Shown: positions 1 to 64,000 of the stretch, piece after piece | Layout of the letters: each line of letters opens with the position of its first letter | How positions within the stretch are numbered: position 1 is the first letter of the stretch | From: Bdellovibrionota bacterium | GTDB lineage: Bacteria > Bdellovibrionota_C > UBA2361 > JBGSMV01 | Direction of reading: 5' to 3' | Assembly (NCBI GenBank): GCA_041739995.1 | Contig: JBGSMV010000080.1 | Location: 34,738 to 98,737, forward strand | Length of the DNA stretch: 64,000 bases | Notes under the pieces: model-generated | The model's input: only the letters and a program-made list of their open reading frames with translations | The model's database searches: none | Told to the model about the DNA's origin: nothing | Made by a program: the position numbers and the translations under genes

Positions 1-505
1 GAGTGTCGATATTAAGACAGTGATTGATCAGTACGGAAGTCTCTCACATCTCGACTTAGGCGACATCCTGCGTGGAGACGTCGAACGCAATCGTGACGCC
101 TATGACGTTACTAGGCTGATTCGATTGCCGCAGCTCATCACTTCCGAGTCCCACGTATACGACTTTCACCTGAGTCGGACCGAGCCGAATTTTATTACTC
201 AACGTCGCGTCAGCGAACTCGTGGTACTAGAGGACGAGATTCTTAATCAGGATCTCTCAAGGCGAATCGTGTTTATTCGCAGCGCTGACCCTGGATATGA
301 TTGGCTGTTCTCTCGCAACATCGGAGGATTAGTCACCATGTACGGTGGCGCAAATTCCCATATGGCGATACGTTGCGCTGAGTTAAGTATTCCGGCTGTT
401 ATCGGGTGCGGTGAGAAGAACTTTGAGTCATGGAGCCGCTCACGTATGCTCGAGATTGACTGCACGAATCGATTAGTCAAAGTGCCTAGCGATCTTCCAT
501 CGTAG
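1..505 (+). CDS. C-terminal part (5'-truncated by the window edge) of a PEP-utilising-enzyme family protein that ends in the phosphohistidine swivel (mobile) domain. Having the His domain at the C-terminus matches rifampicin-phosphotransferase / glutamine-kinase-like members rather than PpsA
   Basis: The frame is open back to position 2 with no upstream stop. The motif GGANSHMAIRCAELSIPAVIGCGE matches the PEP-utilisers mobile-domain consensus (GGxTSHAAIxARELGIPAVVG) including the catalytic His. The stop at 503-505 abuts the next start (ATG 507). Confidence 0.6.
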   Translation, partial: SVDIKTVIDQYGSLSHLDLGDILRGDVERNRDAYDVTRLIRLPQLITSESHVYDFHLSRTEPNFITQRRVSELVVLEDEILNQDLSRRIVFIRSADPGYDWLFSRNIGGLVTMYGGANSHMAIRCAELSIPAVIGCGEKNFESWSRSRMLEIDCTNRLVKVPSDLPS

Positions 506-506
506 T

Positions 507-1082
507 GTGATGATTCCGTATCGTCCGAATTACCTTGCTGATTCCTGTGTTCCAGTAGTCTGGATTACTGGCCTTGCGGGTGCGGGCAAGACGACCCTTG
601 CAGACCGCGTATGGGCCGAATTGCGTCCCACACTTCCAAATATTGTGAGACTCGATGGTGATGCGGTCAGAGAGATCTGGGGGGGAGAACTTGGATACAC
701 TCTCGAAGATCGCATTACGAATGCGGAGCGCCTAAGCCGCTTGGCTCTGTGCCTCCATCGGCAGGGGCTTGTAGTAGTCTGCTCGACCATGTCGCTCTAC
801 CCGCAAATTTGGGACTGGAATCGTGAGCATTTTAATTCGTATATTGAAGTGTACCTGCGCGTTAACATGGAGGTGCTTCAAGCTCGCAACAAGAAGGGGC
901 TTTACTCAACCTCAAATGCTGATGACGGACAAACAGTGGTAGGACGTGGCCAGGAATTTCATGAGCCCACCGCAGCGCACCTCACACTAGTAAACGAGAC
1001 AGTGGAAAACCTGGAATCTAATGTTATTCAAATCGTTCAGGCGATTAGGCAGAGCATGAACCTCAGGGGTCAGATATTATGA
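507..1082 (+). CDS. Adenylylsulfate-kinase-like P-loop kinase (CysC family). It may be a true APS kinase making PAPS, or a CysC-homologous nucleotide 3'-kinase such as a cytidine diphosphoramidate kinase
   Basis: Walker A GLAGAGKTTLA; LDGDAVR; DRxxNxxRL; C-terminal ARNKKGLY that resembles the CysC RDxKGLY motif. It is divergent from canonical CysC around the FTGIxSPYE region. It overlaps both neighbours, which suggests an operon. Confidence 0.65.
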   Translation: MMIPYRPNYLADSCVPVVWITGLAGAGKTTLADRVWAELRPTLPNIVRLDGDAVREIWGGELGYTLEDRITNAERLSRLALCLHRQGLVVVCSTMSLYPQIWDWNREHFNSYIEVYLRVNMEVLQARNKKGLYSTSNADDGQTVVGRGQEFHEPTAAHLTLVNETVENLESNVIQIVQAIRQSMNLRGQIL

Positions 1083-1846
1083 AACAGGGCGATTTTACAG
1101 ACTTGGCGAAGAACTACATCAATCGCCCTGGGTACTCGGCAAATGTATTGCGTGCTCTCGCAGAATACACTGGTGCGCGGAAATCTTCTCAGTTTCTCGT
1201 TGCTGACGTTGGTGCGGGAACCGGAAAGCTAACTGAGAACCTTGTCGAGCAGGAGCTCAAGGTCGTCGCTATCGAACCGAACGACGCAATGCGCGAAGAG
1301 GGCATGCGCTATACGGCTCCGCACCAAATTCCCTGGTCTAAGGGGAGTGGAGAGTCCACCGGTCTAGCTGCCACCTCGGTAAATTGGGTGTTGATGGGGT
1401 CGTCCTTTCACTGGGTCGACTTAAAGCTTGGCCTCGCTGAGTTTCACCGGGTACTAAAGAAAGGGGGTCATTTCACCGCACTTTGGAATCCGCGAGATTT
1501 GGAGCGTAGCGATCTACACCGTCGCATCGAAGAGCGTATTCATTCAATTGCCCCAAATATTTCCCGGGCCTCCTCCGGAGCCGGCAAATACACCGCCACC
1601 CTATTCGACGATCTCGTATCGACTGGACACTTTAAAGAGCCACTTTTTGTCGAGGCACGTCATGAAGTCGTGATGACGCCCGAGCGTTATCTCGGCGCAT
1701 GGCGTTCGGTCAATGATATTCAGTCACAGGCAGGGCCAGAGAAGTTCGCCGAAATTCTCATAGCGGTTGAGAAGGAAATCGCAAGTCTCAGCGAGATCGT
1801 CGTTCCGTATAAAACAAGATCATGGACGGTCCAGCGCGTCGATTGA
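1079..1846 (+). CDS. Class I SAM-dependent methyltransferase
   Basis: SAM-binding motif I VADVGAGTGKLTE, acidic motif II VVAIEPND and a Methyltransf_11-like length of 255 aa. ATGA overlap with the upstream gene. Confidence 0.7.
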   Translation: MKQGDFTDLAKNYINRPGYSANVLRALAEYTGARKSSQFLVADVGAGTGKLTENLVEQELKVVAIEPNDAMREEGMRYTAPHQIPWSKGSGESTGLAATSVNWVLMGSSFHWVDLKLGLAEFHRVLKKGGHFTALWNPRDLERSDLHRRIEERIHSIAPNISRASSGAGKYTATLFDDLVSTGHFKEPLFVEARHEVVMTPERYLGAWRSVNDIQSQAGPEKFAEILIAVEKEIASLSEIVVPYKTRSWTVQRVD

Positions 1847-1863
1847 TCGGGAGTTAGAAGTCA

Positions 1864-2592
1864 ATGAAAGGGATTGTTCTTGCCGCCGGTGAAGGCTCCC
1901 GACTCCGTCCACTCACCGACGATCGGCCCAAATGCATGGTGGAATATCGCGGGAAGCCGATATTGGACTACACCATCGAAGCCTTTCAACAGGGCGGATT
2001 AGCTGAAATTATCGTTGTCGGCGGCTATAAAGCCGAAGCGATTCAACGTTCCAGTGTTCGGAGTTATCTAAATCCACGATACGCAAGCACCAATATGGTG
2101 CACACGCTCTTCTGCGCCGAGGAGGAACTCACAGACGATATTATAGTGTCTTATGGCGACATCATTTATCATCCCGACATATTGAAAACGCTTATTGCTG
2201 ACCCCGGCATTATAGTTGTCGTGGTTGATAATCGCTGGGAGGAGCTGTGGCGACGTCGTATGGCTGATCCGCTCAGCGATGCAGAAACCATGAAGATCGA
2301 TCCTTCGGGGAATATCGTTGAGCTTGGGAAGAAACCGAATTCGTATGCGGATATACAGGGGCAGTACATAGGTCTATTCAAACTCGCGCGAAGCATCCTT
2401 CCGCAAATTCGAGATTTTTATCACTCGCTTGATCGCACGGCTCAATATGATGGAAAGAGCTTTGATCAGATGTATATGACCAGCTTCCTTCAGTTAATTG
2501 CCGATCAACTTCATCCAATTCGCGCGCTTCCTATTGAGGGAGGCTGGCTTGAGATCGATTCCGAGACCGATCTGGAGTGCCAGGCGGTTTAA
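1864..2592 (+). CDS. Sugar/phospho-substrate nucleotidyltransferase (LicC-like / CTP:phospho-X cytidylyltransferase family)
   Basis: N-terminal GIVLAAGEGSRLRPLTDDRPKCMV is the nucleotidyltransferase signature (G-x-G-x-R-L). It is 242 aa, the size of LicC-like cytidylyltransferases. Confidence 0.65.
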   Translation: MKGIVLAAGEGSRLRPLTDDRPKCMVEYRGKPILDYTIEAFQQGGLAEIIVVGGYKAEAIQRSSVRSYLNPRYASTNMVHTLFCAEEELTDDIIVSYGDIIYHPDILKTLIADPGIIVVVVDNRWEELWRRRMADPLSDAETMKIDPSGNIVELGKKPNSYADIQGQYIGLFKLARSILPQIRDFYHSLDRTAQYDGKSFDQMYMTSFLQLIADQLHPIRALPIEGGWLEIDSETDLECQAV

Positions 2593-2613
2593 GGTGACCC
2601 ACGCTTTGTAGCG

Positions 2614-4287
2614 CTATAGTGCTTTTAACACCGCGTCAATCCCTAGCCTATCGTAGTAACCCGCGATCCGTTCTGAGCCCTGCCTACTTTTTGAACCTTG
2701 AACGACTGCGTGAAAATCACTGACTGCTTCATGACCTTCTGCAGAATCTGGCGCAACGCGTAATAGCAATCCGCCTGCGGCATAACGAGCAATGCGGCTT
2801 CTCGATTGCGCCACACGACGAAGTCGATCAATCGCATATGCTTCATGGGTACGGTGCAGAAGGAGCTGCAACGCAAGATGACACTCAAGAATCGGGAGTT
2901 CGTCAACAAGCATGCAGTATTTCTGGAGCACCTTCTCAAATTCGCCAAATTGAAATTGCGGTTGCTGAAAATTACGGCGAATAGAAGAAAGCATGCTCTC
3001 GATCCAGAGATCGCGCGCCACGGTGAAAACGCTCAGATCCCACGTGAATGCGGGTATGACAGGTGCTATCGAAAGATCGTATCGAGCTTGGTGTTCTGTT
3101 CTCACCACACTTGCCACCAATGCGTAGCGGTTCAGCACACTTTGAGAATTGGCACTTCTCCACCGCTCTGCTCTTCCAGAGGTTGCTGCAGAATTTGGGT
3201 AGGCAGTCGCCTTTGCGCGTTCCGAGTTGCTCACCGCGGATTGAATAGCTTCGTCGCCTCGTTCGATCTCAAGAAACGACACTAAGCCACGCACCGCCCG
3301 TAGCGCACGATCGGGGTCCGTAAGATCCTCAAAGTAGAGGTGCATCAGATTGTCAGTGGGAACGCAGACTTCGAGAAATGTCTCTACCAAGAGCCACTCT
3401 TCAATCGTCGCCTGTCCAAAGATTCCTTCGCCGCCGTTCGTGGGAAGGTCAAGAACGTCATCCACACAAATCTCAGTCGTGTTTGATTGCAGGTTATTCT
3501 GTTTCGAAATACACACGTCACGTGGATCGCGAACGATTCGAACATGCTTCTTTCCGCTAAAGATCGCGGGCGAGAGGCTATGGGAAAACTGTGCCCCTAC
3601 ATCAACTTCGAAGGAGAAGTCCCGCCGACCACCCTGACGGACGACTATCGGCAAACAACTCGTCAGCCATTCGTGATGCTGCTCAAGCAGCCGAAAACTT
3701 CCTGCATGGAAGCGGAACATATCGTGAAAGCGTCCAAAATAGGTACATATTCCCAATTCTAGGAGCAAGTTCCATGTCTTATAAGTGCCACTGCACTCCA
3801 TGGACGAGAATTGAACCTCGCGAAGAAACGCACCATCGGCTACTCCCTCTGAGACTAAACAGATGCCATAAAGCGCCGACGAATTGAGGATAACTTTTGC
3901 CGGATGAAAGTCAGGGCGCAGTTCTATGAGTTTCTGGAGCAGAAGAGGTCCAAGATTGGGTTCGCCCGCGGAGCAAGCAGCCTGCGCCGCGTACCACAGA
4001 ATGCGCATCCCGGGGAAACCCATCTCGAGCGCCTTTATGAGATGCCCAAGTGCGACGGAAAATTCTCTCGCGCGGTAGGCGAGAACTCCAAGCCAGAATG
4101 GTCCGAATGGATCAGCGGGGTGTTGAACCGAGAAGAGTTGTGCCGCCGATCGGATCTCGGCAAGGTCTGCGTTTTCCCCTAGCTGACTATCTTCAACCGC
4201 AAAGATGCGTGAGCTTTCAACATTTCGGCTATGACGAAAGTGCTCAAGGTATTGTCCAAAGATGTCCAAACCAGACTGGTCTGTCAC
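2614..4287 (-). CDS. Sulfotransferase-domain protein with an N-terminal helical-repeat region
   Basis: VRIVRDPRDVCIS resembles the 3'-phosphate-binding RDPRD motif of sulfotransferases. LYFEDLTDPDRALRAVRGLVSFLEI matches the typical C-terminal Y-E-D-L-x-x-P...FLG sulfotransferase segment. 557 aa. Confidence 0.5.
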   Translation of the reverse strand: MTDQSGLDIFGQYLEHFRHSRNVESSRIFAVEDSQLGENADLAEIRSAAQLFSVQHPADPFGPFWLGVLAYRAREFSVALGHLIKALEMGFPGMRILWYAAQAACSAGEPNLGPLLLQKLIELRPDFHPAKVILNSSALYGICLVSEGVADGAFLREVQFSSMECSGTYKTWNLLLELGICTYFGRFHDMFRFHAGSFRLLEQHHEWLTSCLPIVVRQGGRRDFSFEVDVGAQFSHSLSPAIFSGKKHVRIVRDPRDVCISKQNNLQSNTTEICVDDVLDLPTNGGEGIFGQATIEEWLLVETFLEVCVPTDNLMHLYFEDLTDPDRALRAVRGLVSFLEIERGDEAIQSAVSNSERAKATAYPNSAATSGRAERWRSANSQSVLNRYALVASVVRTEHQARYDLSIAPVIPAFTWDLSVFTVARDLWIESMLSSIRRNFQQPQFQFGEFEKVLQKYCMLVDELPILECHLALQLLLHRTHEAYAIDRLRRVAQSRSRIARYAAGGLLLRVAPDSAEGHEAVSDFHAVVQGSKSRQGSERIAGYYDRLGIDAVLKAL

Positions 4288-4422
4288 GGTATCCGCCTAT
4301 AGCGAAGTGTAATCACGCAGCAATGCTGAACCCTTCCAATCTATAATGAAGCTTGCAGAATCGCGCCAGCAAAAGTGATATAGCATCGAGACAGAGGACG
4401 AACTCTCAGACCGTCGCTAGAG

Positions 4423-5124
4423 TTAAGATGAAATACTCAATATCTTGATGATTTTAATGTTCCACAGCAACTGTAGACCATTCGTATTCATACGAACGCC
4501 GTCCACTGCAGCAGTCCAAGAGCGCAGCTTGTTCTCCTTGGCCGGAATATCAAATGGCATCACCTGTTCGTCTACGTCGCAGCGCCACCCCAGCTCAGCA
4601 AGCCTCGCACAGAAGAGACCGAGAGGATACTGGTTGAACCCCGTGTGCCACTCACTGCTCCCCACACGCCGGTATTTGAGGGCGACCTCGAAATCGAAGT
4701 CATTAAAAACTCCAGTGATTACTGCGAGACCGCCCGGTCGCACATGGCGCAGGATATTCAAGGCAACGGGGATGGGGTCAGTCCAATACGAGAGAAGCGA
4801 TGTCGCGGTGACAAGATCAAATTTCTCGGAAAGACTGAAGCTTTCGGCATCGCCTACTTGAAACTCGATTTTCTGCGCTTCAAACCGTTTTTTTGCGCTC
4901 GCGATTAGCTCCTCCCCAATATCAACTCCTACTTTTCTCCCCGTAGGGAATACACTCTGGGAGAGGTGTGCGAGCAGTTCCCCGCTCGCACATCCAACAT
5001 CGAGACAGGATACCCCTTTGGCCACGTCGAAATGCGCGGTGGCAATCGAACTAATCCGTTTGAAGAGATCTTTAACTTCGAAGTGCGCGTCGTCTTGAAC
5101 ATGAAAATTGGAGGGGTTTGTCAT
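4423..5124 (-). CDS. Class I SAM-dependent methyltransferase
   Basis: Motif I CLDVGCASGELLAHL. The start was moved to internal Met (MTNPSNF) because the longer N-terminal extension in the ORF track is low-complexity. Confidence 0.6.
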   Translation of the reverse strand: MTNPSNFHVQDDAHFEVKDLFKRISSIATAHFDVAKGVSCLDVGCASGELLAHLSQSVFPTGRKVGVDIGEELIASAKKRFEAQKIEFQVGDAESFSLSEKFDLVTATSLLSYWTDPIPVALNILRHVRPGGLAVITGVFNDFDFEVALKYRRVGSSEWHTGFNQYPLGLFCARLAELGWRCDVDEQVMPFDIPAKENKLRSWTAAVDGVRMNTNGLQLLWNIKIIKILSISS

Positions 5125-5325
5125 AGCGGTCCATGAACTAGTTGCTGATCCAGTCAAAGAGAGAAGACTTGGGCTGTGGGGAGCTAACCGGTTTGTACAC
5201 AACCCATGGTGCAGCTACCCAAAAATACTCATAATTTCGCGAATCCTTGGTCATTTTCGCAGACTCGAAACATAGAGAGTAGTGGTACGTTTAGTGAATA
5301 GTATCAATTAGGTACATGGATTCCG

Positions 5326-7533
5326 ATGTCTCAGACTAGAGTACTGTTCTACGTTCCCTATGGGGGCTGGACTGTCCACAACCAGGTGGAAGCCGCTATC
5401 GCTTCCGCGCTCAGGGTTCGGGGCGCCGAAGTTATGGTGGTTGGGTGCGACGGCCTATTCTCGGAACGTTGTTATATTCTTAGTGGTTCTAAAACACCCG
5501 AAGCCGACTGCGCCCATTGCACAAAAACTGGGGTAGATTTTTTTGGAGCATTTCAATTACCGCTAGTGCAACTACGCTCGGCCCTCCAAAAGGGCGACTA
5601 CGATGGGATCGATAGCTGGCTGAACGATCAGGATCCTGCGCACTTCCCCGAGCTCACTTTTGAGGAGATTCCTGTTGGTAAACTGACTTCACCAGCAGTA
5701 TGTGGGTTTCATACGATAGGTCCCACCCTGCTCCGAGAAGCCGACCCGCAGTACACGCATCGGCTTTATCTGAAATATTGGCTGCTCACCTATGCCGGAC
5801 TCAATCGAATATTCGAACAATTCAAACCAACTCACACGGTCATTTTCCACGGAGCTGGTTTCTCGCATTCAGCAGCACTTTCACTTTCGAAAAAACGTGG
5901 GGTACCGATAGTCACGCATGAGAAGGGCTGGGTACCTCGTTCCTTCCTGATGGCGATCGATGAAACCGTGATAGGACCTTATTCGCGCGCAAAGTCTTCA
6001 CGAGCCTGGCTTCCGTACCCCTTATCTGCAGAGGAGGTGAAAAAGGCAGGGGAACTCTTTACCGACTGGGAGGAAGGCAAGAATAGGGTCACCGGACGAT
6101 TCTTTTCCTATTCAACCGATCCTACTCGCCTGCGGGAGCATCTTGGAATCCCCTCCGATGCCAGAATTTTCTCCGTCTTTACCACCAGCGAGCATGAGAT
6201 CCTTTATCTGGATGAATGGGGAATCTTACATGAACAAGTTCTGATGATTGAGCGTCTCGCCGAGATATTTCGTTCGAGAAAAGAATACTTAGTTATCCGT
6301 CACCACCCAAACGTCTGTAACCCTCTTCATCCAGGTCCCGACTCAGATTACCTCGAGAGGCTGCTCGCACTTTCGCAGCGACTTCCCTCAAATGTGCGAA
6401 TGATCATGCCGTATGAGTCGGTAAATTCTTACAGCCTCCTCTGGCATAGCGACGCCACTTTCTCGACAATCTCCACCATTGGTCTTGAAGCCGTCGCTCG
6501 CGGCATTCCGAGCGCTTCGCTTTCATGTTCAAGTTTCAGCGCTTCGATGCAAATGACTCTCGAATCGCTCGAACCTTCCGACCTCGAAAGAATGGTCAAC
6601 GATCTCCTATCGACACCTCTGAGCGCCTCTCTCGAGCAAATAGCGAAGGCCTATCGCGTCCTTTTCACGCAGATGTTTAGGTTTCCCCTTACCTTTAAAA
6701 CCATTGGTGTCGACGAGAACCGGAGGCCTGAGATTAAGATTGAATCTGTAGAGCAACTTCTACCTGGTGCAGATCCGGTGATGGATCGAGTATGCGACTA
6801 TTTCCTGAGGGGAACTTCTCTGCATGAGATTCCAGGTGACAACGCGCAAAATCGTAACGAGCATGATGAACGAAACGCTCTCGCCGAGGAGCGCGAGCGC
6901 TTCGTGCAGGCACGCGCGTTAGCTCGCGGGTCAGCACAAACTCAGGCGCCGCTCCCACTTTCAATGGCCGTGGTACTCGCTCGATACACCGATGGAGAGG
7001 CTCAGCAGCCGTGGTGGCTGGGCCGCCAAAGGACTAAACAATACCGCTTCTATCCCGCACAAGTACCCTCTCACGCTGACTGGCGAGAGCAGCTGATCTC
7101 GTTACAAAGAGTTATTATGGAACGCGAGGAAGCGCTTGTACTACCGGCACACCCGTCTTGCGAGTATGATGAATGCTTGATGCAATCGTCAAGCGAAGCC
7201 ATAAGCTGCTCCGAGCGTCACATTGACGCGGTGCTTTGGGGAGCATGGCTGTATGATAAGAATTCAAAGTTGATTAGCGGGGCCTATACTCCCTACCACA
7301 AAGTGAGTTCGTGGGAGGAACTCCTTAAGCATATGCCACAACTTGGAACGGTTACTGGGCAGCTAGGCCTGGGAGTATTCAGACGTGATTTTTTAGTGAG
7401 ACTCCTCTCTGAGATGGGCGCTGCGAAGAACGAGCAGGTTGCTGCCTTTGAACTATTTAGACTGCTCTCGGGAGATGCTGTACTTCGGCTCGAACAACCA
7501 ATGGTGTTTTATAAACAGGATCTCCAGGGATGA
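5326..7533 (+). CDS. Large 735-aa hypothetical protein. A central region resembles the C-terminal GT-B-like half of capsule-polysaccharide (KpsC/KpsS, beta-Kdo transferase) family proteins, making it a candidate CMP-ulosonic-acid transferase
   Basis: Long ORF in the operon with ATGA overlap to the downstream SDR. Segments HHPNV...PYESVNSYSLLWHSDATFSTISTIGLEAVARGIP resemble the Capsule_synth/TagF-like donor-binding half. The N-terminus VLFYVPYGGW...GAEV is Rossmann-like. The family assignment is from memory only. Confidence 0.4.
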   Translation: MSQTRVLFYVPYGGWTVHNQVEAAIASALRVRGAEVMVVGCDGLFSERCYILSGSKTPEADCAHCTKTGVDFFGAFQLPLVQLRSALQKGDYDGIDSWLNDQDPAHFPELTFEEIPVGKLTSPAVCGFHTIGPTLLREADPQYTHRLYLKYWLLTYAGLNRIFEQFKPTHTVIFHGAGFSHSAALSLSKKRGVPIVTHEKGWVPRSFLMAIDETVIGPYSRAKSSRAWLPYPLSAEEVKKAGELFTDWEEGKNRVTGRFFSYSTDPTRLREHLGIPSDARIFSVFTTSEHEILYLDEWGILHEQVLMIERLAEIFRSRKEYLVIRHHPNVCNPLHPGPDSDYLERLLALSQRLPSNVRMIMPYESVNSYSLLWHSDATFSTISTIGLEAVARGIPSASLSCSSFSASMQMTLESLEPSDLERMVNDLLSTPLSASLEQIAKAYRVLFTQMFRFPLTFKTIGVDENRRPEIKIESVEQLLPGADPVMDRVCDYFLRGTSLHEIPGDNAQNRNEHDERNALAEERERFVQARALARGSAQTQAPLPLSMAVVLARYTDGEAQQPWWLGRQRTKQYRFYPAQVPSHADWREQLISLQRVIMEREEALVLPAHPSCEYDECLMQSSSEAISCSERHIDAVLWGAWLYDKNSKLISGAYTPYHKVSSWEELLKHMPQLGTVTGQLGLGVFRRDFLVRLLSEMGAAKNEQVAAFELFRLLSGDAVLRLEQPMVFYKQDLQG

Positions 7534-8357
7534 AAACCGGTAGCGCCACCGCAATGTTTGATCTGACCGGAAAGGTGATCGTGGTCACCGGTGCTGCAGG
7601 TATCCTCGGCGGTCATTTTAGTCGTGCACTTGCGGGCAGTGGCGGCACCCTCGCACTTCTTGATCAACAACGACTCGAAGTCGAGGAACTCGCAAAATCG
7701 ATTGCCCTTGAGTTCGGTGTTGATGCGATTGGACTCCATTGTGACGTGACTGATCCGAAGTCTGTCATACAAGCCGTAGATCAGGTCGAAGACCGATTTG
7801 GTCACATCGATGTCTTACATAACAATGCCGCAACAAAGGGGAAGGATCCCCGTGCCTTCTTTGATCCTTTTGAGGACTTCTCTCTCCGTACTTGGCGCGA
7901 GATTATGTCGGTCAACATCGATGGGATGTTTTTAATGGCTCAGGCCGTCGGTCGAAAAATGAAAGCGAGAGGCAACGGTGGAAGTATAATTCAAACCGCG
8001 TCAATATATGGAGTCGTTGCGCCAGACCAGAGAATCTACGAAGGCTCGAACTACCTCGGAGGCACCATTAATACTCCTGCGGTATATTCAACATCAAAGG
8101 CAGCGGTCATTGGCCTTTCGCAACATCTTTCAACCTACTGGGGCCCACTTGGAATTCGAGTGAACACTCTCACCCCTGGCGGCGTGCAAAGCGGCCAAAA
8201 TGGTGAATTTGTGCGCAAGTATAGCGAACGAGTCCCGCTCGGACGCATGGCAACACCCGATGACCTTAGTGGCGCACTGGTATACCTCGCATCCGACGCT
8301 TCTCGCTATGTAACGGGGCAGAATTTGGTGGTCGATGGAGGCTTCACCGTTTGGTGA
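7530..8357 (+). CDS. Short-chain dehydrogenase/reductase (SDR) family oxidoreductase
   Basis: Cofactor-binding VIVVTGAAGILG; catalytic YSTSKAAVIGL (YxxxK); 275 aa. Confidence 0.8.
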   Translation: MKTGSATAMFDLTGKVIVVTGAAGILGGHFSRALAGSGGTLALLDQQRLEVEELAKSIALEFGVDAIGLHCDVTDPKSVIQAVDQVEDRFGHIDVLHNNAATKGKDPRAFFDPFEDFSLRTWREIMSVNIDGMFLMAQAVGRKMKARGNGGSIIQTASIYGVVAPDQRIYEGSNYLGGTINTPAVYSTSKAAVIGLSQHLSTYWGPLGIRVNTLTPGGVQSGQNGEFVRKYSERVPLGRMATPDDLSGALVYLASDASRYVTGQNLVVDGGFTVW

Positions 8358-8372
8358 CCAGCAGGAGTTAGT

Positions 8373-9296
8373 ATGGGGTGCTGCACCCGCGTAATCGCCC
8401 GCTTGGACATTAAAGGTCCAAATGTAATTAAGGGACTCCAGTTCGAGGGGCACCGCGTTTTGGGCACTGCGGATGCATTAGCAACTGCATACTACCGAGC
8501 CGGGATCGACGAGATAATTTATCAGGACACTGTCGCCAGCCTCTATCAACGCTCCAACATTGCGGAACTCATCAAGCGCGCTGCTACCGGTATCTTTGTC
8601 CCCATAGCGGTTGGAGGCGGGCTACGAAGCATAGAAGATATGCGAAACGTACTTCGCGCCGGGGCGGATAAAGTTATCTTGAATACCGGTGCAGTAAAAT
8701 CTCCGTCGCTAATAGACGCAGGTGCCCGCGAGTTCGGATCTCAGTGCATTGTTTGCTCAATCGAAACCGCTCGAATCAATGGTGAATATAAGGTTTGGGT
8801 TGACTATGGACGTGAGGTCTCCTCTCTAGACCCCGTCAGCTGGGCTCAAGAAGTAGTGAATCGTGGCGCTGGCGAGATTATCATCAACTCACTTATGCAT
8901 GACGGCATGGGTGAAGGGTTCGATTTGGATATAATCAGCCAAATTGCAGAAAAAGTCTCGGTGCCGGTGGTAGCCTCGGGTGGTGCTGGCAAGAGGGAGC
9001 ACTGTCTCGACGTGCTGCGCTCAACCTCCGCGAATGCCGTAGTAGTAGGCTCGATGTTTCACTACCACTATCTGCAAAACTCCACTCAGGCATTACCACA
9101 GCAACCTTCTCACCTACTCGGCGGAGAAATCGATCAGGGAAACTTCGATTTTATAAAAGATGGTTATGGAGGTGATCGCGCCATTATGGTGCAGCCAACC
9201 TCGGTGCAAGAGGTCAAAACGTTCTTGAGTGAAAATGGGATTGTCGTTCGCACCGCAATTTCGTCACCTCTGCCTGACCATAGGGTGTCAGAATGA
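8373..9296 (+). CDS. Imidazole-glycerol-phosphate-synthase cyclase-like (HisF-like, WbuZ/PseudoHisF-type) subunit of a sugar amidotransferase
   Basis: HisF-like (beta/alpha)8 motifs RVIARLDIKG, VPIAVGGGLRS, VVASGGAG. It is followed by a HisH-like and a WbpG-like gene, the arrangement seen in O-antigen/nonulosonate acetamidino loci. Confidence 0.75.
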   Translation: MGCCTRVIARLDIKGPNVIKGLQFEGHRVLGTADALATAYYRAGIDEIIYQDTVASLYQRSNIAELIKRAATGIFVPIAVGGGLRSIEDMRNVLRAGADKVILNTGAVKSPSLIDAGAREFGSQCIVCSIETARINGEYKVWVDYGREVSSLDPVSWAQEVVNRGAGEIIINSLMHDGMGEGFDLDIISQIAEKVSVPVVASGGAGKREHCLDVLRSTSANAVVVGSMFHYHYLQNSTQALPQQPSHLLGGEIDQGNFDFIKDGYGGDRAIMVQPTSVQEVKTFLSENGIVVRTAISSPLPDHRVSE

Positions 9297-9970
9297 AAAC
9301 TCAATCAATTGTAGTGATTGACTATGGTGTAGGAAACCTCTTCAACGTTGAGTCCGCTTGCAAAGCGCTCGATCTTGATTTTCTCACCACCACCGATCCT
9401 CAGGTAGTTAGTAATGCTGCTCGCATCCTATTGCCTGGAGTCGGCGCTTTTAGACCAGCGATGCAACGCCTCCATGACGGTGGACTGATAGAACCACTGC
9501 GTAACTTCGTTACATCTGGACGGCCACTTCTCGGTATATGCCTTGGCATGCAGTTACTTTTCTCTACCTCTGAGGAGCACGGCTCCTGGAACGGCCTTAA
9601 TTTTATTCCTGGAAAGGTCGTACGTCTCCACGAGGGTGCAGCCGCTTCCAATTCACAGGTCAAAATCCCCCATATTGGGTGGAATATGGTCAACCGTAGC
9701 CCCGATCACCCCTCTCAATCAGTTCTCGATGGTCTACCTGCTCCAATATCGGTGTACTTTAACCACTCTTTCATGGCGGTACCGGTCGACCCAAATGTCG
9801 TGCTCGGACATTGTTCGTATGGCGAGAACTCTGTCGCATCTGTGATTCGACATAACAACATTCATGGATGCCAGTTTCATCCAGAACGAAGCGCGGATGC
9901 GGGACTACGAATTTTGTATAATTTTGCTCACCTAGATGGTCTAGGATCAACCCACACGGGAGGATATTAA
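9293..9970 (+). CDS. Class I glutamine amidotransferase (HisH-like, WbuY-type)
   Basis: IVVIDYGVGNLFNVESA N-terminus, catalytic GICLGMQLL (Cys) and HIGWN / FHPE His-Glu motifs. ATGA overlap with the hisF-like gene. Confidence 0.8.
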   Translation: MKTQSIVVIDYGVGNLFNVESACKALDLDFLTTTDPQVVSNAARILLPGVGAFRPAMQRLHDGGLIEPLRNFVTSGRPLLGICLGMQLLFSTSEEHGSWNGLNFIPGKVVRLHEGAAASNSQVKIPHIGWNMVNRSPDHPSQSVLDGLPAPISVYFNHSFMAVPVDPNVVLGHCSYGENSVASVIRHNNIHGCQFHPERSADAGLRILYNFAHLDGLGSTHTGGY

Positions 9971-9971
9971 G

Positions 9972-11171
9972 ATGAGCAACCATCACCACTCCCAGCTCGA
10001 CCGCCAGTTTGATTCTCTTCCGAAGGAAGTAGCCTTCTGCAAAAACTGTGTGGTTTCCAATCAGCGTCCTCGCACAAGATTCAACGCAGAAGGGGTCTGC
10101 TCGGCCTGCCAGTGGGCTCACGAGAAGGACCATCTCGTTGACTGGATAGAAAGGGAGCGTGAGCTGAAGGATTTATGCGACCGCTTTCGAAGTCCCACTG
10201 GTGGCTTTGATGTGGTGGTTCCCGGTAGCGGCGGAAAGGACAGCGCATACGTTGCGCACCAACTAAAGCATCGATACGGCATGCACCCTCTGTGCGTAAC
10301 CTGGGCACCCTTCGAGTGGACCCCAATCGGCTTTGCTAACCTGCAAGCATTTAATCGCGCCGGATTTACAAATTTGATTACACAACCCGACGGGAAATTG
10401 CATCGAGCTCTCTCTCGTCTCGCATTCGAGCTCAAAGGCGATGCATGGGAACCATTTGCCTACGGCCAGAAATCGCTTGCGTTTCACCTTGCCTGTCGCT
10501 TCGGTATTAAACTTATTTTTTATGGCGAGAATGGAGAGCTAGAGTACGGGGGTTCGGAACGGCACAAGAATCTCCCCAAGGAAGGGCCTGAGGAGTGGAA
10601 AGACGCATATTTCAAAGGAGCGTCCCTCGATGAGGTTATTGAAACTGGGTTGTCTCGGGGAGTGATAGAGAAATTCGATCTCTGCAACGCTTCGCTTGAA
10701 CTTTACAAAGCGCCACCTCTACAGGAAATCCAAGAGCATGGCGCTGAAATGCACTGGTTTTCTTATTATCGAAAGTGGACCCCTCAGGAGAATTTCTACT
10801 ATGCCGCACGCCATACTGGATTCTTAACCAACCCCGAGGGCCGCTCAGAAGGTACTTATACCAGGTACGCGAGCTTGGATGATAAGGCAGATGGATTCCA
10901 TTGGTACCTGAGCTACATGAAGTTTGGCATGGGTCGAGCCTCACGTGATGCGCAAGGCGACATTCGCAGACATCACCTCACAAGAGAAGAGGGCGTTGCG
11001 CTCGTACGAAGATATGACGGAGAGTTCCCTGCTCGATATTTTGATTGGTTTTTGAAGTATCTCGAAATTACCCGAGAGCGTTTTTGGGAGGTAATGGACA
11101 TGTACAGGTCTCTGTCTAACGTGTGGCGCAAAGACGGGAAGGAGTGGGTCATGACTCATCCAGTGAAATAA
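9972..11171 (+). CDS. N-acetyl-sugar amidotransferase (WbpG/LfnA family, PP-loop ATP pyrophosphatase)
   Basis: N-terminal Cys cluster CKNCVVSNQRP...CSAC and PP-loop VVPGSGGKDSAY, which are characteristic of WbpG-family amidotransferases that partner HisH/HisF homologues. Confidence 0.75.
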   Translation: MSNHHHSQLDRQFDSLPKEVAFCKNCVVSNQRPRTRFNAEGVCSACQWAHEKDHLVDWIERERELKDLCDRFRSPTGGFDVVVPGSGGKDSAYVAHQLKHRYGMHPLCVTWAPFEWTPIGFANLQAFNRAGFTNLITQPDGKLHRALSRLAFELKGDAWEPFAYGQKSLAFHLACRFGIKLIFYGENGELEYGGSERHKNLPKEGPEEWKDAYFKGASLDEVIETGLSRGVIEKFDLCNASLELYKAPPLQEIQEHGAEMHWFSYYRKWTPQENFYYAARHTGFLTNPEGRSEGTYTRYASLDDKADGFHWYLSYMKFGMGRASRDAQGDIRRHHLTREEGVALVRRYDGEFPARYFDWFLKYLEITRERFWEVMDMYRSLSNVWRKDGKEWVMTHPVK

Positions 11172-12325
11172 TGACTATTCGAGTATGTGTGGTAACGGGA
11201 ACAAGGGCAGATTACGGACATCTTGCAAGTCTGCTAAAGTTGCTACGCGACGATCAAGAGATCGAACTCCAACTGATTGTTGCAGCGATGCACCTCTCGG
11301 CAGAGCATGGCAATACCATTATCGAGATTCAGCAGGACGGTTTTGAGATTGCCGCTAAAGTTGAATCTGTAGTCGAGGGGAATGATGGCTCAGCCGTTGC
11401 ACGATCTACCGCGCTCGCCCTAGTCGGCTTCTCGAATGCTTTTGCCAATCTTAGACCAGACGTGGTTCTCCTTCTCGGGGATCGCTATGAGATGGGGGCA
11501 GCAGCTCAGGCCGCACTTTTCTCGAAACACCCTATCGTGCACATCAATGGTGGCGATAACACCGCCGGAAGCTACGACGATGCGATTCGCCATTTCATCA
11601 CCAAATGCGCTCAGCTTCACTTCGTAACCAGCACAACCGCTGCACGACGAGTTGCTCAGCTTGGGGAAGCTCCCGACAGCATATTCAACGTCGGAAGCCT
11701 CTCGCTCGACAACATTAAACAAACCGCCCTTCTCTCACGAGAAGAGCTAGAGAGCTCCCTGGACTTTCGCTTTAAGCAGAGAAACATTTTAGTCACTTAC
11801 CACCCAGCCACTGCAGACGAAGTAGACGCTACAGAAGAACTTAACGAACTATTGGCCGCACTTGATTGTTTCGGCTCAGAAGTCGGCATAATTTTTACAA
11901 AACCTAACCACGACACAGGCGGAGCTGCAATTATTGAAGTCTTGAAGCACTATGTTTCATCTCGACCACATACCGCGTTAAGAGCAAGCCTCGGTCGGCA
12001 ACGCTACTATAGCGCGGTGAACATAGTGGACGTGGTCTTGGGAAACTCTTCGAGTGGGATTCATGAAGCTCCCGTACTCAAAACACCCACCGTTAACGTG
12101 GGAAATCGCCAACGCGGACGCTTCATGCCTAGCTCGGTACTCTCAGTCGACGGGAAGAGAGATCAGATTCACCAAGCACTCCTTAAAGCTTTTGCTACCG
12201 CGGTTACTGACACCTCCACTGAATACGGGGACGGAACTGCAGGTCCGAAGATATTGGCGACTCTTAAAGAGCAATGGAAACTGGGAAAAATGAGGAGTGT
12301 CTTAAAAGACTTTCATGACTTGTAG
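11171..12325 (+). CDS. neuC: UDP/GDP-N-acetylglucosamine-type 2-epimerase, hydrolysing (NeuC/LegG family)
   Basis: MTIRVCVVTGTRADYGHL..., GDRYEMGAAAQAA, HINGGD and the C-terminal LGNSSSGIHEAP motifs are typical of NeuC-type epimerases. ATG at 11171 overlaps the upstream stop (TAATG). Confidence 0.8.
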   Translation: MTIRVCVVTGTRADYGHLASLLKLLRDDQEIELQLIVAAMHLSAEHGNTIIEIQQDGFEIAAKVESVVEGNDGSAVARSTALALVGFSNAFANLRPDVVLLLGDRYEMGAAAQAALFSKHPIVHINGGDNTAGSYDDAIRHFITKCAQLHFVTSTTAARRVAQLGEAPDSIFNVGSLSLDNIKQTALLSREELESSLDFRFKQRNILVTYHPATADEVDATEELNELLAALDCFGSEVGIIFTKPNHDTGGAAIIEVLKHYVSSRPHTALRASLGRQRYYSAVNIVDVVLGNSSSGIHEAPVLKTPTVNVGNRQRGRFMPSSVLSVDGKRDQIHQALLKAFATAVTDTSTEYGDGTAGPKILATLKEQWKLGKMRSVLKDFHDL

Positions 12326-13025
12326 CACAGAGAAATCTGCCCTTTTAGTGGGGAAAGCCGGTCACCCCTTTCTTCCACAAGCGATAGCTCTTGCCAAAGA
12401 AGTCTTTGCATCCGTCGAAGTTGTGGAAGGAAAACGAGGTGACCCGCTACCTCAACAGTTTGCTACCTGGAGAGGCGACTATCTCATCTCTTATCTTTCT
12501 CAATGGGTGATTCCTGCCGAGACACTCCAACACGCTCGCGTAGAGGCGATCAATTTTCATCCTGGGCCACCAGCATATCCTGGCATCGGGTGCACCAACT
12601 TCGCGCTCTACAATCAAGAGCTGTCCTTTGGAGCAACGTGCCATCGAATGGTAGCTAAAGTTGATACAGGTGATATTCTTTTTGTTGCGCGATGCCCAGT
12701 GCTGGTCTCCGACAGTGTTCTTAGTCTAACCGAGCGCTGTTATGCCCTCATCTGGGAGCTCTACGCTGAGACTTTGGGGAAAATTCGTGATGGCGTTCCA
12801 TTCATACCTTGTGGTGAGACGTGGAGCAGACAGCCCTACACACGAAAGGAACTAGATGCCCTTTGCCAAATCACCCCAGACATGTCCGTTAACGAAGTAG
12901 CTCGGAGAGTGAGAGCTACAAACTACCCAAACATGCCAGGCCCCTTCGTCGAGATCGGGGGATTTAAATTCAACCTCGACCTGCACGCGATGTCTTTGCC
13001 TAAAGGTTCTTCCTGTAAGAAGTAA
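12315..13025 (+). CDS. Sugar N-formyltransferase (formyl_trans_N domain protein)
   Basis: INFHPGPPAYPGIGCTNFALYN and HRMVAKVDTGDIL match the formyltransferase catalytic core (His/Asp), and a similar fold is used by sugar N-formyltransferases. 236 aa. Confidence 0.65.
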   Translation: MTCSTEKSALLVGKAGHPFLPQAIALAKEVFASVEVVEGKRGDPLPQQFATWRGDYLISYLSQWVIPAETLQHARVEAINFHPGPPAYPGIGCTNFALYNQELSFGATCHRMVAKVDTGDILFVARCPVLVSDSVLSLTERCYALIWELYAETLGKIRDGVPFIPCGETWSRQPYTRKELDALCQITPDMSVNEVARRVRATNYPNMPGPFVEIGGFKFNLDLHAMSLPKGSSCKK

Positions 13026-13224
13026 TGCTGTCTTTGTCGCCGCACAAAACGCCCGCACTGCGCTGGCGCAAGACCAGCGTGATACTTGGCTCCGCTACGG
13101 CATCCGACAAGGCTTGCTCCCACACTCAAAATATCTTTATATTTCAGCTCGTTACAGAGCGGCGCTGACCCAAATGGAGGGGAAAGGCCTGAATCCCTAG
13201 GGACCGCCAGCTCATCAAAATTTA

Positions 13225-13602
13225 TTGGAACAGTTCCAAGCGCAGTGTCTTATGTCTAATGCACCCGATCATTCATTCGAGCTACTTGGCCACCGATTCT
13301 TTTTCGGAGAGCCCCCGCCAACGCACGCCCAAGCTATTCAAGAGTGGCAAAAGCAGTACAGCGGCATGGCAGAGGCGGAAGCTGCAATAGCTCAGTACAA
13401 CTCTGGGAACCTGGAAGAAGCACTGCATCAGTTAACTCGCCTTGTAGTCTTTCAGCCAGATTTTTTTTCCCTCTATATTCTTAAGGCAGTGGTAGAGGTG
13501 AATTTGGGGAAAATAGAGGATGCTCGCAAATCGCTAAATTGGGTGCTGGTTAAAGACCCCACCTCTACTCAAGCCCGTCAGTTATTGGAGCAACTGGGAT
13601 AA
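13225..13602 (+). CDS. Small TPR-like helical-repeat protein
   Basis: 125 aa with TPR-like helix pairs (LEEALHQLTRLVVFQPDFFSLYILKAVVEVNLGKIEDARKSL). Confidence 0.45.
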   Translation: MEQFQAQCLMSNAPDHSFELLGHRFFFGEPPPTHAQAIQEWQKQYSGMAEAEAAIAQYNSGNLEEALHQLTRLVVFQPDFFSLYILKAVVEVNLGKIEDARKSLNWVLVKDPTSTQARQLLEQLG

Positions 13603-13631
13603 ACAGAAAACAGATCAGGGATTGATCCAAA

Positions 13632-14600
13632 ATGGAACCCTCAATAAGTCGAACAGAAGAACAGTCAGGCGTCTTTGCCGGTCAAGGCGGCGGGGATGCT
13701 ATCGTTTGCTATTGTCACCGCCTCACCCACACCGACCTGGTGGAAGCTCATAAGAAGTGTGGAAGCCTTGCCCAACTAGAAGAGACCACGAGGGCAGGAC
13801 GTGGCTGCGGCGGATGTAGAGTCGTACTGCAATCGCTCTTCGGTGGCAGACATAGCGATGTAGTGGACTTCGACAAGGTCGCTTCCCAAGGAACTCTGTG
13901 CGTAAAGCCAGGGCACAAAGTGATGAAGGGGTTCGTGGTCGCCAACGAGCACCTTGAGTCTTCTGTATTCTCATCCAACTGTGTGGCTCCTCAGCTAGGC
14001 ACCTGCGACACCACCACTCGCATCGAGTATGGACTCATCGACCACAAAGGCACTCCGGTTCTTCATCGCCATGAAGTCGTGCCGACGAATGCGACATTTC
14101 GTTTTGATACTAAGAACGAAGATATTCCTCGACCATTCTACGGTATGTTCTTTCTCACACTCGATCGCGAAAATGTTGGTGCAGCTCGATTCAACATCTA
14201 CTGGCGCGGACAGAATTCCATTTGCTCCACTCATGAAAATGCGAACACCGGTCGCCCTCGCGTCTCTGTTCCCATTATCGTAACCGAAGATTTTCTTCGA
14301 AGCTGCAATTCCCTTTACGTTGCGCTTATAAATCCACATTCGCGCGCCAATCCCTTCGCGCTCACTGTTCATGAGGTAGATACTGGCGAGGTCCTCACCT
14401 GGAAAACAGATCTTGGTCCGTTTGGTTCGACCTGGATTAACGCCAGTGAATATCTATTTGGCCCTGCGGTCTCCAAAAACAGAAAAGGGCGCTTTGCCCT
14501 CACTGTAGAAACCGCGACGCTGCACCCTCAAGGCGCTATCACCGTCTACTTTTTTGTACATAATCGGCGACACAACACATGGACGTCCAACCACCTCTAG
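13632..14600 (+). CDS. Hypothetical protein with an N-terminal BFD-like [2Fe-2S]-binding domain
   Basis: CYCHRLTHTDL...TRAGRGCGGCR matches the BFD-like Cys4 pattern (C-x-C...C-x-x-C). The remaining ~250 aa are unassigned. Confidence 0.5.
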   Translation: MEPSISRTEEQSGVFAGQGGGDAIVCYCHRLTHTDLVEAHKKCGSLAQLEETTRAGRGCGGCRVVLQSLFGGRHSDVVDFDKVASQGTLCVKPGHKVMKGFVVANEHLESSVFSSNCVAPQLGTCDTTTRIEYGLIDHKGTPVLHRHEVVPTNATFRFDTKNEDIPRPFYGMFFLTLDRENVGAARFNIYWRGQNSICSTHENANTGRPRVSVPIIVTEDFLRSCNSLYVALINPHSRANPFALTVHEVDTGEVLTWKTDLGPFGSTWINASEYLFGPAVSKNRKGRFALTVETATLHPQGAITVYFFVHNRRHNTWTSNHL

Positions 14601-15358
14601 CATACGACCCGGAAACGGTTCGGCAGGAATACTGTTGCGGAGTGCTTCTTCCGACCGACGAGTATACTACGTCGATCACCAATTTCCCTGGGGGAAATTG
14701 CTTTCCCTACTGGGACACAAAAGGCGATTTCTTTTTGTCCTGCTCTATTTTTTCTGACGGCAAGCGTCATGCAGTCGTACATTCAAAGCACTGCAACGAG
14801 AAGGGTTATCTAGAGGTCCACATCGACCATGCCACACAGTTCTCCGAAAAGCCGTTGAGTGGATTGGTGCTTATTGAACTTACTCTCCCGAAGAAGGTTC
14901 CCGTCGACCTCTACACCGCGCATGTACATAAAAAAACGGGCATCTACGTTTCGTACCCTTCTGGTCATTTCGTCGGAGATACGCTCTACACTGCCACACG
15001 CGCCCGCGAGCTATTCAATACCGGCTTTTGGCCTGGATTAGTGAGCAGCGATACCGCTGAGACTTCTGTTATCTTAATGAACCCCTACAAAATTCCGTTC
15101 TCGTATCAACTGTCGCTCTTTCTCCCTGATGGTCGAAAACTTCAAACGGACGTAATGAAAGTACTCCCCTTTCGCTTCCAGATACATGCGATTGAAGAAA
15201 CATTCCCTGAAGTCAAAAACTTGAGTGTAGAAGATAGGGAATGCTGCTCTATATGCATTTCTTCACAGTATAATCTTGTCGGATACGTCATGATTAAAGA
15301 CAGAGGCACCGGCGCATTCACGTCGATTGACCACCTCCACCCTTATGTTTTGATCTAG
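14579..15358 (+). CDS. Hypothetical protein (259 aa)
   Basis: Long ORF in the same operon orientation that overlaps the upstream gene end. No family recognised. Confidence 0.4.
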   Translation: MDVQPPLAYDPETVRQEYCCGVLLPTDEYTTSITNFPGGNCFPYWDTKGDFFLSCSIFSDGKRHAVVHSKHCNEKGYLEVHIDHATQFSEKPLSGLVLIELTLPKKVPVDLYTAHVHKKTGIYVSYPSGHFVGDTLYTATRARELFNTGFWPGLVSSDTAETSVILMNPYKIPFSYQLSLFLPDGRKLQTDVMKVLPFRFQIHAIEETFPEVKNLSVEDRECCSICISSQYNLVGYVMIKDRGTGAFTSIDHLHPYVLI

Positions 15359-15360
15359 CC

Positions 15361-15807
15361 ATGAGTAGCTTTAGGACAACCCAACATCAAACATCTCTCC
15401 CCAGCGGCGCCAGAATCGCCGTCGATGTAATCGAGGTGCTGAGCGATGAGAACTGCCGCACCCCCTCTTTTGGTCAGGTGCTCAACAGCGAATTAGCGCT
15501 TAATCAAGGTGAGGTGGTGATACTTACCACTTCTTGGGATTCGGTCAGGGCCGAGGCAGAGAAGTCCCTACCACTACTTACCACCTCACCGTCCGTGCGT
15601 GCTGTTCTTAAATATCAAGCGCCATGGTTTGCGACATTTACTCGCCAGGCCCTTCAAAGCTCAGGAAACTTTCCGAACGAGATAACTCTGGAAGATGCGC
15701 TGTCGCTTTTCGTACAGCGTGCAAAGTTACGTCGAGAATTCTCATTTATTGAGCTGACCGATCCCATCAAATTCTCAAAAAGCGAGATGAAGATGGGAGG
15801 ACCCTGA
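15361..15807 (+). CDS. Hypothetical protein (148 aa)
   Basis: ORF immediately following (3-nt gap) in the same operon. No family recognised. Confidence 0.4.
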   Translation: MSSFRTTQHQTSLPSGARIAVDVIEVLSDENCRTPSFGQVLNSELALNQGEVVILTTSWDSVRAEAEKSLPLLTTSPSVRAVLKYQAPWFATFTRQALQSSGNFPNEITLEDALSLFVQRAKLRREFSFIELTDPIKFSKSEMKMGGP

Positions 15808-16051
15808 TAGAGAGGACAGGATGTCCGACCGCGGACTGGAGCAAAGCGTAAGTACGCGAAGTGACGTGGATTTCGCGCCGCTCGTCGCGCGAAAGGAGCT
15901 TGGAGCGAGTGAAAAAGTGCCAAGGAGGGCATTTTTTCACCAGCCTGCTAGTGGGTTTCGCTGTCGCACTTCCTATTTAACAACTTGATTCTGAATCGCG
16001 GCACGAAACTCGAGCAAACGTTGGGCCTTCAAGCCTTTCCCATGTTGACCA

Positions 16052-16798
16052 CTAGGACGAGCACTGCCTCTTGCTTTTATTTACCAAGAACTCCGCGAAC
16101 TCAAAATCAAGCGGAGAATCAATATCTAGTGCCCTTTCACGGGGAACCACTACGGCCTTCGTTTTCCCTGCGAACAGTCCAGCATTCTGCAACACAAATT
16201 CTGGCCTCGTCGCATAGGCCACCGTCGTTATATCAAATACTTCGGGAGCCTCCTGCCGCCTACTATGACGGCCTTCAGAGGGTATCACTACGCGCGCATA
16301 TCCTTCGGAATCAAGTGCCACCATATTGTAGTACGGATTTCTCGCTGCGGGGGTAACCGTTAACACCAGGTCGGCATCGCTTGTGCTAAGAAGTCGAAGA
16401 CATGCCTCGATATCCACAAGAGATCGTAGCGGCGAGGTAGTTGGAATGGTCAGCAGCGTATCGAATTGGTCACCACCACGGGTAAGCTCCTCAATTGCGT
16501 GCCGCCACACCAACCACTCAGGAGAATCATCTTGAGCAAGACGTGAGGGGCGCATGAAAGGGACTTCGGCACCAAAGCTTTGAGCAATTTGTGCAATCTC
16601 TTGATCCTCCGTACTCACTACCACTCGCGAAACAAGATCACTTTTCAATGCAAGTTCTATGGCATAACCAATGAGCGGACGGCCTGCCAGGAGCTTTATA
16701 TTCTTTCGCGGCACTCCCTTAGAACCACCACGCGCACAGATTAGAGCTATAGTTCGTGGCTTAGCGATATTTTGGTCGACCATAGCTGCACTACACAA
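16052..16798 (-). CDS. neuA: Acylneuraminate cytidylyltransferase family (CMP-nonulosonic acid synthetase, NeuA/LegF-like)
   Basis: N-terminal IALICARGGSKGVPRKN is the CMP-NeuAc synthetase signature. 248 aa. Confidence 0.8.
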   Translation of the reverse strand: MCSAAMVDQNIAKPRTIALICARGGSKGVPRKNIKLLAGRPLIGYAIELALKSDLVSRVVVSTEDQEIAQIAQSFGAEVPFMRPSRLAQDDSPEWLVWRHAIEELTRGGDQFDTLLTIPTTSPLRSLVDIEACLRLLSTSDADLVLTVTPAARNPYYNMVALDSEGYARVVIPSEGRHSRRQEAPEVFDITTVAYATRPEFVLQNAGLFAGKTKAVVVPRERALDIDSPLDFEFAEFLVNKSKRQCSS

Positions 16799-16957
16799 AC
16801 AGTTGGAATCTCCGTGGCGGGGTCAGTTCCTCTACGATGGAACATGCGAGCCGCGAGACCCGCGTTTCGTCTCAACGGACCGACAACAATAAAATACTTG
16901 GTTGGCTCTGGCCCGGATCCTACAACAACACTCAATCTCTGCACCACAGGCAGTGTG

Positions 16958-17998
16958 TTAGGGTTCTTGAGCTCGGGCATAGTTTTCAGGGAGACCTACA
17001 TCAAGCCATCGTTCATGGATAGGAAAGGCACCCACCCGCTTATTCAAACTGACGAGGCAATCGATGAACTCAGTCATACCGCACGGTCGTGCCTTCGGAA
17101 CCAAAGGAAGCATGTTCGGATCAACCACGTACAATCCCGCATTGATCGAATAGTAGAGGGTTGGCTTTTCCTGTACTCCGGTAACCTGATTCTCCGCATC
17201 GAGCGACACCACTCCGTAGGGAATCTTCACCTCATAGGAACTGACAGTAAGTGTGAGGTCTGCACGATTCGCATAATGGAAATCCACGCACGCACCAAAG
17301 TCAACCTCGGTTACCAAATCTCCATTCACTACCAGCAGCGGAGCACTAATTGATCCGTTAAGGAGGCGCAACGGGCCCGCCGTTCCAAGCTCTGCTTCCT
17401 CGCGAATATAGGAGATTGAACATCCAAATTGCTCACCACTTCCGAAATGCTCTTCAAACTTAGATCCAAGATAATTGATCGAAATCGCTATGTCGGTGAA
17501 GCCTTGCAGCACGAGACGTCGAACCAAATGCTCGATCATAGGTCGCCCACGTACAGGCAGAAGGGGTTTCGGCGTAAGATCGGTGAGGGGTCGCAACCGC
17601 TGCCCTCTCCCACCTGCGAGGATAAGTACTGGATTCTTTCGTGGCTCTTTGCGCGGAACAAGTTCAGGAGAGGTTATGATATCAACCAGCATCCTTTTGT
17701 CGTCCACCACTGGAATTTGTCTGATCTGATTCGCACGCATCAGGCTGTAGATCTGCGGAAGGCGGAACGATCTATCTACCACCACAAAGCTCTTGTTCAT
17801 TATCTCTGCGGCGGTGATGGTGAGATTCTTGCGATTGATCAGCGCACGACGGCAGTCACCGTCCGTTACGGTACCCAGCACCTGCTTATCATTCCCAACG
17901 ACGATACAGATCCCAAAGGGACTCTCTTGCAGAGTCTCCAAAACCGTCTCGAGATCGGCGTCGGTGCCCACACATATTTTGTCGATTGCATTCGACAT
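16958..17998 (-). CDS. CBS-pair + nucleotidyltransferase protein (PtmE-like sugar-1-phosphate nucleotidyltransferase of the legionaminic acid pathway)
   Basis: Two CBS-like segments (ICIVVGNDKQVLGTVTDGD; SFVVVDRSFRL...IPVVDD) followed by ILAGGRGQRLRPLTDLTPKPLLPV nucleotidyltransferase motifs. This architecture is characteristic of PtmE. The start was moved to internal Met MSNAIDK. Confidence 0.7.
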   Translation of the reverse strand: MSNAIDKICVGTDADLETVLETLQESPFGICIVVGNDKQVLGTVTDGDCRRALINRKNLTITAAEIMNKSFVVVDRSFRLPQIYSLMRANQIRQIPVVDDKRMLVDIITSPELVPRKEPRKNPVLILAGGRGQRLRPLTDLTPKPLLPVRGRPMIEHLVRRLVLQGFTDIAISINYLGSKFEEHFGSGEQFGCSISYIREEAELGTAGPLRLLNGSISAPLLVVNGDLVTEVDFGACVDFHYANRADLTLTVSSYEVKIPYGVVSLDAENQVTGVQEKPTLYYSINAGLYVVDPNMLPLVPKARPCGMTEFIDCLVSLNKRVGAFPIHERWLDVGLPENYARAQEP

Positions 17999-18090
17999 AG
18001 AAACACTACTCCTCGCCACTTTTAGATGCGGCGCGAGGCAGTATCGCCGCAAGGCGTTGTTGGCCCTAACTAGCTATAATATCTATATGT

Positions 18091-19023
18091 TTAGGTGAAC
18101 GCGCAGCCTATTCCTGCTCCTGGATACCAGTGAGATTCTGGGCGCTCAGGAAAGAAGAGGAACTTCCTGCCCGTGCGGGAGGCGAACTGATAGAGACTCT
18201 CTGATGAGTGGGCGTTGTCACCAAGGACAATGGCGTGGTCAGTGAGCATAGATCTGATGGTGTCATATTCTCGTGCCTCGTACTCGGCCGAGTGATCGCT
18301 ATCATTGATAAACAGGTCGATTCGCTGATTTAGAGACTTGAGCGATTCGATAGAATCCCCGTACACGATCTTCCCTACCTCACTGTATTTGCCCTGAAGG
18401 AGGTATCCTGCCTGAGGATTGATATCGGTCCCAATGTAGACTCCCGGCGCACCTTCAGCCGCGTTTCGAAGCAGGGCAGAAGCCAAGACGACGGATCCTA
18501 ATCCTTGCTCGACTCCTGTTTCGACGATTACTCTGGGCTTCATGGCGCGCGCAATCGCGTACCATCCCAGGCGACGTCCAAAATCGAACTGTGGATCAAT
18601 CCCCATGTACACACCGGGTTGATTGACGAGCGTTGAGATATGCTTTCGAATCTCAGAATCTTGATCGAGCTCGGCAATGTACTGATGGACTCTCTCTGGG
18701 GAGGTCCGCGCAATAACTGCCACAAAGGCAGCTAAATAGTTCTTGTTTGTCTGATTAATCGCGTAGGTAAAGTTTGAGCCTTCTTGCGAACGAAACAGCC
18801 AAGAAAAGATATCTTTCAGCGAAGGCTCGAAATAGGTCATGGCGACATGGAGGCGCGCTTCGAACTCTTGTGCCTGGCGGTCGGAGCACGTCAGCCCTTT
18901 ATTGGTGGCCTCCGAAGCACAATGCACCAGGATCTTCTCGAACGCCTTTTGAAAAAGGCCTAAAGCGTGCCCAGCCGTCGGTGAGACTGAGAACTCTGTA
19001 GATTGAGCGGCTTGATTGGTCAT
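18091..19023 (-). CDS. Class I SAM-dependent methyltransferase of the TylF/CmcI-like (macrocin-O-methyltransferase-like) type
   Basis: IVETGVEQGLGSVVLA (motif I-like), DLFINDSDHS and IVLGDN resemble TylF/CmcI-family sugar O-methyltransferases. 310 aa. Confidence 0.5.
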   Translation of the reverse strand: MTNQAAQSTEFSVSPTAGHALGLFQKAFEKILVHCASEATNKGLTCSDRQAQEFEARLHVAMTYFEPSLKDIFSWLFRSQEGSNFTYAINQTNKNYLAAFVAVIARTSPERVHQYIAELDQDSEIRKHISTLVNQPGVYMGIDPQFDFGRRLGWYAIARAMKPRVIVETGVEQGLGSVVLASALLRNAAEGAPGVYIGTDINPQAGYLLQGKYSEVGKIVYGDSIESLKSLNQRIDLFINDSDHSAEYEAREYDTIRSMLTDHAIVLGDNAHSSESLYQFASRTGRKFLFFPERPESHWYPGAGIGCAFT

Positions 19024-19072
19024 AGCAATTTCCTAGGGGTCCTCGATAGGGTCAAAAGGTTTAGATGACTCA

Positions 19073-20242
19073 TCAAGATGAGAGTTTCACCGAACTAGGA
19101 AGGTTAATAATTCTGCCCACCGCCTGCTCAGTGGTAGAGAGGTCCATTCGAGGGCAGGCCGCGTACATGGGTAGCGTATGCAGAGGCTCCCACGCAGGTC
19201 GAACAAAGATATTCTGGGCAACAGCCTCGTTTATAAGGGAATCACGGAGACCTATATTTGGCTCATCAAGAAGCGCCGTATTCAACCAGTAGTTGCTTTT
19301 GGCGTACGAGGGCTCTTGAAAAATTGTGAGGCCCGAGACACCCCGAAACAACTCCAGGTAGCGTTGAGCGAGCGTCCGCTTACGACCGAGAAAGCCAGGA
19401 AGCTGCTCCAATTGAGCCACTCCTAGCGCGGCGTTGATGTTGGGCAAGCGGTAATTGTATCCAACTTCATCATGGGCATACCGCCAGGCATGCGGAACTC
19501 GAGCCGTTGTCGTGATATGCTTAAGGCGTGTGGCCAGCCGCTCGTCATTTGTCAGTATTGCTCCGCCGCCACCCGTCGTAATGGTTTTATTCCCATTGAA
19601 GCTCAATGCCGTCATTACTCCGTGGCTTCCGCTATGCCGCCCTCTATAGAGTGAACCAAGAGACTCAGCAGCATCCTCTATCAACGGAATTCTATATTTT
19701 TCGCTCACGGCTTTTAGGGCGTCCAGATCGACGGGGTGGCCGAAGCAGTGCATCACTATCAACGCTGCAATTCGTCGCCCAGACTGGCGATTACGAAATC
19801 CTTCCTTCTCGAGCGTCCCAACGCGATCGAGGTATGCGTCAAGTTTCTGTGCATCGATACCCAAGGATCCCATTTCAATATCTGCGAAATGACACTGAGC
19901 GCCGCAGTACGCAACGCTGTTAGCTGTCGCGATAAAGGTCAACGAGGGAAGCAGTACTTCGTCGAGGGAGGTAACCCCAAGCACTCTTAGGATCGCGTGC
20001 AGTGCCGACGTCCCGTTTGCCACTGCAACTCCAAACTTGGTTCCCGCATATGAGGCGAGCTCCCTCTCATAACGGTCAACGAACGGCCCCACCGAGGAAA
20101 CCCACCCAGTATCTAGACACTCTTTCACGTAGCGCCATTCATTTCCCTCAAAACACGGCTCGTGAAGCGCATATAAAGTTTGTGGATCGGGACAAACCTC
20201 ACGCAAGGCTTCGACAAATCTTTGAGGCAGGCTGTCACTCAT
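19073..20242 (-). CDS. DegT/DnrJ/EryC1/StrS-family PLP-dependent sugar aminotransferase (LegC/PglE-like)
   Basis: VAVANGTSALH, ALSFNGNKTITTGGGGAIL (the PLP-Lys region) and the N-terminal YALHEPCFEGNEWRYV are typical of this family. 389 aa. Confidence 0.85.
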   Translation of the reverse strand: MSDSLPQRFVEALREVCPDPQTLYALHEPCFEGNEWRYVKECLDTGWVSSVGPFVDRYERELASYAGTKFGVAVANGTSALHAILRVLGVTSLDEVLLPSLTFIATANSVAYCGAQCHFADIEMGSLGIDAQKLDAYLDRVGTLEKEGFRNRQSGRRIAALIVMHCFGHPVDLDALKAVSEKYRIPLIEDAAESLGSLYRGRHSGSHGVMTALSFNGNKTITTGGGGAILTNDERLATRLKHITTTARVPHAWRYAHDEVGYNYRLPNINAALGVAQLEQLPGFLGRKRTLAQRYLELFRGVSGLTIFQEPSYAKSNYWLNTALLDEPNIGLRDSLINEAVAQNIFVRPAWEPLHTLPMYAACPRMDLSTTEQAVGRIINLPSSVKLSS

Positions 20243-20331
20243 GTGCTAAGTTTATATTGTGTCCCATCAATCCCGAAAGTAATCTTTGCAGGCTTTGGTT
20301 CCGAAGCGCCCCTATCAGCCGTTAGAAAAGA

Positions 20332-21351
20332 TTGGTTTCTATGAGTTTGAAAAATAAAAAGGTCCTTGTCACCGGTGCAGGCGGCTTCATTGGTAGCCAC
20401 TTAACTGAGGCCTTAGTCGCTCAAGGAGCCTCAGTGAAAGCCTTTGTTCACTATAACGCTCTTGATTCAAGAGGATGGCTCGACTCCATCGACTCCAAGA
20501 TTGCGCCACACATCGAGGTAATCTCAAGTGACATTCGTGACCCTACGGCTGTACGCAACGCCGCAAAAGGCATGAATGTGGTGTTTCACCTCGCGGCACT
20601 AATCGGCATTCCCTTTTCATACGAGGCGCCGGATCTCTACGTGGATACAAATGTGCGCGGAACGCTCAATGTGCTGCAAGCAGGTCGAGAACTGGGTACC
20701 GAGCGCCTAGTGGTCACCTCAACAAGCGAGGTATACGGCTCAGCTCAATCGGTGCCTATGACCGAAGCGCACCCGCTGCACCCACAATCGCCCTACGCGG
20801 CAAGCAAGGTCGGCGCGGATCAACTAGCGCTTTCATTCCATCGCTCCTTCGCTACACCAGTGACTGTCGTTCGCCCATTCAACACTTACGGGCCACGCCA
20901 ATCTTCGAGAGCCGTTCTGCCCACCGTCATTAGCCAAATCGTAAAGGGAGCAAAGACGCTAAAACTTGGCGCCCTTGCTCCCACGAGGGATTTCTCCTTT
21001 GTAAGTGACACCACCAGCGCCTTTATCACCGCAGCCACCAACGAACGCGCCATCGGAGAGGTGATTCATTTTGGGAGCGGATTTGAAATTTCCGTGGGCG
21101 ATGCGGCGCGTCTTATCGCTCGCCTCATGGACTGTGAAGTTCAGATTGAGGAAGAAAATGTCAGAGTGCGCCCTTCTACCAGTGAAGTTGACAGACTTTT
21201 CGCCGATATCGGTAAGGCTCGCGAACTTTTGGGATGGCAACCAGCTTTTTCTGGGCTCGAAGGCTTCGGACGTGGCCTTAAAGAGACCATCACTTGGTTT
21301 AGCAATCCAGCGAACACTCAACGATACAGAGCTAATCACTACGCGATATAG
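20332..21351 (+). CDS. NAD-dependent epimerase/dehydratase (extended SDR, nucleotide-sugar 4,6-dehydratase/4-epimerase family)
   Basis: KVLVTGAGGFIGSHL Rossmann motif; catalytic YAASKVGAD (YxxxK); 339 aa. Confidence 0.8.
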   Translation: MVSMSLKNKKVLVTGAGGFIGSHLTEALVAQGASVKAFVHYNALDSRGWLDSIDSKIAPHIEVISSDIRDPTAVRNAAKGMNVVFHLAALIGIPFSYEAPDLYVDTNVRGTLNVLQAGRELGTERLVVTSTSEVYGSAQSVPMTEAHPLHPQSPYAASKVGADQLALSFHRSFATPVTVVRPFNTYGPRQSSRAVLPTVISQIVKGAKTLKLGALAPTRDFSFVSDTTSAFITAATNERAIGEVIHFGSGFEISVGDAARLIARLMDCEVQIEEENVRVRPSTSEVDRLFADIGKARELLGWQPAFSGLEGFGRGLKETITWFSNPANTQRYRANHYAI

Positions 21352-21362
21352 AAAAACGCTCA

Positions 21363-22343
21363 CTAGGAGAAATGGGGGTGCCCCTGCCTCGCTTTTGCCT
21401 CGTAGGCTTGAGACATTTCGTCAAGAACGTTCAATGTTTTCTTACTCAATCCCTTCGCAAGCGCTTCTCGTCGATCGGTACGGCCCGAGGAAGGCTCTTT
21501 GCCCGGTAATTTTTCCCTCTTCTTAATCATCTCCATCGAAGGGAGGACAGGCTGCTGTAAGAACTTGGCCAAACGATCAACCTCAGCATCAGGAGAAACA
21601 ACCAAATCTTCGTATCGCAATTGAAAGACTTTCTCCTTCTCTGATGCCGCAAGCCGGGTCCATCGATCTTCCGAACGCTGAGCAATGGTGGCGATCGACC
21701 GAACAACTCGCTCCTCGGCCGAAACATCTGCATAGTCCTCAGCCCAATCTAAGGCGAACCAAGGCACCAACCCCTTCCCCTTTTTGAACGGAATGACGAA
21801 GCCCTTAGGGTCCGTTCCCCAGCGCCCACCCCAACCACGCTGCAACCAAGAAAAACAAAGATCCAAGGGGTGCCGATCTAAACGCACGACTCGAAGCTCC
21901 GGAAGGAAAGAGAAGAACAGATCGATGAAGGGGAGAACTTCGTGCATCACATAGGGGAGATAAGGAGGGTCCGATTGAAGCTTTGCCATGACCTCGGTGT
22001 CGTCCGAGCTTAAGCAGCGCTGGAGGTAGTCAGCAAAACGAGGCGACTGAACAACCGAAGATTTGTCCGATAGTCTGAAGTTCAGACCTCGACCAACCAT
22101 TAAATCATACGCGGTGTTGTCGAACTGAACTTGCAACAGAGAAGTCGCCGTTTCCCTTGAAATTTTTCCGAACGACTCAAGGAACGGGACATGCTCAAAA
22201 ATACTGTGGTATTGAAAGTGCTCAACATTCGAGATACCTGACAGCACGTTGGACACGAGAAACTTTCCGGAGCGAGTAACTCCTTCTACGAATAATATGC
22301 GCTCCACCAACCGAGCGCGATCTCCTAGCGGATAAGATTTCAT
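21363..22343 (-). CDS. Sulfotransferase family protein
   Basis: GVTRSGKFLV (5'-PSB-like), RLDRHPLD (3'-PB-like RxxRxPxD) and LRYEDLVVSPDAEVDRLAKFL (the typical C-terminal YEDL...FLG segment). Confidence 0.55.
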   Translation of the reverse strand: MKSYPLGDRARLVERILFVEGVTRSGKFLVSNVLSGISNVEHFQYHSIFEHVPFLESFGKISRETATSLLQVQFDNTAYDLMVGRGLNFRLSDKSSVVQSPRFADYLQRCLSSDDTEVMAKLQSDPPYLPYVMHEVLPFIDLFFSFLPELRVVRLDRHPLDLCFSWLQRGWGGRWGTDPKGFVIPFKKGKGLVPWFALDWAEDYADVSAEERVVRSIATIAQRSEDRWTRLAASEKEKVFQLRYEDLVVSPDAEVDRLAKFLQQPVLPSMEMIKKREKLPGKEPSSGRTDRREALAKGLSKKTLNVLDEMSQAYEAKARQGHPHFS

Positions 22344-22352
22344 AGATTCTAA

Positions 22353-24620
22353 CTATTCAGTAAAGACTTTGCGGCCAATAGCTATTTCGGAAAGCAAATA
22401 ATTGGAAATTTCAGGCCTCACCAACCATTCAGGCGGTCGCTCTCCTTTCAAGAGACTGGAACGCAGCTCGGTGCCACTAAGCGCCATAAACGATTCCTCG
22501 GCAGAGGTTCGTTCGCCATAAGCACCTTTCGCTGCCAAATACCCCACTTCGTCAAAAAATATTGGCTTAATGTCAAGATCAGGAAACTCTTCGAATATGC
22601 GCCGTGCTGCGTCCTTTGCGTAGAACGACCCCACTCCCGCATGGTCCCTTCCCACAATGAAGTGAGAACACCCAAAATTCTGCCGACAGAGCGCCGTGAA
22701 TACTGCCTCTCTTGGTCCTGCAAATCGCGAATATGAAGCAAAAGTGGAGAATAAGACCTTGTTCTCTGGGTAGTGCGCCCGCAAAAGAATCGAGTACGCA
22801 CGAATAATTGCCTCTGCTTCAAAGTCGCCCGCCTTTCGTTGGCCCACCACTGGATGGATAAATAGGCCATCACACTCCCCACGTATCATCGCCTCGTGAT
22901 GAAGATACTCATGGGAGCGATGAGGTACGTTGCGCGAATGAAATCCTACTACTCGAGTCCAACCGCGACTCTCGAAAATCTTGCGGACTTGAAGCGGTGT
23001 AAGTTCGAAATTCTTTTGCTTCGCAGGAGGTCTACTAAAAAGTGATACTCTGCCGGCCACCGAAAAGCTTCCCCCGCCGAGTATTCGAGCAACCCCCGGG
23101 TGTTTAGAATCAACGGTGCCAAACCAATCACGACAGAGGTCCTCTACCTTAAGTGGGAAGACCTCTGAAACATGCAACAGCCCAAACGGGACTTGATCTC
23201 CCTCCGATACCAACTTAATCACTGGGGCGCTGCCAAAACTCCGTGCCCGCGCTTCCTCTACCTGAAGAAGGATCGGCATCGGCCAAATCTTCCCACCCGG
23301 AAGACGCTTATTTGCCAGAACCGAAGCGAGCTCTTCGGGCCCCATGAACCCTTGAAGTGGACTATAGGTGCCGATAGCGAGCTGCTCAGCGTCCATCGCT
23401 TGCTCGATACGAAGCTCCAACGCCGGAAGTGACGCCAAATAATCCTGGGGAGGAGGTCTCTGTAAAAGTCTATCGACGAGCTGTCCTCCGTGTGGACGAA
23501 TAAGGCTGGCACCTACCGTGGGGCTAGTTAAAAATTTCGAGCGCTCGAGAACTTGTATCAGTTCTTGAGTGCCTCCTCTCATTTCATCAGTCGAACCAAG
23601 GAAGAACAGAGTCTGCTTCCCTACGGTTTGAATTAAATTGATAGCCTCAATCGGGTGCTTCCCGACCGCTGTCTCAGCTGCCAAGACCAAGCCATCTGCG
23701 CCGTCGACAAGCGTATTAACGATATCATTGATCTCGGCCCGACTGGGCTTGAGACTGGCCATCATAGTGTCTAAGAAATTGGTGGCAACAAATACGGGTA
23801 TGCGCTTACCGTTTGCTCGATGGATGATAATCTTTTGCGCAAACGCTACCCTTTCAAGAGGGACTTCTCGGCTAAGATCTCCTCGATCAATCAGGATGCC
23901 ATCGGAGCAATCAAGTATTGAATCTAGGTTCTCTACCGCTCGCTTGGTCTCAATTTTACTGATTACAGTTGCCTCAGGGTAGAGCTCTCGCACTTCCTGA
24001 ACGTCTTCACGAGAGTTGACAAAGGAAAGGTTGAGAAGCGTAATTCCGTGTCTACGAGAAATTTCTATCGCTGCTCTATCCTTCTCACTCAGCGCCGGCA
24101 GTTGAAACTGCTGGTTCTCTACAGAGACCGCTTTATTGTTACCAACGTCTCCTCCCGTAATTACAGTGCACTCCACGTAACCAGCACCACTCAGGTCCGT
24201 GAGGCTGTCGACTCGTAGAATAGCAGTGTCAAAGTCAACGAATATAAGGTCACCAACTCTCAGACTTGCGACCGCTTCCGCCGGCCTCAGAAACAACTGA
24301 CTTGAGCTGCACTTGACGGCCTTACGGTATAGGCGCAGCGAATCTCCAGTGCGAAGAGCTACCTTGGCGACCCCTAGGTCCCCGGTACGAATCTGGCACC
24401 CTTCGGTGTCAACAATGATAGGTGTAGAGATCTCGTTTCTTATCGCGCGGATCGTTGTTTCGAGATCTTCGATCTTGGTATGTGACAAATTGATACGCAC
24501 ATAATCCACATCCCTAGCCGCGATTTTGCGAAGCATTTCCGCTGAAGACGTAGAGGGTCCCAAAGTGACGATGAGCTGCATTGCTCCGCCCTTCTCGCTC
24601 CGAACCGGTAACTTCGCCAT
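22353..24620 (-). CDS. sat: Fusion protein with an N-terminal pyruvate-kinase-like barrel domain and a C-terminal sulfate adenylyltransferase (ATP sulfurylase)
   Basis: The N-terminal ~330 aa align colinearly with pyruvate kinase (LIVTLGPSTSS...RINLSH; IIVDTEG; ISKIETKRAVENLD...ILIDRGDL; VATNFLDTMM...PSRAE). The C-terminal ~380 aa carry the ATP-sulfurylase motifs VVGFHSRNVPHRSHE (QTRN-HxxH-like) and GRDHAGVG. It is a single uninterrupted ORF. I preferred the start at MAKLP (AAGGAG 6 nt upstream), and the alternative MQLIV at 24581 also has a GGAG. Confidence 0.75.
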   Translation of the reverse strand: MAKLPVRSEKGGAMQLIVTLGPSTSSAEMLRKIAARDVDYVRINLSHTKIEDLETTIRAIRNEISTPIIVDTEGCQIRTGDLGVAKVALRTGDSLRLYRKAVKCSSSQLFLRPAEAVASLRVGDLIFVDFDTAILRVDSLTDLSGAGYVECTVITGGDVGNNKAVSVENQQFQLPALSEKDRAAIEISRRHGITLLNLSFVNSREDVQEVRELYPEATVISKIETKRAVENLDSILDCSDGILIDRGDLSREVPLERVAFAQKIIIHRANGKRIPVFVATNFLDTMMASLKPSRAEINDIVNTLVDGADGLVLAAETAVGKHPIEAINLIQTVGKQTLFFLGSTDEMRGGTQELIQVLERSKFLTSPTVGASLIRPHGGQLVDRLLQRPPPQDYLASLPALELRIEQAMDAEQLAIGTYSPLQGFMGPEELASVLANKRLPGGKIWPMPILLQVEEARARSFGSAPVIKLVSEGDQVPFGLLHVSEVFPLKVEDLCRDWFGTVDSKHPGVARILGGGSFSVAGRVSLFSRPPAKQKNFELTPLQVRKIFESRGWTRVVGFHSRNVPHRSHEYLHHEAMIRGECDGLFIHPVVGQRKAGDFEAEAIIRAYSILLRAHYPENKVLFSTFASYSRFAGPREAVFTALCRQNFGCSHFIVGRDHAGVGSFYAKDAARRIFEEFPDLDIKPIFFDEVGYLAAKGAYGERTSAEESFMALSGTELRSSLLKGERPPEWLVRPEISNYLLSEIAIGRKVFTE

Positions 24621-24716
24621 ATCTCTCCTTCTCTCGCCTACCGCATGGAAACATGCCACGCCCGAACAAGAGAGCGCCTTAACATGATGCCTCAATGAAA
24701 GTGTGTTTGAAAGTGG

Positions 24717-25994
24717 CTATGGAGCAGGTGTTAGTGTCAGCAAGGGCTCCCGCTGACGAGCGACTCCAAGCCAAAGCGCGGCAAGCACCGAAGTAACCAC
24801 AGCGCTCAGAATCAAAGTGCAGGCGAACTCAGATGAAATAGCCCCTGCGGCAAGCGCCGTGGTCGCAAGCACAATCCCGGGCCCCCCACGTGCATTCATG
24901 CACACTCCGAAAGTAATGGCAGTAGAGGTACTCAACCCGTTAAAACGGGCACTCACAAATGCACCAATTATCTTTAGGGCGCTGGTCGCAAAGAGGAACA
25001 GAACAAACTGTGACAGTATGAAGTTCTCGCCAAGATGAAGGTTGAGCCCAACAAGAAAGAAGTAGACTGGCGCAAAATAAGCCATCACTATTTCTCGAAA
25101 GTGCTCGTGGGCCCGTTGCACACTTGCTTGGTCACAGGCTCGCGCTCCGATGCCGCCAAAAAATGCTCCGATGGATGGGTCAATACCTCCAAGGCGGGCG
25201 GCGGCTGCACACACCAGGCAAGCGATAATCAGAATGCTTAGAGGCGCAGGCTCAGGGGCATCTTGTTGAGTTGCCGATGAAATAGCACGATGAATACGGG
25301 AGCGCAGTTTGAGCACTTGGGCCAACAGCCTGGGCACCAAAAAAGGAAAGAGAAATACGAACACCAAGAAGGGCGCTCGAAATAGCATATCCATCCAGGT
25401 TGTCTCTGCTGCACCTGCTTGAATGGAGAAAGCCACGGCCAGCACTGCCTAAAGTAGGAGATCCTCTAACGTCGCGGTCGCAAGCACAATTCGTGCAAAC
25501 CGCGTCTGAAGGATTCCAAGATCCATAAAGATTCTGGTGATGACAGGGATTGATGTCACGGAGGCGGCTATAGCAATCATCAATAGCAACGAGACAGGGT
25601 CGCACTTCACTCCGCATAGAGTCTGATAATCAAGCGCGGGGACGATGAGCAATGCGGCCATAAAGGGAAGCACCGCGCTTCCGATCGCGAGTCCAAAGAT
25701 CGTCTTACCCTCCTTTCCAATCGATTTTCGACCTATTTCAAATCCGGCAACAAACATCAAAAGCACTGTACCGAGAGCACTCAGCAGAATAAAAACTGGG
25801 TTGGACTGAGCATTCTCCCCCCACAATATGCGGTGAGCTCCTGGAATCAATCGACCTAAGATATCTGTCCCAAGCAAAACGCCGGCGAAGATCTCACCAA
25901 CCACTCTTGGAATGCGCACCAGCTGGCACAACTGCCCAAGCCCTAACGCCACCGCAATCGCCACAGCCAGGGTGATGAACACGTCACCTACCAT
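24717..25994 (-). pseudogene. Cation/proton antiporter (Na_H_exchanger/CPA family) interrupted by a single in-frame TAG stop. It may be a pseudogene, a sequencing error or a read-through
   Basis: Two adjacent ORFs (25449..26090 and 24717..25445) lie in the same frame, separated only by the TAG at 25449-25451. Both halves are polytopic with CPA-like motifs (GEIFAGVLLG...; ...GGIGARA...), and together they are ~425 aa, a normal antiporter length. Confidence 0.55.
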
Positions 25995-26991
25995 CCGCCC
26001 CCCTGAGTGAAGACAGAATAACTTTTTCTCCGCTCTCACTTGCTTGCCTGCACGCAGCGATAAGGCGCAGTGTTTGAACTCCTTCGGCAAACGTGACCAG
26101 CGGATTCTCAGCGCCCTGAGCGCATTGAAGAAAGTGTCTCATTTCTTCTAGATACATCTGATTTTTATCAAGTAACGCGGGCGAATAGACTTGTTTTGTT
26201 GCTCCGTTAGCGAGCACCGTTACTATGTGCGAGATCCCATCCCACACAAGCGTCCCTTCCGACCCCACCACTCGACAGACTCGCGTTGGGTGACGCTGAA
26301 TCATATCAAGGTGGACTTGCACTCGCAGGCCACTTCCAAACTCGGCAATCAAGTTGACACAGTCCTCTACATCAATATCGAAGGTGCCTGATTTCCACGC
26401 GATCCCTTGAACCGCATGGACGTCTCCGAATAACCATTGAATATAGTCAAGCTCGTGACTGAGCTCCAGTAGTGCCCCTCCCCCAAGCTTGGCTATGGCA
26501 CTTGCTGATTTTGTATAGTCCTTACCGGGCCTCCAATCGGGAAGATATTGGCCAACTTCGGCCGAAGCGCAGACAAGCTTTCCAACAATGCCCTGCTCAA
26601 GAGATCGCTTGAATGCTCGCAATGAACTTGAGAATCGAAGGTGATACCCAACTAAGCAGATAGCCTCGCAACGCTCCAGGATTTTCGAAACTTCTGATAT
26701 CCCTTCATCGGAATGCGAAAGCGGTTTCTCCACTAAGGTGTGAATGCCGGCAGACAGTAATTCCTTTAAATAGGCAAGATGGGTACTGGAAGGCGAAGCG
26801 ATGATTGCGCCATGCAAGGGGGCGGTCAGCGCTTCAGCGATTGAGCTAACTGACTGGTCAGCAAACTCGATACTACCAACACTTCGCACCGAGGGCAGTA
26901 CAAGTATATGAGCCGCTGGAACCAAGGCCCTAAGATTATTCGCGTGACGTCGCGCGATGTTTCCGGCGCCCACTATCAGAAACCGAGACAA
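25984..26991 (-). CDS. Gfo/Idh/MocA-family NAD(P)-dependent oxidoreductase
   Basis: N-terminal Rossmann MSRFLIVGAGNIARRH and the ...EKPL... motif (LVEKPLS). 335 aa. Confidence 0.8.
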   Translation of the reverse strand: MSRFLIVGAGNIARRHANNLRALVPAAHILVLPSVRSVGSIEFADQSVSSIAEALTAPLHGAIIASPSSTHLAYLKELLSAGIHTLVEKPLSHSDEGISEVSKILERCEAICLVGYHLRFSSSLRAFKRSLEQGIVGKLVCASAEVGQYLPDWRPGKDYTKSASAIAKLGGGALLELSHELDYIQWLFGDVHAVQGIAWKSGTFDIDVEDCVNLIAEFGSGLRVQVHLDMIQRHPTRVCRVVGSEGTLVWDGISHIVTVLANGATKQVYSPALLDKNQMYLEEMRHFLQCAQGAENPLVTFAEGVQTLRLIAACRQASESGEKVILSSLRGADGR

Positions 26992-27009
26992 ACGAACCTC
27001 TCTGTAACT

Positions 27010-27921
27010 TCATGAGTTAAACGACATCGCACAGTGCATCTGCGGCTCTTGGGCTGTGACCACAGCCCCGCGAGCGAGCATTGAGTAGAACTCCCTTATG
27101 GTTTCCTCGATCGAACAAAAGAAGTGGTTCTTCTTTGGTGAACGAACTGCCGTGACACAAAGCTCCCAGTCCCCGCCACGACCATAATGTTGATACAGGT
27201 AAGATGTCATGAACAACCCGTACTTGTTTAGCCAGGAAGCCATTGCGATATGGTCCCACACCGACATGTCATCGGCTCCAAATGCGCCTAGCGAATGCGG
27301 TCGACTGCCGTAGCGCCATGCGGGGACAGCCACTATCAGCGAGCCAGAGCTCTTTAATGATCGACCTGCGAACGAGAAGAAATCATTTGGGTCATAAATA
27401 TGCTCAATCGCGTGGTTGGCGAAAATGAGATCATACTGAACATCTCGCGGCAAATCTTCAACCGTCGGCACAATGCGCGTATGAAAATGTTCGTTTCCAA
27501 ACGCAGCTCGACTTCGATCGATTTCGACGCCCCAGAGCGAGTTATGCTGGTTGGCAAGAAATTCAAATGAGCCTCCGATTCCGCATCCGAAATCCAGACA
27601 AGTTCCATTCGTGATGAGACGCGGATCATGCGCATTCATGACCAACCAGGGGAGGAATCGAATAAGTTGATGCGGCGCAAAGTCGATGTAGCCCGGTGAA
27701 ATCGAAGCACCCGAGTTCGCTGCAGAATCTGCGTATGCGCTCTCGAGCTCCGCTCTAGTTGGTCGAGGGCTTTGAAATACATATCCGCAAGATCCGCATA
27801 GCTTCCATGAAGGGCTATTAGAAATGGCCTTTCCCGCTTCTGAATGAGACCCCGAGGGAAGTTGAAGTCCTATGAGAGAAGCTGAGGCACAGCACGGGCA
27901 CTCTTGCAGAGTCAGCGTCAT
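27010..27921 (-). CDS. Class I SAM-dependent methyltransferase with an N-terminal Cys4 zinc-ribbon
   Basis: CPCCAS...CGSCGY zinc-ribbon-like Cys pairs. Motif I CLDFGCGIGGSFEFL and a post-I acidic residue. Confidence 0.65.
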   Translation of the reverse strand: MTLTLQECPCCASASLIGLQLPSGSHSEAGKAISNSPSWKLCGSCGYVFQSPRPTRAELESAYADSAANSGASISPGYIDFAPHQLIRFLPWLVMNAHDPRLITNGTCLDFGCGIGGSFEFLANQHNSLWGVEIDRSRAAFGNEHFHTRIVPTVEDLPRDVQYDLIFANHAIEHIYDPNDFFSFAGRSLKSSGSLIVAVPAWRYGSRPHSLGAFGADDMSVWDHIAMASWLNKYGLFMTSYLYQHYGRGGDWELCVTAVRSPKKNHFFCSIEETIREFYSMLARGAVVTAQEPQMHCAMSFNS

Positions 27922-28371
27922 AAAGTCCCTAGAAAATGTTCCGTTCAGAATAAGGCTAAGCTACTAAGATGAGGAAAAACGAGCAACAGATTCAACCGGT
28001 TGAGAGTACATGCGCGGCCTAGAGGAACCTCACGACGCACCCTAGAGCCACCTGCCCACTCAAAGCTATCCTGGCAATCGACGGCGCGCTTAAAGGTTCT
28101 GAGTGGAACTACAGTTTTTACCCTTCCTATTCACTAGACGAACGCTCAGGTCCCGACGGCGCAATACGCAAAGCGCACTCGATGAGCCTGAGAAGTGTGG
28201 AGCGCATCGAAAGGCACTTTGGTCAGCAGTAGCATTCCCGTAGGATTGCCCTCTCCAATAGCATCGAGGCCCTACACCCGGAGAACTCTATGTTACAAGG
28301 TGAGTAAGGCGACTACCCCCTATGAAGTTGACCCCTCAAATGAACTTCGTTTTTTGGGACAAGCGAGAGTT

Positions 28372-29496
28372 ATGAATATTCCTACTGGCCTTACCGCGAT
28401 TCCTTTCGGTTCGAAGCTCATTTCTGAAGCAACCCCAACCTTCATTATTGCCGAGATAGGCGTAAACCATAACGGAGATGTTGATCTTGCCCATAGGATG
28501 ATCGACGAAGCGGCGGCTACTGGAGTTGATGCCGTCAAGTTTCAAACTTTCCGTGCTGAGACACTAGTGTCTCGTGATGCCGCAATGGCTGAGTATCAGA
28601 AGAAGAATCTAGGGCACACGGGTACCCAGTTCGAGATGTTGAAAGGACTTGAGCTGCCGCTTGAATCGTATAGCGCGCTCAAGGAGCACGCTGAACGACT
28701 AGGGGTAGTCTTTCTTTCAACTCCATTCGACAAGGGCACTGCTGATTTTTTGAATACACTGGGTGTAGTTGCATTTAAAATCGGCTCCTCGGATACGGAC
28801 AACATCCCTCTACTTAGGCACATTGCTCGGTTCCATAAGCCCATGATTTTATCATCTGGCATGTCCGACATCGAGGAGCTTAGCGCAGCAGTTTCGGAGG
28901 TTTTAGCGTTGAATCAAGCTGTCGTCACACTTCAATGCACCACTGATTATCCTTGCGCTGCTAAGTATGCGCATCTCTCAGCACTTTCAACGATTCGAGA
29001 TCGCTGCAGAACTTTGGTTGGATTTTCCGACCATACTGAGGGCCTCTCTGCTGGGATTGCCGCGGTGGCTCTCGGAGCGGTGGTGATCGAGAAACATTTC
29101 ACCACCGATCGTTCATTGCCTGGGCCAGATCAAGTCGCCTCAAGCGAACCAGCAGAGTTCTCAGCGCTCGTTCAGGGCATCCGCAAGCTAGAAATCGAGG
29201 CTCCTAAGAGACGCCTCGCGCGAGTGAAGGCCTTTCCCGAGTTCGCCGAGTTGCTCGGAGATTCGAGCAAACAAATTGCAAAGAACGTTATTTCTTCGGG
29301 CGTTATGAAAGTTGCGAAGAAAAGTATCGTCGCTGCCTGCCGTATTAGTGTGGGAACTGCTCTCACAGAAGAAATGTTGTGTGTAAAAAGACCGAGCGGT
29401 GGCGTCCGACCGCTTGACTTCAGTCGTCTTCTCGGACGCTGCACCAATCGAGTTATTCAAGTCGACGAGCCCTTGAACTGGGAGGATCTTGTGTAA
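28372..29496 (+). CDS. neuB: N-acetylneuraminate / legionaminate synthase family (NeuB/LegI-like, with C-terminal SAF domain)
   Basis: FIIAEIGVNHNGD...AVKFQTF is the NeuB signature. A C-terminal SAF-like antifreeze-like domain is present. The start was set at the in-frame internal ATG (MNIPTGL), giving ~375 aa, the normal NeuB size. Confidence 0.85.
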   Translation: MNIPTGLTAIPFGSKLISEATPTFIIAEIGVNHNGDVDLAHRMIDEAAATGVDAVKFQTFRAETLVSRDAAMAEYQKKNLGHTGTQFEMLKGLELPLESYSALKEHAERLGVVFLSTPFDKGTADFLNTLGVVAFKIGSSDTDNIPLLRHIARFHKPMILSSGMSDIEELSAAVSEVLALNQAVVTLQCTTDYPCAAKYAHLSALSTIRDRCRTLVGFSDHTEGLSAGIAAVALGAVVIEKHFTTDRSLPGPDQVASSEPAEFSALVQGIRKLEIEAPKRRLARVKAFPEFAELLGDSSKQIAKNVISSGVMKVAKKSIVAACRISVGTALTEEMLCVKRPSGGVRPLDFSRLLGRCTNRVIQVDEPLNWEDLV

Positions 29497-30372
29497 GAGT
29501 GAATCGAAACTCTACTACAAGATTATAGGCCACTAATTACTTCATGAGAGGCTCCCATCTAAACGCTGGGAATGTGCTAAGAGAATCTCTCCCGTAGAAA
29601 GGGTGACTTCTGCCTGGCAGCGCGTCTTTAACTCCCCCCCTGACTCAATTTTAATCTCAAGGTTCGACTTTCCTGCATCAACCCGAGTCTCGATAGCGAG
29701 GTAAATGGGTTGATCAATTCTCCCATTCACATCTCCGTACTCACGCTGCTCTTGGATATTACCATTTACAGAAACGGTGCCGGTATGTTGCAGAGGCGTG
29801 CGCGTACAGATTTCCTTTGGACGCATATGCAAAGGAAGCCCCCTATCTCATCTTCGGCGCGAGGATGACATTGCTCTGAGTTCGAACTTGCGAGAGCCCC
29901 CGCTACTCTGACGAGCGCGAAAGGTAGAATCGTACCGTTGGGAACTTGAGCTACAAACGCGCACAATCCCAATAACATGATTGACATAACGGAAGCTCGA
30001 AGGCGCTTGTTCCAGATGGAACATGTCGCGGACGGGGCTACCCCACTGCGCAATTGAGCACGGAATCCTTCAAGCGCATCGAAAACTCTGCGGCTCTCAG
30101 ATTCGGGAAGGGCAGCCTACTGTGGTCAATGGCTCGATCAAGAAAGGGAGCTCGCTTTTCAAAAATTCGCTCTGCCAAAATCAGATGCTCACACTAACTA
30201 CTATACGAACATCAACCGACTTCGCGAACTAACGCTGTCAATAAAGGATTTCTATGTCTATTATAAGATGCGAGGCTTGTGCTTACGTCTGAAACGCTGA
30301 GATCGACTGAGTAGTTACGACACTAAAAATAGCCCTTTTTGAAGGTAATTAGCTGACTCTGTGATTTCCCAG

Positions 30373-30408
30373 CCTAGGAGCCTGTGTCTGCGTCAGATAA
30401 CTCCTAGG
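30373..30408. promoter_or_regulatory. Perfect 8-bp inverted repeat CCTAGGAG-N20-CTCCTAGG about 50 bp upstream of the Rrf2 regulator gene. It is a candidate operator or RNA hairpin
   Basis: Read directly: cctaggag (30373-30380) and ctcctagg (30401-30408) are exact reverse complements. They are followed by a T-rich stretch and an AT-rich promoter-like region before the ATG at 30459. Confidence 0.35.
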
Positions 30409-30458
30409 ATACTCTTATTTTAAACTACGTATTAGAATCATAGCGCTGAAGGGAAATA

Positions 30459-30842
30459 ATGCTTTCTGTCTCCTCAAAATACGCGATTCAAGCTCTGCTC
30501 ACGCTCGCCAAGCACGAGGACGGTGAGTTTGTGCGCGTGGAGGAGCTCTCCCGAAAATCTAAGATACCTGGCCCCTACCTGTCGAAGATAATGAAGAGCC
30601 TTGCCCAAAAGAAAATCATTGAAAGCAGACGTGGCATTTCTGGAGGAGTTCGACTTCCGCCTACCAAGAGTAATCTAAGTTTCTACGATGTCTGTCTGGC
30701 ACTGAACGAGCCGACACTTAATTCGCAGTGCTTGCTCTCAAAGAGAGGCTGCAACTTACAAAGCCCCTGCGAAATGCATCAACGATGGAGCACGATGCGA
30801 GAGTCCTTTTGTAAATTCCTCAAAGATGCGCGCATCCGTTAG
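30459..30842 (+). CDS. Rrf2-family transcriptional regulator (IscR/NsrR-like)
   Basis: Canonical Rrf2 N-terminus MLSVSSKYAIQALLTLAKH and wHTH ...RGISGGVRL. Three C-terminal Cys (C-x6-C-x5-C: CLLSKRGCNLQSPC) are compatible with an Fe-S-liganding Rrf2. Confidence 0.85.
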   Translation: MLSVSSKYAIQALLTLAKHEDGEFVRVEELSRKSKIPGPYLSKIMKSLAQKKIIESRRGISGGVRLPPTKSNLSFYDVCLALNEPTLNSQCLLSKRGCNLQSPCEMHQRWSTMRESFCKFLKDARIR

Positions 30843-31063
30843 CTACTTGTAGCCAAACAAAGCGCCTGCTGCATATTCCAAACCGCCAGAAGTTGAGTGG
30901 TAAGCTCATGTATAATTTTCTGAGCAATACTTTAATGATCACTTCTCATTGAAAGCGCGCACTTGGCAAACAAAAGAGATATGTATATCTTTTATTTGTT
31001 GCCGACCCAGCTTCCTTCTTTACGAGCCAAGCCTTGAATCCGATAAGCACAGTGAGTATTGAT

Positions 31064-32392
31064 ATGAACTTGTCTTCCATTTCCAGCGCTCTCGCCAGAA
31101 CCCTGTGGGTGCTGGCATTTTCTATAGTTTTCGATACCTCGCAGCTTCACGCTCAAGAAAGACATGAACTCGCACCGGGCGTAACAATCGGAGGCAGTCT
31201 CCGAACCCGTCTTGAGTACAAGTATGACTTTAAGTTTGATGAATCCGCCCCCGGCAACACTGACAACTATTTCCTCTCTCAAGTTCGAGTCAATTTAAAG
31301 TGGGACATCTCGGATGCGTTCTCGGCTTATCTGGAAGGTCAGGACGCAGCAATTCAAGGGTCAAAGTCGATTGATGATGAAGCAACTCCAAATATTTATA
31401 GCGACAGCTTCGACCTCCATCAGGCCTACTTAGATTTTACGCAACCTTCCACCTCCCTGCCTACCGCTGTGCGCGTCGGACGGCAGAAACTAAAGTATGG
31501 TGCAGAGCGGCTATTAGGACCTCTGGAATGGGTAAACACAGCTCGTGTGTTTGACGCCGCGAAGTTCACGTTGGGCGATGTAAGCGCACGCTCTGCTGAC
31601 GTGTTCGCCTCGCGAGTAGTTCCAGTCGACCCAGAGGATTTCAACGATTGGGGACCAACGGTGAACAGATACGCCAACAGCTCCTTGTACGGCGTCTATT
31701 ATACTGACTATGCACTGATCGAATCGTCAGTTCTTGAGGGTTACTATCTTCTACGATACGAGAGCGATATCGATGATGAAGTTCACACCATCGGCAGCAG
31801 GTATGCGGGAACATGGGAGCAATGGGATCTGGACGGTGACATCTCATACCAATCCGGTCGATTTGGAGGTCTAGACCACAGCGCCTTTGCGACTCATGTC
31901 GGAGCAGGATTTACCTTCTGCCCCTGCAACAAGTCACGTCTCGGGGTCACCTATAACTACGCCAGTGGTGATGACGATCCGACTGACTCCGACCATGGAA
32001 CTTTCGACAACCTCTTTCCGACCAATCATGCGTTCTACGGCTATATGGACTTCTTTTCTCTCCAGAATATGCACAACGTGGAGTTAACCTATTCGGTAAG
32101 TCCCGTTGAAGATTTGAACTTGAGAGCGGCATGGCAGAATTTCTGGCTAGCCGAGGCTGATAGCGATTCCTGGTACAATGCAAGTCTTGGTACCGTACGC
32201 ACACCGGATGGCAGCGATAATGATTCCTATGTTGGTAGTGAAATCGATTTAACTGCCGCTTATCCCATTTGGAAAAAGCGTCTTAACTTCCTGGTCGGGT
32301 ACAGTCACTTCTTCACTGGTGCCTACGTGAGCGATACCGGTAGTAGCCAAGATGCTGACTTCGTATACTTTCAGGCCAAGCTGGCCCTTTAG
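31064..32392 (+). CDS. Putative outer-membrane beta-barrel protein (porin / alginate-export-like)
   Basis: N-terminal signal peptide (LARTLWVLAFSIVFDTSQLHA). It is rich in alternating aromatic/Gly/Asp/Ser and has a C-terminal aromatic-containing end (FVYFQAKLAL). Confidence 0.45.
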   Translation: MNLSSISSALARTLWVLAFSIVFDTSQLHAQERHELAPGVTIGGSLRTRLEYKYDFKFDESAPGNTDNYFLSQVRVNLKWDISDAFSAYLEGQDAAIQGSKSIDDEATPNIYSDSFDLHQAYLDFTQPSTSLPTAVRVGRQKLKYGAERLLGPLEWVNTARVFDAAKFTLGDVSARSADVFASRVVPVDPEDFNDWGPTVNRYANSSLYGVYYTDYALIESSVLEGYYLLRYESDIDDEVHTIGSRYAGTWEQWDLDGDISYQSGRFGGLDHSAFATHVGAGFTFCPCNKSRLGVTYNYASGDDDPTDSDHGTFDNLFPTNHAFYGYMDFFSLQNMHNVELTYSVSPVEDLNLRAAWQNFWLAEADSDSWYNASLGTVRTPDGSDNDSYVGSEIDLTAAYPIWKKRLNFLVGYSHFFTGAYVSDTGSSQDADFVYFQAKLAL

Positions 32393-32464
32393 TCGGAATT
32401 TTTCCGCACCCTAAGGCCTAACTCCTTGCATACTGCTGTGCCCTCTCAGTAGTCTCGCTGGCCT

Positions 32465-33748
32465 ATGAGAATCCTTTGGATCTGCTTTGTCTGGCCAGAA
32501 CCCACGTCCTCAGCTGCTGGATTTCGCACCTTACAGCTCATGCAGGCATGCAAGTATGCGGGCTACGAGGTGCGTGCACTTTCCTCATGCAAAGACAATT
32601 CGCATCGAGAGGCTCTGGAGCAGTTCGGCGTTCCTACTTTTCAGTGCGATCCAAATGACTCACGCTTTGATGCAGAATTGCTGGAATATCGTCCCGACAT
32701 CGTCATTTTCGACCGCTTCATGCTAGAAGAACAGTTCGGCTGGCGCGTCCGACAGCATTGCCCTGATGCTGTGCGGGTGCTCGACACTGTAGATCTGCAT
32801 GCGCTACGAAGATCGCGACAGAAGAAAATCGAGAATGGCGAAAGCTCTTGCACGCTATCTTCCGAGGATTTTCAGTCCGAAGATGCGCTCCGTGAAGTTT
32901 CTGCTATTTTTCGAAGTGACCTTTCTTTGCTCGTTTCGAACTTTGAGCGATCGCTTCTTTCTTCGCGCTATCAAGTGCCAGAGGAAATGCTTTCGCTAAC
33001 CCGCATGCACTACCGTACTCCAGAGAACCAACATGATTTCGAACAGCGTAACAATTTCGTAACGATCGGCAATTTTCGTCATGCACCCAATGCGGACAGC
33101 TACCGGGTGTTGCACCAAAAGATTTGGAAGCCGCTTCGTCGTGCTCTATCAGATCTTGGGCTGCCAGGCGTTGAACTGCATATATATGGTGCGTATCCCA
33201 CTAGAGAATTTCTTGATCTTGATGACCCTTCCACCGGATTTCGCGTATTGGGCTGGGTCCCCAACGCGCAAGAAACACTTTCGCGTTACAGAGTTAATTT
33301 GGCTCCGCTGCGCTTTGGAGCAGGAATCAAGGGCAAGATTTCTGACGGCTGGGCGGTCGGAACGCCGTGCGTTGGCACCTCCATAGCGGCAGAAGGAATG
33401 TGCGAAAATCTTGAATTTGGTGGGTTGATTTCTGACGAGTGGGATAATTTCATCACCTCAGCAGCTCTACTTTATGCAGAGCGCGCTGAGTGGGTTCAAG
33501 CCCAGGCCCGCGGAAACACCATCATTGAGTCGCTCTATAGTGAAGGGACAACTATCCCAGCTATGTTAAACGCCTTAACCGGCGCACTCGCGGCACGAGA
33601 GCAACGAAGAAGTCGCAACATGATTGGTGCCATGCTCTGGCAGAATCAATTAAGAAGCACCGAATATTTCTCACGCTGGATTGAAGTTAAAAAACTCCTC
33701 GCAACTCCGCCGTCTCAAGCACCAAAGACAGAATCTCTCCGCGATTAG
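32465..33748 (+). CDS. Glycosyltransferase, GT-B fold (GT4-like)
   Basis: N-terminal MRILWICFVWPEPTSSAAG and the C-terminal donor-binding-like GAGIKGKISDGWAVGTPCVGT resemble the GT4 EX7E region. 427 aa. Confidence 0.5.
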   Translation: MRILWICFVWPEPTSSAAGFRTLQLMQACKYAGYEVRALSSCKDNSHREALEQFGVPTFQCDPNDSRFDAELLEYRPDIVIFDRFMLEEQFGWRVRQHCPDAVRVLDTVDLHALRRSRQKKIENGESSCTLSSEDFQSEDALREVSAIFRSDLSLLVSNFERSLLSSRYQVPEEMLSLTRMHYRTPENQHDFEQRNNFVTIGNFRHAPNADSYRVLHQKIWKPLRRALSDLGLPGVELHIYGAYPTREFLDLDDPSTGFRVLGWVPNAQETLSRYRVNLAPLRFGAGIKGKISDGWAVGTPCVGTSIAAEGMCENLEFGGLISDEWDNFITSAALLYAERAEWVQAQARGNTIIESLYSEGTTIPAMLNALTGALAAREQRRSRNMIGAMLWQNQLRSTEYFSRWIEVKKLLATPPSQAPKTESLRD

Positions 33749-33794
33749 GAGACCCTTATCCACAAGGCACTTTCCCCAAGTACTGAGACTCAAG

Positions 33795-35168
33795 TCATGT
33801 ACGCTTCGTCCCCAAAAGGTTCACAGCGAACACCAGCATAGCACTTAGACCTAGCGTTCCTGACATAGCGAAAATTTCCCGGGGCAACCTTATCTCATAC
33901 TCGCCAAGCGTCAAAGGTACGGTACGAGTCAGCGCAGAAGCGAACAGCAAGCAGAATGCTACAAGCGTAAGCCGAGGATTTATAAGTTTGCGGTGCAAGA
34001 GGTTGGGGAGCAGACGATGCCCTACCCCAAACACTAAATGCGCCGCAAATCCAAGCAGAAGGATGTGTCGAATGACTTGCGGCGAAACGACTTCCCGTGA
34101 TCCGACAAGGAACGCCAAGGAATTCGCTATTTCCAGACAAGCCACTAAGGCCAGCCACATGAATCCAGCGATGGCAAAAAGCTCGAATCTTCCGTACTCA
34201 CCTCGGTCACCAAATCGCCCGCGGTGAGTTGCCGCATCGCTTCTAAAGACCTTAAGAGAAATGCGTTCAGGGCGCACGCGAAAAAGTAGTGCGTCTAGCT
34301 CCCAGATGTACCAGAGCATTGTGACGGAAAGGAACATGGAAGCCCATGCCGCAACAGTTTCGGGCCAGAACAGATCGGGTTGAAGAAGCCCTATGAATCG
34401 GCAAAATAGGAGTCCAAGCGTACTCGCCGCCAACATCCACCCTATGTCGCGCACGGGCCAAAGTGGTGCGCGAAGTCCAAGGAACACCGGCAGCATCTTC
34501 ACTCCAAAACCCAGAATGCCCATCACAAGCACAAGGCGAAGAAAGGCTTCTATCTGAAATGCGGTCCACAGAGGTGAAATTAACCCGGCACTCACAAGGG
34601 CTGCGGCAGTGATAATCAAATCGCTCCCGACGAACACCAACCAACCGATCGCCATTGAGAGTAGAAATGGCAAGAGCCTAAGCACATCACTTCTATCGAT
34701 TTTCGCGAGGCGCACACCGGATACGACAAAGTGTAAATATGCTCCCACCGCGAGCGCCTGAAACACCGCACCCGTAAAGGTCAGCGCACCACAGAAAAGG
34801 CGCTGCTCAAGCGGCAAATATCCTTCCGCTACTGGAGCAAGAGTACGAAGCAGCACTCCCACTACCGCAAATCGAAATATCCAAACAATTTGATTTCTGG
34901 AGCCGGAAGGATTGCTCGTCATGCGCGGTAGAACATATAAGCTCACGCCTATCAGCAGCATTCCCATCCACCCAAAAATCTGCAGATGTCCGTGGGCTTG
35001 AATCAGTGCGAGAAGACTTGGACCTGAAGAAACCCCATACGCGAACACGTACGAAAGATGCCCCGCAAGTCCAAAGCCTCCCAGAATCGCAATGAGAAAC
35101 GAGGCCCATATAAATGGTGGATATAGATCAGGGTAGCGCGCAGCCGCGCCTGGAGAAGAGTGAGGCAT
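33795..35168 (-). CDS. Polytopic inner-membrane protein (>=12 predicted TM helices), possibly NnrS family (NO-response, haem-copper membrane protein)
   Basis: 457 aa with almost continuous hydrophobic segments and conserved-looking His (AHGHLQIFGW). The NnrS assignment is tentative and rests on context (Rrf2 regulator and Dps nearby). Confidence 0.35.
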   Translation of the reverse strand: MPHSSPGAAARYPDLYPPFIWASFLIAILGGFGLAGHLSYVFAYGVSSGPSLLALIQAHGHLQIFGWMGMLLIGVSLYVLPRMTSNPSGSRNQIVWIFRFAVVGVLLRTLAPVAEGYLPLEQRLFCGALTFTGAVFQALAVGAYLHFVVSGVRLAKIDRSDVLRLLPFLLSMAIGWLVFVGSDLIITAAALVSAGLISPLWTAFQIEAFLRLVLVMGILGFGVKMLPVFLGLRAPLWPVRDIGWMLAASTLGLLFCRFIGLLQPDLFWPETVAAWASMFLSVTMLWYIWELDALLFRVRPERISLKVFRSDAATHRGRFGDRGEYGRFELFAIAGFMWLALVACLEIANSLAFLVGSREVVSPQVIRHILLLGFAAHLVFGVGHRLLPNLLHRKLINPRLTLVAFCLLFASALTRTVPLTLGEYEIRLPREIFAMSGTLGLSAMLVFAVNLLGTKRT

Positions 35169-35274
35169 AGGTCCCAGTATTTAATGGATACTAGACGTTC
35201 CGTCTATGTTTTCGCCACCTCAGCTCGACCCAAAGGCTCAGACTCCGCAAATCAACCTCCCACACTTCCTAAAA

Positions 35275-35775
35275 CTAATTCTTTAGTTCTGGATGATCAT
35301 TCTCTGCACGTGAGAGTGAGCTACGGAACATCCAAAGCGCTTTTTCTAGAATCGCGAGGTGAGTAGTCAACATGTCCGAGGTCACTGGATCTACCAATAG
35401 CTCTGCACTCTCTCGTGTCTTGGCGGCATGCTCGCGTACCACCACACAACAAGTAATCAGATCATCAAGCATCGCGTCCGCATCCAATGGCATTCCTCTA
35501 CCGGCAATCGTTGAAAGCTCGTTAAGCGTTTCTAGGCCCACGGGCGCATAAGCGCCAAGGGCTCGAATTCGCTCCCCCACCACATCAACCTCTTCCCACA
35601 ACTCTTTGTAAAAGTTCTCGAACATCGCATGTGCTGCGTGAAACTGCGGACCCTCTACGTTCCAGTGAAATCCCTGGAGTCGAATAACCAGGTTGTACAA
35701 ATGCGCGAGGTGTACGCCGAGCGAATCTGCTAGCTCGCTATGAATCTCTTTCCTGCCTGCAACAATCTTCTGCAT
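35275..35775 (-). CDS. dps: Dps (DNA-binding ferritin-like protein from starved cells)
   Basis: HLYNLVIRLQGFHWNVEGPQFHAAHAMFE...EEVD carries the Dps ferroxidase-centre residues (H..W..G..F...H...E....D/E). 166 aa. Confidence 0.85.
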   Translation of the reverse strand: MQKIVAGRKEIHSELADSLGVHLAHLYNLVIRLQGFHWNVEGPQFHAAHAMFENFYKELWEEVDVVGERIRALGAYAPVGLETLNELSTIAGRGMPLDADAMLDDLITCCVVVREHAAKTRESAELLVDPVTSDMLTTHLAILEKALWMFRSSLSRAENDHPELKN

Positions 35776-35982
35776 GCTTCCTCCTTACCCGCTTTCCACG
35801 AGTCTTAATAATATCTATTCGTGCCAAACCAAGCTTTGAGCTTAGTGGCCAAGAATTAAAATCTTTTCGTCAGGCAACAGACATAAGTAGCCGTACAGTC
35901 GAGGGAGCATTCCTGACCGCAATGCGCTTGGCGAATCTCGTTGAGCCTTCTTCCAATCTCTAATATATCACACTTTTGGCCG

Positions 35983-35998
35983 AAAATCTCGAGATTTT
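35983..35998. promoter_or_regulatory. 16-bp perfect palindrome AAAATCTCGAGATTTT in the divergent dps / 36099-gene promoter region. It is a candidate transcription-factor operator
   Basis: Read directly. It is exactly self-complementary and embedded in AT-rich DNA ~200 bp upstream of dps and ~100 bp upstream of the 36099 ORF. Confidence 0.35.
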
Positions 35999-36098
35999 GT
36001 GATCCGCTCTCAAGGGTCAAGAATGTGCTTTGTTAGTTTGTAATTCTTCTTTACATTGAATTTATCAAAGGTCACACAGCTTAAAGCGAGAAATTTGA

Positions 36099-37433
36099 AT
36101 GCACTCGAATCTTGGCACGAACGGCTCTCCAAAGTCCCCCGCTCAGAAACTTCCGCCCTGGTCTCAAAATATCTCTGCCGCTCTTCCCTCAATTCCCAAT
36201 GATTCACCACGGTCAGACGAAACTCCTCTCGAATCCGAGAAAAGTCTTGGCTTCGCTGAACATGTGGTCGCAAAGAGCTCAATACCCTCACAGACCGAAA
36301 TTGCTGATTATTTGGCAATTTCTAAAAAGATTGCGACCTCTACAAAGGTGTCTTCTCAAGAACTTGTTGATTCAACTCGTGCTGCCTTCGAAATGCGGTC
36401 GCGCCTCAGTGGTGATTCTGGTTCCGGCGGAATCGCACTATTGGAACTAAGACAAGGATGGGCGAAACAAGTGGCTGAAGCTCTCCCTCAGATCACCACC
36501 TCCATCGAAATGATGTATCAAGAAGCGCCTTCAAAGGTGATTGAGGCCATAGCTAACGATTTTCTTTCCAGGATCAATGAACGCGCTCCCAATCTCGCAG
36601 AACCGCACTCCGCAAGTGCGATCAGCTCTTGTCTTGAACAGACCAGACTCATGGTCATTTTCGCAGGCAGAGCACTGAAGAGTGAAGACCATGTTCAGAG
36701 CGCTCTCTCAGGCCTTCAGGAACGCTCCTTTGTCAGTGATGGCTCCCAAACTCCCGCCGCGAATGCAAAGGAAAAAAGTGCCGAAGATCGGCGCTCTTCT
36801 TTCGAATCACGACAAGCTCAGAAAGCCGCGCAGAGTGCTGCTAAAAAGGCAGCGCTTCAAGCAGGTCAAGCGCTTCCCGTAAAAGATGCTCCTCCGCCAA
36901 TAGTAAAAGACGATGAGAAATCCGAACTGCTTGCCTCCACCGCCGCCCAACACCGAGGGAACTTTGACGATGCTCGTCCCAGCGACCAACAAAAACACTT
37001 GCTTCGACAGCGCGGACAAAAGGAGCTCGAGCGCACACTCGCCGACCGCCTTCGTAGCCCTAAAGGAGCGGAGCGAGAGAAGGAACTGGAAACTACCAGA
37101 ATTGAACTGACTAATGTGTTGGCAACCAGACTCAAAGACTGGTTCTCGACTGAGATTCAGCTGGGAAAGCATCTTGGGAAGTCGGCGATCGGCCCAGCTG
37201 ATATTTCAAAGGATGTGCACTCAGCAAATGCTCGGCGTGCGGAGATCGAGACTCACCTGTCTGCCATCAAGGCTCTTCATCAGCAGATAGAAGCTGATCT
37301 TCGACGCTCTGCGCGTGTTGCTGAGACTCATAAAGACAAGCTTGTAGGCGCATTCAGCCTCCAAGAATTTAAGCTCTTAGACGAGATCTTGAACCCGCCT
37401 AAGCCAAAAGAGACCTTCGAACTGGCGGATTGA
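36099..37433 (+). CDS. Hypothetical 444-aa low-complexity, charged, coiled-coil-like protein with no signal peptide
   Basis: Long ORF biased to Ala/Lys/Glu/Ser/Gln with predicted long helices and no recognisable domain. Confidence 0.4.
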   Translation: MHSNLGTNGSPKSPAQKLPPWSQNISAALPSIPNDSPRSDETPLESEKSLGFAEHVVAKSSIPSQTEIADYLAISKKIATSTKVSSQELVDSTRAAFEMRSRLSGDSGSGGIALLELRQGWAKQVAEALPQITTSIEMMYQEAPSKVIEAIANDFLSRINERAPNLAEPHSASAISSCLEQTRLMVIFAGRALKSEDHVQSALSGLQERSFVSDGSQTPAANAKEKSAEDRRSSFESRQAQKAAQSAAKKAALQAGQALPVKDAPPPIVKDDEKSELLASTAAQHRGNFDDARPSDQQKHLLRQRGQKELERTLADRLRSPKGAEREKELETTRIELTNVLATRLKDWFSTEIQLGKHLGKSAIGPADISKDVHSANARRAEIETHLSAIKALHQQIEADLRRSARVAETHKDKLVGAFSLQEFKLLDEILNPPKPKETFELAD

Positions 37434-37471
37434 AGATGAGGCTTTTGCGAGTTAACTGACGTCGCGACAGT

Positions 37472-38380
37472 TCAGACTGCCACCGGGTGCCAGGTCGTCT
37501 TTATCTCAAGCATGCTTTCGAGCTCAGTAAGGGAGTCTGCCTGAGCCGACTGGGCAACTACCCGCTTAAGATTCTCACCGCCAAGAGCTCGTACCAAGGC
37601 AATATCATCCCTCTCTTCGCGGGGAAGACAAACCGCACCGATATCCATGTGAGAACCAAGTGGAGTTAATAGCTCATCTTTGAGACCAGAGAGCAGATTA
37701 ACCACTCCCGCAGGAACATCTGAGGAAGCGAGCACTTCAGCGAAGCTAAGTCCCACGGTAGCGCTGCGCTCAGAGAGCAGCACTATCACTGCGTTTCCCG
37801 CGCACACTGCCGGTGCAAGTGCACGTACAAGCCCAAGAAGTGCGGATGATTCAGGGGCTACGACCCCCACCACTCCAATCGGTTCAGCGCAAGAGAAGTT
37901 GAAGAAATTTCCCGCTACAGGATTGATGCTCCCAAGCACTTGCTGGAACTTGTCGGCCCATCCTGCATAGTGGACAATACAATCAATCGCCGCACCTGTC
38001 TCAGCAATCGCCTGCTTCTTCGTCGCCCCGAGCAAGATTAACTCTTTCTCGAACTGGTCTCGACGGCTCTCAAGCATCTCAGCCATTCGATAAATTATCT
38101 GCGCTCGATTGTAGGCCGTGCGGCTCTTCCACACAGCGAACCCTTTATGCGCAGCAACCACCGCGTTCCGAATATCCTTACGGGTTCCTCTACACACATG
38201 CGCGACTAATTTCTGCTTAGATCCGACAACTGGGTACTCGCGTTCTGATTCGGAGCGCACGAATGCCCCGCCAATGTACATCTTGTAAGTCTTTAGGACC
38301 GGGACACGCCCGTTCGCTTCAGCCATAGAGGACTTGTGCTGCACCTTCCCGTTACTCGAAGTATCGCGCTTTGTGCTCAT
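37472..38380 (-). CDS. Aldehyde-dehydrogenase-like protein truncated to the N-terminal/NAD-binding portion. It has no catalytic Cys segment and is 302 aa
   Basis: ALDH-like blocks (YKMYIGGAFV; IVHYAGWADK; PIGVVGVVAP) are present but the catalytic domain is absent. It overlaps the upstream full-length ALDH by 4 nt. Confidence 0.55.
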   Translation of the reverse strand: MSTKRDTSSNGKVQHKSSMAEANGRVPVLKTYKMYIGGAFVRSESEREYPVVGSKQKLVAHVCRGTRKDIRNAVVAAHKGFAVWKSRTAYNRAQIIYRMAEMLESRRDQFEKELILLGATKKQAIAETGAAIDCIVHYAGWADKFQQVLGSINPVAGNFFNFSCAEPIGVVGVVAPESSALLGLVRALAPAVCAGNAVIVLLSERSATVGLSFAEVLASSDVPAGVVNLLSGLKDELLTPLGSHMDIGAVCLPREERDDIALVRALGGENLKRVVAQSAQADSLTELESMLEIKTTWHPVAV

Positions 38381-39879
38381 GAACTTGCTCCAATCGACAG
38401 GTAAGGCAACAGCCCGTGCAGTCCGCCCTCTCTACCAAACCCGCTCTCCTTTACTCCTCCAAACGGAGAAGAAGGGTCAAACTTATTGTAGGTGTTAGCC
38501 CACATCACACCCGCATCAATCTGAGAGGTAACCTTAAAAATCTTCGAGCCCTTGTCGGTCCAAACGCCGCCAGAAAGTCCGTAGCGGGTGTTGTTTGCTT
38601 TCTCAATTCCTTCTTCCGGAGTGCGAAAGGTTTGAACCGTCAATACGGGTCCAAAAATCTCTTCCTGCACAATTCGAAAGGATTGTGAGACCTCGGTGAA
38701 AACTGCAGGCGCGCACCAATATCCTTTACCTGGCAGGACAGCGGAGCTCTGAAAAAGTTCTGCGCCTTCGCTTTTTCCAATCTGAAGATACTCTTGGATT
38801 CGTTCCAGCTGAGATTTCGAATTAATGGCCCCTATGTCCGTGTTTTTGTCGAGCGGATCACCCACTCGCAGCGTGGCGATACGGTCTTTAAGTTTTCGAA
38901 TTACTTGTTTGGCAACTGATTCCTGAACCAGCAAACGGGAACCCGCACAGCAAACGTGTCCTTGGTTAAAGAAAATGCCGTTCACAATTCCTTCAACCGC
39001 CTGGTCGATGGCCGCATCCTCAAATATTAGATGCGCAGCTTTGCCACCCAGCTCAAGCGTTATCTTGGCCGAACGCTGCGCATTCGCGGCCAAAATCAAC
39101 TTCCCGACTTCGGTTGACCCGGTAAACGCAATTTTATCTACGCCCTTAGCTTTCACCAAAGACGCTCCAGTATCACCGCCACCAGTTATAATATTCACCA
39201 CTCCGGGCGGCAGATCAGCTTCTTGAATAATTTGGGCCAGCAGTAAAGCGGTGAGAGGTGTGGTCTCCGCGGGCTTTAGTACTACCGTGTTACCCGTAGC
39301 GAGAGCGGGCGCGATTTTCCAAGCAGCCATCAACAGCGGAAAGTTCCAAGGAATAATTTGAGCAGCCACTCCAAGCGGCTTGGCGTCTCTTCCCTTTAGC
39401 GCGTAGCGCAACTTGTCAGCCCAGCCTGCATAGTAGAAAAAATGTGCGGCGCTTAGTGGAATATCAACACTTTTTGATTCGCGTATCGGCTTGCCGCCGT
39501 TCATGGATTCGACAATCGATAATGTGCGCGCCTGTTCTTGAATGAGTCTGGCAATACGAAACAGGTACTTGCCACGTTCGAGGCCCGATAACTTTGACCA
39601 GTACTTAGTATGTGCGCGTCGCGCGGTGTCGACTGCATGAGCGACATCTTTCTCGCCCGCATCCGGAACGCGCGAAAGAAGTTGCTCATTGGCAGGATTG
39701 ATGACTTGCCGATACTTGCGCGAGATGGGTTTTGTAAATTTTCCACCAATAAACAGATCGTAGGATTTTTCTATTGAAACATGCTCATGCGCTTCAGGTG
39801 CGGGCGCATACTCGAAAGGCAAGTCTTTCCCGGTACGAAAGTCCAAGGGAGCTGGTGAAGTCATGGGGGTCTGCCGCAT
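38377..39879 (-). CDS. NAD(P)-dependent aldehyde dehydrogenase
   Basis: FTGSTEVGKLI, the ELGGK(A) Glu motif and FNQGHVCCAGSRLLVQ with the catalytic Cys. 500 aa. Confidence 0.85.
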   Translation of the reverse strand: MRQTPMTSPAPLDFRTGKDLPFEYAPAPEAHEHVSIEKSYDLFIGGKFTKPISRKYRQVINPANEQLLSRVPDAGEKDVAHAVDTARRAHTKYWSKLSGLERGKYLFRIARLIQEQARTLSIVESMNGGKPIRESKSVDIPLSAAHFFYYAGWADKLRYALKGRDAKPLGVAAQIIPWNFPLLMAAWKIAPALATGNTVVLKPAETTPLTALLLAQIIQEADLPPGVVNIITGGGDTGASLVKAKGVDKIAFTGSTEVGKLILAANAQRSAKITLELGGKAAHLIFEDAAIDQAVEGIVNGIFFNQGHVCCAGSRLLVQESVAKQVIRKLKDRIATLRVGDPLDKNTDIGAINSKSQLERIQEYLQIGKSEGAELFQSSAVLPGKGYWCAPAVFTEVSQSFRIVQEEIFGPVLTVQTFRTPEEGIEKANNTRYGLSGGVWTDKGSKIFKVTSQIDAGVMWANTYNKFDPSSPFGGVKESGFGREGGLHGLLPYLSIGASS

Positions 39880-39906
39880 ATTATTCAGTCAGTTTAACAA
39901 GCGTAT

Positions 39907-40896
39907 CTAATCTTTACTGAAATACTCCGGATTTTGATATCTTCCGGTTTTTTCTTTCAGCAGTTGCATTTGAATATCATTGGCGAGTCGACTGGCACCA
40001 AAACGGAAGAGATCGGGCGTAAACCAGTCGTTTCCCAAAGTCTCATGCAGCAATACAAGATACTGACTCGCATCCTTTGAGGTCGCTATGCCACCTGCGG
40101 GCTTCATGCCTATGCGTTTTCCGGTTCTATAGTAAAAGTCACGGACAGCTTCCAGCATGACTGCCGTAACCGGGAGAGTTGCCGCGGGCTGTACTTTCCC
40201 GGTGGAAGTCTTAATGAAGTCAGCTCCTGCATACATGGCAATATCGCTGGCGCGCCGCACGGCATCGAGTGAACCGAGTTCTCCTGTTTCCAGAATTACT
40301 TTTAGGTGGGCGCTGCCGCAGGCTTCTTTAATTGTAGCAACTTCATCAGAGATAAACTGGTAGTCACCTTCTAAGAAGCGCCCCCGAGAAATGACCATGT
40401 CTATCTCGTCTGCCCCCTGCTCGACGGCACGGCGCGTCTCCTCTACTCGTTCGCTTAAGGCCGCAAGTCCACTAGGAAACGCAGTGGAGACCGAAGCTAC
40501 TTTTATGTTTGTTCCTCGAAGTGCTGCTTTCGCGATTGCTACAAAAGTCGGATACACACAAACCGCGGCAACATGCGGCAGTTCAGGAAGCTCCTCGATG
40601 TGCTGGCGCGCCTTAGCGCAGAGTTGCCGGACCTTTCCTTCGGTGTCCTTACCCTCCAAAGTGGTAAGGTCCATCATGCCGTAGGCGGTCAGTAAAAGTT
40701 TTACTTTGGCAGTTTTTTTGAGGCTGCGGGAATTTAGGCGCGCGATGCGCTCGTGTAGTGCTACGGTGTCAATGCACGCAGCGGAGGCGCGCTCGTGCGG
40801 CAAGGCCTCAGCGAGACCGAGGCTTCCCACCCCGCTCTGTTTTACGCTGTGCTTTCCGTTAGAAGCGGCTGCGATGCTTGGCGACCCGTCGTTCAT
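39907..40896 (-). CDS. deoC: Deoxyribose-phosphate aldolase (long, DERA-like form)
   Basis: DMVISRG..., KVILETGEL and the Schiff-base lysine region ADFIKTSTGK. It is 329 aa with an N-terminal extension, so the true start may be internal. Confidence 0.75.
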   Translation of the reverse strand: MNDGSPSIAAASNGKHSVKQSGVGSLGLAEALPHERASAACIDTVALHERIARLNSRSLKKTAKVKLLLTAYGMMDLTTLEGKDTEGKVRQLCAKARQHIEELPELPHVAAVCVYPTFVAIAKAALRGTNIKVASVSTAFPSGLAALSERVEETRRAVEQGADEIDMVISRGRFLEGDYQFISDEVATIKEACGSAHLKVILETGELGSLDAVRRASDIAMYAGADFIKTSTGKVQPAATLPVTAVMLEAVRDFYYRTGKRIGMKPAGGIATSKDASQYLVLLHETLGNDWFTPDLFRFGASRLANDIQMQLLKEKTGRYQNPEYFSKD

Positions 40897-41147
40897 GCCT
40901 TGGAGGCTACCCTTTTCCGTAAGGGGTCTAAAGGAATTGCATGCGGCGCTCGGCTATAATTTGAACACATCGATGCTTCTCCACGTCGGAAGCCAGCTAT
41001 GCTTAACTCCATGAAAACACTTACAGGTTGCCATATGCTATCGCGGTGGCACGGGGTCACGAGTGGTGACCTAGTGAGCATCGAAGCCAAGGGATGATTT
41101 TATTAGCACTTAAATTGTAATAAAATCAGTGTAATAGGCGGATATAG

Positions 41148-41555
41148 TTGAGTTTATGTATAGTTTTCTATATAATCTGCTTCATGAATGCTGAAGATTT
41201 AATTTATCCCAGATCGAGATTTCAAGTTTTACGTACGTTGAATTATTCCGAGACGCCAATATCACTGCATGAGATCGTCGATCGCTCTGGGTTAGTAGTC
41301 GGCTCAGTGCAATCTGCATTGAGTTGGTTACTTGAAGCTAAGGTTATTTCAACACAGAAACTCAATAATCGACGATGCTTTCGAATCAAGAATAAATCTG
41401 TGATTGAAATTGTTTCAAAACTACAAAACGTTCTTGCGCCGATGGAACTCCAAGAGCGCGCCAAACAATATCAGAATAGGGCACGGAACTTATTGGAAGA
41501 CATTGAAGATCGAGTAAGGATAATTCACAAAGCTCGCAGTTCAATGAAGTTATGA
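41148..41555 (+). CDS. Small winged-helix DNA-binding protein, a putative antitoxin/regulator partner of the downstream nucleotidyltransferase
   Basis: wHTH-like ISLHEIVDRSGLVVGSVQSALSWLLEAKVIS. 135 aa. It overlaps the downstream gene by 4 nt and has an AT-rich upstream flank. Confidence 0.45.
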   Translation: MSLCIVFYIICFMNAEDLIYPRSRFQVLRTLNYSETPISLHEIVDRSGLVVGSVQSALSWLLEAKVISTQKLNNRRCFRIKNKSVIEIVSKLQNVLAPMELQERAKQYQNRARNLLEDIEDRVRIIHKARSSMKL

Positions 41556-42178
41556 AATTGAGTGAACTGTTTGAAGCAGCAATCAAAGAATTAGTGAAGC
41601 TCAATTGCGCCTTTGCAGTTGGCGGCGGGCTCGCCGCTGACCTGTATAGAACTCAGAGCCGAGTAACAAATGATGCGGATTTCTTATTCCTTACGGAGGG
41701 CCTGGAAGTAGAGACTGGAAGGGGACTACTGGAGAACCTCGACTTGAGCGTTGGAGAAGTGAAATTGCACCAGCTTGTGCGCTCTCCCCAGATGAATAAG
41801 AAATCATCCGAAACCTACATTCTTGTAGGGCGCAAAACTCGAGATGAACCAGGAGTCGATCTTTTACTTCCACCATTCCCGTGGTTTTCTAATGCACTAG
41901 AAAGGGCGAAATCAAACTTAATCGATTTTGGATTCGGAGCTGTGCCTACACTTACCCCCGAAGATGTTATTCTCGCCAAGCTATTTGCCAACCGTCCGAA
42001 AGATGTCGATGACATAATTTCGATATTTGAATCGGGTAAAAGTTTAGATATCGCCTATCTGGCCGCAGAAATGGATCGACTGAAATTTACGTTGCCAAAA
42101 GAAGCTGTAAAGAACGCTCCAATGAGTTTGCAGAGGTTTGTTAAAAGAGCTGTACAAAAGAGAAAATCTTTTCCTTAA
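41552..42178 (+). CDS. Pol-beta-superfamily nucleotidyltransferase (AbiEii/MNT-like) and putative toxin component
   Basis: AFAVGGGLAADLYRTQSRVTNDADFLFL matches the minimal nucleotidyltransferase G[GS]-x9-R-x-T-x-D-x-D motif. 208 aa. Confidence 0.5.
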   Translation: MKLSELFEAAIKELVKLNCAFAVGGGLAADLYRTQSRVTNDADFLFLTEGLEVETGRGLLENLDLSVGEVKLHQLVRSPQMNKKSSETYILVGRKTRDEPGVDLLLPPFPWFSNALERAKSNLIDFGFGAVPTLTPEDVILAKLFANRPKDVDDIISIFESGKSLDIAYLAAEMDRLKFTLPKEAVKNAPMSLQRFVKRAVQKRKSFP

Positions 42179-42192
42179 CTGAGTCTGCCTCT

Positions 42193-42230
42193 GGATTCGC
42201 CTCAGAGATGCTGGGGAAGGGATGCTGGGC
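42193..42230 (+). repeat. Copy 1 of a recurring intergenic ~25-nt motif GGAYTCGYCTCAGAGAKGYTGGGG (...GATGCTGGGGAAGGGATGCTGGGC)
   Basis: Read directly. The same oriented motif recurs at ~44303 and ~49593, all three outside credible CDSs. Confidence 0.55.
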
Positions 42231-42254
42231 AAAGTACTCGCTCCTAGCTACTAA

Positions 42255-44153
42255 TTAAGATGGACGAGCCTTCCCCCGCTTCTCTAGTGCTCGGGCTTTA
42301 AACCCCGCCAGGTCTCTTGGCGAAAGCCCAAGTTCGCTCATTACCCTTCGTGCGCCGAGTTCAGGAGGAATTTTCTCAGATGGAAATCCTGGCAGAATGC
42401 GGTGCGTAGAATCTGCCTCTTGAGAACCATCTGGATACCCCACTAGAAGAACCTCAGGATGCAACGGGTTCACCATGATGCCTGCAGAAGCGAGTGCGTC
42501 TTTAAGTGGATAGTTATGAGTAGCGACGAGCACTCGACACTCATGTGCAGCAAGTACTTCAAGAATGTCCACGCCAATCGGCGCGGAGGCACCTTCCGAG
42601 GTTCCACTACCGATCTCATCGAATGCCACGACACTACAAGAATTGAGTCCCCGATCTAGTTCAGGCCTCAACCACTGAATCTCTTCGCCAAATCTCCCCT
42701 GTGTGGACTCGTGGTTGTTCTGCTTTGGCACCGAAAGAATAAAGCGAGTGGCTGGCGAGAAACTACCTTCGCGCACGAAGCTTCGTCCCCCAACTTGTGC
42801 CAGCAGCCAATTGGAGAATACGTCCTTAAGCCAGCTCGTCTTTCCTCCACTGTTGGGACCCATAATAATTGTTGGCGCGGCATCTACGACTGACGCAGCA
42901 TTGTATACCCACGTCTCCTGCTCAGCATGTAGCGGACTGCCCATATCCTGTGCTGAAAAATATGCGCCGTCAGACGGGACCAATCGCATGAACGAAGAAG
43001 GATGAGTCGATGACTCGGCGAATCGATTGAGCGCGAGAAACTCTCGAATAAGTGCTGTGGCACCCAACAGGGGCGGAACTTGCGTTTGTGCCTTAGCTAC
43101 AAATTCATCCACAAATGCGTACTTGAGCGCCACTCCACCCGCTGCCGTGTAGGCCAGAGCTCCGACTGATGCGATGCCCGCTGCCGTCAACACCCGCAAA
43201 CTTGCGGCAGACATCTCGGTGCTACCAAGAAGCATCACCACCCCCGTCGCCGCCAGAGCGGCTGGAATGTACAGAGGAAAGGAGCGAACCGGATGCAAGG
43301 CGAGTGGATGAAAGTTCATCGAAAGCAGCCCACCCTTGGTATCCGCCGGTTCAAGGCCGCGCGGCGTGAATCGAGCTCCATTGGTGTGAAGACGGGATAG
43401 TTCCGAGTCGGCAAAAGTCCTCAACTGGGTCACAGCCGAACGTAACAGAGGTGACTGCGGCTCAGAAATTTTTTCGAGATCGGATTTAAACCTATCTAAC
43501 GCTCTGCGATTCCGATTGTACCAGGCTCTAATGGTGAGCGGGACGAATCGATCTTGAAGTCTGTTTGATGGTCCTGCAAGAAGGGAAACGGCAGACTCAA
43601 CAATAGAATCGCTGAGCATCGACTCGAATTGAGCTGCGAGCTTCGGATTCTCGCTCAACTCTTTTACTGCCTGCTGTCGCGCGCTGATCTCGCCCGGAGA
43701 GGTGGGAAGTTTAGAGAACGATTGAGTTAGAGCAAGAATATCTAGACCGCTCGCAGGCGAATCTCTGAAGATGCTGGCCACCTCGAAATTCTCAGCAAAA
43801 TGCGTTCGTATATAGGCCTTGTCCTCTGAACAAAGGGCGATGTGACCAATAAGGGACGGCATGCCAAGCGCCTCCCAGGTTTCGGAGGGAATTGAACTAT
43901 GGCCATAGTGGAGCGCCAAAGACGAAATTGAAATCGAGCGCCTCCAGTCTATCAACCGGTCTAAACCGCTTTGGATTTGTCTCGCGTGCTCTGCGACTAA
44001 CTCGTCGCACACCGCCGCGGTGACCAGGACACCCGATTGAAAATTGCTTTCATTCAGTGCGAGTTCCGTCGACGGGGCAGCTCCAGTCGGGACCGCCAGA
44101 AGAGCGGGGGGCGGAACAGGCCGTGGGACTGGTATTTGCGATGGTTCAGGCAT
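42255..44153 (-). CDS. MutS-domain-V (ABC-type ATPase) protein with a long unrelated N-terminal region containing hydrophobic segments. It has no mismatch-binding, clamp or Smr domains
   Basis: Walker A IIMGPNSGGKTSWLK, followed by a signature/Walker B-like VVAFDEIGSGTSEGAS...LVATHNYPL in the MutS C-terminal ATPase order. The N-terminal 400 aa are unassigned and include possible TM helices (AALAATGVVMLLG...). Confidence 0.55.
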   Translation of the reverse strand: MPEPSQIPVPRPVPPPALLAVPTGAAPSTELALNESNFQSGVLVTAAVCDELVAEHARQIQSGLDRLIDWRRSISISSLALHYGHSSIPSETWEALGMPSLIGHIALCSEDKAYIRTHFAENFEVASIFRDSPASGLDILALTQSFSKLPTSPGEISARQQAVKELSENPKLAAQFESMLSDSIVESAVSLLAGPSNRLQDRFVPLTIRAWYNRNRRALDRFKSDLEKISEPQSPLLRSAVTQLRTFADSELSRLHTNGARFTPRGLEPADTKGGLLSMNFHPLALHPVRSFPLYIPAALAATGVVMLLGSTEMSAASLRVLTAAGIASVGALAYTAAGGVALKYAFVDEFVAKAQTQVPPLLGATALIREFLALNRFAESSTHPSSFMRLVPSDGAYFSAQDMGSPLHAEQETWVYNAASVVDAAPTIIMGPNSGGKTSWLKDVFSNWLLAQVGGRSFVREGSFSPATRFILSVPKQNNHESTQGRFGEEIQWLRPELDRGLNSCSVVAFDEIGSGTSEGASAPIGVDILEVLAAHECRVLVATHNYPLKDALASAGIMVNPLHPEVLLVGYPDGSQEADSTHRILPGFPSEKIPPELGARRVMSELGLSPRDLAGFKARALEKRGKARPS

Positions 44154-44270
44154 GCGCCTCCTCTCTCCTCAGAAGTCGCGGCAGCTTATAGAGCGATATT
44201 CAGACAGTCAAACGATGTTATTTCAGCGCCTTATCCCACTACTGTGCAAGTAAGAGCGCCGGAAATGTCC

Positions 44271-44318
44271 CGCTTCAGGACTTCGTCTCAGGACTTCGTC
44301 CAGGACTTCGTCTCAGAG
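44271..44318 (+). repeat. Imperfect tandem repeat of a 12-14-nt unit (TTCGTCYCAGGAC) x3-4 leading into motif copy 2
   Basis: Read directly: ggaccttcgtctca / ggacttcgtcca / ggacttcgtctca, consecutive. Confidence 0.55.
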
Positions 44319-44340
44319 AGGTTGGGGTGCATCTCTGAAG
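44303..44340 (+). repeat. Copy 2 of the recurring motif (GGACTTCGTCTCAGAGAGGTTGGGGTGCATCTCTGA). TCAGAGA ... TCTCTGA can form a 7-bp hairpin
   Basis: Read directly. It lies in the 650-bp AT-rich gap between the divergent 44153 (-) and 44800 (+) genes. Confidence 0.55.
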
Positions 44341-44799
44341 AAATGGAGCGAGCCTCCTTGTAGAGGCTTTTAGGTTGGTAAGGGTCGACAGGCCCCTCCC
44401 CAAGGTCTCTGAGGGAATGGGAAGGATTGATTACGGCATTAAAGAGCATAAACCGCCACTTCAAATAGACATTTTCATCTACACTCTGGTCTATTTAAGT
44501 GCCCGACTTCGCTGTGGCACTAGAAACATCATTAACATATTGTATATAATAAGATTAATTTGGATTTGATTTAATGAGGAATCTCACTTTATATCTCCAT
44601 TTTTGGCTGAATAGCCTCAAATCTAACAAAAAAAGCATTTTACGTACCTAAGAAATTGCTCAGTCGTATAACTATGCCTACGAAGCAAGTGAGGGCGGCT
44701 CTTTCGGCTATTACTTAAACAACTCCGGGCATCAGTGATGGCTGGGCCTTCTCCGCCTCTACTTAAAACTTAGGAATCTTCAAACTTAGGGATCCGAGC

Positions 44800-46263
44800 A
44801 TGACAACTACAATAGCAACCGTCGCTGACATTCATCACGGACCAAAAGCCTCCGGGCATGGGTCCAGTTTCAAAGCAACCGACGAAGCCCTCCCACGAAC
44901 ACGAGCTCTCGTAGCCCATGTAAATGACCTAAAGGCCGTCGATCACACTCTCAATCTCGGAGATCTCATTGAGCACGCTGGTACAGACGCGGCCGCCGAT
45001 CGTAATGCGATGATTGCCGGTCTTAACGTATTGGGCTCTCTAAAAACCCCTTGTCACCACGTAGCGGGCAACCATGATTTGATGAATTTGTCCGAAGCGG
45101 TCGTTGCTGAACTCTTTAAACGCGAAGCTCTTCACTTCTCGACAGACCTCGGGGATCACCATCTGATAGTGCTCCACTCAAGAGCCGGTCAACGCGATGG
45201 CAGTCAGATTTCTGTCGACTCGGCCCAACTCAAGTGGCTTGAACAAGAGCTCATTCGGACTGAGAAACCAACAATCGTCGCAGTTCATCATCCACTCTCC
45301 GATCAAGATCTTTCAAACAATAGATGGTTTGCGGAGCACCCTCAGTGCGCTCTTATTCAGAACCGGGATGAAATAAGAAGTCTCCTTCAGAGACATGGGA
45401 ATGTGATAGCGGTCCTTAACGGACATACCCATTGTAACAGTCTCGAACTCCACGATGGAATTCCTTATGTGACGCAGAACTCCCTGGTTGAAAGAATTGG
45501 TACCCAAGGGTTAGTAGCAAACACCCATGGATTGGTAACTCTGAAAGATGCCCAGTTTGGAATGGAGATCTTTGGAAACGATTCCACCATTTCGAGCCAT
45601 GAAGAGATCGCTAGGCGCCTGGGCGACACCTATGACTCAATCGCCCAAAGCTATAGAGAAAATACTGCTGCGTACGGGCAGGCCGAGTGCAATGAATTTG
45701 ACCGCTTGGCGGCGATGCGTGGAAAGCGGTCCAATTTATGCGTCGTGGATTATGGGTGTGGGCCAGCTCGAGATGCCAATCACTTTATGGGCTGGGGGTA
45801 CAACTATGTGGGAGTAGACGCCTCACGTGAATTTATTCGGCACGGACGCGCAGCATATCCGACAGCACAATTTCATCACGGAGACTTCGCTACACTGCGC
45901 CTAACCCCAAATTCAGCAGATATCGCGTGGCATTCATCAAGCCTACAGCACGTACGGCGCGATACGCTTCCGCAGGTTCTCGAACAAGCATACAACACCC
46001 TTAAGCCGGGAGGTCTTTTCTATGCCCACTACCGCTCAGGGGAGGGAGATAGCATTCAAATATCCGGCGAATATGGTCGCCCGATTGCTCGGCCTATTTC
46101 ACTGTACGGTGAAGCCGAGATGCAGGCAGCGCTCAGACAAGCTGGCTTTGAGATAGTTCGATCGTGGACGTTCGATCATCAATATCCCGGGCTCAAGGGA
46201 ACAACCGTAAAGTACAAATCAAAGGTCATCGCTCGGAAGCCAGAGTCGGGAGCGGCGCTATAG
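44800..46263 (+). CDS. Fusion of a calcineurin-like metallophosphoesterase (N-terminal) and a class I SAM-dependent methyltransferase (C-terminal)
   Basis: VADIHHGP..., GDLIEH and VAGNHD metallophosphoesterase motifs in the first half. VVDYGCGPARDANHF (MTase motif I) and LKPGGLFYAHY (post-II) in the second half. Confidence 0.65.
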   Translation: MTTTIATVADIHHGPKASGHGSSFKATDEALPRTRALVAHVNDLKAVDHTLNLGDLIEHAGTDAAADRNAMIAGLNVLGSLKTPCHHVAGNHDLMNLSEAVVAELFKREALHFSTDLGDHHLIVLHSRAGQRDGSQISVDSAQLKWLEQELIRTEKPTIVAVHHPLSDQDLSNNRWFAEHPQCALIQNRDEIRSLLQRHGNVIAVLNGHTHCNSLELHDGIPYVTQNSLVERIGTQGLVANTHGLVTLKDAQFGMEIFGNDSTISSHEEIARRLGDTYDSIAQSYRENTAAYGQAECNEFDRLAAMRGKRSNLCVVDYGCGPARDANHFMGWGYNYVGVDASREFIRHGRAAYPTAQFHHGDFATLRLTPNSADIAWHSSSLQHVRRDTLPQVLEQAYNTLKPGGLFYAHYRSGEGDSIQISGEYGRPIARPISLYGEAEMQAALRQAGFEIVRSWTFDHQYPGLKGTTVKYKSKVIARKPESGAAL

Positions 46264-46453
46264 GTAGGCTACTAATATTGCTCCATAGCGTTTGGGAGCA
46301 AGATTACTCCAACGCGGTAACGCCTTCAAGAAGCACGAATTGAGCCGCCTATTAGGAGGCGCGTATCTGGGTGTTCGCAAGCATTTGTAAGAAAGTTTTC
46401 GCCAGTACTTTAAGGGGGCAATTCTCCCTGACCCAGTACCAGTGCAGCCGAAA

Positions 46454-48745
46454 TCACTCGCTCCCTAGATCCGCTGATTGCGGCCGCTTGTCGTCAATGC
46501 GGGCCTGATAGATATCAAGCGAAGTCTTCGGCCCTTCATTCGAAATGTGTTTACTCGGCGCTGCCTTAGTGCTGGATGAGCGTGAGCTTCCAACCCCCTT
46601 GCTGGTAGAAGATTCCGCAGCAGGCCCCTGAGACACCGAAGCTTCACCACTTTGAATTGCTCGCACCTTGCGCAGCAAACGTTGCACTCTTGGATCGAAG
46701 TTGCTTACTCCACGACGCTTCTGCAGCACCACCAGCAGATCCGAAAGCTCATTAAGTCGTTCAGCGCTTGATAACGATCTTTCTTCATCAAATTGTTCAA
46801 GTAAAGACTTCATAAGTTTTGCCTTAATTTGCAGATCCGCCACACCGGATATCTCGCGCAGGATATGGCGCGTCACTTCACTCAATAGCTTAAGGCGCAT
46901 AAGGTGCTGCTGACGCTGAGTACTCAAGCGTCGACTTTCCACAGTTCGTACCTCACGCGACACTGGTCTACGATCGCGTTCTACTTTGCGTAACTCCTGT
47001 GGGCGCTCCCCAGCTCTCCGCAGGTGTCGCTCTGCTCGTTCCTTTGAGCGTTCAGTGCGAGGGACCTTGTCGCGAGCGTCTTTCTTATCAAGCTTTTGAA
47101 CGGACGGTTCTCTCTTGGTGGTGACCTTCTGCCTCGCGAGATCACGCTCTTTGAGTGTCGTAGGTGACTGGATGCGCTGCAGTCGCTGTATGGCAGAATA
47201 CTTACGAGCGAAAGTGGTTAGTCCATCGACCTTTCCACGTAGCTCCTGCATCGAAGGAAGTCTCGATACCAGACGTTTACGCTGTGCTGCAATCTGGTCG
47301 GGATTAGCACGAACACCAACTGCCGTGCTCCTTTTGCTTATTAGTTGGGCAGTCGTCGGTTGGTTCCTCCGAAGCTGCAACGATTGGATGGCCGCCATCC
47401 TTGCTTGTGCCTGTTGAGCGCGCAGAGATGCATTTTCAGCTACTATACGAACGCTTGGCACTTCAACCTTTTTATTGCGACTGCGAACGGCCGATGCCAG
47501 CACCTGCTCCGGTCGTTTGTGACTGCTGTGTCTACCTTTGACTTCCTGTCGAGCAATTGTTCGGGAAGCAATTGGACCTCTGCCCTGACTCGTCCTAGAT
47601 AAAGTTGCGGCTACCGAACTACGAAATCTTGGAGCGGCAAGTCTTGGCGCTGAAGTGGGAGGTTCTCGACGTAACGGATTAGAGCGCGTCTCTCGATCAC
47701 GACGGACTTCGGGAGAGTGCTCGCGTTTGGTTGCCTCTTTGGAAATATTTGACCCCTCGCGATCTCTCTGCGCCCTAGCTTCACTACGACCCCTGGTATC
47801 GGCTTGAGCCCTGGATTCGAGCGGTTTAAGTCGCTCATTCTGTTTTGCCAAAATAGCTAGAGAAGTCGCCTTTTCCTTTTCTAGTTGGGGTTCCTTAGGC
47901 GTATCGATCTTTTTGGCTCCCTCTTTGCCTTCACGAGAAATCGCTTTCTCCACCTTCTCCTGGGTGGCCTTCGTAACTACCTGGGCCTCTTTGTAGTGCT
48001 CGTCCTGTCGTCGAGCAGCAATGCGCGCGGATTCTGCTTGCTCAGCTTCACGAACGGTAGTGATGGTTCTTGGCTGCGCTGCCGTTTCAGTCGAGGGACT
48101 CTCTCTTATTGCTTCAGCTAGTTTTTGAAGGGGAGCCTCTCTCACGATCGTAGGCTCGGTGGGCGCTTTGATCAGGCGTGGTTCGGCGGTAACCGTCGTC
48201 TCAACGGTAGTCGCAGGTGCCGCGGGAGTGGTCGGCGGAGTATTTACCCGCTCATCAGCTCTTAATGTAGGGCGAAGATTGTTGGGATCATTCACCGGGG
48301 GAAGTCCAGTGACATCCACGGCAGGAAGTACCGACTGCATCGGGACAATATCGAGAGGGACCGGAGAGTTTTCCTTGAGGACTAAAGCATTTTCCGGAGA
48401 ATTTAACTTTTCAAAGTCTTTCTGTGTAGCCAACGCATCTTTGGACAGTTCGGCGTGCTCTGCGATCTTCTGTTCTAGGCCTTGGGGAGTATCAGCAATC
48501 AGAATATTGTCGAAATTTAAATCCTCTTCCGGGGGAATCTGCGCTGCAATCTTTGCGGCTAGTTCTGGATCTTTCGCCGCATTCTCAGCGAGTTCCCCTA
48601 ATTTGCACCCCGGGCAAGCTCCAGTGCACCCCTCGCATTTATGAACGGGAACATTTGTGGAAGTGTCTGTTGAAGTATGTGTGTGATCGGCACTGGCAAC
48701 AGCATCCGCAACCAGCCTTTCAACATCTACGTTAAATATAGACAC
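46454..48745 (-). CDS. Hypothetical 763-aa very basic, Arg/Lys/Glu-rich low-complexity protein with an N-terminal Cys cluster (CEGCTGACPGC)
   Basis: Single long ORF. Extreme R/K/E/Q bias with RxxR-type periodicity over ~500 aa. No recognised enzymatic domain. Confidence 0.5.
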   Translation of the reverse strand: MSIFNVDVERLVADAVASADHTHTSTDTSTNVPVHKCEGCTGACPGCKLGELAENAAKDPELAAKIAAQIPPEEDLNFDNILIADTPQGLEQKIAEHAELSKDALATQKDFEKLNSPENALVLKENSPVPLDIVPMQSVLPAVDVTGLPPVNDPNNLRPTLRADERVNTPPTTPAAPATTVETTVTAEPRLIKAPTEPTIVREAPLQKLAEAIRESPSTETAAQPRTITTVREAEQAESARIAARRQDEHYKEAQVVTKATQEKVEKAISREGKEGAKKIDTPKEPQLEKEKATSLAILAKQNERLKPLESRAQADTRGRSEARAQRDREGSNISKEATKREHSPEVRRDRETRSNPLRREPPTSAPRLAAPRFRSSVAATLSRTSQGRGPIASRTIARQEVKGRHSSHKRPEQVLASAVRSRNKKVEVPSVRIVAENASLRAQQAQARMAAIQSLQLRRNQPTTAQLISKRSTAVGVRANPDQIAAQRKRLVSRLPSMQELRGKVDGLTTFARKYSAIQRLQRIQSPTTLKERDLARQKVTTKREPSVQKLDKKDARDKVPRTERSKERAERHLRRAGERPQELRKVERDRRPVSREVRTVESRRLSTQRQQHLMRLKLLSEVTRHILREISGVADLQIKAKLMKSLLEQFDEERSLSSAERLNELSDLLVVLQKRRGVSNFDPRVQRLLRKVRAIQSGEASVSQGPAAESSTSKGVGSSRSSSTKAAPSKHISNEGPKTSLDIYQARIDDKRPQSADLGSE

Positions 48746-48753
48746 AAGCTAAA

Positions 48754-49362
48754 CTATGCTGTGCTGCCTGATACGGCACTGCCTGAAACAGCGCCGCCTG
48801 AGCCTGTCAGGATCTGCAGCATTTGTTGAACCCGTGGACTGGCATCGCCTTGCTCCCACTTCCTTCCACCATGATGAACGGTCGCGCTGTTTACTCTGAC
48901 TGCTCCCGGCGTAGCGCCTGCTTCGACTGCTTTCGCCTCCGACTTAGCGGCCAATCTTTTGCCTGCAGGACACTCGTCAATGGTGAAGCGCATAAACAAA
49001 TGCGTATTAACTGAACCGTCCTCCAAACCTTCAAATCCGATAATTTTAATAAAGCCACATTCGACCACGCTCGTGGTAGGCATGTGCTCGTCTTTAACCT
49101 CGGTCAGCCCCTTTAAGGTCGCGGCTAGAAGCGCCTGGGTCGCCGGAGTAACTTCTAAATCCCTCACCCAAAGTCCACCTTTCACATAACGCTCGAGCCC
49201 TGGGGAGCTGGGCACTTGTCGAAACCCGCTGGCTTGAAGCCACTCTTTTGCTGCTGGTTCACTCATAGGGGCGTCAAGTTTTTCCACTGGTGCTCCCGCT
49301 AAACTCTGAAGAACATTAAGTGAGATTCGGCCTGTAGTCGGCTGAGATGGAGATATGCTCAT
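48754..49362 (-). CDS. Hypothetical protein (202 aa), co-oriented and adjacent (8-nt gap) to the basic 763-aa protein
   Basis: ORF with a plausible start. No family recognised. Confidence 0.4.
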   Translation of the reverse strand: MSISPSQPTTGRISLNVLQSLAGAPVEKLDAPMSEPAAKEWLQASGFRQVPSSPGLERYVKGGLWVRDLEVTPATQALLAATLKGLTEVKDEHMPTTSVVECGFIKIIGFEGLEDGSVNTHLFMRFTIDECPAGKRLAAKSEAKAVEAGATPGAVRVNSATVHHGGRKWEQGDASPRVQQMLQILTGSGGAVSGSAVSGSTA

Positions 49363-49592
49363 AAATTCAACATCTTAACAGTTGGCATTACCATTTGCCG
49401 AAGCTATGTATCATTGAACTACATGCTATGGCAAGCAACAACATGAAGGCTAGAAGCTTCTCATGGCACCCCGGCCGAGGCCTCGCGACCCCATGTATTA
49501 GGTCCACGAAATGGCAAGTAAGTCTCGGTGGGCCAAGCCGCCGTACGGGCACTCAGCGCATGGCAGAAGTTGCGGCGACCCCAGCCCTTCCG

Positions 49593-49635
49593 GATTCGTC
49601 TCAGAGATGTTGGGGTATGATGTTGGGGTATGCAG
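49593..49635 (+). repeat. Copy 3 of the recurring motif (GGATTCGTCTCAGAGATGTTGGGGTATGATGTTGGGGTATGCAGG), with an internal duplicated GATGTTGGGGTATG
   Basis: Read directly. It lies in the ~700-bp gap between 49362 and 50063, and only short overlapping ORFs without support cover it. Confidence 0.55.
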
Positions 49636-50062
49636 GAAACTTCTCGGCGATCGATCGCTGACCCTCCAGTGCTAGCGACTCTCACCACTACTGGGACCGA
49701 CTAAGGCAGAAACAGCACATTCGAAACGCTGACACCCAGCTGAGTCGGGTTCCCCATGGTTTCAAATACAGTCACGGTTAACGTAACGGTTCGGGCATCG
49801 GCGCGCGGAGAGACATTAGCCGTTGCCTGTCCGAAGGCATTCTCGGTTTCCGCAAATACGTTCAGCAGCAGATTATTCGGACGCAAAAGCACGGAAAAGG
49901 TAATGCTGTTGCCCTCTGAAAATATCACTTCGCCACTTATCGGCCCGGAGAATGCCAGAGAGAGTCCCTCCCGCAGGGAAGATTCGGCATCCATAAGGCG
50001 CTCCAAGGTTCCTTCCGCTCCAGAGTTCCTTCAAACCTTTGGTAACGACCCGACACTGGTGA

Positions 50063-51301
50063 TTAGCCAGCCACCTCCGGCACTTCAAGCTTCCACTCCG
50101 GTAACCAACGCTCGCGAAAATCTCGGATGACGTTCATGAAGTTAATGAAGGCCTCATACGGGCTCTCGTATGGACTAAAGTAGGCGTGCACGTCTCCGTC
50201 AGCAAACCACTTAGTGCACATGTAATAGAAGTGATCCGACGTAAGAAGCTTGCGCCATGTATCGAGCACCAAAGGATCAACCGCGTCGCCAAACTTATCT
50301 TTGAGCCTCTGCCCAATCTCATATACAAGATTCAGCGCACTGTTTTGCATGCGGTTTCCACGCCACGCCGTAAGATCGCGTTCAACATCAGCCCACGAAG
50401 TGAGTCGATGAAATGGCAGCTCCGCTCTGGAAGGATAACGATCAATAACCTGTGATGGCGTGGCAAAATTCCAGTCGGGTTTACGAAGAATCATCTCAGG
50501 AAGATGTTTTAAGAACTCGAAAATCCCAGTGTCAGCCCACTGATGCTCTCCAAAGGTTTCATAATCCATGAAGAGGTTCACCACATCGCCGCCGCCACTT
50601 ACCTCATGCACCCAGCCCGCAAACTTTTCTGCAGTGAGCGGCCATTCGGGCCAGCCGCGATTCGAGAAACGAAAGGCGATGTCGTCAGAAAGGCGGTAAT
50701 TCTTCAGCAGAAGTTTAACCTCTCGGCCTGAAGTAAGCTGCCTTGGCACCGAATACACGAAGTTCGGAGTGCGCCACCCAAGAACGTCGTCCGCACCTTC
50801 TGCAATCACTGCATCAAACCCAAGCTCACTGACCAACTGGCCAACTTCATCTGAATAGATAAGTTCAGTATTTCTAAAAACTCTCGGCGTTTGTCCAAAT
50901 AGCTCTTTTACCAACTCGCGGTGCTTTGCCACCTGCTCGCGAAACTCATCAGCGTGATAGACCGCAGCGAGTGAGTGGTAATAGGTCTCGTTGACGAATT
51001 CCACCGCACCGGTTTCGGCAAGTTTCTCAAAACTTCGCAAAGTCTCCGGTGAATACAGCTTCATCTGCTCGATTGCGGTGCCAGTGATCGAGTAAGCAAT
51101 TCGAAACGCTCCTTGGTGGCGCTTCACCAGCTCAAGCATAGTGGCATTAGTGGGAAGATAGCACTTCTCGGCTACCTTCTTCAGCACAGTGCCGTTCTTC
51201 TCATCATCAAAGTAAATGTGATCGTGGTTCACCTGGAAGAACGAGTAGCGCTTTATGCGAAACGGTTGGTGTACCTGAAAATAGAAGCATACTGATGGCA
51301 T
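50063..51301 (-). CDS. Glycoside hydrolase family 57 protein (alpha-glucan branching / amylopullulanase-type)
   Basis: N-terminal CFYFQVHQPFRIKRY is the hallmark GH57 start. 412 aa. Confidence 0.8.
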   Translation of the reverse strand: MPSVCFYFQVHQPFRIKRYSFFQVNHDHIYFDDEKNGTVLKKVAEKCYLPTNATMLELVKRHQGAFRIAYSITGTAIEQMKLYSPETLRSFEKLAETGAVEFVNETYYHSLAAVYHADEFREQVAKHRELVKELFGQTPRVFRNTELIYSDEVGQLVSELGFDAVIAEGADDVLGWRTPNFVYSVPRQLTSGREVKLLLKNYRLSDDIAFRFSNRGWPEWPLTAEKFAGWVHEVSGGGDVVNLFMDYETFGEHQWADTGIFEFLKHLPEMILRKPDWNFATPSQVIDRYPSRAELPFHRLTSWADVERDLTAWRGNRMQNSALNLVYEIGQRLKDKFGDAVDPLVLDTWRKLLTSDHFYYMCTKWFADGDVHAYFSPYESPYEAFINFMNVIRDFRERWLPEWKLEVPEVAG

Positions 51302-51353
51302 AAGTCTTTACTGCGATAGCTTGGGACCAAGTTCAAAGTTAAATTGCCCCCGA

Positions 51354-52727
51354 CTAACACACCCTCCTGTACACCTCGACCGTTTTTATCGCCGAGGCCT
51401 CCCAATGCAATCGCCGCACCTCGTTTCGCGCCATCGAGATCATGTCCTCGCGCAACTCAGGGTGAAGCAGCGCGTTAATCATAAGATCGGCCAAACGCTC
51501 GATGTCCCAAAAATCGACTTTGAGCGCATGCGAGAGCACTTCCGACACCCCTGACTGACGCGAGATTATGACCGGAGTCTCAAACTTAATCGCTTCAAGC
51601 GCAGAAATGCCAAACGGCTCAGACACCGATGGCATTACGTACACGTCGGCGAGCGAAAACATCTCTTCGACTTCCTGTCCTCTTAAGAAGCCTGGAAAGT
51701 AGAAATTATCCTGAAGCCCCAACTCATGCACTCGGTCGATCATGCGTTGGCGCATGTCCCCAGTGCCCGCCATCACGAACAATACATCCGGCACAATCGG
51801 CACGACCTTTGCCGCTGCTTCCACAAAATAGTCAGGACCTTTCTGGAAGGTGATTCTTCCCAGAAAAAGAACTATGCGCGATGGCCAGCGCCGATCACTG
51901 CGATAGCGCTCACGCACCGTGTCGGAATAAACCCCATTATGTACCACCGCAATTTTTTCAAGCGGGATACCGTATTGTTCATTCAGAATGCGCCGCGTGT
52001 AATAACTCACGGCGATGATGACGTCTGCGTTCTCAAGACCCCAGCGCTCGACGCCAAAAATCTGGTCATTTACATGTGCGCCGCTACGATCAAATTCGGC
52101 GCTATGCACATGCAACACAAGCGGACGCCCCGTCATTTTTTTTAAAGTGACTCCGGCAGGAAAAGTCATCCAATCGTGGCAATGAATCACGTCGAATGAA
52201 TAGCCGGAGAAAAGTTCACTAATGCGTGCGGCGTAACGGCTCACCTCACCAAACATGTCCCAAGAGTAGTGCACTGACGGATTACGCGCAGAGGTTGGAG
52301 AAAGGGCTCCTGATTCAATGCCTACCGAGTCTAATTCTGCTCGAAGACTGGCGCCGCGCGTTGAGAGCTCGCCTGCGAGCGCCTTCAGTTTCGAAACGTA
52401 GTCGTCGAAGGTTTCCGGAGTAAGGTAGGGCATGAGCATGGCGGGAACTCGCTTGGTGCGAACTCTGCCCTTGGCAGGAAACTGTAGCCCGTCGTCCGCT
52501 TCCTCAGTTTCGTCTGAGATATGGAGCGTCCCGCGCTCGTCCGTGATACGCCCGTGCGAATCGACAAGGTGGACATGATCTGATTTTTCACCACCGAACA
52601 GTTCTGGAACGACGAAAGTGACGTCTACTCCGTGGCGAGCAAGTCCAGTGGTAAGCCCCTCGCATGCGGTACCGAGGCCTCCACTGATGTGAGGGGGGAA
52701 CTCCCAACCCAACATTAAGACGCGCAT
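51354..52727 (-). CDS. GT4-family glycosyltransferase (alpha-glucan / glycogen-synthase-like)
   Basis: MRVLMLGWEFPPHISGGLGTACEGL N-terminus and a C-terminal GT4 EX7E region (FVMPSVSEPFGISALEA). Confidence 0.8.
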   Translation of the reverse strand: MRVLMLGWEFPPHISGGLGTACEGLTTGLARHGVDVTFVVPELFGGEKSDHVHLVDSHGRITDERGTLHISDETEEADDGLQFPAKGRVRTKRVPAMLMPYLTPETFDDYVSKLKALAGELSTRGASLRAELDSVGIESGALSPTSARNPSVHYSWDMFGEVSRYAARISELFSGYSFDVIHCHDWMTFPAGVTLKKMTGRPLVLHVHSAEFDRSGAHVNDQIFGVERWGLENADVIIAVSYYTRRILNEQYGIPLEKIAVVHNGVYSDTVRERYRSDRRWPSRIVLFLGRITFQKGPDYFVEAAAKVVPIVPDVLFVMAGTGDMRQRMIDRVHELGLQDNFYFPGFLRGQEVEEMFSLADVYVMPSVSEPFGISALEAIKFETPVIISRQSGVSEVLSHALKVDFWDIERLADLMINALLHPELREDMISMARNEVRRLHWEASAIKTVEVYRRVC

Positions 52728-53053
52728 GACTACTCCGTGCTTCCCGCTATGACCACACACCGCCAGCGAAAATTCTCACTGACAATTCCAATTCGCCCGC
52801 CCAGTAGTAACCCGCGCAATAAGACAGCGCTTTCCACACCCTCCCAAAAGTTCAATCTTCTGAGAGTGCGGAGAAATGAGAAAAATGCAATGACTTCAGA
52901 CGGCTAAGCGTCGAAACTATAACCACACAATAGTGCAAAGTCCAACTTCTCTGCTCCACCACTCGGGGCGAGTGTGTTAAGACCAACCCGTATGGGCAGC
53001 GAACCAGGCAGCCCGCGAGCATACCCACAGGACTACTGAAACGGAGAGATTCC

Positions 53054-54103
53054 ATGACAGACGACTCAAAGACCTCTGACATCAAGGTGGCTCTTCAAGA
53101 CGGAGCACCATCAGGAAGAATCCTGGTGGGAGATGTCGGAGGAACTAAGACGCAGTTTGGGCTCTACGAGACCAGCGGGGGCCAGCTGGTGCGTACTCAC
53201 GTGCAGCGCTACCAGAGCGACTCGGCGCCAACGTTCCAGGAACTGGCGAAACAATTTCTCAAAGAGGCCGGGGCTAACGGGGCGGAAGCGGCCTGTTTTG
53301 GAGTTCCGGGTCCAGTCAACAAGGGTGTCGTCAAGGCCACCAATCTTCCTTGGCTCTTGTCTGAACAAGAACTCAAACGCGACTTGAACATTTCAAAGGT
53401 TCGCCTAGTTAATGATCTGGTTGCCTACACCGCTGCCATTCCGTTTTTTAGCCGTGCTGATTTGATGGTGCTGCATGAGGGTTCTGCTGAACGCAACAAG
53501 AGTCTCGCCTGCGTACTGGCACCAGGAACGGGTTTGGGCATGGCATTTCTCCATATCTTTAATGGCGTTCCTCATCCGCTACCCTCCGAAGGAGGACATG
53601 CCAACTTTGCACCGAACTCGGATCTGGAAATTGAGTTACTCAAGTATCTAAAACGCGAGTTTCCCACTTCGGTAAGTTGTGAGCGCTTGCTGTGTGGCCC
53701 AGGTCTCTACAACATTTACCGCTTTCTAACCGAGACCGGTGTCGAGAAGGAATCGCCGACAGTACATGAGCAGTTATCGAACGGAAATCGCGCTCGAGTC
53801 ATTTCGCAGATGGCCCAAGAACAAGCAGATCCTGCCTGCGAGAGAGCGCTAGACTTGTTCGTTTCTATTCTAGGTGGTCACGCCAGCAATCTAGTTCTGA
53901 CTTTTCTTGCCACCGGTGGCGTGTATCTTGGAGGTGGAATTCCGCCAAAGATAGCCAAGAAACTTTCAGACGGATCTTTTATGCGTGCGTTTTTAGAGAA
54001 GCAACGCTTGAAAGAAGTAGTGGAACAGACTCCGGTGTATGTCATCAAGGATGATAAGGCAGCATTGTTGGGGGCGGCGGTGCTGGCGCAAAGAATGCGA
54101 TAG
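53054..54103 (+). CDS. glk: Glucokinase (Glk family)
   Basis: ILVGDVGGTKTQFGLYE (glk N-terminal ATP motif) and the overall 349-aa Glk architecture. Confidence 0.75.
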   Translation: MTDDSKTSDIKVALQDGAPSGRILVGDVGGTKTQFGLYETSGGQLVRTHVQRYQSDSAPTFQELAKQFLKEAGANGAEAACFGVPGPVNKGVVKATNLPWLLSEQELKRDLNISKVRLVNDLVAYTAAIPFFSRADLMVLHEGSAERNKSLACVLAPGTGLGMAFLHIFNGVPHPLPSEGGHANFAPNSDLEIELLKYLKREFPTSVSCERLLCGPGLYNIYRFLTETGVEKESPTVHEQLSNGNRARVISQMAQEQADPACERALDLFVSILGGHASNLVLTFLATGGVYLGGGIPPKIAKKLSDGSFMRAFLEKQRLKEVVEQTPVYVIKDDKAALLGAAVLAQRMR

Positions 54104-54202
54104 AACAATGCTTGACTGTGAGCGGATCAACTGTCGCAAAGTGGGGAGAGAGACGAAACGTCCGAGCCCGAAGCTTTATTCACTATGGCAAACGCGAGTT
54201 CT

Positions 54203-55426
54203 TTATTTGAACGGCCCAATTCGCGTTAATGCCTGATCGAAGAACGTCACTTGGTCGGGGGTCGGACTCTCTATCGACAGCTGTTCAGCCCCTACGCACA
54301 ACCGATCGAGCGGGAGTTCCCGCACTAGCAGCCATCGCTTGAGTGCACCCACGGATTGCTCCTCTCGGCTAAATGCTAAAAATGTTACGAATCCAGTAGT
54401 ATCGAACGCGCCTGAACCGACGATGGCCGCTCCACTTTCAGGACTGACCTCTCGCAACTGTGCGATTATTGGGTCGGCTCCAAGTACTATGATCTGCGAA
54501 AGCCTTGACGCCGCTTCCCCCAACTGCTGATCAGCGTCAACTATCGCACCTCTAGGGGTCTGCCCACGCTCTGCCGCTTGAAGATCTGAGTCGAGCATCT
54601 TGATCAAAAGACTCGTGCTGCGAAAACGATTGGAGGCGATCTCTTCCCCCCATAATTTCGTTCCGTAAATTGAAACTGCTTCCCTTAAGAGAATTAGCTG
54701 TCCCACGCTCTCGCGTATCGCTGAGCTCCCATCTCCGACAGAGTTCGATTCATGCCCATCCGCAAGCACCGCAAGCCTATCCCGCCCCGTTACAGAGTAG
54801 ACGTCCCGGCTTGAATTCCCTAACCGCTCATCTCGGCGAAACCACTCGCTCAGTTCGCGCGCTGCAGACAGTTTTAACTCCGATGCGACTTCAGGATTTA
54901 AACTTGCTTCCTCGAGACTAACTCTACCGGCAACCCGGAGGGCGAAGTCAGACATGGCGCGGATGGATATTCTCTCGTTCGCAGGTGCTCGCGTTCCTAG
55001 ATCATTCAAGTAGGCACCCAGAGTGGCAAACTCGCCAACTACGGGATCGTTGACCACAGCCGTAAGGGCAATATCTCGCCGCTGATCATTGTTGGCATCT
55101 ATGGCCGCTCTCTCGTGGATAACCACCGATACGTTTTCAGGAGGTAACCCGCGCAACAGTTGCGTAAATTGATCTTCTGAGAGTACTCCAGGGTCGGAGG
55201 GTTGCTGTGTTGAGGTCACGGCGCTCTCCGTCTCAGTAGCAGAATCGTCCACTGGCGCCGAAGTGTTATCCGAAATACGCACTTCTCGACTGTCTGCAGA
55301 ATCAGAAATACCAGGCGTACTCGAACGCGAACTTGCACAACCAGCAAGCGCAAGCATGGTCGCTCCGGAGATGGCGCCGATTGAAGCACTTCGTGTAAGT
55401 GACGGCGGTATGAGTTTATGAAACAT
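54203..55426 (-). CDS. Hypothetical lipoprotein
   Basis: Lipobox signal ...MLALAGC at the N-terminus followed by a Ser/Thr/Asp-rich linker. 407 aa. Confidence 0.5.
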   Translation of the reverse strand: MFHKLIPPSLTRSASIGAISGATMLALAGCASSRSSTPGISDSADSREVRISDNTSAPVDDSATETESAVTSTQQPSDPGVLSEDQFTQLLRGLPPENVSVVIHERAAIDANNDQRRDIALTAVVNDPVVGEFATLGAYLNDLGTRAPANERISIRAMSDFALRVAGRVSLEEASLNPEVASELKLSAARELSEWFRRDERLGNSSRDVYSVTGRDRLAVLADGHESNSVGDGSSAIRESVGQLILLREAVSIYGTKLWGEEIASNRFRSTSLLIKMLDSDLQAAERGQTPRGAIVDADQQLGEAASRLSQIIVLGADPIIAQLREVSPESGAAIVGSGAFDTTGFVTFLAFSREEQSVGALKRWLLVRELPLDRLCVGAEQLSIESPTPDQVTFFDQALTRIGPFK

Positions 55427-55684
55427 GAGAGCAGCACCTCCAGCAAGAATTGAAGGGACACTATAAGTAGATCTGAATTCCTAATCAAAACGCCGTATTA
55501 TAAATTTGACTACCGGGGCCTAACCTCGCATTGTTTGGGGTCTTCGGGGACTTAGGCCTCCTGGAAATAACCTTCGTGGCGTCCAGGGCGGCGTAGAGAG
55601 AACCTTCGACACTGACGACGCGCTTCTAAAACGGCGCTTTTCGCTGAAGCGGCGTCTTCAGATTTACTTTAGAGGAACAATAAA

Positions 55685-57463
55685 GTGTTCGAGCTCGTAT
55701 CGACATCGCCAGCAAGGAGAAGTATCGCGGAGCGTTCGCGCGATATGTCTGGCGCATTCTCAGGCGCAAAGCATCCGTTACTTGGCGCTGAGAGATGGTG
55801 CGCCCTGCCCGGTCATCTCGCACTCCTTTCTGAACATTCAAATGATTCTGCGCCAGTAATTTTTAAGCAAAGTTCTCCCAACAAATCTTCGGCTACCGAA
55901 CAGCCGTCTGCTGCAATTAACCCCGACCAACTAAGTCAGCTGGGTCTCAAGGCGGAACGCCTACTCACTTTTCATCATGCAGAACATGGAAGCGTTTTAG
56001 TAGACCTCGACAGCTCTCGGGTCTTTTCACTTGAAGATTCCGGCATCTTGCGCTGCCGATTTCAGCCTGGCGCTAAGGTTCCCTTCGTACTTCCTGAGAT
56101 TAGAAATCTCAGGGTAACCGAGCTTCCTCACGCTTCGAATGGAAGTGATGACGCTAAGCATCAGTTCTCTACGATAGGCACTACAGCGGCAGTCGCAGCC
56201 ACCGTCGTTCTACTGGCTGGCGCATTTTACGGCCTCTCCCTTCTAAACCGTCCGTCAACGGCACCACAGTCCGACGCACCACAGTCCGGCGCACCACAGT
56301 CCGACACACCACAGTCCGGCGAGGGAGAGACCTCTCGCCCAGAACCCGACGCTTCCGGTCCCGATGTTGCACCACCAGCCATTACTGACCCAGTTGCTGT
56401 CTCGCCTGCAGAGACCGAGACTCCTCTCGTATCACCGAACAGCGGAGAGGCAACTGTTTCTGAGCCCAGCGCACCTCCAGTCTTGACGCCACAAGAAACC
56501 ACACCCGTCCTGACTCTGCCTGAGCCGGTTTTGGTTCCTCAGCAACCGCCCGCACCTGCAGCAACTACAGAAGTAGCGCCAACAGAATCGCCAGCAATTA
56601 AGCCTGAAGTAGTGCCTGCGCCGCCAACGGTTCCCGAGTCTGTGCCGCCGAGCGCCCCCTGGAGCACTGAACTGGTTACGCCACCTACCACCGAAACAAG
56701 CGGCATTGAGGGGCGGGATGCGAGTTGTCCAGAGGTACCGCAGCAGACAACTGCGCCAGCACCACTTCCGGGACCCCTTACGGAACCGCCTACGGTACTT
56801 TGTCCGACTCCACCCCCGCCATTTTCTCCCACACGTCAGTCAGATGTTTCTCCTGGAAGGCCTCATGAAAGTGGTCCTGCATTCTCAGGACTTGGTGTTC
56901 CGCTTGACGACGATCTGCAAGCGTTGCTTGTACCTCAGATTTCATCCGAGGTTCGCCCCCAATCAGGACCAAACTTAGTGATGCCAGACGGCTTCCCGTC
57001 TTTCTTCTTTCGTTCGCATCTTGGATTTCCTCTGCACACCATACCAAACGCCCTACCCAACAACCTCCCCAACATCGGCCCCAACCACGGCCCAGCCGGC
57101 ATTCCTGCCGGGATCTCAGTGCCACTACCTCCGTGGGTTGACGAGCTCTTCCCTTCGCAGCCTGGTCCGATTTCAGAGAATGGCGCCGCACCAGAAAATC
57201 GACTTTTCCAAAGTTGGGTCAGCAAGCAAGAACTAAGCGCCACGAACTTAGGCGTTCAGCTTCCTGACTGGGCTAATTCGCTTTTGGGTGAGCGGTCAGA
57301 AAACCTGCGTGGACCGGCTTTGGCCGCTGGCCCCAAAACCGCTAAGGTTAGACCTCCGAAACACGAAGCGTCTGAGCCAACGTCCTCTCACCCAGAGCAA
57401 TATGACGCAGAAAGAACTCTGCATTCGCCTGTTTCCAGTGCTGAGTTAGTAGGAAGCAAGTAG
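55685..57463 (+). CDS. Hypothetical proline-rich protein with one TM helix and a tandem pentapeptide repeat (APQSD/APQSG)
   Basis: TM segment TTAAVAATVVLLAGAFYGLSLL followed by >350 aa that are Pro/Thr/Ser/Ala-rich. The start choice is uncertain. Confidence 0.45.
   Translation: MFELVSTSPARRSIAERSRDMSGAFSGAKHPLLGAERWCALPGHLALLSEHSNDSAPVIFKQSSPNKSSATEQPSAAINPDQLSQLGLKAERLLTFHHAEHGSVLVDLDSSRVFSLEDSGILRCRFQPGAKVPFVLPEIRNLRVTELPHASNGSDDAKHQFSTIGTTAAVAATVVLLAGAFYGLSLLNRPSTAPQSDAPQSGAPQSDTPQSGEGETSRPEPDASGPDVAPPAITDPVAVSPAETETPLVSPNSGEATVSEPSAPPVLTPQETTPVLTLPEPVLVPQQPPAPAATTEVAPTESPAIKPEVVPAPPTVPESVPPSAPWSTELVTPPTTETSGIEGRDASCPEVPQQTTAPAPLPGPLTEPPTVLCPTPPPPFSPTRQSDVSPGRPHESGPAFSGLGVPLDDDLQALLVPQISSEVRPQSGPNLVMPDGFPSFFFRSHLGFPLHTIPNALPNNLPNIGPNHGPAGIPAGISVPLPPWVDELFPSQPGPISENGAAPENRLFQSWVSKQELSATNLGVQLPDWANSLLGERSENLRGPALAAGPKTAKVRPPKHEASEPTSSHPEQYDAERTLHSPVSSAELVGSK
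56261..56320 (+). repeat. Perfect/near-perfect 15-nt tandem repeat x4 (GCACCACAGTCCGRC) inside the proline-rich gene
   Basis: Read directly: gcaccacagtccgac / gcaccacagtccggc / gcaccacagtccgac / acaccacagtccggc. Confidence 0.8.
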
Positions 57464-57712
57464 CCTTTCGTTATCGCTTCGGTCGAAGACTGCGTGCCTG
57501 CACTTGGCGACGGCTGATTAGCAGAACCGGCACCACCGAAAGCCTACCAAGAAAAACCCGCTACAAGCGCATTTGTACGCACTCGTTAATCTTGCACGTG
57601 TTTCTGGATAATTATCTAAAAAGGGGAAATGAAAGGAGAAATGGCGCAGAAGAGCAGCATGAATTTTCCTCTTCTTGGGAGAACGCCATTATTCACTAGT
57701 ACTCGAAGAAAT

Positions 57713-57791
57713 GAGCGGGCACCCGATCGCCAAAGTGGTCGATCGGGTGCCGCTCATCGAAACACCTCGCTGAGTAGGGAACCCAGCGAGG
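57713..57791. terminator. Two consecutive strong inverted repeats between convergent genes: a 16-17-bp stem (GAGCGGGCACCCGATCG ... CGATCGGGTGCCGCTC, 10-nt loop) and an 8-bp stem (CCTCGCTG-N11-CAGCGAGG). They are a candidate bidirectional terminator or structured RNA
   Basis: Read directly. They are located in a 430-bp gap between the 3' ends of 55685..57463 (+) and 57892..58419 (-), with no clear U-tract. Confidence 0.3.
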
Positions 57792-57891
57792 CGGACCTGA
57801 CCGTGAGAGAACTCAGTTTTTCGCAAGCTAATACCCGAACGGGCTTGAGCTCACTATAACCAAATTCCTGGGGAGGGTGTCAGGCCTCTGA

Positions 57892-58419
57892 TCAGGTGGG
57901 GTCCGGAAGTTCCGAGTCCTTGCGGTGGTTGATGTCGATGTTCCCATCGAGCGTCCCGCGCCAGTCCTCGTCCCAGCGACCCTTGACATCGAGGTCATGG
58001 GCCGTCTTCGGGGTGGTAAGCCCGAAGTAGTACGAGCCTGCCCCGGCCGCCATCCAGGTGTACCCGACATTCGCCAGGTCGCGGAAAAACTGGCCGCGGG
58101 TGACCGCGTCCATGTTGTCCACGATGTACTGCGGGACTCTGTAGAAGTCCGCACTCTGCATGATGTAGACGATTTTCCCGTCAGGGAGACACGTCCGCAC
58201 CATACTCCACCTCGCACCCGTCTCACGGGTGATGAGGAAGTCGAGCCCGATGCCGGTTTCGTTGCCGGTCATCTCGGCGGCAGTCAGCGGACCGCCGTCC
58301 CTGCCTACCGGTTGCGTGATTCCGCAACCGCCTGCGATCAGGGTCAGAGCCCCGATGCCAATGAGTCGAACGAGAGTTGTTGTGGCCACAACAAACTCCT
58401 TTCTGCGCCCGAGGCGCAA
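57892..58419 (-). CDS. Hypothetical lipoprotein (high-GC gene)
   Basis: Lipobox LIAGGC after a hydrophobic N-terminus. Its codon usage is strongly GC3-rich, unlike most of the window. Confidence 0.5.
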   Translation of the reverse strand: MRLGRRKEFVVATTTLVRLIGIGALTLIAGGCGITQPVGRDGGPLTAAEMTGNETGIGLDFLITRETGARWSMVRTCLPDGKIVYIMQSADFYRVPQYIVDNMDAVTRGQFFRDLANVGYTWMAAGAGSYYFGLTTPKTAHDLDVKGRWDEDWRGTLDGNIDINHRKDSELPDPT

Positions 58420-58947
58420 GAGTCTTCATGCCCAGAGTGAAGACCATACTAGTAAAGCGCACGCGCGCTGGGCTTTCTTCTTCCAAGCTACTGTCAAAGG
58501 GCACAGATCGCTTGGAAGGAGAAAGCCCAGCTCAACGCACAAAAAAACCTCATCGTTTTGCCCCGGTATCCAGACCTTCGCGTGAACGCTCGTCTGGAGA
58601 TCAGGGAAACGAGAGAAAGAACCTTAATATGCTGCTCTTCTGCAAATGATTTGGTTGTCTGAAAGATCGACTAAGACGACGAAATTAGGTTTCATACCAT
58701 TGTTAGTCAAACTTTGTTTCAAAAACTCTTGCTTACATTCTGCCCAAGGTATAGACCGAACTGCCCACCTGAACGTTTTTGCCCCCTGGCTTCTAAGTTC
58801 TTTAAATACAGGTGCTTGAGTGTCTATACCGACCCTCAAATCAGAGTAGAGGAGGAGAGTAGCGGCGTGTCGGTCAACCTGAATGAGTAAGGTTGATTCT
58901 TCTGACACGACGTCTGACAGGGGGTCTTTGACCCCAAGGAGGATACC

Positions 58948-59466
58948 GTGAAACGGTTTCCCATTCTGAAGGCTGGAGGATTCATTCCTCTGGTAGTTCT
59001 GGCCATGGCACTCGCAAGCGCCGGTGGCTGTGCAAGCTCGAAGCACTGCAGCAACAACGAGGACTGGCATGCTCGAAACCAGGCCGACCGCGAAGCTGGC
59101 TGGGCTTTGGCACGGCAGGCGCCGTGCAAGGGTGACTGCGGGGGCTGCAATCAGCATCCTCAGCCGCAGCCACAGCCGCCGGTGGTGATCACCAAGCCGT
59201 GCGCCGAGACTGGCTCGGTTCTCGTCGAGGGTGGTGAGTGGACCAAGATCGTCGGTGCCGATATCACCGGCACGATCATGGTCCAGGACTGGACACAGAA
59301 CTGCGACGGCTCGAACCGTTGTCCGGGTGAGCTGAGGTCGTTCCCCGTCAACGGGACGGTCTCAATGCCGGTCACCACTCGAGTCGGTCCGTTCGCGGTT
59401 CCGGTCTCGCTCACCGCGCGGCCTGGCGAGAAGTGTCCGGACTGCGGCACTGTGCACAAGCCGTGA
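58948..59466 (+). CDS. Hypothetical Cys-rich lipoprotein (high-GC gene)
   Basis: GTG start with a perfect AAGGAGG 6 nt upstream. Signal + lipobox LASAGGC. There are ~12 Cys in 150 aa (C-x-C, CGGC, CPDCG). Confidence 0.55.
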   Translation: MKRFPILKAGGFIPLVVLAMALASAGGCASSKHCSNNEDWHARNQADREAGWALARQAPCKGDCGGCNQHPQPQPQPPVVITKPCAETGSVLVEGGEWTKIVGADITGTIMVQDWTQNCDGSNRCPGELRSFPVNGTVSMPVTTRVGPFAVPVSLTARPGEKCPDCGTVHKP

Positions 59467-59813
59467 CGGAAACGGTCAGCGCACTCCGTTAGACTTCGGT
59501 CTTTCGGAACTGTTCAGGACCCCACCGTCACGACCCTGGCCAGGATCGTGATGTAACTCTGGCTGCCGGTTTTTCTCTGGGTTTTTAGACTCAGGGGCCG
59601 GCACGCCGCTGCTCTTCTCCTCTCGCTTTCCTCTACACTTTCGCCGATACGAAAACATCGCAGTTCCTGCGACCGAGCTAACTCACGCAAGCGATTCGCT
59701 ATTTCATCAAGAATCCTCAGTCGTTTTCCTATCTCCCTTCCGTCTTTCTCACGGCATGCCGGTTGCATTAGAAATGTGGAGTGTAGCGGAAAATCGCTCT
59801 TTCTAAATTTTTT

Positions 59814-60623
59814 ATGTGGCCATTCGTATCAAATACTGCTCGCTTTTTTCGGGCACTTGAGAATTCAAATCTCGAGCTATTACAGCGGGCACTTTCGCGT
59901 GGTGCTTCTGCCAATGCACGAAAGCATGGCAAGTCCGCGCTTGCCTATGCGCTGGAACACCGCAGCAATACTGAACTGGTGAAAACATTGCTTGATGCAA
60001 AAGCTGATCCCAATGTCCCACTTCAAGAGGGCCAGACACCGCGCGCATTGCACTATGTATGCAGAAACTTCCCGGAGCGAGATCTACTTGATGCTTTGTT
60101 GATTGCGGGCGCAAACCCAAACGTCGCAATTACAAGTAGCGATCAAGAACTAAATGGCATGACTCCTCTACTGCTTGCCGCCACAAGTTCACTCCCCAAC
60201 ATCGCCGAAAGACTGCGCGTACTTTTAGAAGGCGGAGCAGATGCGCAAGCACGCGACGCTCACGGAAGGACCGCCTTGATGCACCTTGCCTCAGCGCAAA
60301 GAGAACCACGCACTCAAGAGTTGCGCGGTAGATTGAACGAGATTAATGGCGAGCGAGCATCACCAGGCGTTCACTCGTTAGGAAAACGACCTGTCTCAGA
60401 CGAGACTGAAGCGCTCGACGCTCTGCGTCTGTTGCTTGCTGCACGCACTGACATCAGTGCAACAGATAGCCTCGGGCTCTCCGCTCTTGATCATGCGCTG
60501 CTGTCTAAGAACGACGAGTTCGCGATCGCTCTACGCCTGGCTGGAGCACCGCTTTGCCACGACATTGGTCAAGTCGCCCTACCTCTGGATTACGCTCGCA
60601 CCGCACTAAAGAGAGCGATTTAG
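59814..60623 (+). CDS. Ankyrin-repeat protein
   Basis: At least 4-5 ANK repeats (G-TPLh-A...LL--GAD-N motifs: ...KSALAYALEH...LLDAKADPN; GQTPRALHYV...LLIAGANPN; GMTPLLLAA...LLEGGADAQ; GRTALMHLA). Confidence 0.75.
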   Translation: MWPFVSNTARFFRALENSNLELLQRALSRGASANARKHGKSALAYALEHRSNTELVKTLLDAKADPNVPLQEGQTPRALHYVCRNFPERDLLDALLIAGANPNVAITSSDQELNGMTPLLLAATSSLPNIAERLRVLLEGGADAQARDAHGRTALMHLASAQREPRTQELRGRLNEINGERASPGVHSLGKRPVSDETEALDALRLLLAARTDISATDSLGLSALDHALLSKNDEFAIALRLAGAPLCHDIGQVALPLDYARTALKRAI

Positions 60624-60766
60624 TCCTCTCGAACCAACATTTCTCACTCTCTGACCATTTGATTTTTCGATCGAAAACCTAACTCCCCTATACCCTTACA
60701 GATTTGCTCGGCGCCGCACTTGACTAGGATCTCAAGGAGCGTTAACTCAATGATTCTATTTTAAAA

Positions 60767-62515
60767 TTGAGTTTGATTGGCGCTGTTATGAAAACCAACT
60801 GTCCGGTACTCCTCACCCCATGCCCATCGCGCGGCTTTTTTCGTTCGCAATTGAAGGCCGTCCGTTTCCGGATGGCACTTTTCGCTTTGTTGTTTATCGG
60901 CTCGGTCGCAATCAGCTGGACGTCTATTGCTCACGCCACTCCGCAGTGTGGATTTTCAGCTCCACGTGATGTGGTTTTCATGATGGATCTGTCGGGGAGC
61001 CAAACCGCTGACTCCATTCAAGCTCAAAAGGCAGGCATACGCGCTTTTCTTGATCAGTTTCAAACTGCTCCTGTTAAGCCTCACGTCGCTATTGGAACTT
61101 TCAATAGCCACTGCAACTGTACGAATCAACCAGGTTCCTATGACACTTGTTCAAGCGGCGAAATTGAATGCTACGATCCTCCTGTTAACGCGGCACGAAT
61201 TATAGTGCCGCTGTCGACCAACTACACGGCTGCTTACGCCCAGCTCGCAACGGGTTCTGGGATTCTCGGACAAGGTACAGGCGGAAACGGTCGTGGCGGT
61301 TCAGATTTGAAGCGTGCACTCGAAGTGGGAAACGCCCATCTCAGCTCAAATGGTAGCCCAAGCCGAGCTAACTACTTTGTAATGCTTTCAGACGGAAAAC
61401 CTAACTTCCCAGGCTATTATTTGCACCCGCTTTACGGATGCAGCAACTGCAACTGCCCACCCGCAGCTTCTGCCGCTTCAACCGCTGCACAAACAGTGCG
61501 CAACTCCGGTACCGCGATTTTTACCAACTTTGTCGCCACTCCATGCGACGAACAACAGTGTGGTCCATGCAGCAATGGCCAGACCTACCTGAGTTCCCAG
61601 ATCTCTAGTGGCTCAGGATATGCGTTGGTTGGGGCGAGCAATCTCTATCTGATTGCACAAGTAATTTCTGATGTGATCGGATGCAATGACGACTTGTCTT
61701 GCACGGTTGATTCCTGCAACACATCGTCCGGCTACTGCTCGTTTGTAGAAACGCCTCCCGGTGCATGTACTCCTCCAACGGCAACACCGACTCGAACGCC
61801 TACTCGCACGCCGACAAGAACTCCCACGGTCACTCCTACAAGAACTCCTACTAGAACTCCGACTAGGACGGCGACCCATACCGCAACGCACACTCCGATT
61901 CACACCCCCACTCACACCGCTACTCCAACGGTGACACCGACGGGGACGTTCATTCCTCCGCCAACGGCTACTCCAACCGCTGTGGCGACGATCGAAGGCG
62001 GCCAGTGCTCCACTGTAGACGTGCAGGGCTATATACAAGCGCTCACCTACACTACTGGTCAGCAACGTGGGCAAGTGAAGCGTATCGATCGACGTATTAA
62101 GCTTATTCGGGAAAAGTGTTCGAGCATTGAGGCTGCCAATAACTTCGTCGCTCGCACCAATCGTACTGCGAGAAAGCTTGCGTCGGCGAACCTCTCAGAA
62201 GTGGCGCTGCTGCCGCTCTTCACACTTTCTTGTGTTGGCGTTGAGGGCTGCACAAGCTCTATTATTCCATTCAACTCCACCTTGTATTCGAAGAACTCTT
62301 CAACATTCATCCGACTGGTGAAGCAAGCACTGAATTTCGAGAAGGCCTGTAATAGTGGGCCTGGCACCTGTAATGGTTCAGCTAGTGAATGTCTCGAGCG
62401 CTCAAAGCAGAGAGAACGCAACCGTCGCGCAGAAATCAGACAGGCCAAGCGACTCAAGGTCAACAACAGCGTAACCGTATCTTCTCTGCCGACGACTACT
62501 GCTACCTGTCGATAG
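60767..62515 (+). CDS. Secreted/membrane-anchored von Willebrand factor A (vWA) domain protein with a Thr-Pro repeat linker and a Cys-containing C-terminal domain
   Basis: N-terminal hydrophobic segment [21 protein letters not shown], a MIDAS-like DLSGS motif in [14 protein letters not shown], and a (PTRTPT)n linker. Confidence 0.65.
61783..61960 (+). repeat. Imperfect short tandem repeats (ACNCCNACNMGNACN) encoding the (T-P-T-R/T-H) linker of the vWA protein
   Basis: Read directly: ...acgcctactcgcacgccgacaagaactcccacggtcactcctacaagaactcctactagaactccgactaggacg... The repeat extends from ~61783 (first acaccgactcgaacgcct unit) to ~61960. Confidence 0.6.
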
Positions 62516-62925
62516 AGATCTCGCGCTCCAAGACATAAGGCCGCGGAGAGGACAGATACTTTTCCTCTCCGCGACTTCCATGCCCCCCGTGTTACAAAAG
62601 GATCTCCAACGGTGACCAAGCACCGCCCACGATACACATCCATTTGTACGGCTGAACGCTTGCGACGCCTAAACAAGAAATGCCGGTCAAGAAAATCCGT
62701 TTCTCCCCTTCGCTCTCTCTGCGGTCTCCTCGCAAACAAAAATTAACCAGAAGGCCTGAAGGACCTAAGAACTCAATTGATGGTTGCGCAAAGCCTTAGT
62801 GGATGAGCCTGCATTCTGGTTAGGATTTTTATCGCGCGGAGATAGGGAAAGAGCGGAGTGTAGGCCAAAACTGTAGCAGGACTCACGTGTATATAGACGG
62901 ATCGCTCGAGTTGCCCAGTCTGGGC

Positions 62926-64000
62926 CTAGAATCCTCGGTATTCGTATCCTACCCGTATAAAATAGCTGCCAAGTTTGCGCCCGTTAATCTGCGGAACAAA
63001 TTCTTCGATCGGTCCAAGTGACTCGAAAAATTCCTCAGTGGCCTGATCGTCTACGTCCGATTTCGTGCGACTGACCATTACCACCGGGTGACCTTGTGTG
63101 TGGTCGACATGAGACCAAAATTGATACATCAAGCTGTACGCGCCTCCAAGCAAGTAGCGCCCTTGGGTCGGCAATGGTACCGCCGCACCAGTGTCGGCTG
63201 CCTGCTTCGCGCGATAAAATCCTACGAGCGATCCGACATAATGCGAGTCAGCTCCCATCACCACCGGCACAATGCCGGTGAGCTGAAACGTCTCCTGCTC
63301 GACTCGCCGCACTTCCGCCGCAAGCGCCTCTCGGCCTAAAAACTTCTTAAAGGATGACGGGTAGTGCAGGGTGCTCCACCCCACTCCAAGTATAAATAGA
63401 AACAAATGCAGGCCACCGACTATCAAAATCACGGTCGCTAACCAACCACGTTGCACCCACGCAAGTGAGCGATCTGCTGACCTCACTCCACTAGATTTTC
63501 TCTGGAAGGCCAGCGCCAGGACCGGCACACACACAAGTAGTGCTGGCCCAAGCCAATTTACCTTGAGCTCTTGAGTGAAACTTGCGTACAGAAACATCAG
63601 TAACGGAGCTCCCGCGAGCGCGAGAACAAAGAGTCGCACTCGTCGATTAAGATTGAAATTCTCAGCGAGGGCAAAGCGTGAGCGAAACTTGGCGGGCAGT
63701 GCAAACACAAACATCCAATACGCACCAATTGGAGTAAGAAGCAGAAGAAAGAAGGCGAGAAACATATGCACACTAAATTCTGAAGCTGCTTCAAAACGCC
63801 TGGCACCTTGAAAGGTGAATGACGCCCACTCATGTTGTTGATTCCAGAACAACACGGGAGAAAATATCAGAAACGCCAAAATTGCGGCACTATAGGGCTG
63901 TGGGCTCCAGAACCACTTACGAGAATCACGATCGAGCAACAAAAACGCGAAGATCCCGGGTCCTAGCAACACCATCGGATACTTCGCGAGCATCCCAAAA
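62926..64000 (-). CDS. 3'-portion of a polytopic membrane protein whose start lies beyond the window end. It is possibly the C-terminal part of a GT-C (ArnT/PMT-like) glycosyltransferase
   Basis: The frame is open to the window edge. It has multiple hydrophobic helices followed by a ~120-aa soluble C-terminal domain. The family assignment is weak. Confidence 0.35.
   Translation of the reverse strand, partial: FGMLAKYPMVLLGPGIFAFLLLDRDSRKWFWSPQPYSAAILAFLIFSPVLFWNQQHEWASFTFQGARRFEAASEFSVHMFLAFFLLLLTPIGAYWMFVFALPAKFRSRFALAENFNLNRRVRLFVLALAGAPLLMFLYASFTQELKVNWLGPALLVCVPVLALAFQRKSSGVRSADRSLAWVQRGWLATVILIVGGLHLFLFILGVGWSTLHYPSSFKKFLGREALAAEVRRVEQETFQLTGIVPVVMGADSHYVGSLVGFYRAKQAADTGAAVPLPTQGRYLLGGAYSLMYQFWSHVDHTQGHPVVMVSRTKSDVDDQATEEFFESLGPIEEFVPQINGRKLGSYFIRVGYEYRGF

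Follow-up and report, generated by a model that had tools for sequence, protein, structure and literature searches.

A predicted legionaminic acid-type gene cluster with formyl, acetamidino, sulfate and candidate phosphoramidate tailoring genes in Bdellovibrionota DNA

Positions 1–29500 of a 64-kb stretch of Bdellovibrionota DNA (here called the window) are dense with sugar biosynthesis genes, and they raise the question of which sugar would be made, how it would be decorated and whether the genes form one locus. The first-pass annotation had described a locus for making a nonulosonic acid (NulO), along with genes for tailoring by acetamidino, formyl, methyl and sulfate/phosphoramidate groups, a reading upheld by HMM scores and by co-conservation. 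All the genes that it had listed are intact ORFs of the families named, according to Pfam and NCBIfam profile searches of the 64-kb window, except that the SAM methyltransferases recognised by Pfam in 1–29500 number four, not five; the ORFs without a family also have an in-frame codon bias resembling that of well-supported genes. The left window edge cuts through the locus, the reading frame being open from base 2. Judged by its gene content, the block is a genuine cluster for a bacterial sialic-acid-like sugar of the legionaminic acid (Leg) type. It is fairly probable that three cooperating modules, namely a Leg pathway, a sulfation module and one resembling the Campylobacter MeOPN pathway, constitute a single glycan-decoration locus. 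The new elements are a tailoring set that recurs as a unit, the putative phosphoramidate-donor module beside it and a likely NulO transferase.

The NulO synthase of the NeuB/LegI type (28195–29496, + strand; PF03102, 8.6e-82) probably starts near 28372; it scores 379 bits on TIGR03569 (cutoff 400), well over its 244 bits on the PseI model. The hydrolysing NDP-sugar 2-epimerase of the NeuC/LegG type (11123–12325, +; start earlier given as 11171) scores 426 bits on TIGR03568 (cutoff 236). The DegT aminotransferase LegC (19073–20242, −) passes TIGR04181 with 497 bits (cutoff 420), and the 4,6-dehydratase LegB (20332–21351, +) is 4 bits short on TIGR04180 (471 vs 475 bits; next best model 164 bits). 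The best NCBIfam model of the LegF/NeuA-type CMP-NulO synthetase (16052–16798, −; PF02348) is TIGR03584 (PseF), at 160 bits below the cutoff of 206; curated cutoffs are missed, slightly or clearly, by LegB, LegI and LegF. The CBS-CBS-nucleotidyltransferase (16958–18052, −; PF00571 twice plus PF00483) is of the PtmE/LegX type, a marker of the GDP-dependent Leg route (bioRxiv 10.1101/2022.03.25.485807). Two oxidoreductases are PtmA-like and PtmF-like by family and position: a short-chain dehydrogenase (SDR; 7530–8357, +; PF13561, 6e-52) and a Gfo/Idh/MocA protein (GFO; 25984–26991, −; PF22725, PF01408). In comparison locus L083, the SDR ortholog adjoins the CMP-transferase and GFO genes; another SDR ortholog is present in L090 (58% identity), and GFO orthologs occur in L083 (43%), L081 and L090. 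A Methyltransf_24-type methyltransferase (18091–19023, −; PF13578, 1e-16) lies within the LegC–PtmE–LegF operon.

Since LegC passes its model, LegB nearly does, a PtmE/LegX protein and a NeuC-type epimerase are present and the Pse models fail, the profiles assign the sugar to the legionaminic type made by the GDP-dependent route; of the combined legionaminic/pseudaminic label, the pseudaminic half falls away. The substrates, the order of steps and the positions of decorations are deduced from these assignments. GDP-GlcNAc would be supplied by PtmE/LegX with the PtmA-like SDR and the PtmF-like GFO, dehydrated by LegB and aminated at C4 by LegC; NeuC/LegG would then release and 2-epimerise the hexose, NeuB/LegI would condense it with PEP and LegF would form the CMP-sugar.

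The core NulO toolkit had been called complete, but a LegH-type hexapeptide acetyltransferase was found nowhere in the 64 kb. A sugar N-formyltransferase-like gene (12315–13025, +; PF00551) overlaps the end of NeuC; its product has the N-x-H (INFHPG) and D (DTGDIL) motifs. Because LegH is absent, this enzyme is the likely N-formylator of the LegC-made amine at C4 and probably a stand-in for LegH rather than the source of an extra decoration. In L083 its ortholog directly follows NeuC (47% identity); in L081 the ortholog (30%) again adjoins NeuC but is encoded on the other strand. The remaining N-acetyl group would be converted to acetamidino by a trio composed of a HisF/WbuZ-like cyclase subunit (8373–9296, +; 243 bits on TIGR03572 WbuZ, cutoff 300, and 245 on TIGR00735), a HisH-like glutaminase subunit (9293–9970, +; TIGR01855, 194 bits, cutoff 105) and a WbuX-type N-acetyl-sugar amidotransferase (9972–11171, +; TIGR03573, 328 bits, cutoff 203). 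The predicted product is a Leg5Am7Fo-type sugar. In Halorubrum sp. PV6, which makes 5-N-formyl-Leg, a predicted formyltransferase gene is numbered next to legG (PMC6137143); the formyl group is at N5 there, and either N5 or N7 may carry it in the predicted sugar.

The sulfation operon begins with a SAM methyltransferase (27010–27921, −; PF13489, PF08241). Its central gene (22353–24695, −; PF00224, PF14306, PF01747) encodes a fusion of a pyruvate-kinase barrel, PUA_2 and ATP sulfurylase (PK-ATPS); within the ORF, M26 or M39 is the likely start. The catalytic motifs of both domains are invariant, the architecture is common to >120 proteins and relatives occupy at least 581 genome loci. The fusion would produce APS, with the PK domain plausibly regenerating ATP from ADP using PEP. 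A canonical APS kinase, directly downstream in 40 of the 80 PK-ATPS loci, was not found in the window, and PAPS supply is therefore not accounted for. The 326-aa sulfotransferase (21363–22343, −; PF13469, PF00685), the solid one of two sulfotransferase-like proteins noted previously, belongs to a family found beside NulO genes; it would O-sulfate the NulO or a neighbouring sugar, with the APS kinase step not encoded adjacently. The PAPS-binding motifs GxTRxGKF and RxPxDLxxSW are kept in seven orthologs; orthologs with 34–42% identity are located in L081, L083, L074, L073, L032 and L007. A CPA2-type transporter (24717–25994, −), whose homolog adjoins PK-ATPS in 5/80 loci, has an in-frame TAG at 25449–25451 where homologs have Trp, suggesting a pseudogene or a sequencing error; given this nonsense codon in the same operon, the module could be decaying. 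Literature searches found no sulfated prokaryotic NulO, which supports novelty but also leaves the prediction without precedent.

Genes at 1–2592 constitute a candidate phosphoramidate-donor module like that of Campylobacter MeOPN. The first (2–505, +), which begins upstream of the window and of which the last 167 codons are included, encodes a putative L-glutamine kinase, Cj1418-like and of the PRK05849 family; the encoded part matches positions 643–786 of the 789 in NF004508 (196 bits), contains the phospho-His motif GGANSH in a PEP-utilizers domain and is 50–58% identical to full-length proteins of 796–801 aa in L084–L086. An APS-kinase-fold kinase of the PRK05541 subfamily (507–1082, +) follows, a candidate cytidine diphosphoramidate kinase (Cj1415-like), whose relatives (45–48% identity) bear that name in JGI annotation. 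The presumed correspondence of PRK05849 to Cj1418 and of PRK05541 to Cj1415 draws on general background and JGI names. A SAM methyltransferase (1079–1846, +; PF08241) is 50% and 31% identical to its counterparts in same-type modules of L084 and L085, respectively. The LicC-like nucleotidyltransferase (1864–2592, +; PF12804), a candidate CTP:phosphoglutamine cytidylyltransferase (Cj1416-like), is 48–55% identical to its module partners in L084–L086 and 38% to that in L047. A Cj1417-like hydrolase was not found in the 64 kb and may lie upstream of base 1; a Peptidase_C26 gene is present in the same-gene modules of L047, L085 and L086, though not in L084. On the opposite strand are an orphan 557-aa protein (2614–4287, −) and, upstream of its gene, a SAM methyltransferase (4423–5202, −; PF13847, PF08241). 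The 557-aa protein is a candidate phosphoramidate (or sulfate) transferase; its sulfotransferase-like core is marginal, with PF00685 exactly at the cutoff (22.0 bits), and carries the motifs RIVRDPRDV (3'-PB-like) and CSGTYKTW (5'-PSB-like). The gene has in-frame codon bias, the single-sequence structure model reaches a pLDDT of no more than 41 and only the protein itself was retrieved from among 5.8 billion proteins. Divergent sulfotransferase-fold or sulfotransferase-motif proteins also lie in or beside the module in L047, L085 and L084. The Cj1418-, Cj1416- and Cj1415-like enzymes with the methyltransferases would yield a 3'-phospho-CDP-amidate-type donor, a PAPS look-alike from which the orphan protein would transfer. 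To our knowledge, modules of this kind are known experimentally only from Campylobacter. "Sulfate or phosphoramidate" activation had been proposed; genes assigned to both are found, in two separable modules with kinases of two subfamilies, and the "or" does not hold.

The shared gene set is best seen in L083, an unrelated metagenome contig, where 14 window genes are co-linear in a single one-strand operon (GFO-LegF-SDR-NeuB-NeuC-FMT-HisF-HisH-WbuX-PtmE-LegB-PKATPS-APSK-ST-LegC) and the proteins are 35–55% identical to those of the window. The set includes the formyltransferase, the acetamidino trio, the PK-ATPS fusion and the sulfotransferase; with 14 genes co-linear in an unrelated contig, the grouping is far beyond chance. 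Similar clusters occur in L074, L073, L032, L007 and L099; Patescibacteria and Saccharibacteria are among the groups that have such clusters. L081 and L082 have a CysQ-like Inositol_P gene in addition. In 16/80 species, PK-ATPS has a NeuB homolog no more than 10 kb away. Families, motifs, co-linearity and co-conservation are direct observations, and non-recurrence, named beforehand as evidence against the locus, is not what was found. The formyl, acetamidino and sulfate tailoring genes turn up together, as one set, across many uncultured microbes.

Other readings were weighed. That the product is pseudaminic acid, or ordinary sialic acid or KDN, is very improbable: PseF is indeed the best NCBIfam model of the CMP-transferase (160 bits) and the NeuB_NnaB model takes in Neu5Ac synthases as well, but PseB (56 vs 408 bits), PseC (235 vs 424) and PseI (244 vs 340) are all far below cutoff, PseG and PseH were not found in the window, and LegB, LegC, PtmE/LegX and the NeuC-type epimerase are all there, of which the dehydratase and the aminotransferase are not needed for Neu5Ac or KDN. 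A legionaminic-type product being preferred, it is less easy to dismiss, though still unlikely, that 1–5202 encodes no phosphoramidate pathway, the kinase at 507–1082 being the cluster's plain APS kinase and the PEP-utilizer and LicC-like enzymes activating another phospho-headgroup (a CDP-linked amino acid or alcohol). Such a kinase would be the only APS kinase in the window; it retains 103 bits on the TIGR00455 apsK model, the hydrolase is seen neither here nor in L084, and the top PDB match of the nucleotidyltransferase is CTP:phosphocholine cytidylyltransferase (1jyk, 6e-17). Yet the kinase passes PRK05541 (162 bits, cutoff 127) and fails apsK (cutoff 138.7), whereas every APS kinase beside PK-ATPS does the reverse, and both types coexist in the single L047 cluster. 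L085 and L086 join the kinase, PEP-utilizer enzyme, C26 hydrolase and nucleotidyltransferase, and the L047 C26 protein has gamma-glutamyl-CDP-amidate hydrolase as its best NCBIfam match.

A further alternative concerns the destination of the decorations. It is possible, if not the expected outcome, that an N-formyl/acetamidino Leg is made while sulfate, methyl and phosphoramidate go to other sugars or polymers; the "multiply modified nonulosonate" predicted earlier would then not exist. C. jejuni MeOPN sits on GalfNAc and heptose, not on NulO, the modules in the window lie on separate transcription units and 64 of the 80 PK-ATPS loci lack NulO genes. In the Halorubrum N-glycan, N-formyl-Leg adjoins sulfated or phosphorylated hexuronic acid (PMC6137143). 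Against such a division, a single operon of L083 has its PAPS genes and sulfotransferase flanked by legB and legC, the L074 sulfotransferase is directly 5' of acetamidino and NulO genes, and 6/6 orthologs of the 326-aa sulfotransferase adjoin NulO genes, a count biased by the retrieval of these loci via PK-ATPS. Within the preferred single locus too, some decorations may be on neighbouring sugars rather than all on one nonulosonate residue, as the Halorubrum glycan illustrates.

A GT-B glycosyltransferase of 735 aa (5326–7533, +), whose family is undescribed, is a candidate CMP-NulO transferase. It has no Pfam match but 1713 relatives; C41/C49/C62/C65 and R325/H327/P328 are invariant in the family and H326 nearly so. 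The protein has a four-Cys site and an RHHP motif and, at its C terminus, an additional alpha/beta domain; for its AF2 model (pLDDT 91), the best target TM-scores are to the Kdo transferases KpsC and WbbB. Because it is closest to CMP-Kdo transferases and its relatives adjoin NulO genes in 6/11 metagenome loci, it is the likely NulO transferase, which would move CMP-NulO onto the acceptor. The operon tail encodes a TPR protein (13225–13602, +) and a BFD-type [2Fe-2S] protein (13632–14600, +), both detected by Pfam, and two proteins of unknown family (14579–15358 and 15361–15807, +). The former of these two has a 41% identical homolog in L087, adjoining a relative of the 735-aa glycosyltransferase.

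The 29.5-kb block at 1-29500 comprises 29 ORFs arranged in seven transcription units of alternating strand. All 29, the family-less ones included, show a codon bias in the annotated frame that resembles that of well-supported genes. The first-pass annotation had described this block as a nonulosonic acid (NulO) locus of legionaminic (Leg) or pseudaminic (Pse) type; this reading is essentially right, and the locus is real. Three corrections aside, the family assignments were upheld by Pfam and NCBIfam. Four SAM methyltransferases (1079-1846, 4423-5202, 18091-19023 and 27010-27921) are detectable where five had been counted. Wzx, Wzy and flagellin genes had been reported as absent from the window, and none was seen here either. 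An Rfam scan found no RNA elements and no long repeats or mobile-element ends were found; promoter-like sites are rarer than in shuffled sequences, and the promoter/terminator scan is uninformative. What is new is the prediction, based on genomic evidence, that this is a Leg locus in which formylation takes the place of one acetylation and PAPS-dependent sulfation is an integral, evolutionarily conserved component. The locus is additionally joined to a putative donor module resembling that of O-methyl phosphoramidate (MeOPN).

Profile searches with NulO families favour the Leg type, with the PseB, PseC and PseI models falling far short, which narrows the earlier Leg/Pse-type label. LegC (19073-20242) passes TIGR04181 with 497 bits (cutoff 420) and reaches 235 bits on the PseC model (cutoff 424). 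LegB (20332-21351) scores 471.3 bits on TIGR04180, the cutoff being 475 and the runner-up model giving 164 bits. NeuC/LegG (11123-12325) passes the NeuC_NnaA model TIGR03568 (426 bits, cutoff 236), and the synthase NeuB/LegI (28195-29496) scores 379 bits on NeuB_NnaB TIGR03569 (cutoff 400) and 244 bits on PseI (cutoff 340). The CMP-synthetase LegF (16052-16798) matches PF02348 with 70 bits (cutoff 22.6); its best NCBIfam model is PseF, with 160 bits against 206. The PseB model gives 56 bits against a cutoff of 408, and the scanned window genes include no candidates for PseG or PseH. The Pse, Neu5Ac and KDN readings were rejected on these scores. The protein encoded at 16958-18052 consists of two CBS stretches and an NTP_transferase domain, the PtmE/LegX architecture described for Cj1329 and Bresu_3267, and is a candidate GDP-GlcN-forming PtmE/LegX. 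This CBS-CBS-nucleotidyltransferase has been proposed as a marker dividing the Leg from the Pse routes (10.1101/2022.03.25.485807; also PMC5378307). In family and size, an SDR and a Gfo/Idh/MocA protein of the window correspond to PtmA and PtmF (PMC4481668). Together, the model scores, the PtmE/LegX architecture and the PtmA and PtmF matches point to a sugar of GDP-dependent legionaminic type, not Pse, Neu5Ac or Kdo.

The C. jejuni CMP-Leg pathway, as Schoenhofen et al. 2009 is cited in PMC4481668 and PMC5378307, consists of LegB/C/H/G/I/F together with PtmE, PtmA and PtmF. The window shares with it LegC, a NeuC-type LegG, the CBS-nucleotidyltransferase, and the SDR with its Gfo/Idh/MocA partner, besides candidates for LegB, a NeuB-type LegI and the CMP-synthetase. 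The PtmF-LegF-PtmA adjacency of Plesiomonas recurs in L083, one of the homologous loci of other genomes and metagenomes, which are denoted here by L numbers. Unlike the C. jejuni system, the window has a formyltransferase instead of LegH, embeds genes for PAPS synthesis and a sulfotransferase, contains no flagellin or maf genes and has its genes scattered across several divergent operons.

The core had been claimed to be complete; however, no acetyltransferase of the LegH type (hexapeptide fold) was found in Pfam scans of the ORFs, and the 64 kb contain no hexapeptide-repeat ORF in any frame. The formyltransferase (12315-13025) is a 236 aa protein that retains the N-x-H and Asp motifs (INFHPG, DTGDIL), and its gene overlaps the NeuC stop by 11 nt. 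In the L083 operon, a 47%-identical ortholog again follows NeuC and the acetyltransferase is absent as well; in L081 and L082 the formyltransferase also adjoins NeuC. The formyltransferase would thus seem to stand in for LegH and to formylate the amine set by LegC. A precedent exists in the archaeon Halorubrum sp. PV6, which produces 5-N-formyl-Leg; in its Leg cluster, a predicted gene for a formyltransferase is numbered beside legG, and its mature glycan also bears a sulfated or phosphorylated sugar (PMC6137143). Unlike the window, the Halorubrum cluster keeps LegH/NeuD and contains neither the acetamidino trio nor PAPS genes, and its formyl position is N5. The other N-acetyl group would be turned into an acetamidino group by WbuX, HisH and HisF. 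WbuX scores 328 bits on TIGR03573 (cutoff 203). As in acetamidino formation of the WbuX/WbuY/WbuZ (E. coli O145), WbpG and PseA/PtmG types, an amidotransferase and a HisH/HisF-like glutaminase/cyclase are mutually adjacent and lie beside NulO genes. In contrast to WbuX/WbuY/WbuZ, the HisF-like subunit of the window reaches 243 bits on the WbuZ model, under the cutoff of 300, and the acetamidino role is a predicted one.

The sulfation module is built around a fused protein (PK-ATPS, 22353-24695) composed of a pyruvate-kinase barrel, a PUA_2 domain and an ATP sulfurylase (PF01747, 2.6e-71; NF003166, 362 bits). In a 22-sequence alignment, the pyruvate-kinase motifs RxNxSH, DTEG, SKIE and DRGDL and the sulfurylase motifs HxRNxxHRxHE and GRDHAG are invariant. 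This architecture occurs in more than 120 proteins of a 5.8-billion-protein set, in some of them with APS kinase also fused, and relatives are present at at least 581 genome loci in bacteria, including CPR, and in DPANN archaea; the literature search found no paper on the fusion. The pyruvate-kinase domain may recycle ADP from APS kinase using PEP. Among 80 PK-ATPS neighbourhoods from different species, the window's genome not included, canonical APS kinase lies directly downstream in half (40/80), and a NeuB homolog is found within 10 kb in 16, the chance expectation being roughly estimated at well under 1%. The window contains no canonical APS kinase: its sole gene with the APS-kinase fold scores 103 bits on TIGR00455 (cutoff 138.7), and tblastn with a canonical APS kinase revealed no further copy in the 64 kb. 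The closest PK-ATPS relative (54% identity), in L098 (GCA_025491055.1, 7675-13213), likewise has no APS kinase beside it; upstream of it are a sodium:solute symporter and a Sulfotransfer_3 protein.

A gene for a 326-aa sulfotransferase (21363-22343, minus strand) follows PK-ATPS after 9 bp. The protein matches PF13469 and PF00685, with conserved 5'-PSB and 3'-PB motifs. Its orthologs in L081, L083, L074, L073, L032 and L007 (34-42% identity) conserve GxTRxGKF and RxPxDLxxSW, and all six adjoin both PK-ATPS and NulO genes. The L081 locus has an extra CysQ-like Inositol_P gene, CysQ being the enzyme that clears the by-product PAP. The best case, the L083 locus of a JGI metagenome, encodes on one strand GFO-LegF-SDR-NeuB-NeuC-FMT-HisF-HisH-WbuX-PtmE-LegB-PKATPS-APSK-ST-LegC, where FMT is the formyltransferase; 14 of them have orthologs in the window, with 35-55% identity. 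The genes are therefore co-conserved, a property on which the first-pass annotation had staked its reading, and, given their co-conservation in L083, a sulfated glycan that contains Leg is what one would naturally predict. A transporter gene of the CPA2/Na+-H+ exchanger type in the same operon of the window (24717-25994, minus strand) contains an in-frame TAG at 25449-25451. All five transporter homologs beside PK-ATPS in other genomes have Trp (TGG) at this codon; the TAG is either a G>A nonsense mutation, making the gene a pseudogene in a sulfation operon that may be decaying, or a sequencing error.

At the opposite end of the block, a set of genes parallels Cj1415-Cj1420 of C. jejuni in content. 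The gene at 2-505 enters from beyond the window start, its frame being open from base 2, so that the C-terminal 167 residues of a putative glutamine-kinase-type enzyme of the PRK05849 family are encoded in the window. This part carries a GGANSH phospho-His motif and, along the final 144 positions of the profile, scores 196 bits on NF004508, which we take to be the Cj1418 family; the full-length ortholog in L047 scores 870 bits (cutoff 501). The protein of the APS-kinase fold (507-1082) passes PRK05541 (162 bits against 127) and fails apsK (103 against 138.7), as does the second kinase of L047. The APS kinases next to PK-ATPS in L047, L083, L081 and L074 (n = 4) show the reverse, passing apsK and failing PRK05541, and the two patterns therefore separate two distinct kinase subfamilies. 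Relatives of the window kinase with 45-48% identity are named 'cytidine diphosphoramidate kinase' by JGI, and the protein is a candidate cytidine diphosphoramidate 3'-kinase distinct from APS kinase. The gene at 1864-2592 encodes a LicC-like NTP_transf_3 nucleotidyltransferase, a candidate CTP:phosphoglutamine cytidylyltransferase; its counterparts in four other modules share 38-55% identity with it.

The kinase of L085 and that of L086 each have as neighbours a Peptidase_C26 protein, the nucleotidyltransferase and a PPDK_N/PEP-utilizer enzyme of approximately 800 aa; in L084, the same group is found without the Peptidase_C26 gene. The window proteins are 48-58% identical to their partners in L084-L086 and 38-43% identical to those in L047. 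The methyltransferase at 1079-1846 is also part of the conserved set (50% identity to the L084 and 31% to the L085 methyltransferase). In the L047 locus (Rhodospirillales MAG OZ244199.1, 5655-17248), a four-gene Cj1415-1418-like set is intermingled with PK-ATPS and a true APS kinase, so that at least two unrelated genomes have both putative donor systems, one for phosphoramidate and one for sulfate. The L047 cluster also contains a sulfotransferase-like protein and a sulfatase-family protein, and its C26 protein has its best NCBIfam match in gamma-glutamyl-CDP-amidate hydrolase, the activity of Cj1417. With this C26 protein as a query, tblastn found no match in the 64 kb, and the window's Cj1417-like gene may lie upstream of base 1. 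The HisH protein was considered as the missing Cj1417 and dismissed, since its score lies above the cutoff of the HisH equivalog model and its partners are HisF and WbuX. The Cj1415-like kinase gene contains a G7 tract (679-685), and a C7 tract is found at 29634-29640 in the intergenic stretch behind NeuB. Poly-G tracts make the MeOPN genes of Campylobacter phase-variable; the seven-base tracts of the window are short and may be of no meaning.

MeOPN has been demonstrated so far only in Campylobacter (PMC3907429, PMC6429109), and its donor pathway appears to have gene-for-gene counterparts in other phyla. The window resembles the C. jejuni MeOPN genes Cj1415-Cj1422 (PMC3907429, PMC11800397) in a cluster of two methyltransferases with candidates for the PEP-utilizer-type kinase, the cytidylyltransferase, the 3'-kinase of APS-kinase fold and, at about 560 aa, the transferase. 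Unlike that system, the predicted module belongs to a non-Campylobacter host, has no Cj1417-like hydrolase within the window, has as its candidate transferase an orphan with a sulfotransferase-like core and is tied to NulO and PAPS genes, where that of C. jejuni is linked to a Kps capsule locus.

This candidate transferase is a 557-aa protein (2614-4287, minus strand) whose gene has normal codon bias. It matches PF00685 at the cutoff, with a marginal sulfotransferase core. Among 5.8 billion proteins the search returned the protein itself alone, and a PDB sequence search gave nothing significant. In hhalign, its alignment with the 326-aa sulfotransferase family is confined to the 3'-PB motif, and the single-sequence AlphaFold model (pLDDT 41) is unusable. 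Divergent sulfotransferase-fold proteins also adjoin the modules in L047 (341 aa, PF00685) and L085 (435 aa, PF13469), and the neighbour of the L084 module is a 398-aa protein with an RNPxxR motif. The putative donor, 3'-phospho-CDP-amidate, is a structural analogue of PAPS. From this resemblance and the module adjacency, we infer that the sulfotransferase-fold neighbours, the 557-aa protein included, could be phosphoramidate transferases; this suggests that the missing phosphoramidate transferase may be an enzyme of sulfotransferase fold.

Read jointly, these modules tentatively define a class of clusters for an O-sulfated 5,7-diamino NulO with PAPS supplied via PK-ATPS, and in this genome with a phosphoramidate on the same glycan; we consider the combined reading possible, though on balance rather doubtful. 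The product would be an O-sulfated N-formyl/acetamidino Leg derivative, with PAPS coming from the PEP-driven PK-ATPS. The phosphoramidate would be delivered in this genome from a 3'-phospho-CDP-amidate donor by a sulfotransferase-fold transferase. The window would then be one example of a widespread undescribed class extending over Patescibacteria, Saccharibacteria, Elusimicrobia, Gemmatimonadota and others. On many microbial surfaces, NulOs are the outermost charge-bearing sugars and influence recognition by phages, by hosts and between cells. The conserved operon ties PAPS synthesis and a dedicated sulfotransferase to the Leg pathway and predicts an unreported sulfated bacterial sialic-acid analogue. 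No sulfated sialic acids outside eukaryotes were found in the literature searched; if the prediction is true, this would be the first such sialic-acid-like sugar there. The prediction is specific and testable, and its confirmation would be surprising to glycobiologists. Eukaryotic Neu5Ac8S/9S (PMC9304399) shares with it the idea of a nonulosonate sulfated by a PAPS-dependent sulfotransferase and differs in kingdom, sulfotransferase family and NulO. On the prokaryotic side, the literature has sulfation and NulOs co-occurring merely in bulk, in sludge polymers, and a sulfated NulO could help to explain the frequent 'sialylation' and 'sulfation' signals in environmental extracellular polymers (PMC10483923).

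Besides the PK-ATP-sulfurylase fusion, a second sizeable uncharacterised family is represented by the NulO-associated 735-aa protein (5326-7533, plus strand), which belongs to no Pfam family and has 1713 relatives. C41, C49, C62 and C65 are invariant in this family; the RHHP motif of the C-terminal Rossmann half never varies at R325, H327 and P328, and at least 90% of 35 members have H326. A PDB sequence search gave nothing significant. The AlphaFold model (pLDDT 91.3) has a GT-B fold according to Foldseek, with the CMP-Kdo transferases KpsC (TM-score 0.52-0.53) and WbbB (0.42-0.44) as top targets, against 0.27-0.38 for GT1 enzymes and 2-epimerases. Seven of the 35 members match Capsule_synth weakly, and several have TPR domains. 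The GT-B fold is common to KpsC/KpsS, the WbbB beta-Kdo transferases and bacterial GT-B sialyltransferases, to whose 'HP' motif RHHP is likened by pattern. Unlike KpsC and WbbB, with which it has no significant sequence similarity (E about 0.6), the 735-aa protein has the invariant four-Cys site and a C-terminal domain of about 190 aa, and its genes associate with NulO, not Kdo, genes. Of 11 metagenome loci with a homolog, 6 have NulO genes beside it; in L090 and L091 it comes immediately after a Leg-type operon. The protein is read as a candidate CMP-NulO glycosyltransferase. A 259-aa protein of no known family (14579-15358, plus strand) has a 41%-identical homolog on a metagenome contig (L087, 101-796), where it immediately precedes a relative of the 735-aa glycosyltransferase; this may point to a joint role for the pair.

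The tail of the NulO operon (13632-14600, plus strand) encodes a protein whose N-terminal domain is a BFD-type [2Fe-2S] one and whose C-terminal part, of about 240 aa, is family-less; no homologs were found in any fetched locus, and a PDB sequence search gave nothing significant. After a gap of about 960 bp behind NeuB, the region 30459-33748 (plus strand) encodes an Rrf2 regulator and, at 31034-33748, an alginate-export-type outer-membrane porin (PF13372, 3e-63) and a GT4 protein; these genes could be an export/assembly part of the same glycan system. Further downstream, at 37472-39879 (minus strand), a 302-aa half-length aldehyde dehydrogenase ORF (covering positions 2-211 of the 461 in the profile) follows immediately after a full-length one of 500 aa and may be a truncated duplicate. 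Two small overlapping ORFs of 135 and 208 aa at 41148-42178 (plus strand), judged by eye, possibly encode a DNA-binding protein and a nucleotidyltransferase-type partner of a toxin-antitoxin pair. The region 46454-62515 includes long Pfam-less ORFs (763, 592, 582 and 407 aa) beside glycogen-type genes (GH57, GT4/GT5, glucokinase), and at 44800-46263 (plus strand) a calcineurin-like phosphoesterase is fused to a SAM methyltransferase.

Follow-up and report, generated by a model that had tools for sequence, protein, structure and literature searches.

A four-gene locus outside Campylobacter resembling the Campylobacter jejuni pathway to an activated phosphoramidate donor

Introduction

In Campylobacter jejuni, the enzymes Cj1415-1418 convert glutamine, ATP and CTP into CDP-phosphoramidate 3'-phosphate (PMC11800397), and the literature treats O-methyl phosphoramidate (MeOPN) as confined to Campylobacter (PMC6429109, PMC9561416). 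The textbook gene order, Cj1420-Cj1419-Cj1418-Cj1417-Cj1416-Cj1415-KpsC, is that of C. jejuni GP013 (locus L060), whose proteins served as the C. jejuni references for all identities given here. A MeOPN-like cluster has also been proposed in the Cobalt Borg, where, according to the accessible text of the preprint, equivalents of Cj1418, Cj1417 and Cj1416 were recognised by structural similarity and are accompanied by phosphonate genes (bioRxiv 10.1101/2024.11.05.622173). The other system to be compared is sulfation through PAPS, with its CysC kinase, sulfotransferases and CysQ phosphatase.

Here, we analyzed a 64-kb stretch of DNA (the window) whose host is not Campylobacter and whose nearest named relatives are Bdellovibrionota MAGs. 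Like the C. jejuni MeOPN cluster (Cj1415-Cj1422), the window contains co-directional, coupled homologues of Cj1418, Cj1415, Cj1420 and Cj1416. The order of the genes is different, however, being 1418-1415-1420-1416 in the window and 1420-1419-1418-1417-1416-1415 in C. jejuni, and the window has one methyltransferase where C. jejuni has two. Furthermore, the window has neither a Cj1417 hydrolase nor a Cj1421/22 (NF058596, DUF2972) transferase, and in place of the kps capsule genes of C. jejuni its neighbours are legionaminic-acid-type and sulfation genes.

Results

Four coupled genes with the enzyme set of the MeOPN pathway

The first 2592 nucleotides of the window are occupied by four tightly packed genes on the same strand (Table 1). 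The kinase gene is translationally coupled to both the glutamine-kinase gene before it and the methyltransferase gene after it, and when positions 1-5400 were scanned for promoters and terminators, the counts were not above those in shuffled sequence.

Table 1. Positions of the four-gene locus and of other window features discussed in the text
Feature	Position	Strand	Remarks
C-terminal 167 aa of a PEP-utiliser-type enzyme (Cj1418 family)	2..505	+	Open at the 5' window edge; TAG stop 503-505
APS-kinase-like, Cj1415-type nucleotide 3'-kinase	507..1082	+	Start GTG 507 or ATG 510; database gene model P0001 begins at 510
Class I SAM methyltransferase, Cj1420 type	1079..1846	+	ATGA overlap with the kinase gene
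COG1213/LicC-like cytidylyltransferase, Cj1416 type	1864..2592	+	17-nt spacer after the methyltransferase gene
557-aa protein, TPR-like N-terminus and sulfotransferase-fold core	2614..4287	-	Convergent on the quartet
735-aa protein	5326-7533		
HisH-like amidotransferase	9293-9970		Member of a WbuX/Y/Z-type trio
Sulfotransferase-like protein	21363-22343		Operon 21363-24695, ~20 kb from the quartet
ATP sulfurylase	22353-24695		Operon 21363-24695

All four domains of the quartet are generic at the Pfam level, as would be expected if unrelated housekeeping or phosphocholine-type genes, namely a PEP synthase or PPDK, CysC, a generic methyltransferase and LicC, had become adjacent by accident. However, the best NCBIfam models were common to the window proteins and the C. 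jejuni proteins, and both these family-specific models and the identities to the MeOPN enzymes were far stronger than the match to any housekeeping family. Since the pairwise E values against C. jejuni ranged from 1e-39 to 8e-88, chance resemblance is excluded, and these four families are found together in dozens of phyla. An accidental assembly of housekeeping genes is thus effectively refuted. An earlier note, which had matched the quartet to the Cj1418/Cj1415/Cj1419-20/Cj1416 enzyme set from the DNA letters, is borne out by the pairwise comparison, the common NCBIfam families and the phylogeny.

The truncated first gene encodes PF00391 (PEP-utilizers, 1.4e-13), with the phosphohistidine swivel domain at its end. 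While C. jejuni Cj1418 scored 1173 bits on NF004508/PRK05849, the fragment covered positions 628-786 of this 789-position model with a score of 199 bits, and it was 41% identical to residues 622-776 of Cj1418. His120 of the fragment, within GGANSHMAIR, lines up with the catalytic His737 of Cj1418, so that the catalytic His is kept as in C. jejuni. PpsA, PPDK and rifampin phosphotransferase were rejected as identities for this gene, because none of their models gave the fragment more than 29 bits; with the His domain also C-terminal, this check did not refute the match to the MeOPN set made in the earlier note. Based on the 167 residues visible, the fragment is probably the end of an L-glutamine-kinase-type enzyme, with glutamine as the likely substrate.

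The second gene encodes a PF01583 APS_kinase domain (2.6e-28) and shares 36% identity with Cj1415 (E 1e-39). The protein scored 103 bits on TIGR00455 apsK, which is under the cut-off of 138.7, and 162 bits on NF004041, which is over the cut-off of 127 and on which Cj1415 scored 291 bits. In a neighbour-joining tree, it was placed inside a clade of 51 glutamine-kinase-linked kinases, and 59 of 60 bootstraps set this clade apart from the five authentic APS kinases in the tree. The residues F101 and F185 of APS kinase form an adenine-stacking pair (PMC4373884); they are replaced by Tyr and Val in the window kinase, the same replacement as in Cj1415. On these three counts an authentic APS kinase (CysC, TIGR00455) was rejected, so that the remark in the earlier note that the protein is a divergent CysC held, and its check against bona fide CysC did not refute its reading. 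The tabulated APS-kinase positions D87, D89, R92, R106, N109 and K171 (human PAPSS1 numbering) are retained. Taken together, the kinase is most likely a cytidine diphosphoramidate kinase distinct from CysC.

The third gene product belongs to Methyltransf_11/25 in Pfam and aligned with Cj1420 over its full length at 44% identity (5e-77), compared with 32% identity to Cj1419; it is the single Cj1419/Cj1420-family member at the quartet. It would be the O-methyltransferase of the phosphoramidate. The fourth gene product, assigned to NTP_transf_3/NTP_transferase in Pfam, was 47% identical to Cj1416 over its full length (E 8e-88), and its best solved relative was LicC (PDB 1jyk, 6e-17). It clusters with the Cj1416 homologues that are present in 71 of 80 glutamine-kinase loci, and is therefore a putative CTP:phosphoglutamine cytidylyltransferase, the substrate being predicted from its relatives.

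Related loci in other lineages

The glutamine-kinase family is not Campylobacter-specific, as it is encoded in at least 594 species representatives, and genes for the donor pathway as such occur in many bacterial phyla as well as in at least one archaeal MAG. Isolates that are candidates for a cultivable carrier of the module are Azospirillum isscasi C340-1 (L049) and Salipiger sp. IMCC34102 (L073). Across the 80 related loci compared, which come from many phyla, the hydrolase was found with the glutamine kinase in 71, the cytidylyltransferase in 71, the kinase in 50 and the methyltransferase in 41. Outside Campylobacter, usually one type of methyltransferase is found (Cj1420 type only in 17 loci, Cj1419 type only in 16, both in 5). 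Sulfotransferase-like genes occur in 23 of the 80 loci and CysQ-like phosphatases in 14, while ATP sulfurylase was found in none of the 80, a combination that shows a PAPS-like logic in the wider module.

The closest homologues, at 56-73% identity, are in a Logan contig from SRR21358772 (L084) and a Bdellovibrionales MAG (L003), and the core order of glutamine kinase, kinase and methyltransferase is common to these two and the window. Identities to the homologues in L084 were 67% for the glutamine-kinase fragment, 73% for the methyltransferase and 60% for the cytidylyltransferase, and the methyltransferase of L003 was 63% identical. The full order in L084, the closest operon, is glutamine kinase, CysQ-like phosphatase, kinase, methyltransferase, hydrolase and cytidylyltransferase; relative to the window, L084 thus has two extra genes, one for a CysQ-like phosphatase that follows the glutamine kinase and one for a Cj1417-type hydrolase that precedes the cytidylyltransferase. 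A histidine kinase gene converges on the L084 cluster; it was considered as a homologue of the convergent gene of the window and rejected as unrelated.

Hydrolase and transferase of the C. jejuni type

No tblastn match to a Cj1417-type hydrolase (NF045546) was obtained at E 1e-3 within the 64 kb, and the gap between the methyltransferase and cytidylyltransferase genes, which holds the hydrolase in L084, is 17 nt in the window. The hydrolase family HMM reached just 19 bits within the 64 kb, on the HisH-like gene. This gene encodes the sole class-I amidotransferase of the window, which is of the HisH/WbuY type and is paired with a HisF-like gene; it was rejected as a replacement for Cj1417 based on this score and its membership in the trio.

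If the pathway in this organism were a hydrolase-less variant, the intermediate would stay CDP-L-glutamine, and N-phosphoglutamine or another derivative would be transferred instead of simple phosphoramidate. The missing gene in the window and at the L084-like position is consistent with such a variant, as are six further loci with full 10-kb flanks that also have no hydrolase (L001, L018, L019, L047, L073 and L079). However, the hydrolase adjoins the glutamine kinase in the large majority of the related loci (71 of 80), the window leaves out ~43 kb of the 106,844-base contig, with all of its upstream part, in addition to other parts of the genome, and we found no precedent for the variant in the literature. 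We consider this variant quite improbable, and the hydrolase is more likely to be encoded elsewhere in the genome, outside the window.

A transferase of the Cj1421/22 type (NF058596, DUF2972) likewise gave no tblastn match in the 64-kb window. Two large neighbouring proteins had no NCBIfam match, and the 735-aa protein was rejected as a Cj1421-type transferase because it had no similarity.

A convergent sulfotransferase-fold gene and a sulfation operon

The 557-aa protein encoded next to the quartet matched PF00685 at threshold (22 bits). A profile built from it and its relatives matched solved sulfotransferases, including SULT2A8 and Teg14, at 8e-12, and the protein has a conserved His236, in keeping with a catalytic His, and the sequence RDPRD..S (253-261), which is the 3'-phosphate-binding RDPxxxxxS motif. 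Sulfotransferases typically have K or R as a basic residue in their 5'-phosphosulfate-binding loop. In the 557-aa protein this basic residue was not found, the loop reading ECSGTYK versus TRSG in the nearest relatives. An HMM made from four sulfotransferase-like genes, each from a different lineage (judged by record title) and each situated directly upstream of the kinase and co-directional with it, matched the protein at 3e-17. One kinase-adjacent relative is the gene in L019.

The family of the 557-aa protein is rare, with 45 representatives among 1.84 billion, and a word-based homologue search returned only the protein itself. For the best of its distant relatives (L082 and L083), the contigs were too short or uninformative. 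A profile comparison between a Cj1421-like protein and the sulfotransferase-like family gave a weak match (E 0.0035, probability 9%), so that kinship between the two is suggestive only. Considering its fold and position, we infer that the 557-aa protein is the best candidate for the (methyl)phosphoramidate transferase; alternatively, it could be a sulfotransferase of the ordinary kind.

The ATP-sulfurylase and sulfotransferase operon further downstream does not include a gene for APS kinase. Because the quartet kinase is the sole APS-kinase-like ORF within the 64 kb, it might also, or instead, make PAPS. In that case the kinase would be dual-purpose or belong purely to the sulfate pathway, converting APS from the sulfurylase to PAPS for both the sulfotransferase-like protein of the operon and the 557-aa protein, and the locus would chiefly sulfate its glycan. 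The APS-kinase residues retained in the kinase and the sulfotransferase fold of the adjoining protein also fit this explanation. On the other hand, the gene is translationally coupled on one side to that for a glutamine kinase and on the other to that for a Cj1420-type methyltransferase, the protein belongs to the glutamine-kinase-linked clade, falls below the TIGR00455 cut-off and has lost both adenine-stacking Phe residues exactly like Cj1415. Moreover, ATP sulfurylase is not part of any of the 80 related loci, and a canonical cysC may sit elsewhere in the genome. Such a dual or purely sulfate-pathway role therefore appears unlikely.

Discussion

The homology of the four genes to characterised enzymes, the membership of the kinase in its clade and the conservation of the module across phyla are direct observations. 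From the sequence comparisons, we estimate a probability of about 0.75 that the four genes form an operon whose products make, by the C. jejuni route, the activated donor for decoration with (methyl)phosphoramidate. In this pathway, the glutamine kinase would phosphorylate L-glutamine at its amide nitrogen via a phospho-His on the C-terminal swivel domain, and the LicC-like enzyme would combine phosphoglutamine with CTP to give CDP-L-glutamine. A class-I amidotransferase-type hydrolase, which is not in the window, would then free glutamate and leave cytidine diphosphoramidate, and the APS-kinase-like enzyme would phosphorylate its 3'-OH, yielding 3'-phospho-CDP-amidate, an analogue of PAPS. 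The O-methyl group would come from the Cj1420-type methyltransferase, to which no stage is assigned here. Finally, a sulfotransferase-fold enzyme, probably the 557-aa protein, would attach this group to a surface glycan. A possible acceptor is the legionaminic-acid-type glycan whose genes are neighbours of the quartet; a nonulosonate as the target is a guess from the neighbourhood only.

The predicted route is similar to the PAPS sulfation system in the kinase fold and in the logic of 3'-phosphorylation, and the related loci also recruit sulfotransferase-fold proteins and CysQ-like phosphatases. In contrast with that system, the kinase forms a clade apart from CysC and its adenine-stacking Phe pair is lost, and the donor would have cytidine in place of adenine and a P-N group in place of sulfate. 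We tentatively propose that here and in about a quarter of the related loci, sulfotransferase-fold enzymes transfer (methyl)phosphoramidate from 3'-phospho-CDP-amidate as a mimic of PAPS, that CysQ-like phosphatases recycle the nucleotide by-product, and that one Cj1415-type kinase possibly feeds both phosphoramidation and sulfation of a legionaminic-acid-type glycan, although we hold this proposal to be more doubtful than probable. That genes for sulfotransferase-fold and CysQ-like proteins are repeatedly linked to the module makes it a testable idea of group transfer, and if transfer by sulfotransferase-fold enzymes is true, phosphoramidate decoration of glycans would be a widespread bacterial trait and not a Campylobacter curiosity.

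The window copy itself extends a known, under-described pathway at the level of annotation and brings no new mechanism. Since the donor pathway is encoded in many phyla, P-N-containing surface glycans are predicted well outside Campylobacter, which bears on phage recognition, immune evasion and mass-spectrometry searches of glycans.

Like the window, the Cobalt Borg cluster comprises glutamine-kinase-like and cytidylyltransferase-like genes outside Campylobacter, both putative, and in addition a hydrolase-like gene; unlike the window, it is described without mention of a kinase or methyltransferase in the accessible preprint text. The earlier note had called such modules essentially undescribed outside Campylobacter. 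This is correct for the literature on O-methyl phosphoramidate (PMC6429109, PMC9561416), but the rarity was overstated, considering the species representatives counted above, the Borg preprint and the gene names at JGI, which already include 'glutamine kinase' and 'cytidine diphosphoramidate kinase'.

Genes homologous to the MeOPN donor pathway

ORF analysis of window positions 1-2592 revealed four ORFs on the plus strand, whose tight packing indicates one operon. A promoter and terminator consensus scan of 1-5400 did not exceed shuffled sequence in number of matches, and the G+C content of the quartet (~51%) was similar to that of most of the window (0.49-0.56). Pfam assigned a PEP-utilizers mobile domain, APS_kinase, a class I methyltransferase and a MobA/LicC-like nucleotidyltransferase to genes 1-4, respectively, in agreement with the four domain types named in the earlier note. 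The closest solved relative of the gene 4 product is LicC (PDB 1jyk).

Features of the window (aa, amino acids; empty cells, not given)
Feature	Position	Strand	Remark
Gene 1, glutamine-kinase-type fragment	Base 2 frame, TAG stop 503-505	+	Open at window edge
Gene 2, APS-kinase-like kinase	507 (GTG) or 510 (ATG) to 1082	+	
Gene 3, methyltransferase	1079-1846	+	ATGA overlap with gene 2
Gene 4, LicC-like cytidylyltransferase	1864-2592	+	17 nt after gene 3
557-aa candidate transferase, sulfotransferase-like	2614-4287	-	
Methyltransferase	4423-5202		Operon with sulfotransferase-like gene 2614-4287
735-aa protein	5326-7533	+	
WbuX/WbuY/WbuZ-type trio	8373-11171		Amidotransferases
HisH-like gene	9293-9970		Part of the trio
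NeuC	11123-12325		
Formyltransferase	12315-13025		
PseF-like cytidylyltransferase	16052-16798		
CBS-nucleotidyltransferase	16958-18052		
LegC	19073-20242		
LegB	20332-21351		
Sulfotransferase	21363-22343	-	~20 kb from quartet
780-aa fusion	22353-24695	-	Pyruvate-kinase (PK) barrel, PUA_2, ATP sulfurylase
Na+/H+-exchanger-family ORFs	24717-26090	-	
NeuB	28195-29496		
302-aa aldehyde dehydrogenase ORF	37472-38380	-	
500-aa aldehyde dehydrogenase	38377-39879	-	Full length
Metallophosphoesterase-methyltransferase	44800-46263	+	

In C. jejuni, Cj1415-Cj1418 convert glutamine, ATP and CTP to CDP-phosphoramidate 3'-phosphate (PMC11800397). Metagenomic homologues of gene 1 were aligned, and the alignment served as a query against a set with a single genome for each GTDB species, where a C. 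jejuni locus (L060) was among the matches listed. Its ORF lengths and order correspond to Cj1420, Cj1419, Cj1418 (779 aa), Cj1417, Cj1416, Cj1415 and KpsC, and the NCBIfam labels are 'gamma-glutamyl-CDP-amidate hydrolase' for the Cj1417 ORF and 'O-methyl phosphoramidate transferase' for a partial ORF upstream. The gene 1 fragment aligned with residues 622-776 of Cj1418 at 41% identity (E 6e-46), the gene 2 kinase with Cj1415 at 36% (E 1e-39), gene 3 with Cj1420 over its full length at 44% (E 5e-77) and with Cj1419 at 32% (E 2e-44), and gene 4 with Cj1416, again over its full length, at 47% (E 8e-88). In the alignment, His120 of the gene 1 fragment (GGANSHMAIR) pairs with Cj1418 His737, which we take to be the phosphorylated histidine of Raushel's work.

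On the NCBIfam model NF004508 (PRK05849), the gene 1 fragment scored 199 bits over positions 628-786 of 789 (Cj1418, 1173 bits), but every model of PpsA, PPDK, PTS enzyme I or rifampin phosphotransferase gave 29 bits or less. As the His domain is also C-terminal, gene 1 is not an ordinary member of these families. Based on the identities, the family models and the kinase tree described below, the homology of the quartet to MeOPN enzymes is strong, and the earlier reading of the quartet as a MeOPN donor pathway is supported by the sequences: it appears to be a reduced format of that pathway in a non-Campylobacter genome, with its nearest named relatives in Bdellovibrionota. The hydrolase, transferase and chemistry of the window pathway are putative.

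The gene 2 kinase and authentic APS kinases

The window kinase passed the NCBIfam model NF004041 (162 bits, cut-off 127; Cj1415, 291 bits) and failed the canonical apsK model TIGR00455 (103 bits, cut-off 138.7). We constructed a neighbour-joining tree with 60 bootstraps from 51 kinases of glutamine-kinase-containing loci, E. coli CysC and four solved APS kinases (human PAPSS1, Synechocystis, Aeropyrum and 7yq0). The five canonical APS kinases split from all 51 linked kinases in 59 of the 60 bootstraps, and the window kinase grouped with two Bdellovibrionota sequences in 52. Considering this separation and the TIGR00455 score, we rejected an authentic APS kinase; the divergence from CysC that had been proposed, with a phylogeny as the check, was borne out by a position among glutamine-kinase-linked kinases.

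In APS kinases, two conserved phenylalanines, Phe492 and Phe576 in M. tuberculosis CysC, sandwich the adenine of APS (PMC4373884). The equivalent residues in human PAPSS1 are F101 and F185. Of the 51 linked-clade kinases, 47 carry Tyr or His at the first position and 42 carry Val, Leu or Ile at the second; the window kinase and Cj1415 share the pair Tyr and Val. The VVG flagged in the earlier note stands in place of the canonical FTG in the kinase alignment. Loss of the purine sandwich would be compatible with a pyrimidine nucleotide substrate.

The 780-aa fusion lacks the PK C-terminal domain and the sulfotransferase gene comes next; to our knowledge, no PK-sulfurylase fusion has been described. 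No APS kinase is present in this operon (21363-24695), the Cj1415-type gene 2 is the only APS-kinase homologue within the 64-kb window, and its product retains the tabulated APS-kinase residues Asp, Arg, Asn and Lys, all of which would suit a kinase that also serves PAPS synthesis. However, the kinase belongs to the linked clade, has lost the Phe pair and is encoded within the quartet operon, so we consider such a role a minority possibility, and a canonical cysC may sit elsewhere in the genome.

Location of the hydrolase gene

When the 64 kb was searched by tblastn with C. jejuni proteins, neither a Cj1417 homologue nor a Cj1421-like homologue was found. The HisH-like gene of the amidotransferase trio was rejected as a stand-in for Cj1417, with just 19 bits on a hydrolase HMM built from 72 sequences of 71 loci. 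The closest operon found, on a metagenomic contig (L084; Logan SRR21358772), shares 67% identity in the glutamine-kinase C-terminus, 56% in the kinase, 73% in the methyltransferase and 60% in the cytidylyltransferase. Its order is glutamine kinase, CysQ-like phosphatase, kinase, methyltransferase, hydrolase and cytidylyltransferase, whereas the phosphatase and hydrolase positions are 1-nt and 17-nt spacers in the window. Since a nearby hydrolase is likewise missing from six further loci with full flanks, a hydrolase gene at a distance from the quartet is plausible. In a Bdellovibrionales locus (L003), the glutamine kinase is preceded by a hydrolase-like gene and the cytidylyltransferase, both encoded on the other strand, so the hydrolase gene may also lie just upstream of the window.

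Distribution of the module

The GTDB scan revealed glutamine-kinase relatives in at least 594 species representatives, and the closest among the matches listed were Bdellovibrionota (57-61%). By record title, the best 80 of these at least 594 loci include Bdellovibrionota, Omnitrophota, Bacteroidota, Spirochaetes, Thermodesulfovibrionales, Geobacter, Campylobacterales, Gamma- and Alphaproteobacteria (with the isolates Azospirillum isscasi and Salipiger sp.), Sericytochromatia, Obscuribacterales, Lachnospiraceae, Myxococcales, Acidobacteria, Planctomycetes, Elusimicrobiota, Actinomycetota and a Methanoperedens MAG. When all ORFs of these best 80 loci were clustered, the glutamine kinase family was found in 74, the Cj1417-type hydrolase and the Cj1416-type cytidylyltransferase in 71 each, the kinase in 50 and the Cj1419/1420 methyltransferase in 41. 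Non-Campylobacter loci mostly had one methyltransferase type (Cj1420 alone, 17; Cj1419 alone, 16; both, 5). A kinase homologue with 57% identity lies beside NeuB, AsnB-like and GT90 genes on another contig (L085, 2420-2977), whose 6.2 kb contain no glutamine kinase.

The claim that such modules are essentially undescribed outside Campylobacter stood for the literature consulted: a 2019 review has MeOPN identified in Campylobacter only (PMC6429109), a 2022 review terms the kinase C. jejuni-specific (PMC9561416), and our full-text search found no paper on a broad distribution of the module. The implied rarity did not stand, given the at least 594 species, the JGI labels 'glutamine kinase' or 'cytidine diphosphoramidate kinase' on many metagenomic homologues, and a related cluster proposed in a Borg preprint (bioRxiv 10.1101/2024.11.05.622173). 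Neither the pathway nor its enzyme families are new: annotation resources already propagate them, and many genomes carry the module.

Linked sulfotransferase-fold and CysQ-like genes

The wider pattern, namely the broad distribution and the linkage to sulfotransferase-fold and CysQ-like genes, is a more interesting lead than the window itself. Among the best 80 loci, inositol-monophosphatase/CysQ-like phosphatases occur in 14 (L008, L010, L015, L017, L021, L025, L030, L033, L034, L050, L051, L061, L075 and L078) at a median of ~620 bp from the glutamine kinase, as well as in L084, and cytidylate kinase is linked in four; both are consistent with recycling of a cytidine 3',5'-bisphosphate by-product. 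ATP sulfurylase was found in none of the 80. Two sulfotransferase-like families are linked to the module, and their HMMs match 23 of the 80 loci, 20 of these with the kinase. In four loci (by record title, L006, Spirochaetes; L012, Thermodesulfovibrionales; L019, Bacteroidetes; L064, Planctomycetota), a ~380-aa sulfotransferase-like gene directly 5' of the kinase abuts or overlaps it on the same strand. The HMM of this family matches the 557-aa window protein (E 3e-17), whose gene is convergent with the quartet; 21 nt separate the two stop codons. The sulfotransferase-like family profile matched solved sulfotransferases (SULT2A8, Teg12, Teg14 and StaL; E down to 8e-12), and all sequences of the family alignment share the catalytic His and the 3'-phosphate motif RDPRD..S. 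The 557-aa protein has few close relatives (45 in 1.84 billion representatives), and the contigs of the closest added no gene context.

Considering that the donor is a PAPS analogue, we infer from the linkage that sulfotransferase-fold enzymes would pass phosphoramidate on from the PAPS-like donor, and CysQ-like enzymes would remove the 3',5'-bisphosphate by-product. In C. jejuni, MeOPN is gone when Cj1421 or Cj1422 is lost (PMC11800397). The Campylobacter MeOPN-transferase-family protein (Cj1421-like; NF058596, DUF2972 C-terminus) carries a sulfotransferase-like motif pair, ..HTGS.. and LLRDPIEILRS, in L060 (93-1235) and in another locus (L066, about 4900-6456), and profile support for its relation to the sulfotransferase-like family was weak. 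An in-frame stop disrupts the copy in L066.

Neighbouring genes

Since the surroundings of the quartet encode a legionaminic-acid-type nonulosonate pathway (7530-21351 and 28195-29496), the acceptor is likely a surface glycan. Acetamidino-type amidotransferases, further methyltransferases and an alginate-export-like porin are also encoded nearby. In other loci, nonulosonate genes are no regular companion of the module.

The gene for the 735-aa protein is divergent from the methyltransferase/sulfotransferase-like operon, and its product matched no Pfam or NCBIfam family, with only faint Glyco_transf_4 and Capsule_synth matches. The two Na+/H+-exchanger-family ORFs are halves of one domain (profile 4-149 and 156-369) split by a single in-frame TAG at 25451-25449, which could reflect a pseudogene, a sequencing error or read-through. 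For the 302-aa ORF, the match to the aldehyde dehydrogenase family covers just the family's N-terminal half; the ORF lies directly downstream of the 500-aa aldehyde dehydrogenase gene. At 44800-46263, a calcineurin-like metallophosphoesterase domain is fused to a class I methyltransferase domain.

Follow-up and report, generated by a model that had tools for sequence, protein, structure and literature searches.

The 64-kb stretch of DNA analysed here (64,000 nucleotides, referred to as the window) probably carries a legionaminic-acid-type nonulosonate cluster together with two independent tailoring modules that would rely on chemically analogous 3'-phosphorylated nucleotide donors (Table 1). 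Module B (positions 21363-24620, minus strand), to judge from its genes a real sulfation module, pairs a pyruvate-kinase/ATP-sulfurylase fusion (PK-Sat) with a 326-aa sulfotransferase (ST326), and module A (20-5202) looks like a CDP-phosphoramidate cassette of the Campylobacter Cj1415-Cj1418 type. All four ORFs singled out in the initial annotation, namely the fusion, a kinase and two sulfotransferase-like proteins, are present at the coordinates given there, and the nonulosonate genes said to co-localise with them are found between and beside them. These encode SDR, HisF/HisH-like, WbuX, UDP-GlcNAc 2-epimerase-type, formyltransferase, CMP-synthetase-type, CBS-nucleotidyltransferase, methyltransferase, DegT aminotransferase and 4,6-dehydratase proteins.

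Table 1. Features of the window, with strand and supporting match
Position	Strand	Feature	Match or remark
20..505	+	Cj1418-like protein, C-terminal end (L-glutamine-kinase-like, PPDK_N/PEP-utilizers)	truncated by window start
507..1082	+	APS-kinase-fold kinase, Cj1415-like, candidate cytidine diphosphoramidate 3'-kinase	PRK05541
1079..1846	+	SAM methyltransferase, conserved fifth cassette gene	Methyltransf_11/25
1864..2592	+	Cj1416-like nucleotidyltransferase, candidate CTP:phosphoglutamine cytidylyltransferase	NTP_transf_3
2614..4287	-	557-aa protein, central sulfotransferase-superfamily domain	Sulfotransfer_1
4423..5202	-	second SAM methyltransferase	Methyltransf_31/11/25
5326-7533		uncharacterised 735-aa protein	no assigned family
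7530..21351	.	legionaminic-acid-type nonulosonate biosynthesis genes	Pfam and NCBIfam matches
21363..22343	-	326-aa sulfotransferase, ST326 family	Sulfotransfer_3, Sulfotransfer_1
22353..24620	-	755-aa fusion: pyruvate kinase A+B domains, PUA_2, ATP sulfurylase	Pfam
24717..26090	-	Na_H_Exchanger-family transporter gene adjoining PK-Sat	two Pfam half-matches
25984..26991	-	GFO_IDH_MocA oxidoreductase	Pfam
28195..29496	+	NeuB-family nonulosonate synthase	NeuB E=8.6e-82 plus SAF

With respect to module B, the N-terminal half of the fusion, left unnamed in the initial annotation, is a pyruvate-kinase barrel (230.8 bits, E=2.9e-68) without the C-terminal regulatory domain, and is joined to PUA_2 (123.5 bits) and ATP-sulfurylase (239.8 bits, E=2.6e-71) domains; the gene starts with an ATG at 24620 that is preceded by an AAGGAG ribosome-binding site. 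The pyruvate-kinase catalytic residues and the RNxxHxxH and GRDHAG motifs of the ATP-sulfurylase (Sat) domain are invariant across 25 members of the fusion family, and comparison of the Sat domain with solved ATP sulfurylases gave E=1e-84. It scores just under the NCBI curated cut-offs (362 vs 387 and 298 vs 323), and the Gln of its FQxRN motif is replaced by His. PK-Sat is present in at least 539 species genomes, and the best 120 database matches all have the fusion architecture, several with an extra C-terminal APS kinase. Among 84 comparison fusion loci, an APS kinase is fused in 13, encoded within 3 kb in 39 and absent from the flank in 32; the PK-Sat-linked kinases pass the apsK model TIGR00455 at 162-192 bits, and CysQ-like Inositol_P genes are frequent neighbours. 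No paper describing an N-terminal pyruvate-kinase A+B domain on an ATP sulfurylase was found in a literature search, and the fusion is, within the literature searched, an undescribed architecture.

The ST326 gene begins 9 nt after the end of the fusion gene, and its product exceeds the Pfam cut-offs of both Sulfotransfer_3 (36.7 bits) and Sulfotransfer_1 (28 bits). It is 40-41% identical to the sulfotransferases located downstream of PK-Sat/APS kinase in two comparison loci (L002, L003), and orthologues were found in a further 13 loci spread over several phyla, in every case next to PK-Sat and inside nonulosonate clusters, with CMP-synthetase-type (11/13), GFO_IDH_MocA (10/13), WbuX (9/13) and NeuB (9/13) genes as neighbours; in L002-L004, L011, L029 and others, the surrounding nonulosonate gene set is that of the window. 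The recurrence of this pairing in 13 loci of unrelated lineages argues for glycan tailoring and not for sulfur assimilation, in line with the dedicated, non-assimilatory role that had been proposed for a sulfate-activation and sulfotransferase pair within the nonulosonate locus. In the family alignment the RxGKF loop, H134, P159 and W166 are invariant and R157 is nearly so, and although similarity to any solved enzyme is very low (best E=3.3e-5), H134 and RxPxDxxxS align with the SHLP and RNPRDVVVS motifs of SULT2B1. ST326 carries the catalytic His and PAPS-binding motifs, and the conservation of RxPxDxxxS implies 3'-phosphate recognition.

According to the mechanism proposed for module B, the ATP-sulfurylase domain would convert sulfate and ATP to APS, and the fused pyruvate kinase would most likely regenerate ATP from ADP and PEP, which might pull the PAPS-forming reactions and clear ADP. 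The gene for the APS kinase, which normally lies between those of module B or is fused to them, most likely resides in another part of the genome, and ST326 would, as its conserved synteny suggests, transfer sulfate to a sugar of a nonulosonate-containing glycan or its precursor. A sulfated glycan is plausible; a sulfated nonulosonic acid is only a possibility, suggested by gene neighbourhood. The adjoining transporter gene, homologues of which adjoin PK-Sat in L011 and L029, is probably part of module B; it has an in-frame TAG at 25449-25451 with a single reading frame on both sides, and its half-matches cover positions 4-149 and 156-369 of the Na_H_Exchanger profile.

In module A, the window start falls inside the cassette and cuts its first visible gene, the product of which matches PEP-utilizers (E=1.4e-13) and positions 643-786 of 789 of NCBIfam PRK05849 (E=9e-58) and shares 50-58% identity with the C-terminal ends of proteins of ~800 aa in cassette loci L005-L007. 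A single base separates this gene (stop at 505) from that of the kinase (GTG at 507), which in turn overlaps at its end the methyltransferase gene located ahead of the cytidylyltransferase-like gene. A further 15 cassette loci have orthologues of this methyltransferase inside or next to the cassette, while the second methyltransferase matched only itself and had no orthologue in other cassette loci. The nucleotidyltransferase is 48-55% identical to those of the L005-L007 cassettes, its best solved relative being the CTP:phosphocholine cytidylyltransferase 1jyk. Likeness to Cj1415-Cj1418, a four-enzyme pathway to CDP-phosphoramidate 3'-phosphate (PMC11800397), was judged by domain architecture, gene order and third-party names. 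A donor of the 3'-phospho-CDP-amidate type would be the joint product of the glutamine-kinase-like enzyme, the cytidylyltransferase and the APS-kinase-fold kinase, and the conserved methyltransferase might methylate the transferred group (candidate phosphoramidate O-methylation).

The kinase had been taken for the CysC-like APS kinase of the sulfation pathway. Its APS-kinase fold (Pfam APS_kinase, E=2.6e-28) stood up, as did the ATP-sulfurylase domain of the fusion, but it fails the curated apsK model TIGR00455 (103.3 bits, cut-off 138.7) and passes PRK05541 (161.9 bits, cut-off 127). Leave-one-out profiles gave 237 bits for the cassette type vs 91 bits for the Sat-linked type, and identity is 48-54% to homologues in Cj1415-1418-type cassettes vs 26-29% to Sat-linked kinases. 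In a neighbour-joining tree without bootstrap, with genomic context as labels, it falls within a clade in which every member adjoins glutamine-kinase-like and cytidylyltransferase genes; its closest homologues adjoin genes for ~800-aa PPDK_N/PEP-utilizer, GATase/Peptidase_C26, NTP_transferase and methyltransferase proteins, and many homologues carry the JGI name 'cytidine diphosphoramidate kinase'. On the basis of cut-off, profiles, tree and synteny, the assignment as a Sat-linked APS kinase was rejected in favour of the phosphoramidate pathway, an outcome that the initial annotation had itself named as contrary to its reading. A small clade sister to the cassette kinases (L099, L100, L105, L106) adjoins separate Sat and pyruvate-kinase genes and also passes PRK05541, so that kinases of the broader subfamily can serve sulfate activation; dual use of the window kinase, sulfate activation included, is possible.

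The 557-aa protein consists of an N-terminal TPR-like region, a sulfotransferase domain (about residues 155-400) and a helical C-terminus. Its Sulfotransfer_1 score (22.0 bits, E=1.2e-4) equals the cut-off, and 19 of 22 aligned sequences from its 45 distant relatives match the same family; a profile of these relatives matches solved cytosolic sulfotransferases (SULTs) at E=2.4e-14, the alignment placing RDPRDxxxS opposite RNPRDxxxS and SGRxxxW(R/K) opposite RKGxxGDWK of the SULTs, and hhalign relates its family to that of ST326 at 96.7%. The protein belongs to the sulfotransferase superfamily and keeps the catalytic His as well as the residues that bind the 3'-phosphate. The sulfotransferase identity proposed for both candidates was upheld, and the motifs quoted for them were recovered: the 557-aa protein has VRDPRDVCIS and YFEDL...FL, and ST326 has LDRHPLDLCFS and YEDL...FL. 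Among cassette loci with several kb of flank, sulfotransferase-like genes directly adjoin the cassette in nine (L005, by motif only, L007, L093, L095, L096, L101, L104, L144 and the window), and neither a sulfurylase nor an apsK-type kinase was found in the comparison loci of this kind. Because of this cassette neighbourhood the protein is not confidently assignable to sulfation; it lies where sulfotransferase-like genes recur by cassettes, so either donor is conceivable, and it could use PAPS or 3'-phospho-CDP-amidate. As a sulfotransferase-fold protein it would be the best candidate transferase for the PAPS-like donor of module A. Two structure predictions were of low confidence (pLDDT 41 and 35). 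As the 64 kb lack a canonical APS kinase, a CysQ and a Cj1417-type amidohydrolase, both pathways are incomplete as seen.

The single dedicated PAPS pathway of the initial annotation, in which the fusion makes APS, the module A kinase converts it to PAPS for use by both sulfotransferase-like proteins in sulfating the nonulosonate glycan, is unlikely. It would account for the intact P-loop and DGD motif of the kinase, the only one of its fold within the window, for the Sat-adjacent sister clade and for the 3'-phosphate-binding residues kept, as had been anticipated, by both sulfotransferase-like proteins. However, the Sat-linked kinases pass the curated model that this kinase fails, its substrate region differs (CSTMSLY vs VPxISPF; W102 for R, A73 for N), the other genes of its cassette have no role in sulfate activation, and it is encoded 21 kb away from the sulfurylase, while in 52 of the 84 loci a genuine partner is either fused to it or encoded at most 3 kb away. 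Possible, if doubtful, is a variant in which both sulfotransferase-like proteins depend on PAPS and serve two sulfation sites, the phosphoramidate being moved by another protein such as the 735-aa one. The 557-aa protein has relatives that match Sulfotransfer_1, a PAPS-dependent family, and one of them, from a locus without the cassette, is a fusion with a GT1 glycosyltransferase; the Campylobacter MeOPN transferases Cj1421/Cj1422 were first annotated as glycosyltransferases (PMC9561416), and the 735-aa protein belongs to no assigned family. Yet none of the other cassette loci compared encodes a homologue of it, and at least three sulfotransferase-like subfamilies directly adjoin cassettes in loci without sulfate activation, which makes chance a difficult explanation.

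That module B is a defective remnant after loss of its APS kinase, or is PAPS-free with ST326 using APS directly, is decidedly improbable. The short gap between fusion and sulfotransferase leaves no room for an APS kinase gene, the neighbouring transporter gene is interrupted, and four other ST326-positive loci lack an APS kinase within 10 kb; but both genes are intact and keep every family-invariant residue, the conserved RxPxDxxxS speaks for a 3'-phosphorylated donor, and with 32 of 84 fusion loci lacking an adjacent kinase, a distant kinase gene is common. There is very little to suggest that the fusion has a role in energy metabolism or general sulfur assimilation and lies in a glycan locus by chance: its Sat domain is indeed closest to enzymes of general sulfate metabolism from archaea and Thermus, but across phyla the fusion recurs with sulfotransferase, CysQ-like phosphatase and nonulosonate genes as neighbours, and, as noted initially for cysH, cysD/N and sulfite reductase, no PAPS reductase, CysD/N or sulfite reductase domain occurs in any scanned ORF of the 64-kb window.

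The reading as two independent tailoring modules can be set against known systems. The MeOPN genes of C. jejuni include the methyltransferases Cj1419/1420 and the transferases Cj1421/1422. Cj1415 is a cytidine diphosphoramidate kinase, Cj1416 a cytidylyltransferase, Cj1417 an amidohydrolase and Cj1418 an L-glutamine kinase (PMC11800397). As in this system, a surface-glycan locus brings together an APS-kinase-fold kinase, a PPDK_N/PEP-utilizer protein (~800 aa), an NTP-transferase and a SAM methyltransferase, and a class-I glutamine-amidotransferase-type hydrolase is found in loci related to the window; the visible window differs in lacking a Cj1417-type gene, in its gene order, in its setting within the nonulosonate cluster of an uncultured non-Campylobacter organism and in a candidate transferase with a sulfotransferase fold. 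With the bifunctional PAPS synthases (Aquifex 2gks, human PAPSS1/2) the fusion shares the ATP-sulfurylase domain, a PUA-like N-domain, the RNxxHxxH/GRDHAG motifs and, in 13 of 84 related loci, a C-terminal APS kinase; unlike them, it has an N-terminal pyruvate-kinase A+B domain without regulatory C-domain and His for the motif Gln, and its window copy has no kinase domain for APS. The PAPS-dependent carbohydrate sulfotransferases also include the vertebrate sialate sulfotransferases WSCD1/2. Like Sulfotransfer_1/Sulfotransfer_3 enzymes (SULT2B1, CurM ST), the sulfotransferases of the window possess a 5'-phosphosulfate loop, the RxPxDxxxS 3'-phosphate motif, a catalytic His and YEDL...FL, whereas ST326, in contrast to known carbohydrate and cytosolic sulfotransferases, forms a family of its own that is tied to PK-Sat and nonulosonate genes.

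The only ORF with an APS-kinase fold in the 64-kb window, which had been interpreted in the initial annotation as a CysC-like kinase of a PAPS pathway, belongs to a phosphoramidate-type gene cassette, the alternative that this annotation had itself named. Although its core has the APS-kinase fold, with a GLAGAGKTT P-loop and an LDGDAVR motif, and although it matches Pfam APS_kinase (E = 2.6e-28) and solved APS kinases (E = 8.6e-21), a role as the APS kinase of the sulfation genes is ruled against by curated models, profiles, residues, tree and gene neighbours. In particular, the canonical APS kinases fused to or located near the pyruvate kinase/ATP sulfurylase fusion (PK-Sat) in the comparison loci L002, L003 and L011 pass the apsK model TIGR00455 (162-192 bits, cut-off 138.7 bits) and fail PRK05541 (93-117 bits, cut-off 127 bits), whereas the window kinase fails the former (103.3 bits) and passes the latter (161.9 bits), as do its relatives in the cassette loci L005-L007 (103-133 and 159-169 bits, respectively). 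The Sat-linked kinases of L002 and L003 share 59% identity with each other but 26-29% with the window kinase, which reaches 237 bits with a cassette-type profile built without it versus 91 bits with a Sat-linked profile. The substrate-region residues of the Sat-linked kinases (F of LGFS, N of ENxRR, I-S-P and the following R) are missing, these positions being occupied by Y64, A73 (for Asn), CSTMSLY at 92-98 (for ISP) and W102 (for Arg), and at nearly all discriminating columns the window kinase has the consensus of the cassette clade.

A neighbour-joining tree calculated from 134 kinase domains places it with L005-L007 in a clade in which every member with an informative context is cassette-linked, and all PK-Sat-linked kinases fall into the other major clade. 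A broad cassette-kinase profile also picks up a small Sat-adjacent sister clade (L099, L100, L105, L106), which likewise passes PRK05541 and is set apart by the tree and the NCBIfam scores. These four loci hold an unfused form of the pairing, with the PRK05541-type kinase gene ahead of a Sat-like and a pyruvate-kinase-like ORF. The window kinase also lies 21 kb from the sulfurylase with cassette genes on its flanks, whereas in 52 of 84 loci the genuine partner is either part of the fusion or no more than 3 kb away, and the 9 nt between the stop of PK-Sat and the start of the neighbouring sulfotransferase gene leave no room for a kinase between the two. Labels such as 'adenylyl-sulfate kinase' on PRK05541-type proteins should not count as evidence for PAPS synthesis.

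The cassette consists of the C-terminus of a PRK05849 protein (E = 9e-58), the kinase, a methyltransferase and an NTP_transf_3 protein, where the PRK05849 ORF ends one base before the kinase and the methyltransferase ORF overlaps it. The cassette neighbours are 48-58% identical to their counterparts in homologous cassettes, and the closest homologues of the kinase (48-57% identity) adjoin genes for an approximately 800-aa PPDK_N/PEP-utilizer protein, a GATase/Peptidase_C26 protein, an NTP-transferase and a methyltransferase. Homologues with 48-54% identity reside in complete cassettes. By its clustering with glutamine-kinase-like and cytidylyltransferase-like genes the window kinase is a candidate cytidine diphosphoramidate kinase (Cj1415 type); a putative orthology to Cj1415 itself is supported only by the JGI name 'cytidine diphosphoramidate kinase' on many homologues with 45-48% identity. 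The methyltransferase is conserved in another 15 cassette loci, which is consistent with an O-methyl phosphoramidate as the product. The window, whose start falls inside the cassette, encodes no Cj1417-type hydrolase. A HisH-like amidotransferase considered for this role shows no similarity to the cassette GATases even at E = 1 and is moreover paired with HisF-like and WbuX genes. In eight metagenome loci (L098, L104, L107, L108, L109, L115, L119 and L126) the kinase is fused to the N-terminus of a glutamine-kinase-like protein, and in two of these (L104, L126) no Cj1417-type hydrolase lies between this fusion and the cytidylyltransferase.

The sulfurylase, in turn, is part of a fusion protein in which a complete pyruvate-kinase barrel (230.8 bits, PF00224 positions 5-328 of 328) is directly followed by PUA_2 (123.5 bits) and ATP-sulfurylase (239.8 bits) domains, with no match to the C-terminal regulatory domain PK_C in the Pfam scan. 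Across 25 aligned fusion proteins R42, N44, S46, D71, T72, K222, E224, D248 and T280, which we take to be equivalent to catalytic residues of rabbit pyruvate kinase, are invariant, as are the sulfurylase motifs RNxxHxxH and GRDHAG, indicating that both halves are under selection as enzymes. The Sat domain matches the solved structures 8a8d and 1v47 with E = 1e-84 and scores below the curated NCBIfam cut-offs (PRK04149, 362.4 vs 387; TIGR00339, 298.2 vs 323). The Gln of the FQxRN motif, found in the solved ATP sulfurylases 8a8d, 1v47 and 2gks, is replaced by His in the window protein and in 25 of 25 aligned fusion proteins.

The best 120 database matches to the fusion all combine pyruvate kinase, PUA_2 and ATP sulfurylase (43-54% identity), several with an added C-terminal APS kinase, and a scan of one genome per species yielded at least 539 carriers, among them DPANN archaea, CPR bacteria, Chloroflexota, Gemmatimonadota, Omnitrophota, Planctomycetota, Acidobacteriota and Proteobacteria. 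Of the 84 PK-Sat loci compared, 13 encode an APS kinase as part of the fusion, 39 have one at a distance of up to 3 kb and 32 show none in the flank; CysQ-like Inositol_P genes are common neighbours. A fusion with APS kinase is also encoded by a cultivable carrier, [Flexibacter] sp. ATCC 35103 (L079). The pyruvate kinase domain would regenerate ATP from the ADP that APS kinase releases, and a pairing of the two activities is supported by the triple fusions as well as by the separate adjacent kinase, Sat and pyruvate kinase genes of L099, L100, L105 and L106. ATP regeneration is also used in laboratory PAPS synthesis, which the fusion resembles. Mostly in DPANN-type archaeal loci, PPDK/PEP synthase-like ORFs of roughly 800-1000 aa are found a few kb from PK-Sat; these might connect sulfate activation with the metabolism of PPi or PEP. 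In the window, PK-Sat is neighboured by a Na_H_Exchanger-family gene with an in-frame TAG. Homologues of this transporter also adjoin PK-Sat in L011 and L029, both of gammaproteobacteria, so the gene may be part of the sulfation module (e.g., for ion or sulfate uptake).

Next to PK-Sat lies the gene of a 326-aa sulfotransferase, which passes both Sulfotransfer_3 (36.7 bits, cut-off 27) and Sulfotransfer_1 (28 bits, cut-off 22) and is 40-41% identical to the sulfotransferases of the PK-Sat nonulosonate loci L002 and L003. In L002-L004, PK-Sat, APS kinase and a 323-aa sulfotransferase follow each other in this order within nonulosonate clusters. Orthologues of the 326-aa protein (family ST326) were found in 13 loci, in all of which PK-Sat adjoins, and the flanks hold genes of the CMP-synthetase type (11 of 13), a GFO oxidoreductase (10), WbuX (9) and NeuB (9). 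Invariant in the 13 orthologues are an R24-x-G26-K27-F28 loop, H134, P159 and W166, and nearly so R157; H134 and the RxPxDxxxS motif align to the catalytic His of SHLP and to the 3'-phosphate motif RNPRDVVVS of SULT2B1. These data support the view that PK-Sat and ST326 form a conserved sulfation module tied to nonulosonate glycans as putative acceptors. The recurrence of the pair among nonulosonate genes argues, as had been proposed, for dedicated sulfation rather than sulfur assimilation, and the ORFs scanned across the 64 kb contain no domain of reductive sulfur assimilation, in agreement with the initial annotation. A promoter and terminator scan of 20-29 kb performed no better than on shuffled sequence.

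The second protein proposed as a sulfotransferase, of 557 aa, lies just at the Sulfotransfer_1 cut-off (22.0 bits). A word-based search for homologues retrieved only the protein itself, and an exhaustive HMMER search retrieved 45 relatives, of which 22 were aligned; 19 of these match Sulfotransfer_1. The profile of this family hits solved cytosolic sulfotransferases with E = 2.4e-14 and, by hhalign, ST326 with 96.7% probability and with the candidate catalytic histidines aligned. The family has an invariant R253 and near-invariant S261, H236 and G167, and its segments RDPRDxxxS and SGRxxxW(R/K) correspond in the alignment to both 3'-phosphate-binding motifs of solved sulfotransferases; a loss of PAPS-binding residues, the objection raised initially against a sulfotransferase role, is thus not seen. 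Single-sequence AlphaFold models of the 557-aa and 326-aa proteins had a pLDDT of 41 and 35, respectively.

The gene context of the 557-aa protein favours a cytidine-based candidate donor: the gene adjoins the cassette on the opposite strand, and sulfotransferase-superfamily genes of at least three subfamilies lie directly beside cassettes in L007, L093, L095, L096, L101, L104, L144 and the window, as well as, by motif only, in L005, with neither a sulfurylase nor an apsK-type kinase encoded in these eight comparison loci. The gene neighbourhoods of the two best relatives of the 557-aa protein gave no further indication. Since the cassette product is, like PAPS, a 3'-phosphorylated nucleotide-activated anion, we judge this fold to be about equally likely to transfer phosphoramidate and to act in ordinary sulfation. 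A 735-aa protein encoded between cassette and nonulosonate genes has no match in Pfam, NCBIfam or PDB and no homologue in the fetched comparison loci; it could be a glycan-specific transferase.

ORF listing as well as Pfam and NCBIfam scans confirmed all genes named in the initial annotation at their positions (see table). The NeuB domain begins only at residue 102 of its ORF (GTG start); probably the start is set too far upstream, the alternative being an unrecognised N-terminal extension. Of three co-directional ORFs within the nonulosonate cluster, two could not be assigned to a family, and none has a homologue in other PK-Sat loci.

Coordinates of the features discussed, as window positions or, where a locus is named, as positions in that comparison locus
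Feature	Locus	Position	Strand	Remarks
CDP-amidate cassette (Campylobacter Cj1415-Cj1418 type)	window	20-5202		
Cassette kinase	window	507-1082	+	
557-aa sulfotransferase-like protein	window	2614-4287	-	
735-aa protein	window	5326-7533	+	
Legionaminic-acid-type nonulosonate genes	window	between cassette and PK-Sat module		SDR, HisF/HisH-like, WbuX, 2-epimerase type, formyltransferase; CMP-synthetase type, CBS-nucleotidyltransferase, DegT, 4,6-dehydratase
HisH-like amidotransferase	window	9293-9970		
Three co-directional ORFs	window	13632-15807	+	322 aa (BFD-like [2Fe-2S] domain); 259 aa and 148 aa, no family assigned
326-aa sulfotransferase (ST326)	window	21363-22343	-	
PK-Sat	window	22353-24620	-	755 aa
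His-for-Gln site	window	about 22950-22990		motif GFHSRNVPHRSHE in Sat domain; H561 in fusion alignment
Na_H_Exchanger-family gene	window	24717-26090	-	TAG at 25449-25451, giving two same-frame ORFs
NeuB	window	28195-29496	+	ORF as listed 433 aa
Two neighbouring aldehyde-dehydrogenase ORFs	window	37472-39879	-	4-nt overlap; 500 aa (full length) and 302 aa (first half of domain only)
Unfused kinase, Sat-like, pyruvate-kinase-like ORFs	L099	5991-9087		
Unfused kinase, Sat-like, pyruvate-kinase-like ORFs	L100	119-3181		
Unfused kinase, Sat-like, pyruvate-kinase-like ORFs	L105	591-3164		
Unfused kinase, Sat-like, pyruvate-kinase-like ORFs	L106	9995-13036		
PPDK/PEP synthase-like ORF	L012	4065-7028		
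PPDK/PEP synthase-like ORF	L013	5552-8452		
PPDK/PEP synthase-like ORF	L025	4642-7530		
PPDK/PEP synthase-like ORF	L033	352-3333		
PPDK/PEP synthase-like ORF	L042	17559-20483		
PPDK/PEP synthase-like ORF	L071	6189-8543		

Taken together, a tentative reading, which we hold to be possible but rather doubtful as a whole, is that the cassette-adjoining sulfotransferase-fold proteins, including the 557-aa protein, are phosphoramidate transferases, which would have arisen by recruitment of a PAPS-dependent fold for 3'-phospho-CDP-amidate, a donor resembling PAPS. One and the same nonulosonate-containing glycan would then carry both sulfate and O-methyl phosphoramidate, and the sulfate would be supplied by a hitherto undescribed PEP-driven pyruvate-kinase/ATP-sulfurylase machine for PAPS synthesis with a wide distribution among CPR bacteria, DPANN archaea and numerous further phyla.

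According to chemical surveys, extracellular polymers of microbes contain sulfate alongside sialic-acid-like sugars; the sulfotransferases behind the co-occurring sialylation and sulfation are unknown, and mining with reference enzymes gives few matches (PMC10483923). For the sulfation ST326 and PK-Sat provide concrete, testable candidate genes that recur across phyla. Likewise, the transfer of the phosphoramidate group was still to be elucidated according to a 2025 paper (PMC12409886), and the presence of cassettes in many lineages, often with a sulfotransferase-fold neighbour, suggests how it might proceed. The PK-Sat fusion is present in hundreds of genomes, yet no description of it was found in the searched literature, nor one of the ST326 family being tied to nonulosonate clusters, of sulfated prokaryotic nonulosonates, or of the recurrent pairing of a sulfotransferase fold with the CDP-amidate cassette.

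Glycan sulfation from PAPS is a known kind of system, as is the MeOPN pathway. In Campylobacter jejuni, the Cj1415-Cj1418 pathway makes CDP-phosphoramidate 3'-phosphate (PMC11800397), and the window gene set matches this pathway. Although described as specific to Campylobacter (PMC9561416), the phosphoramidate cassette was found here across many environmental lineages, accompanied by a conserved methyltransferase and often by a neighbour of the sulfotransferase fold.
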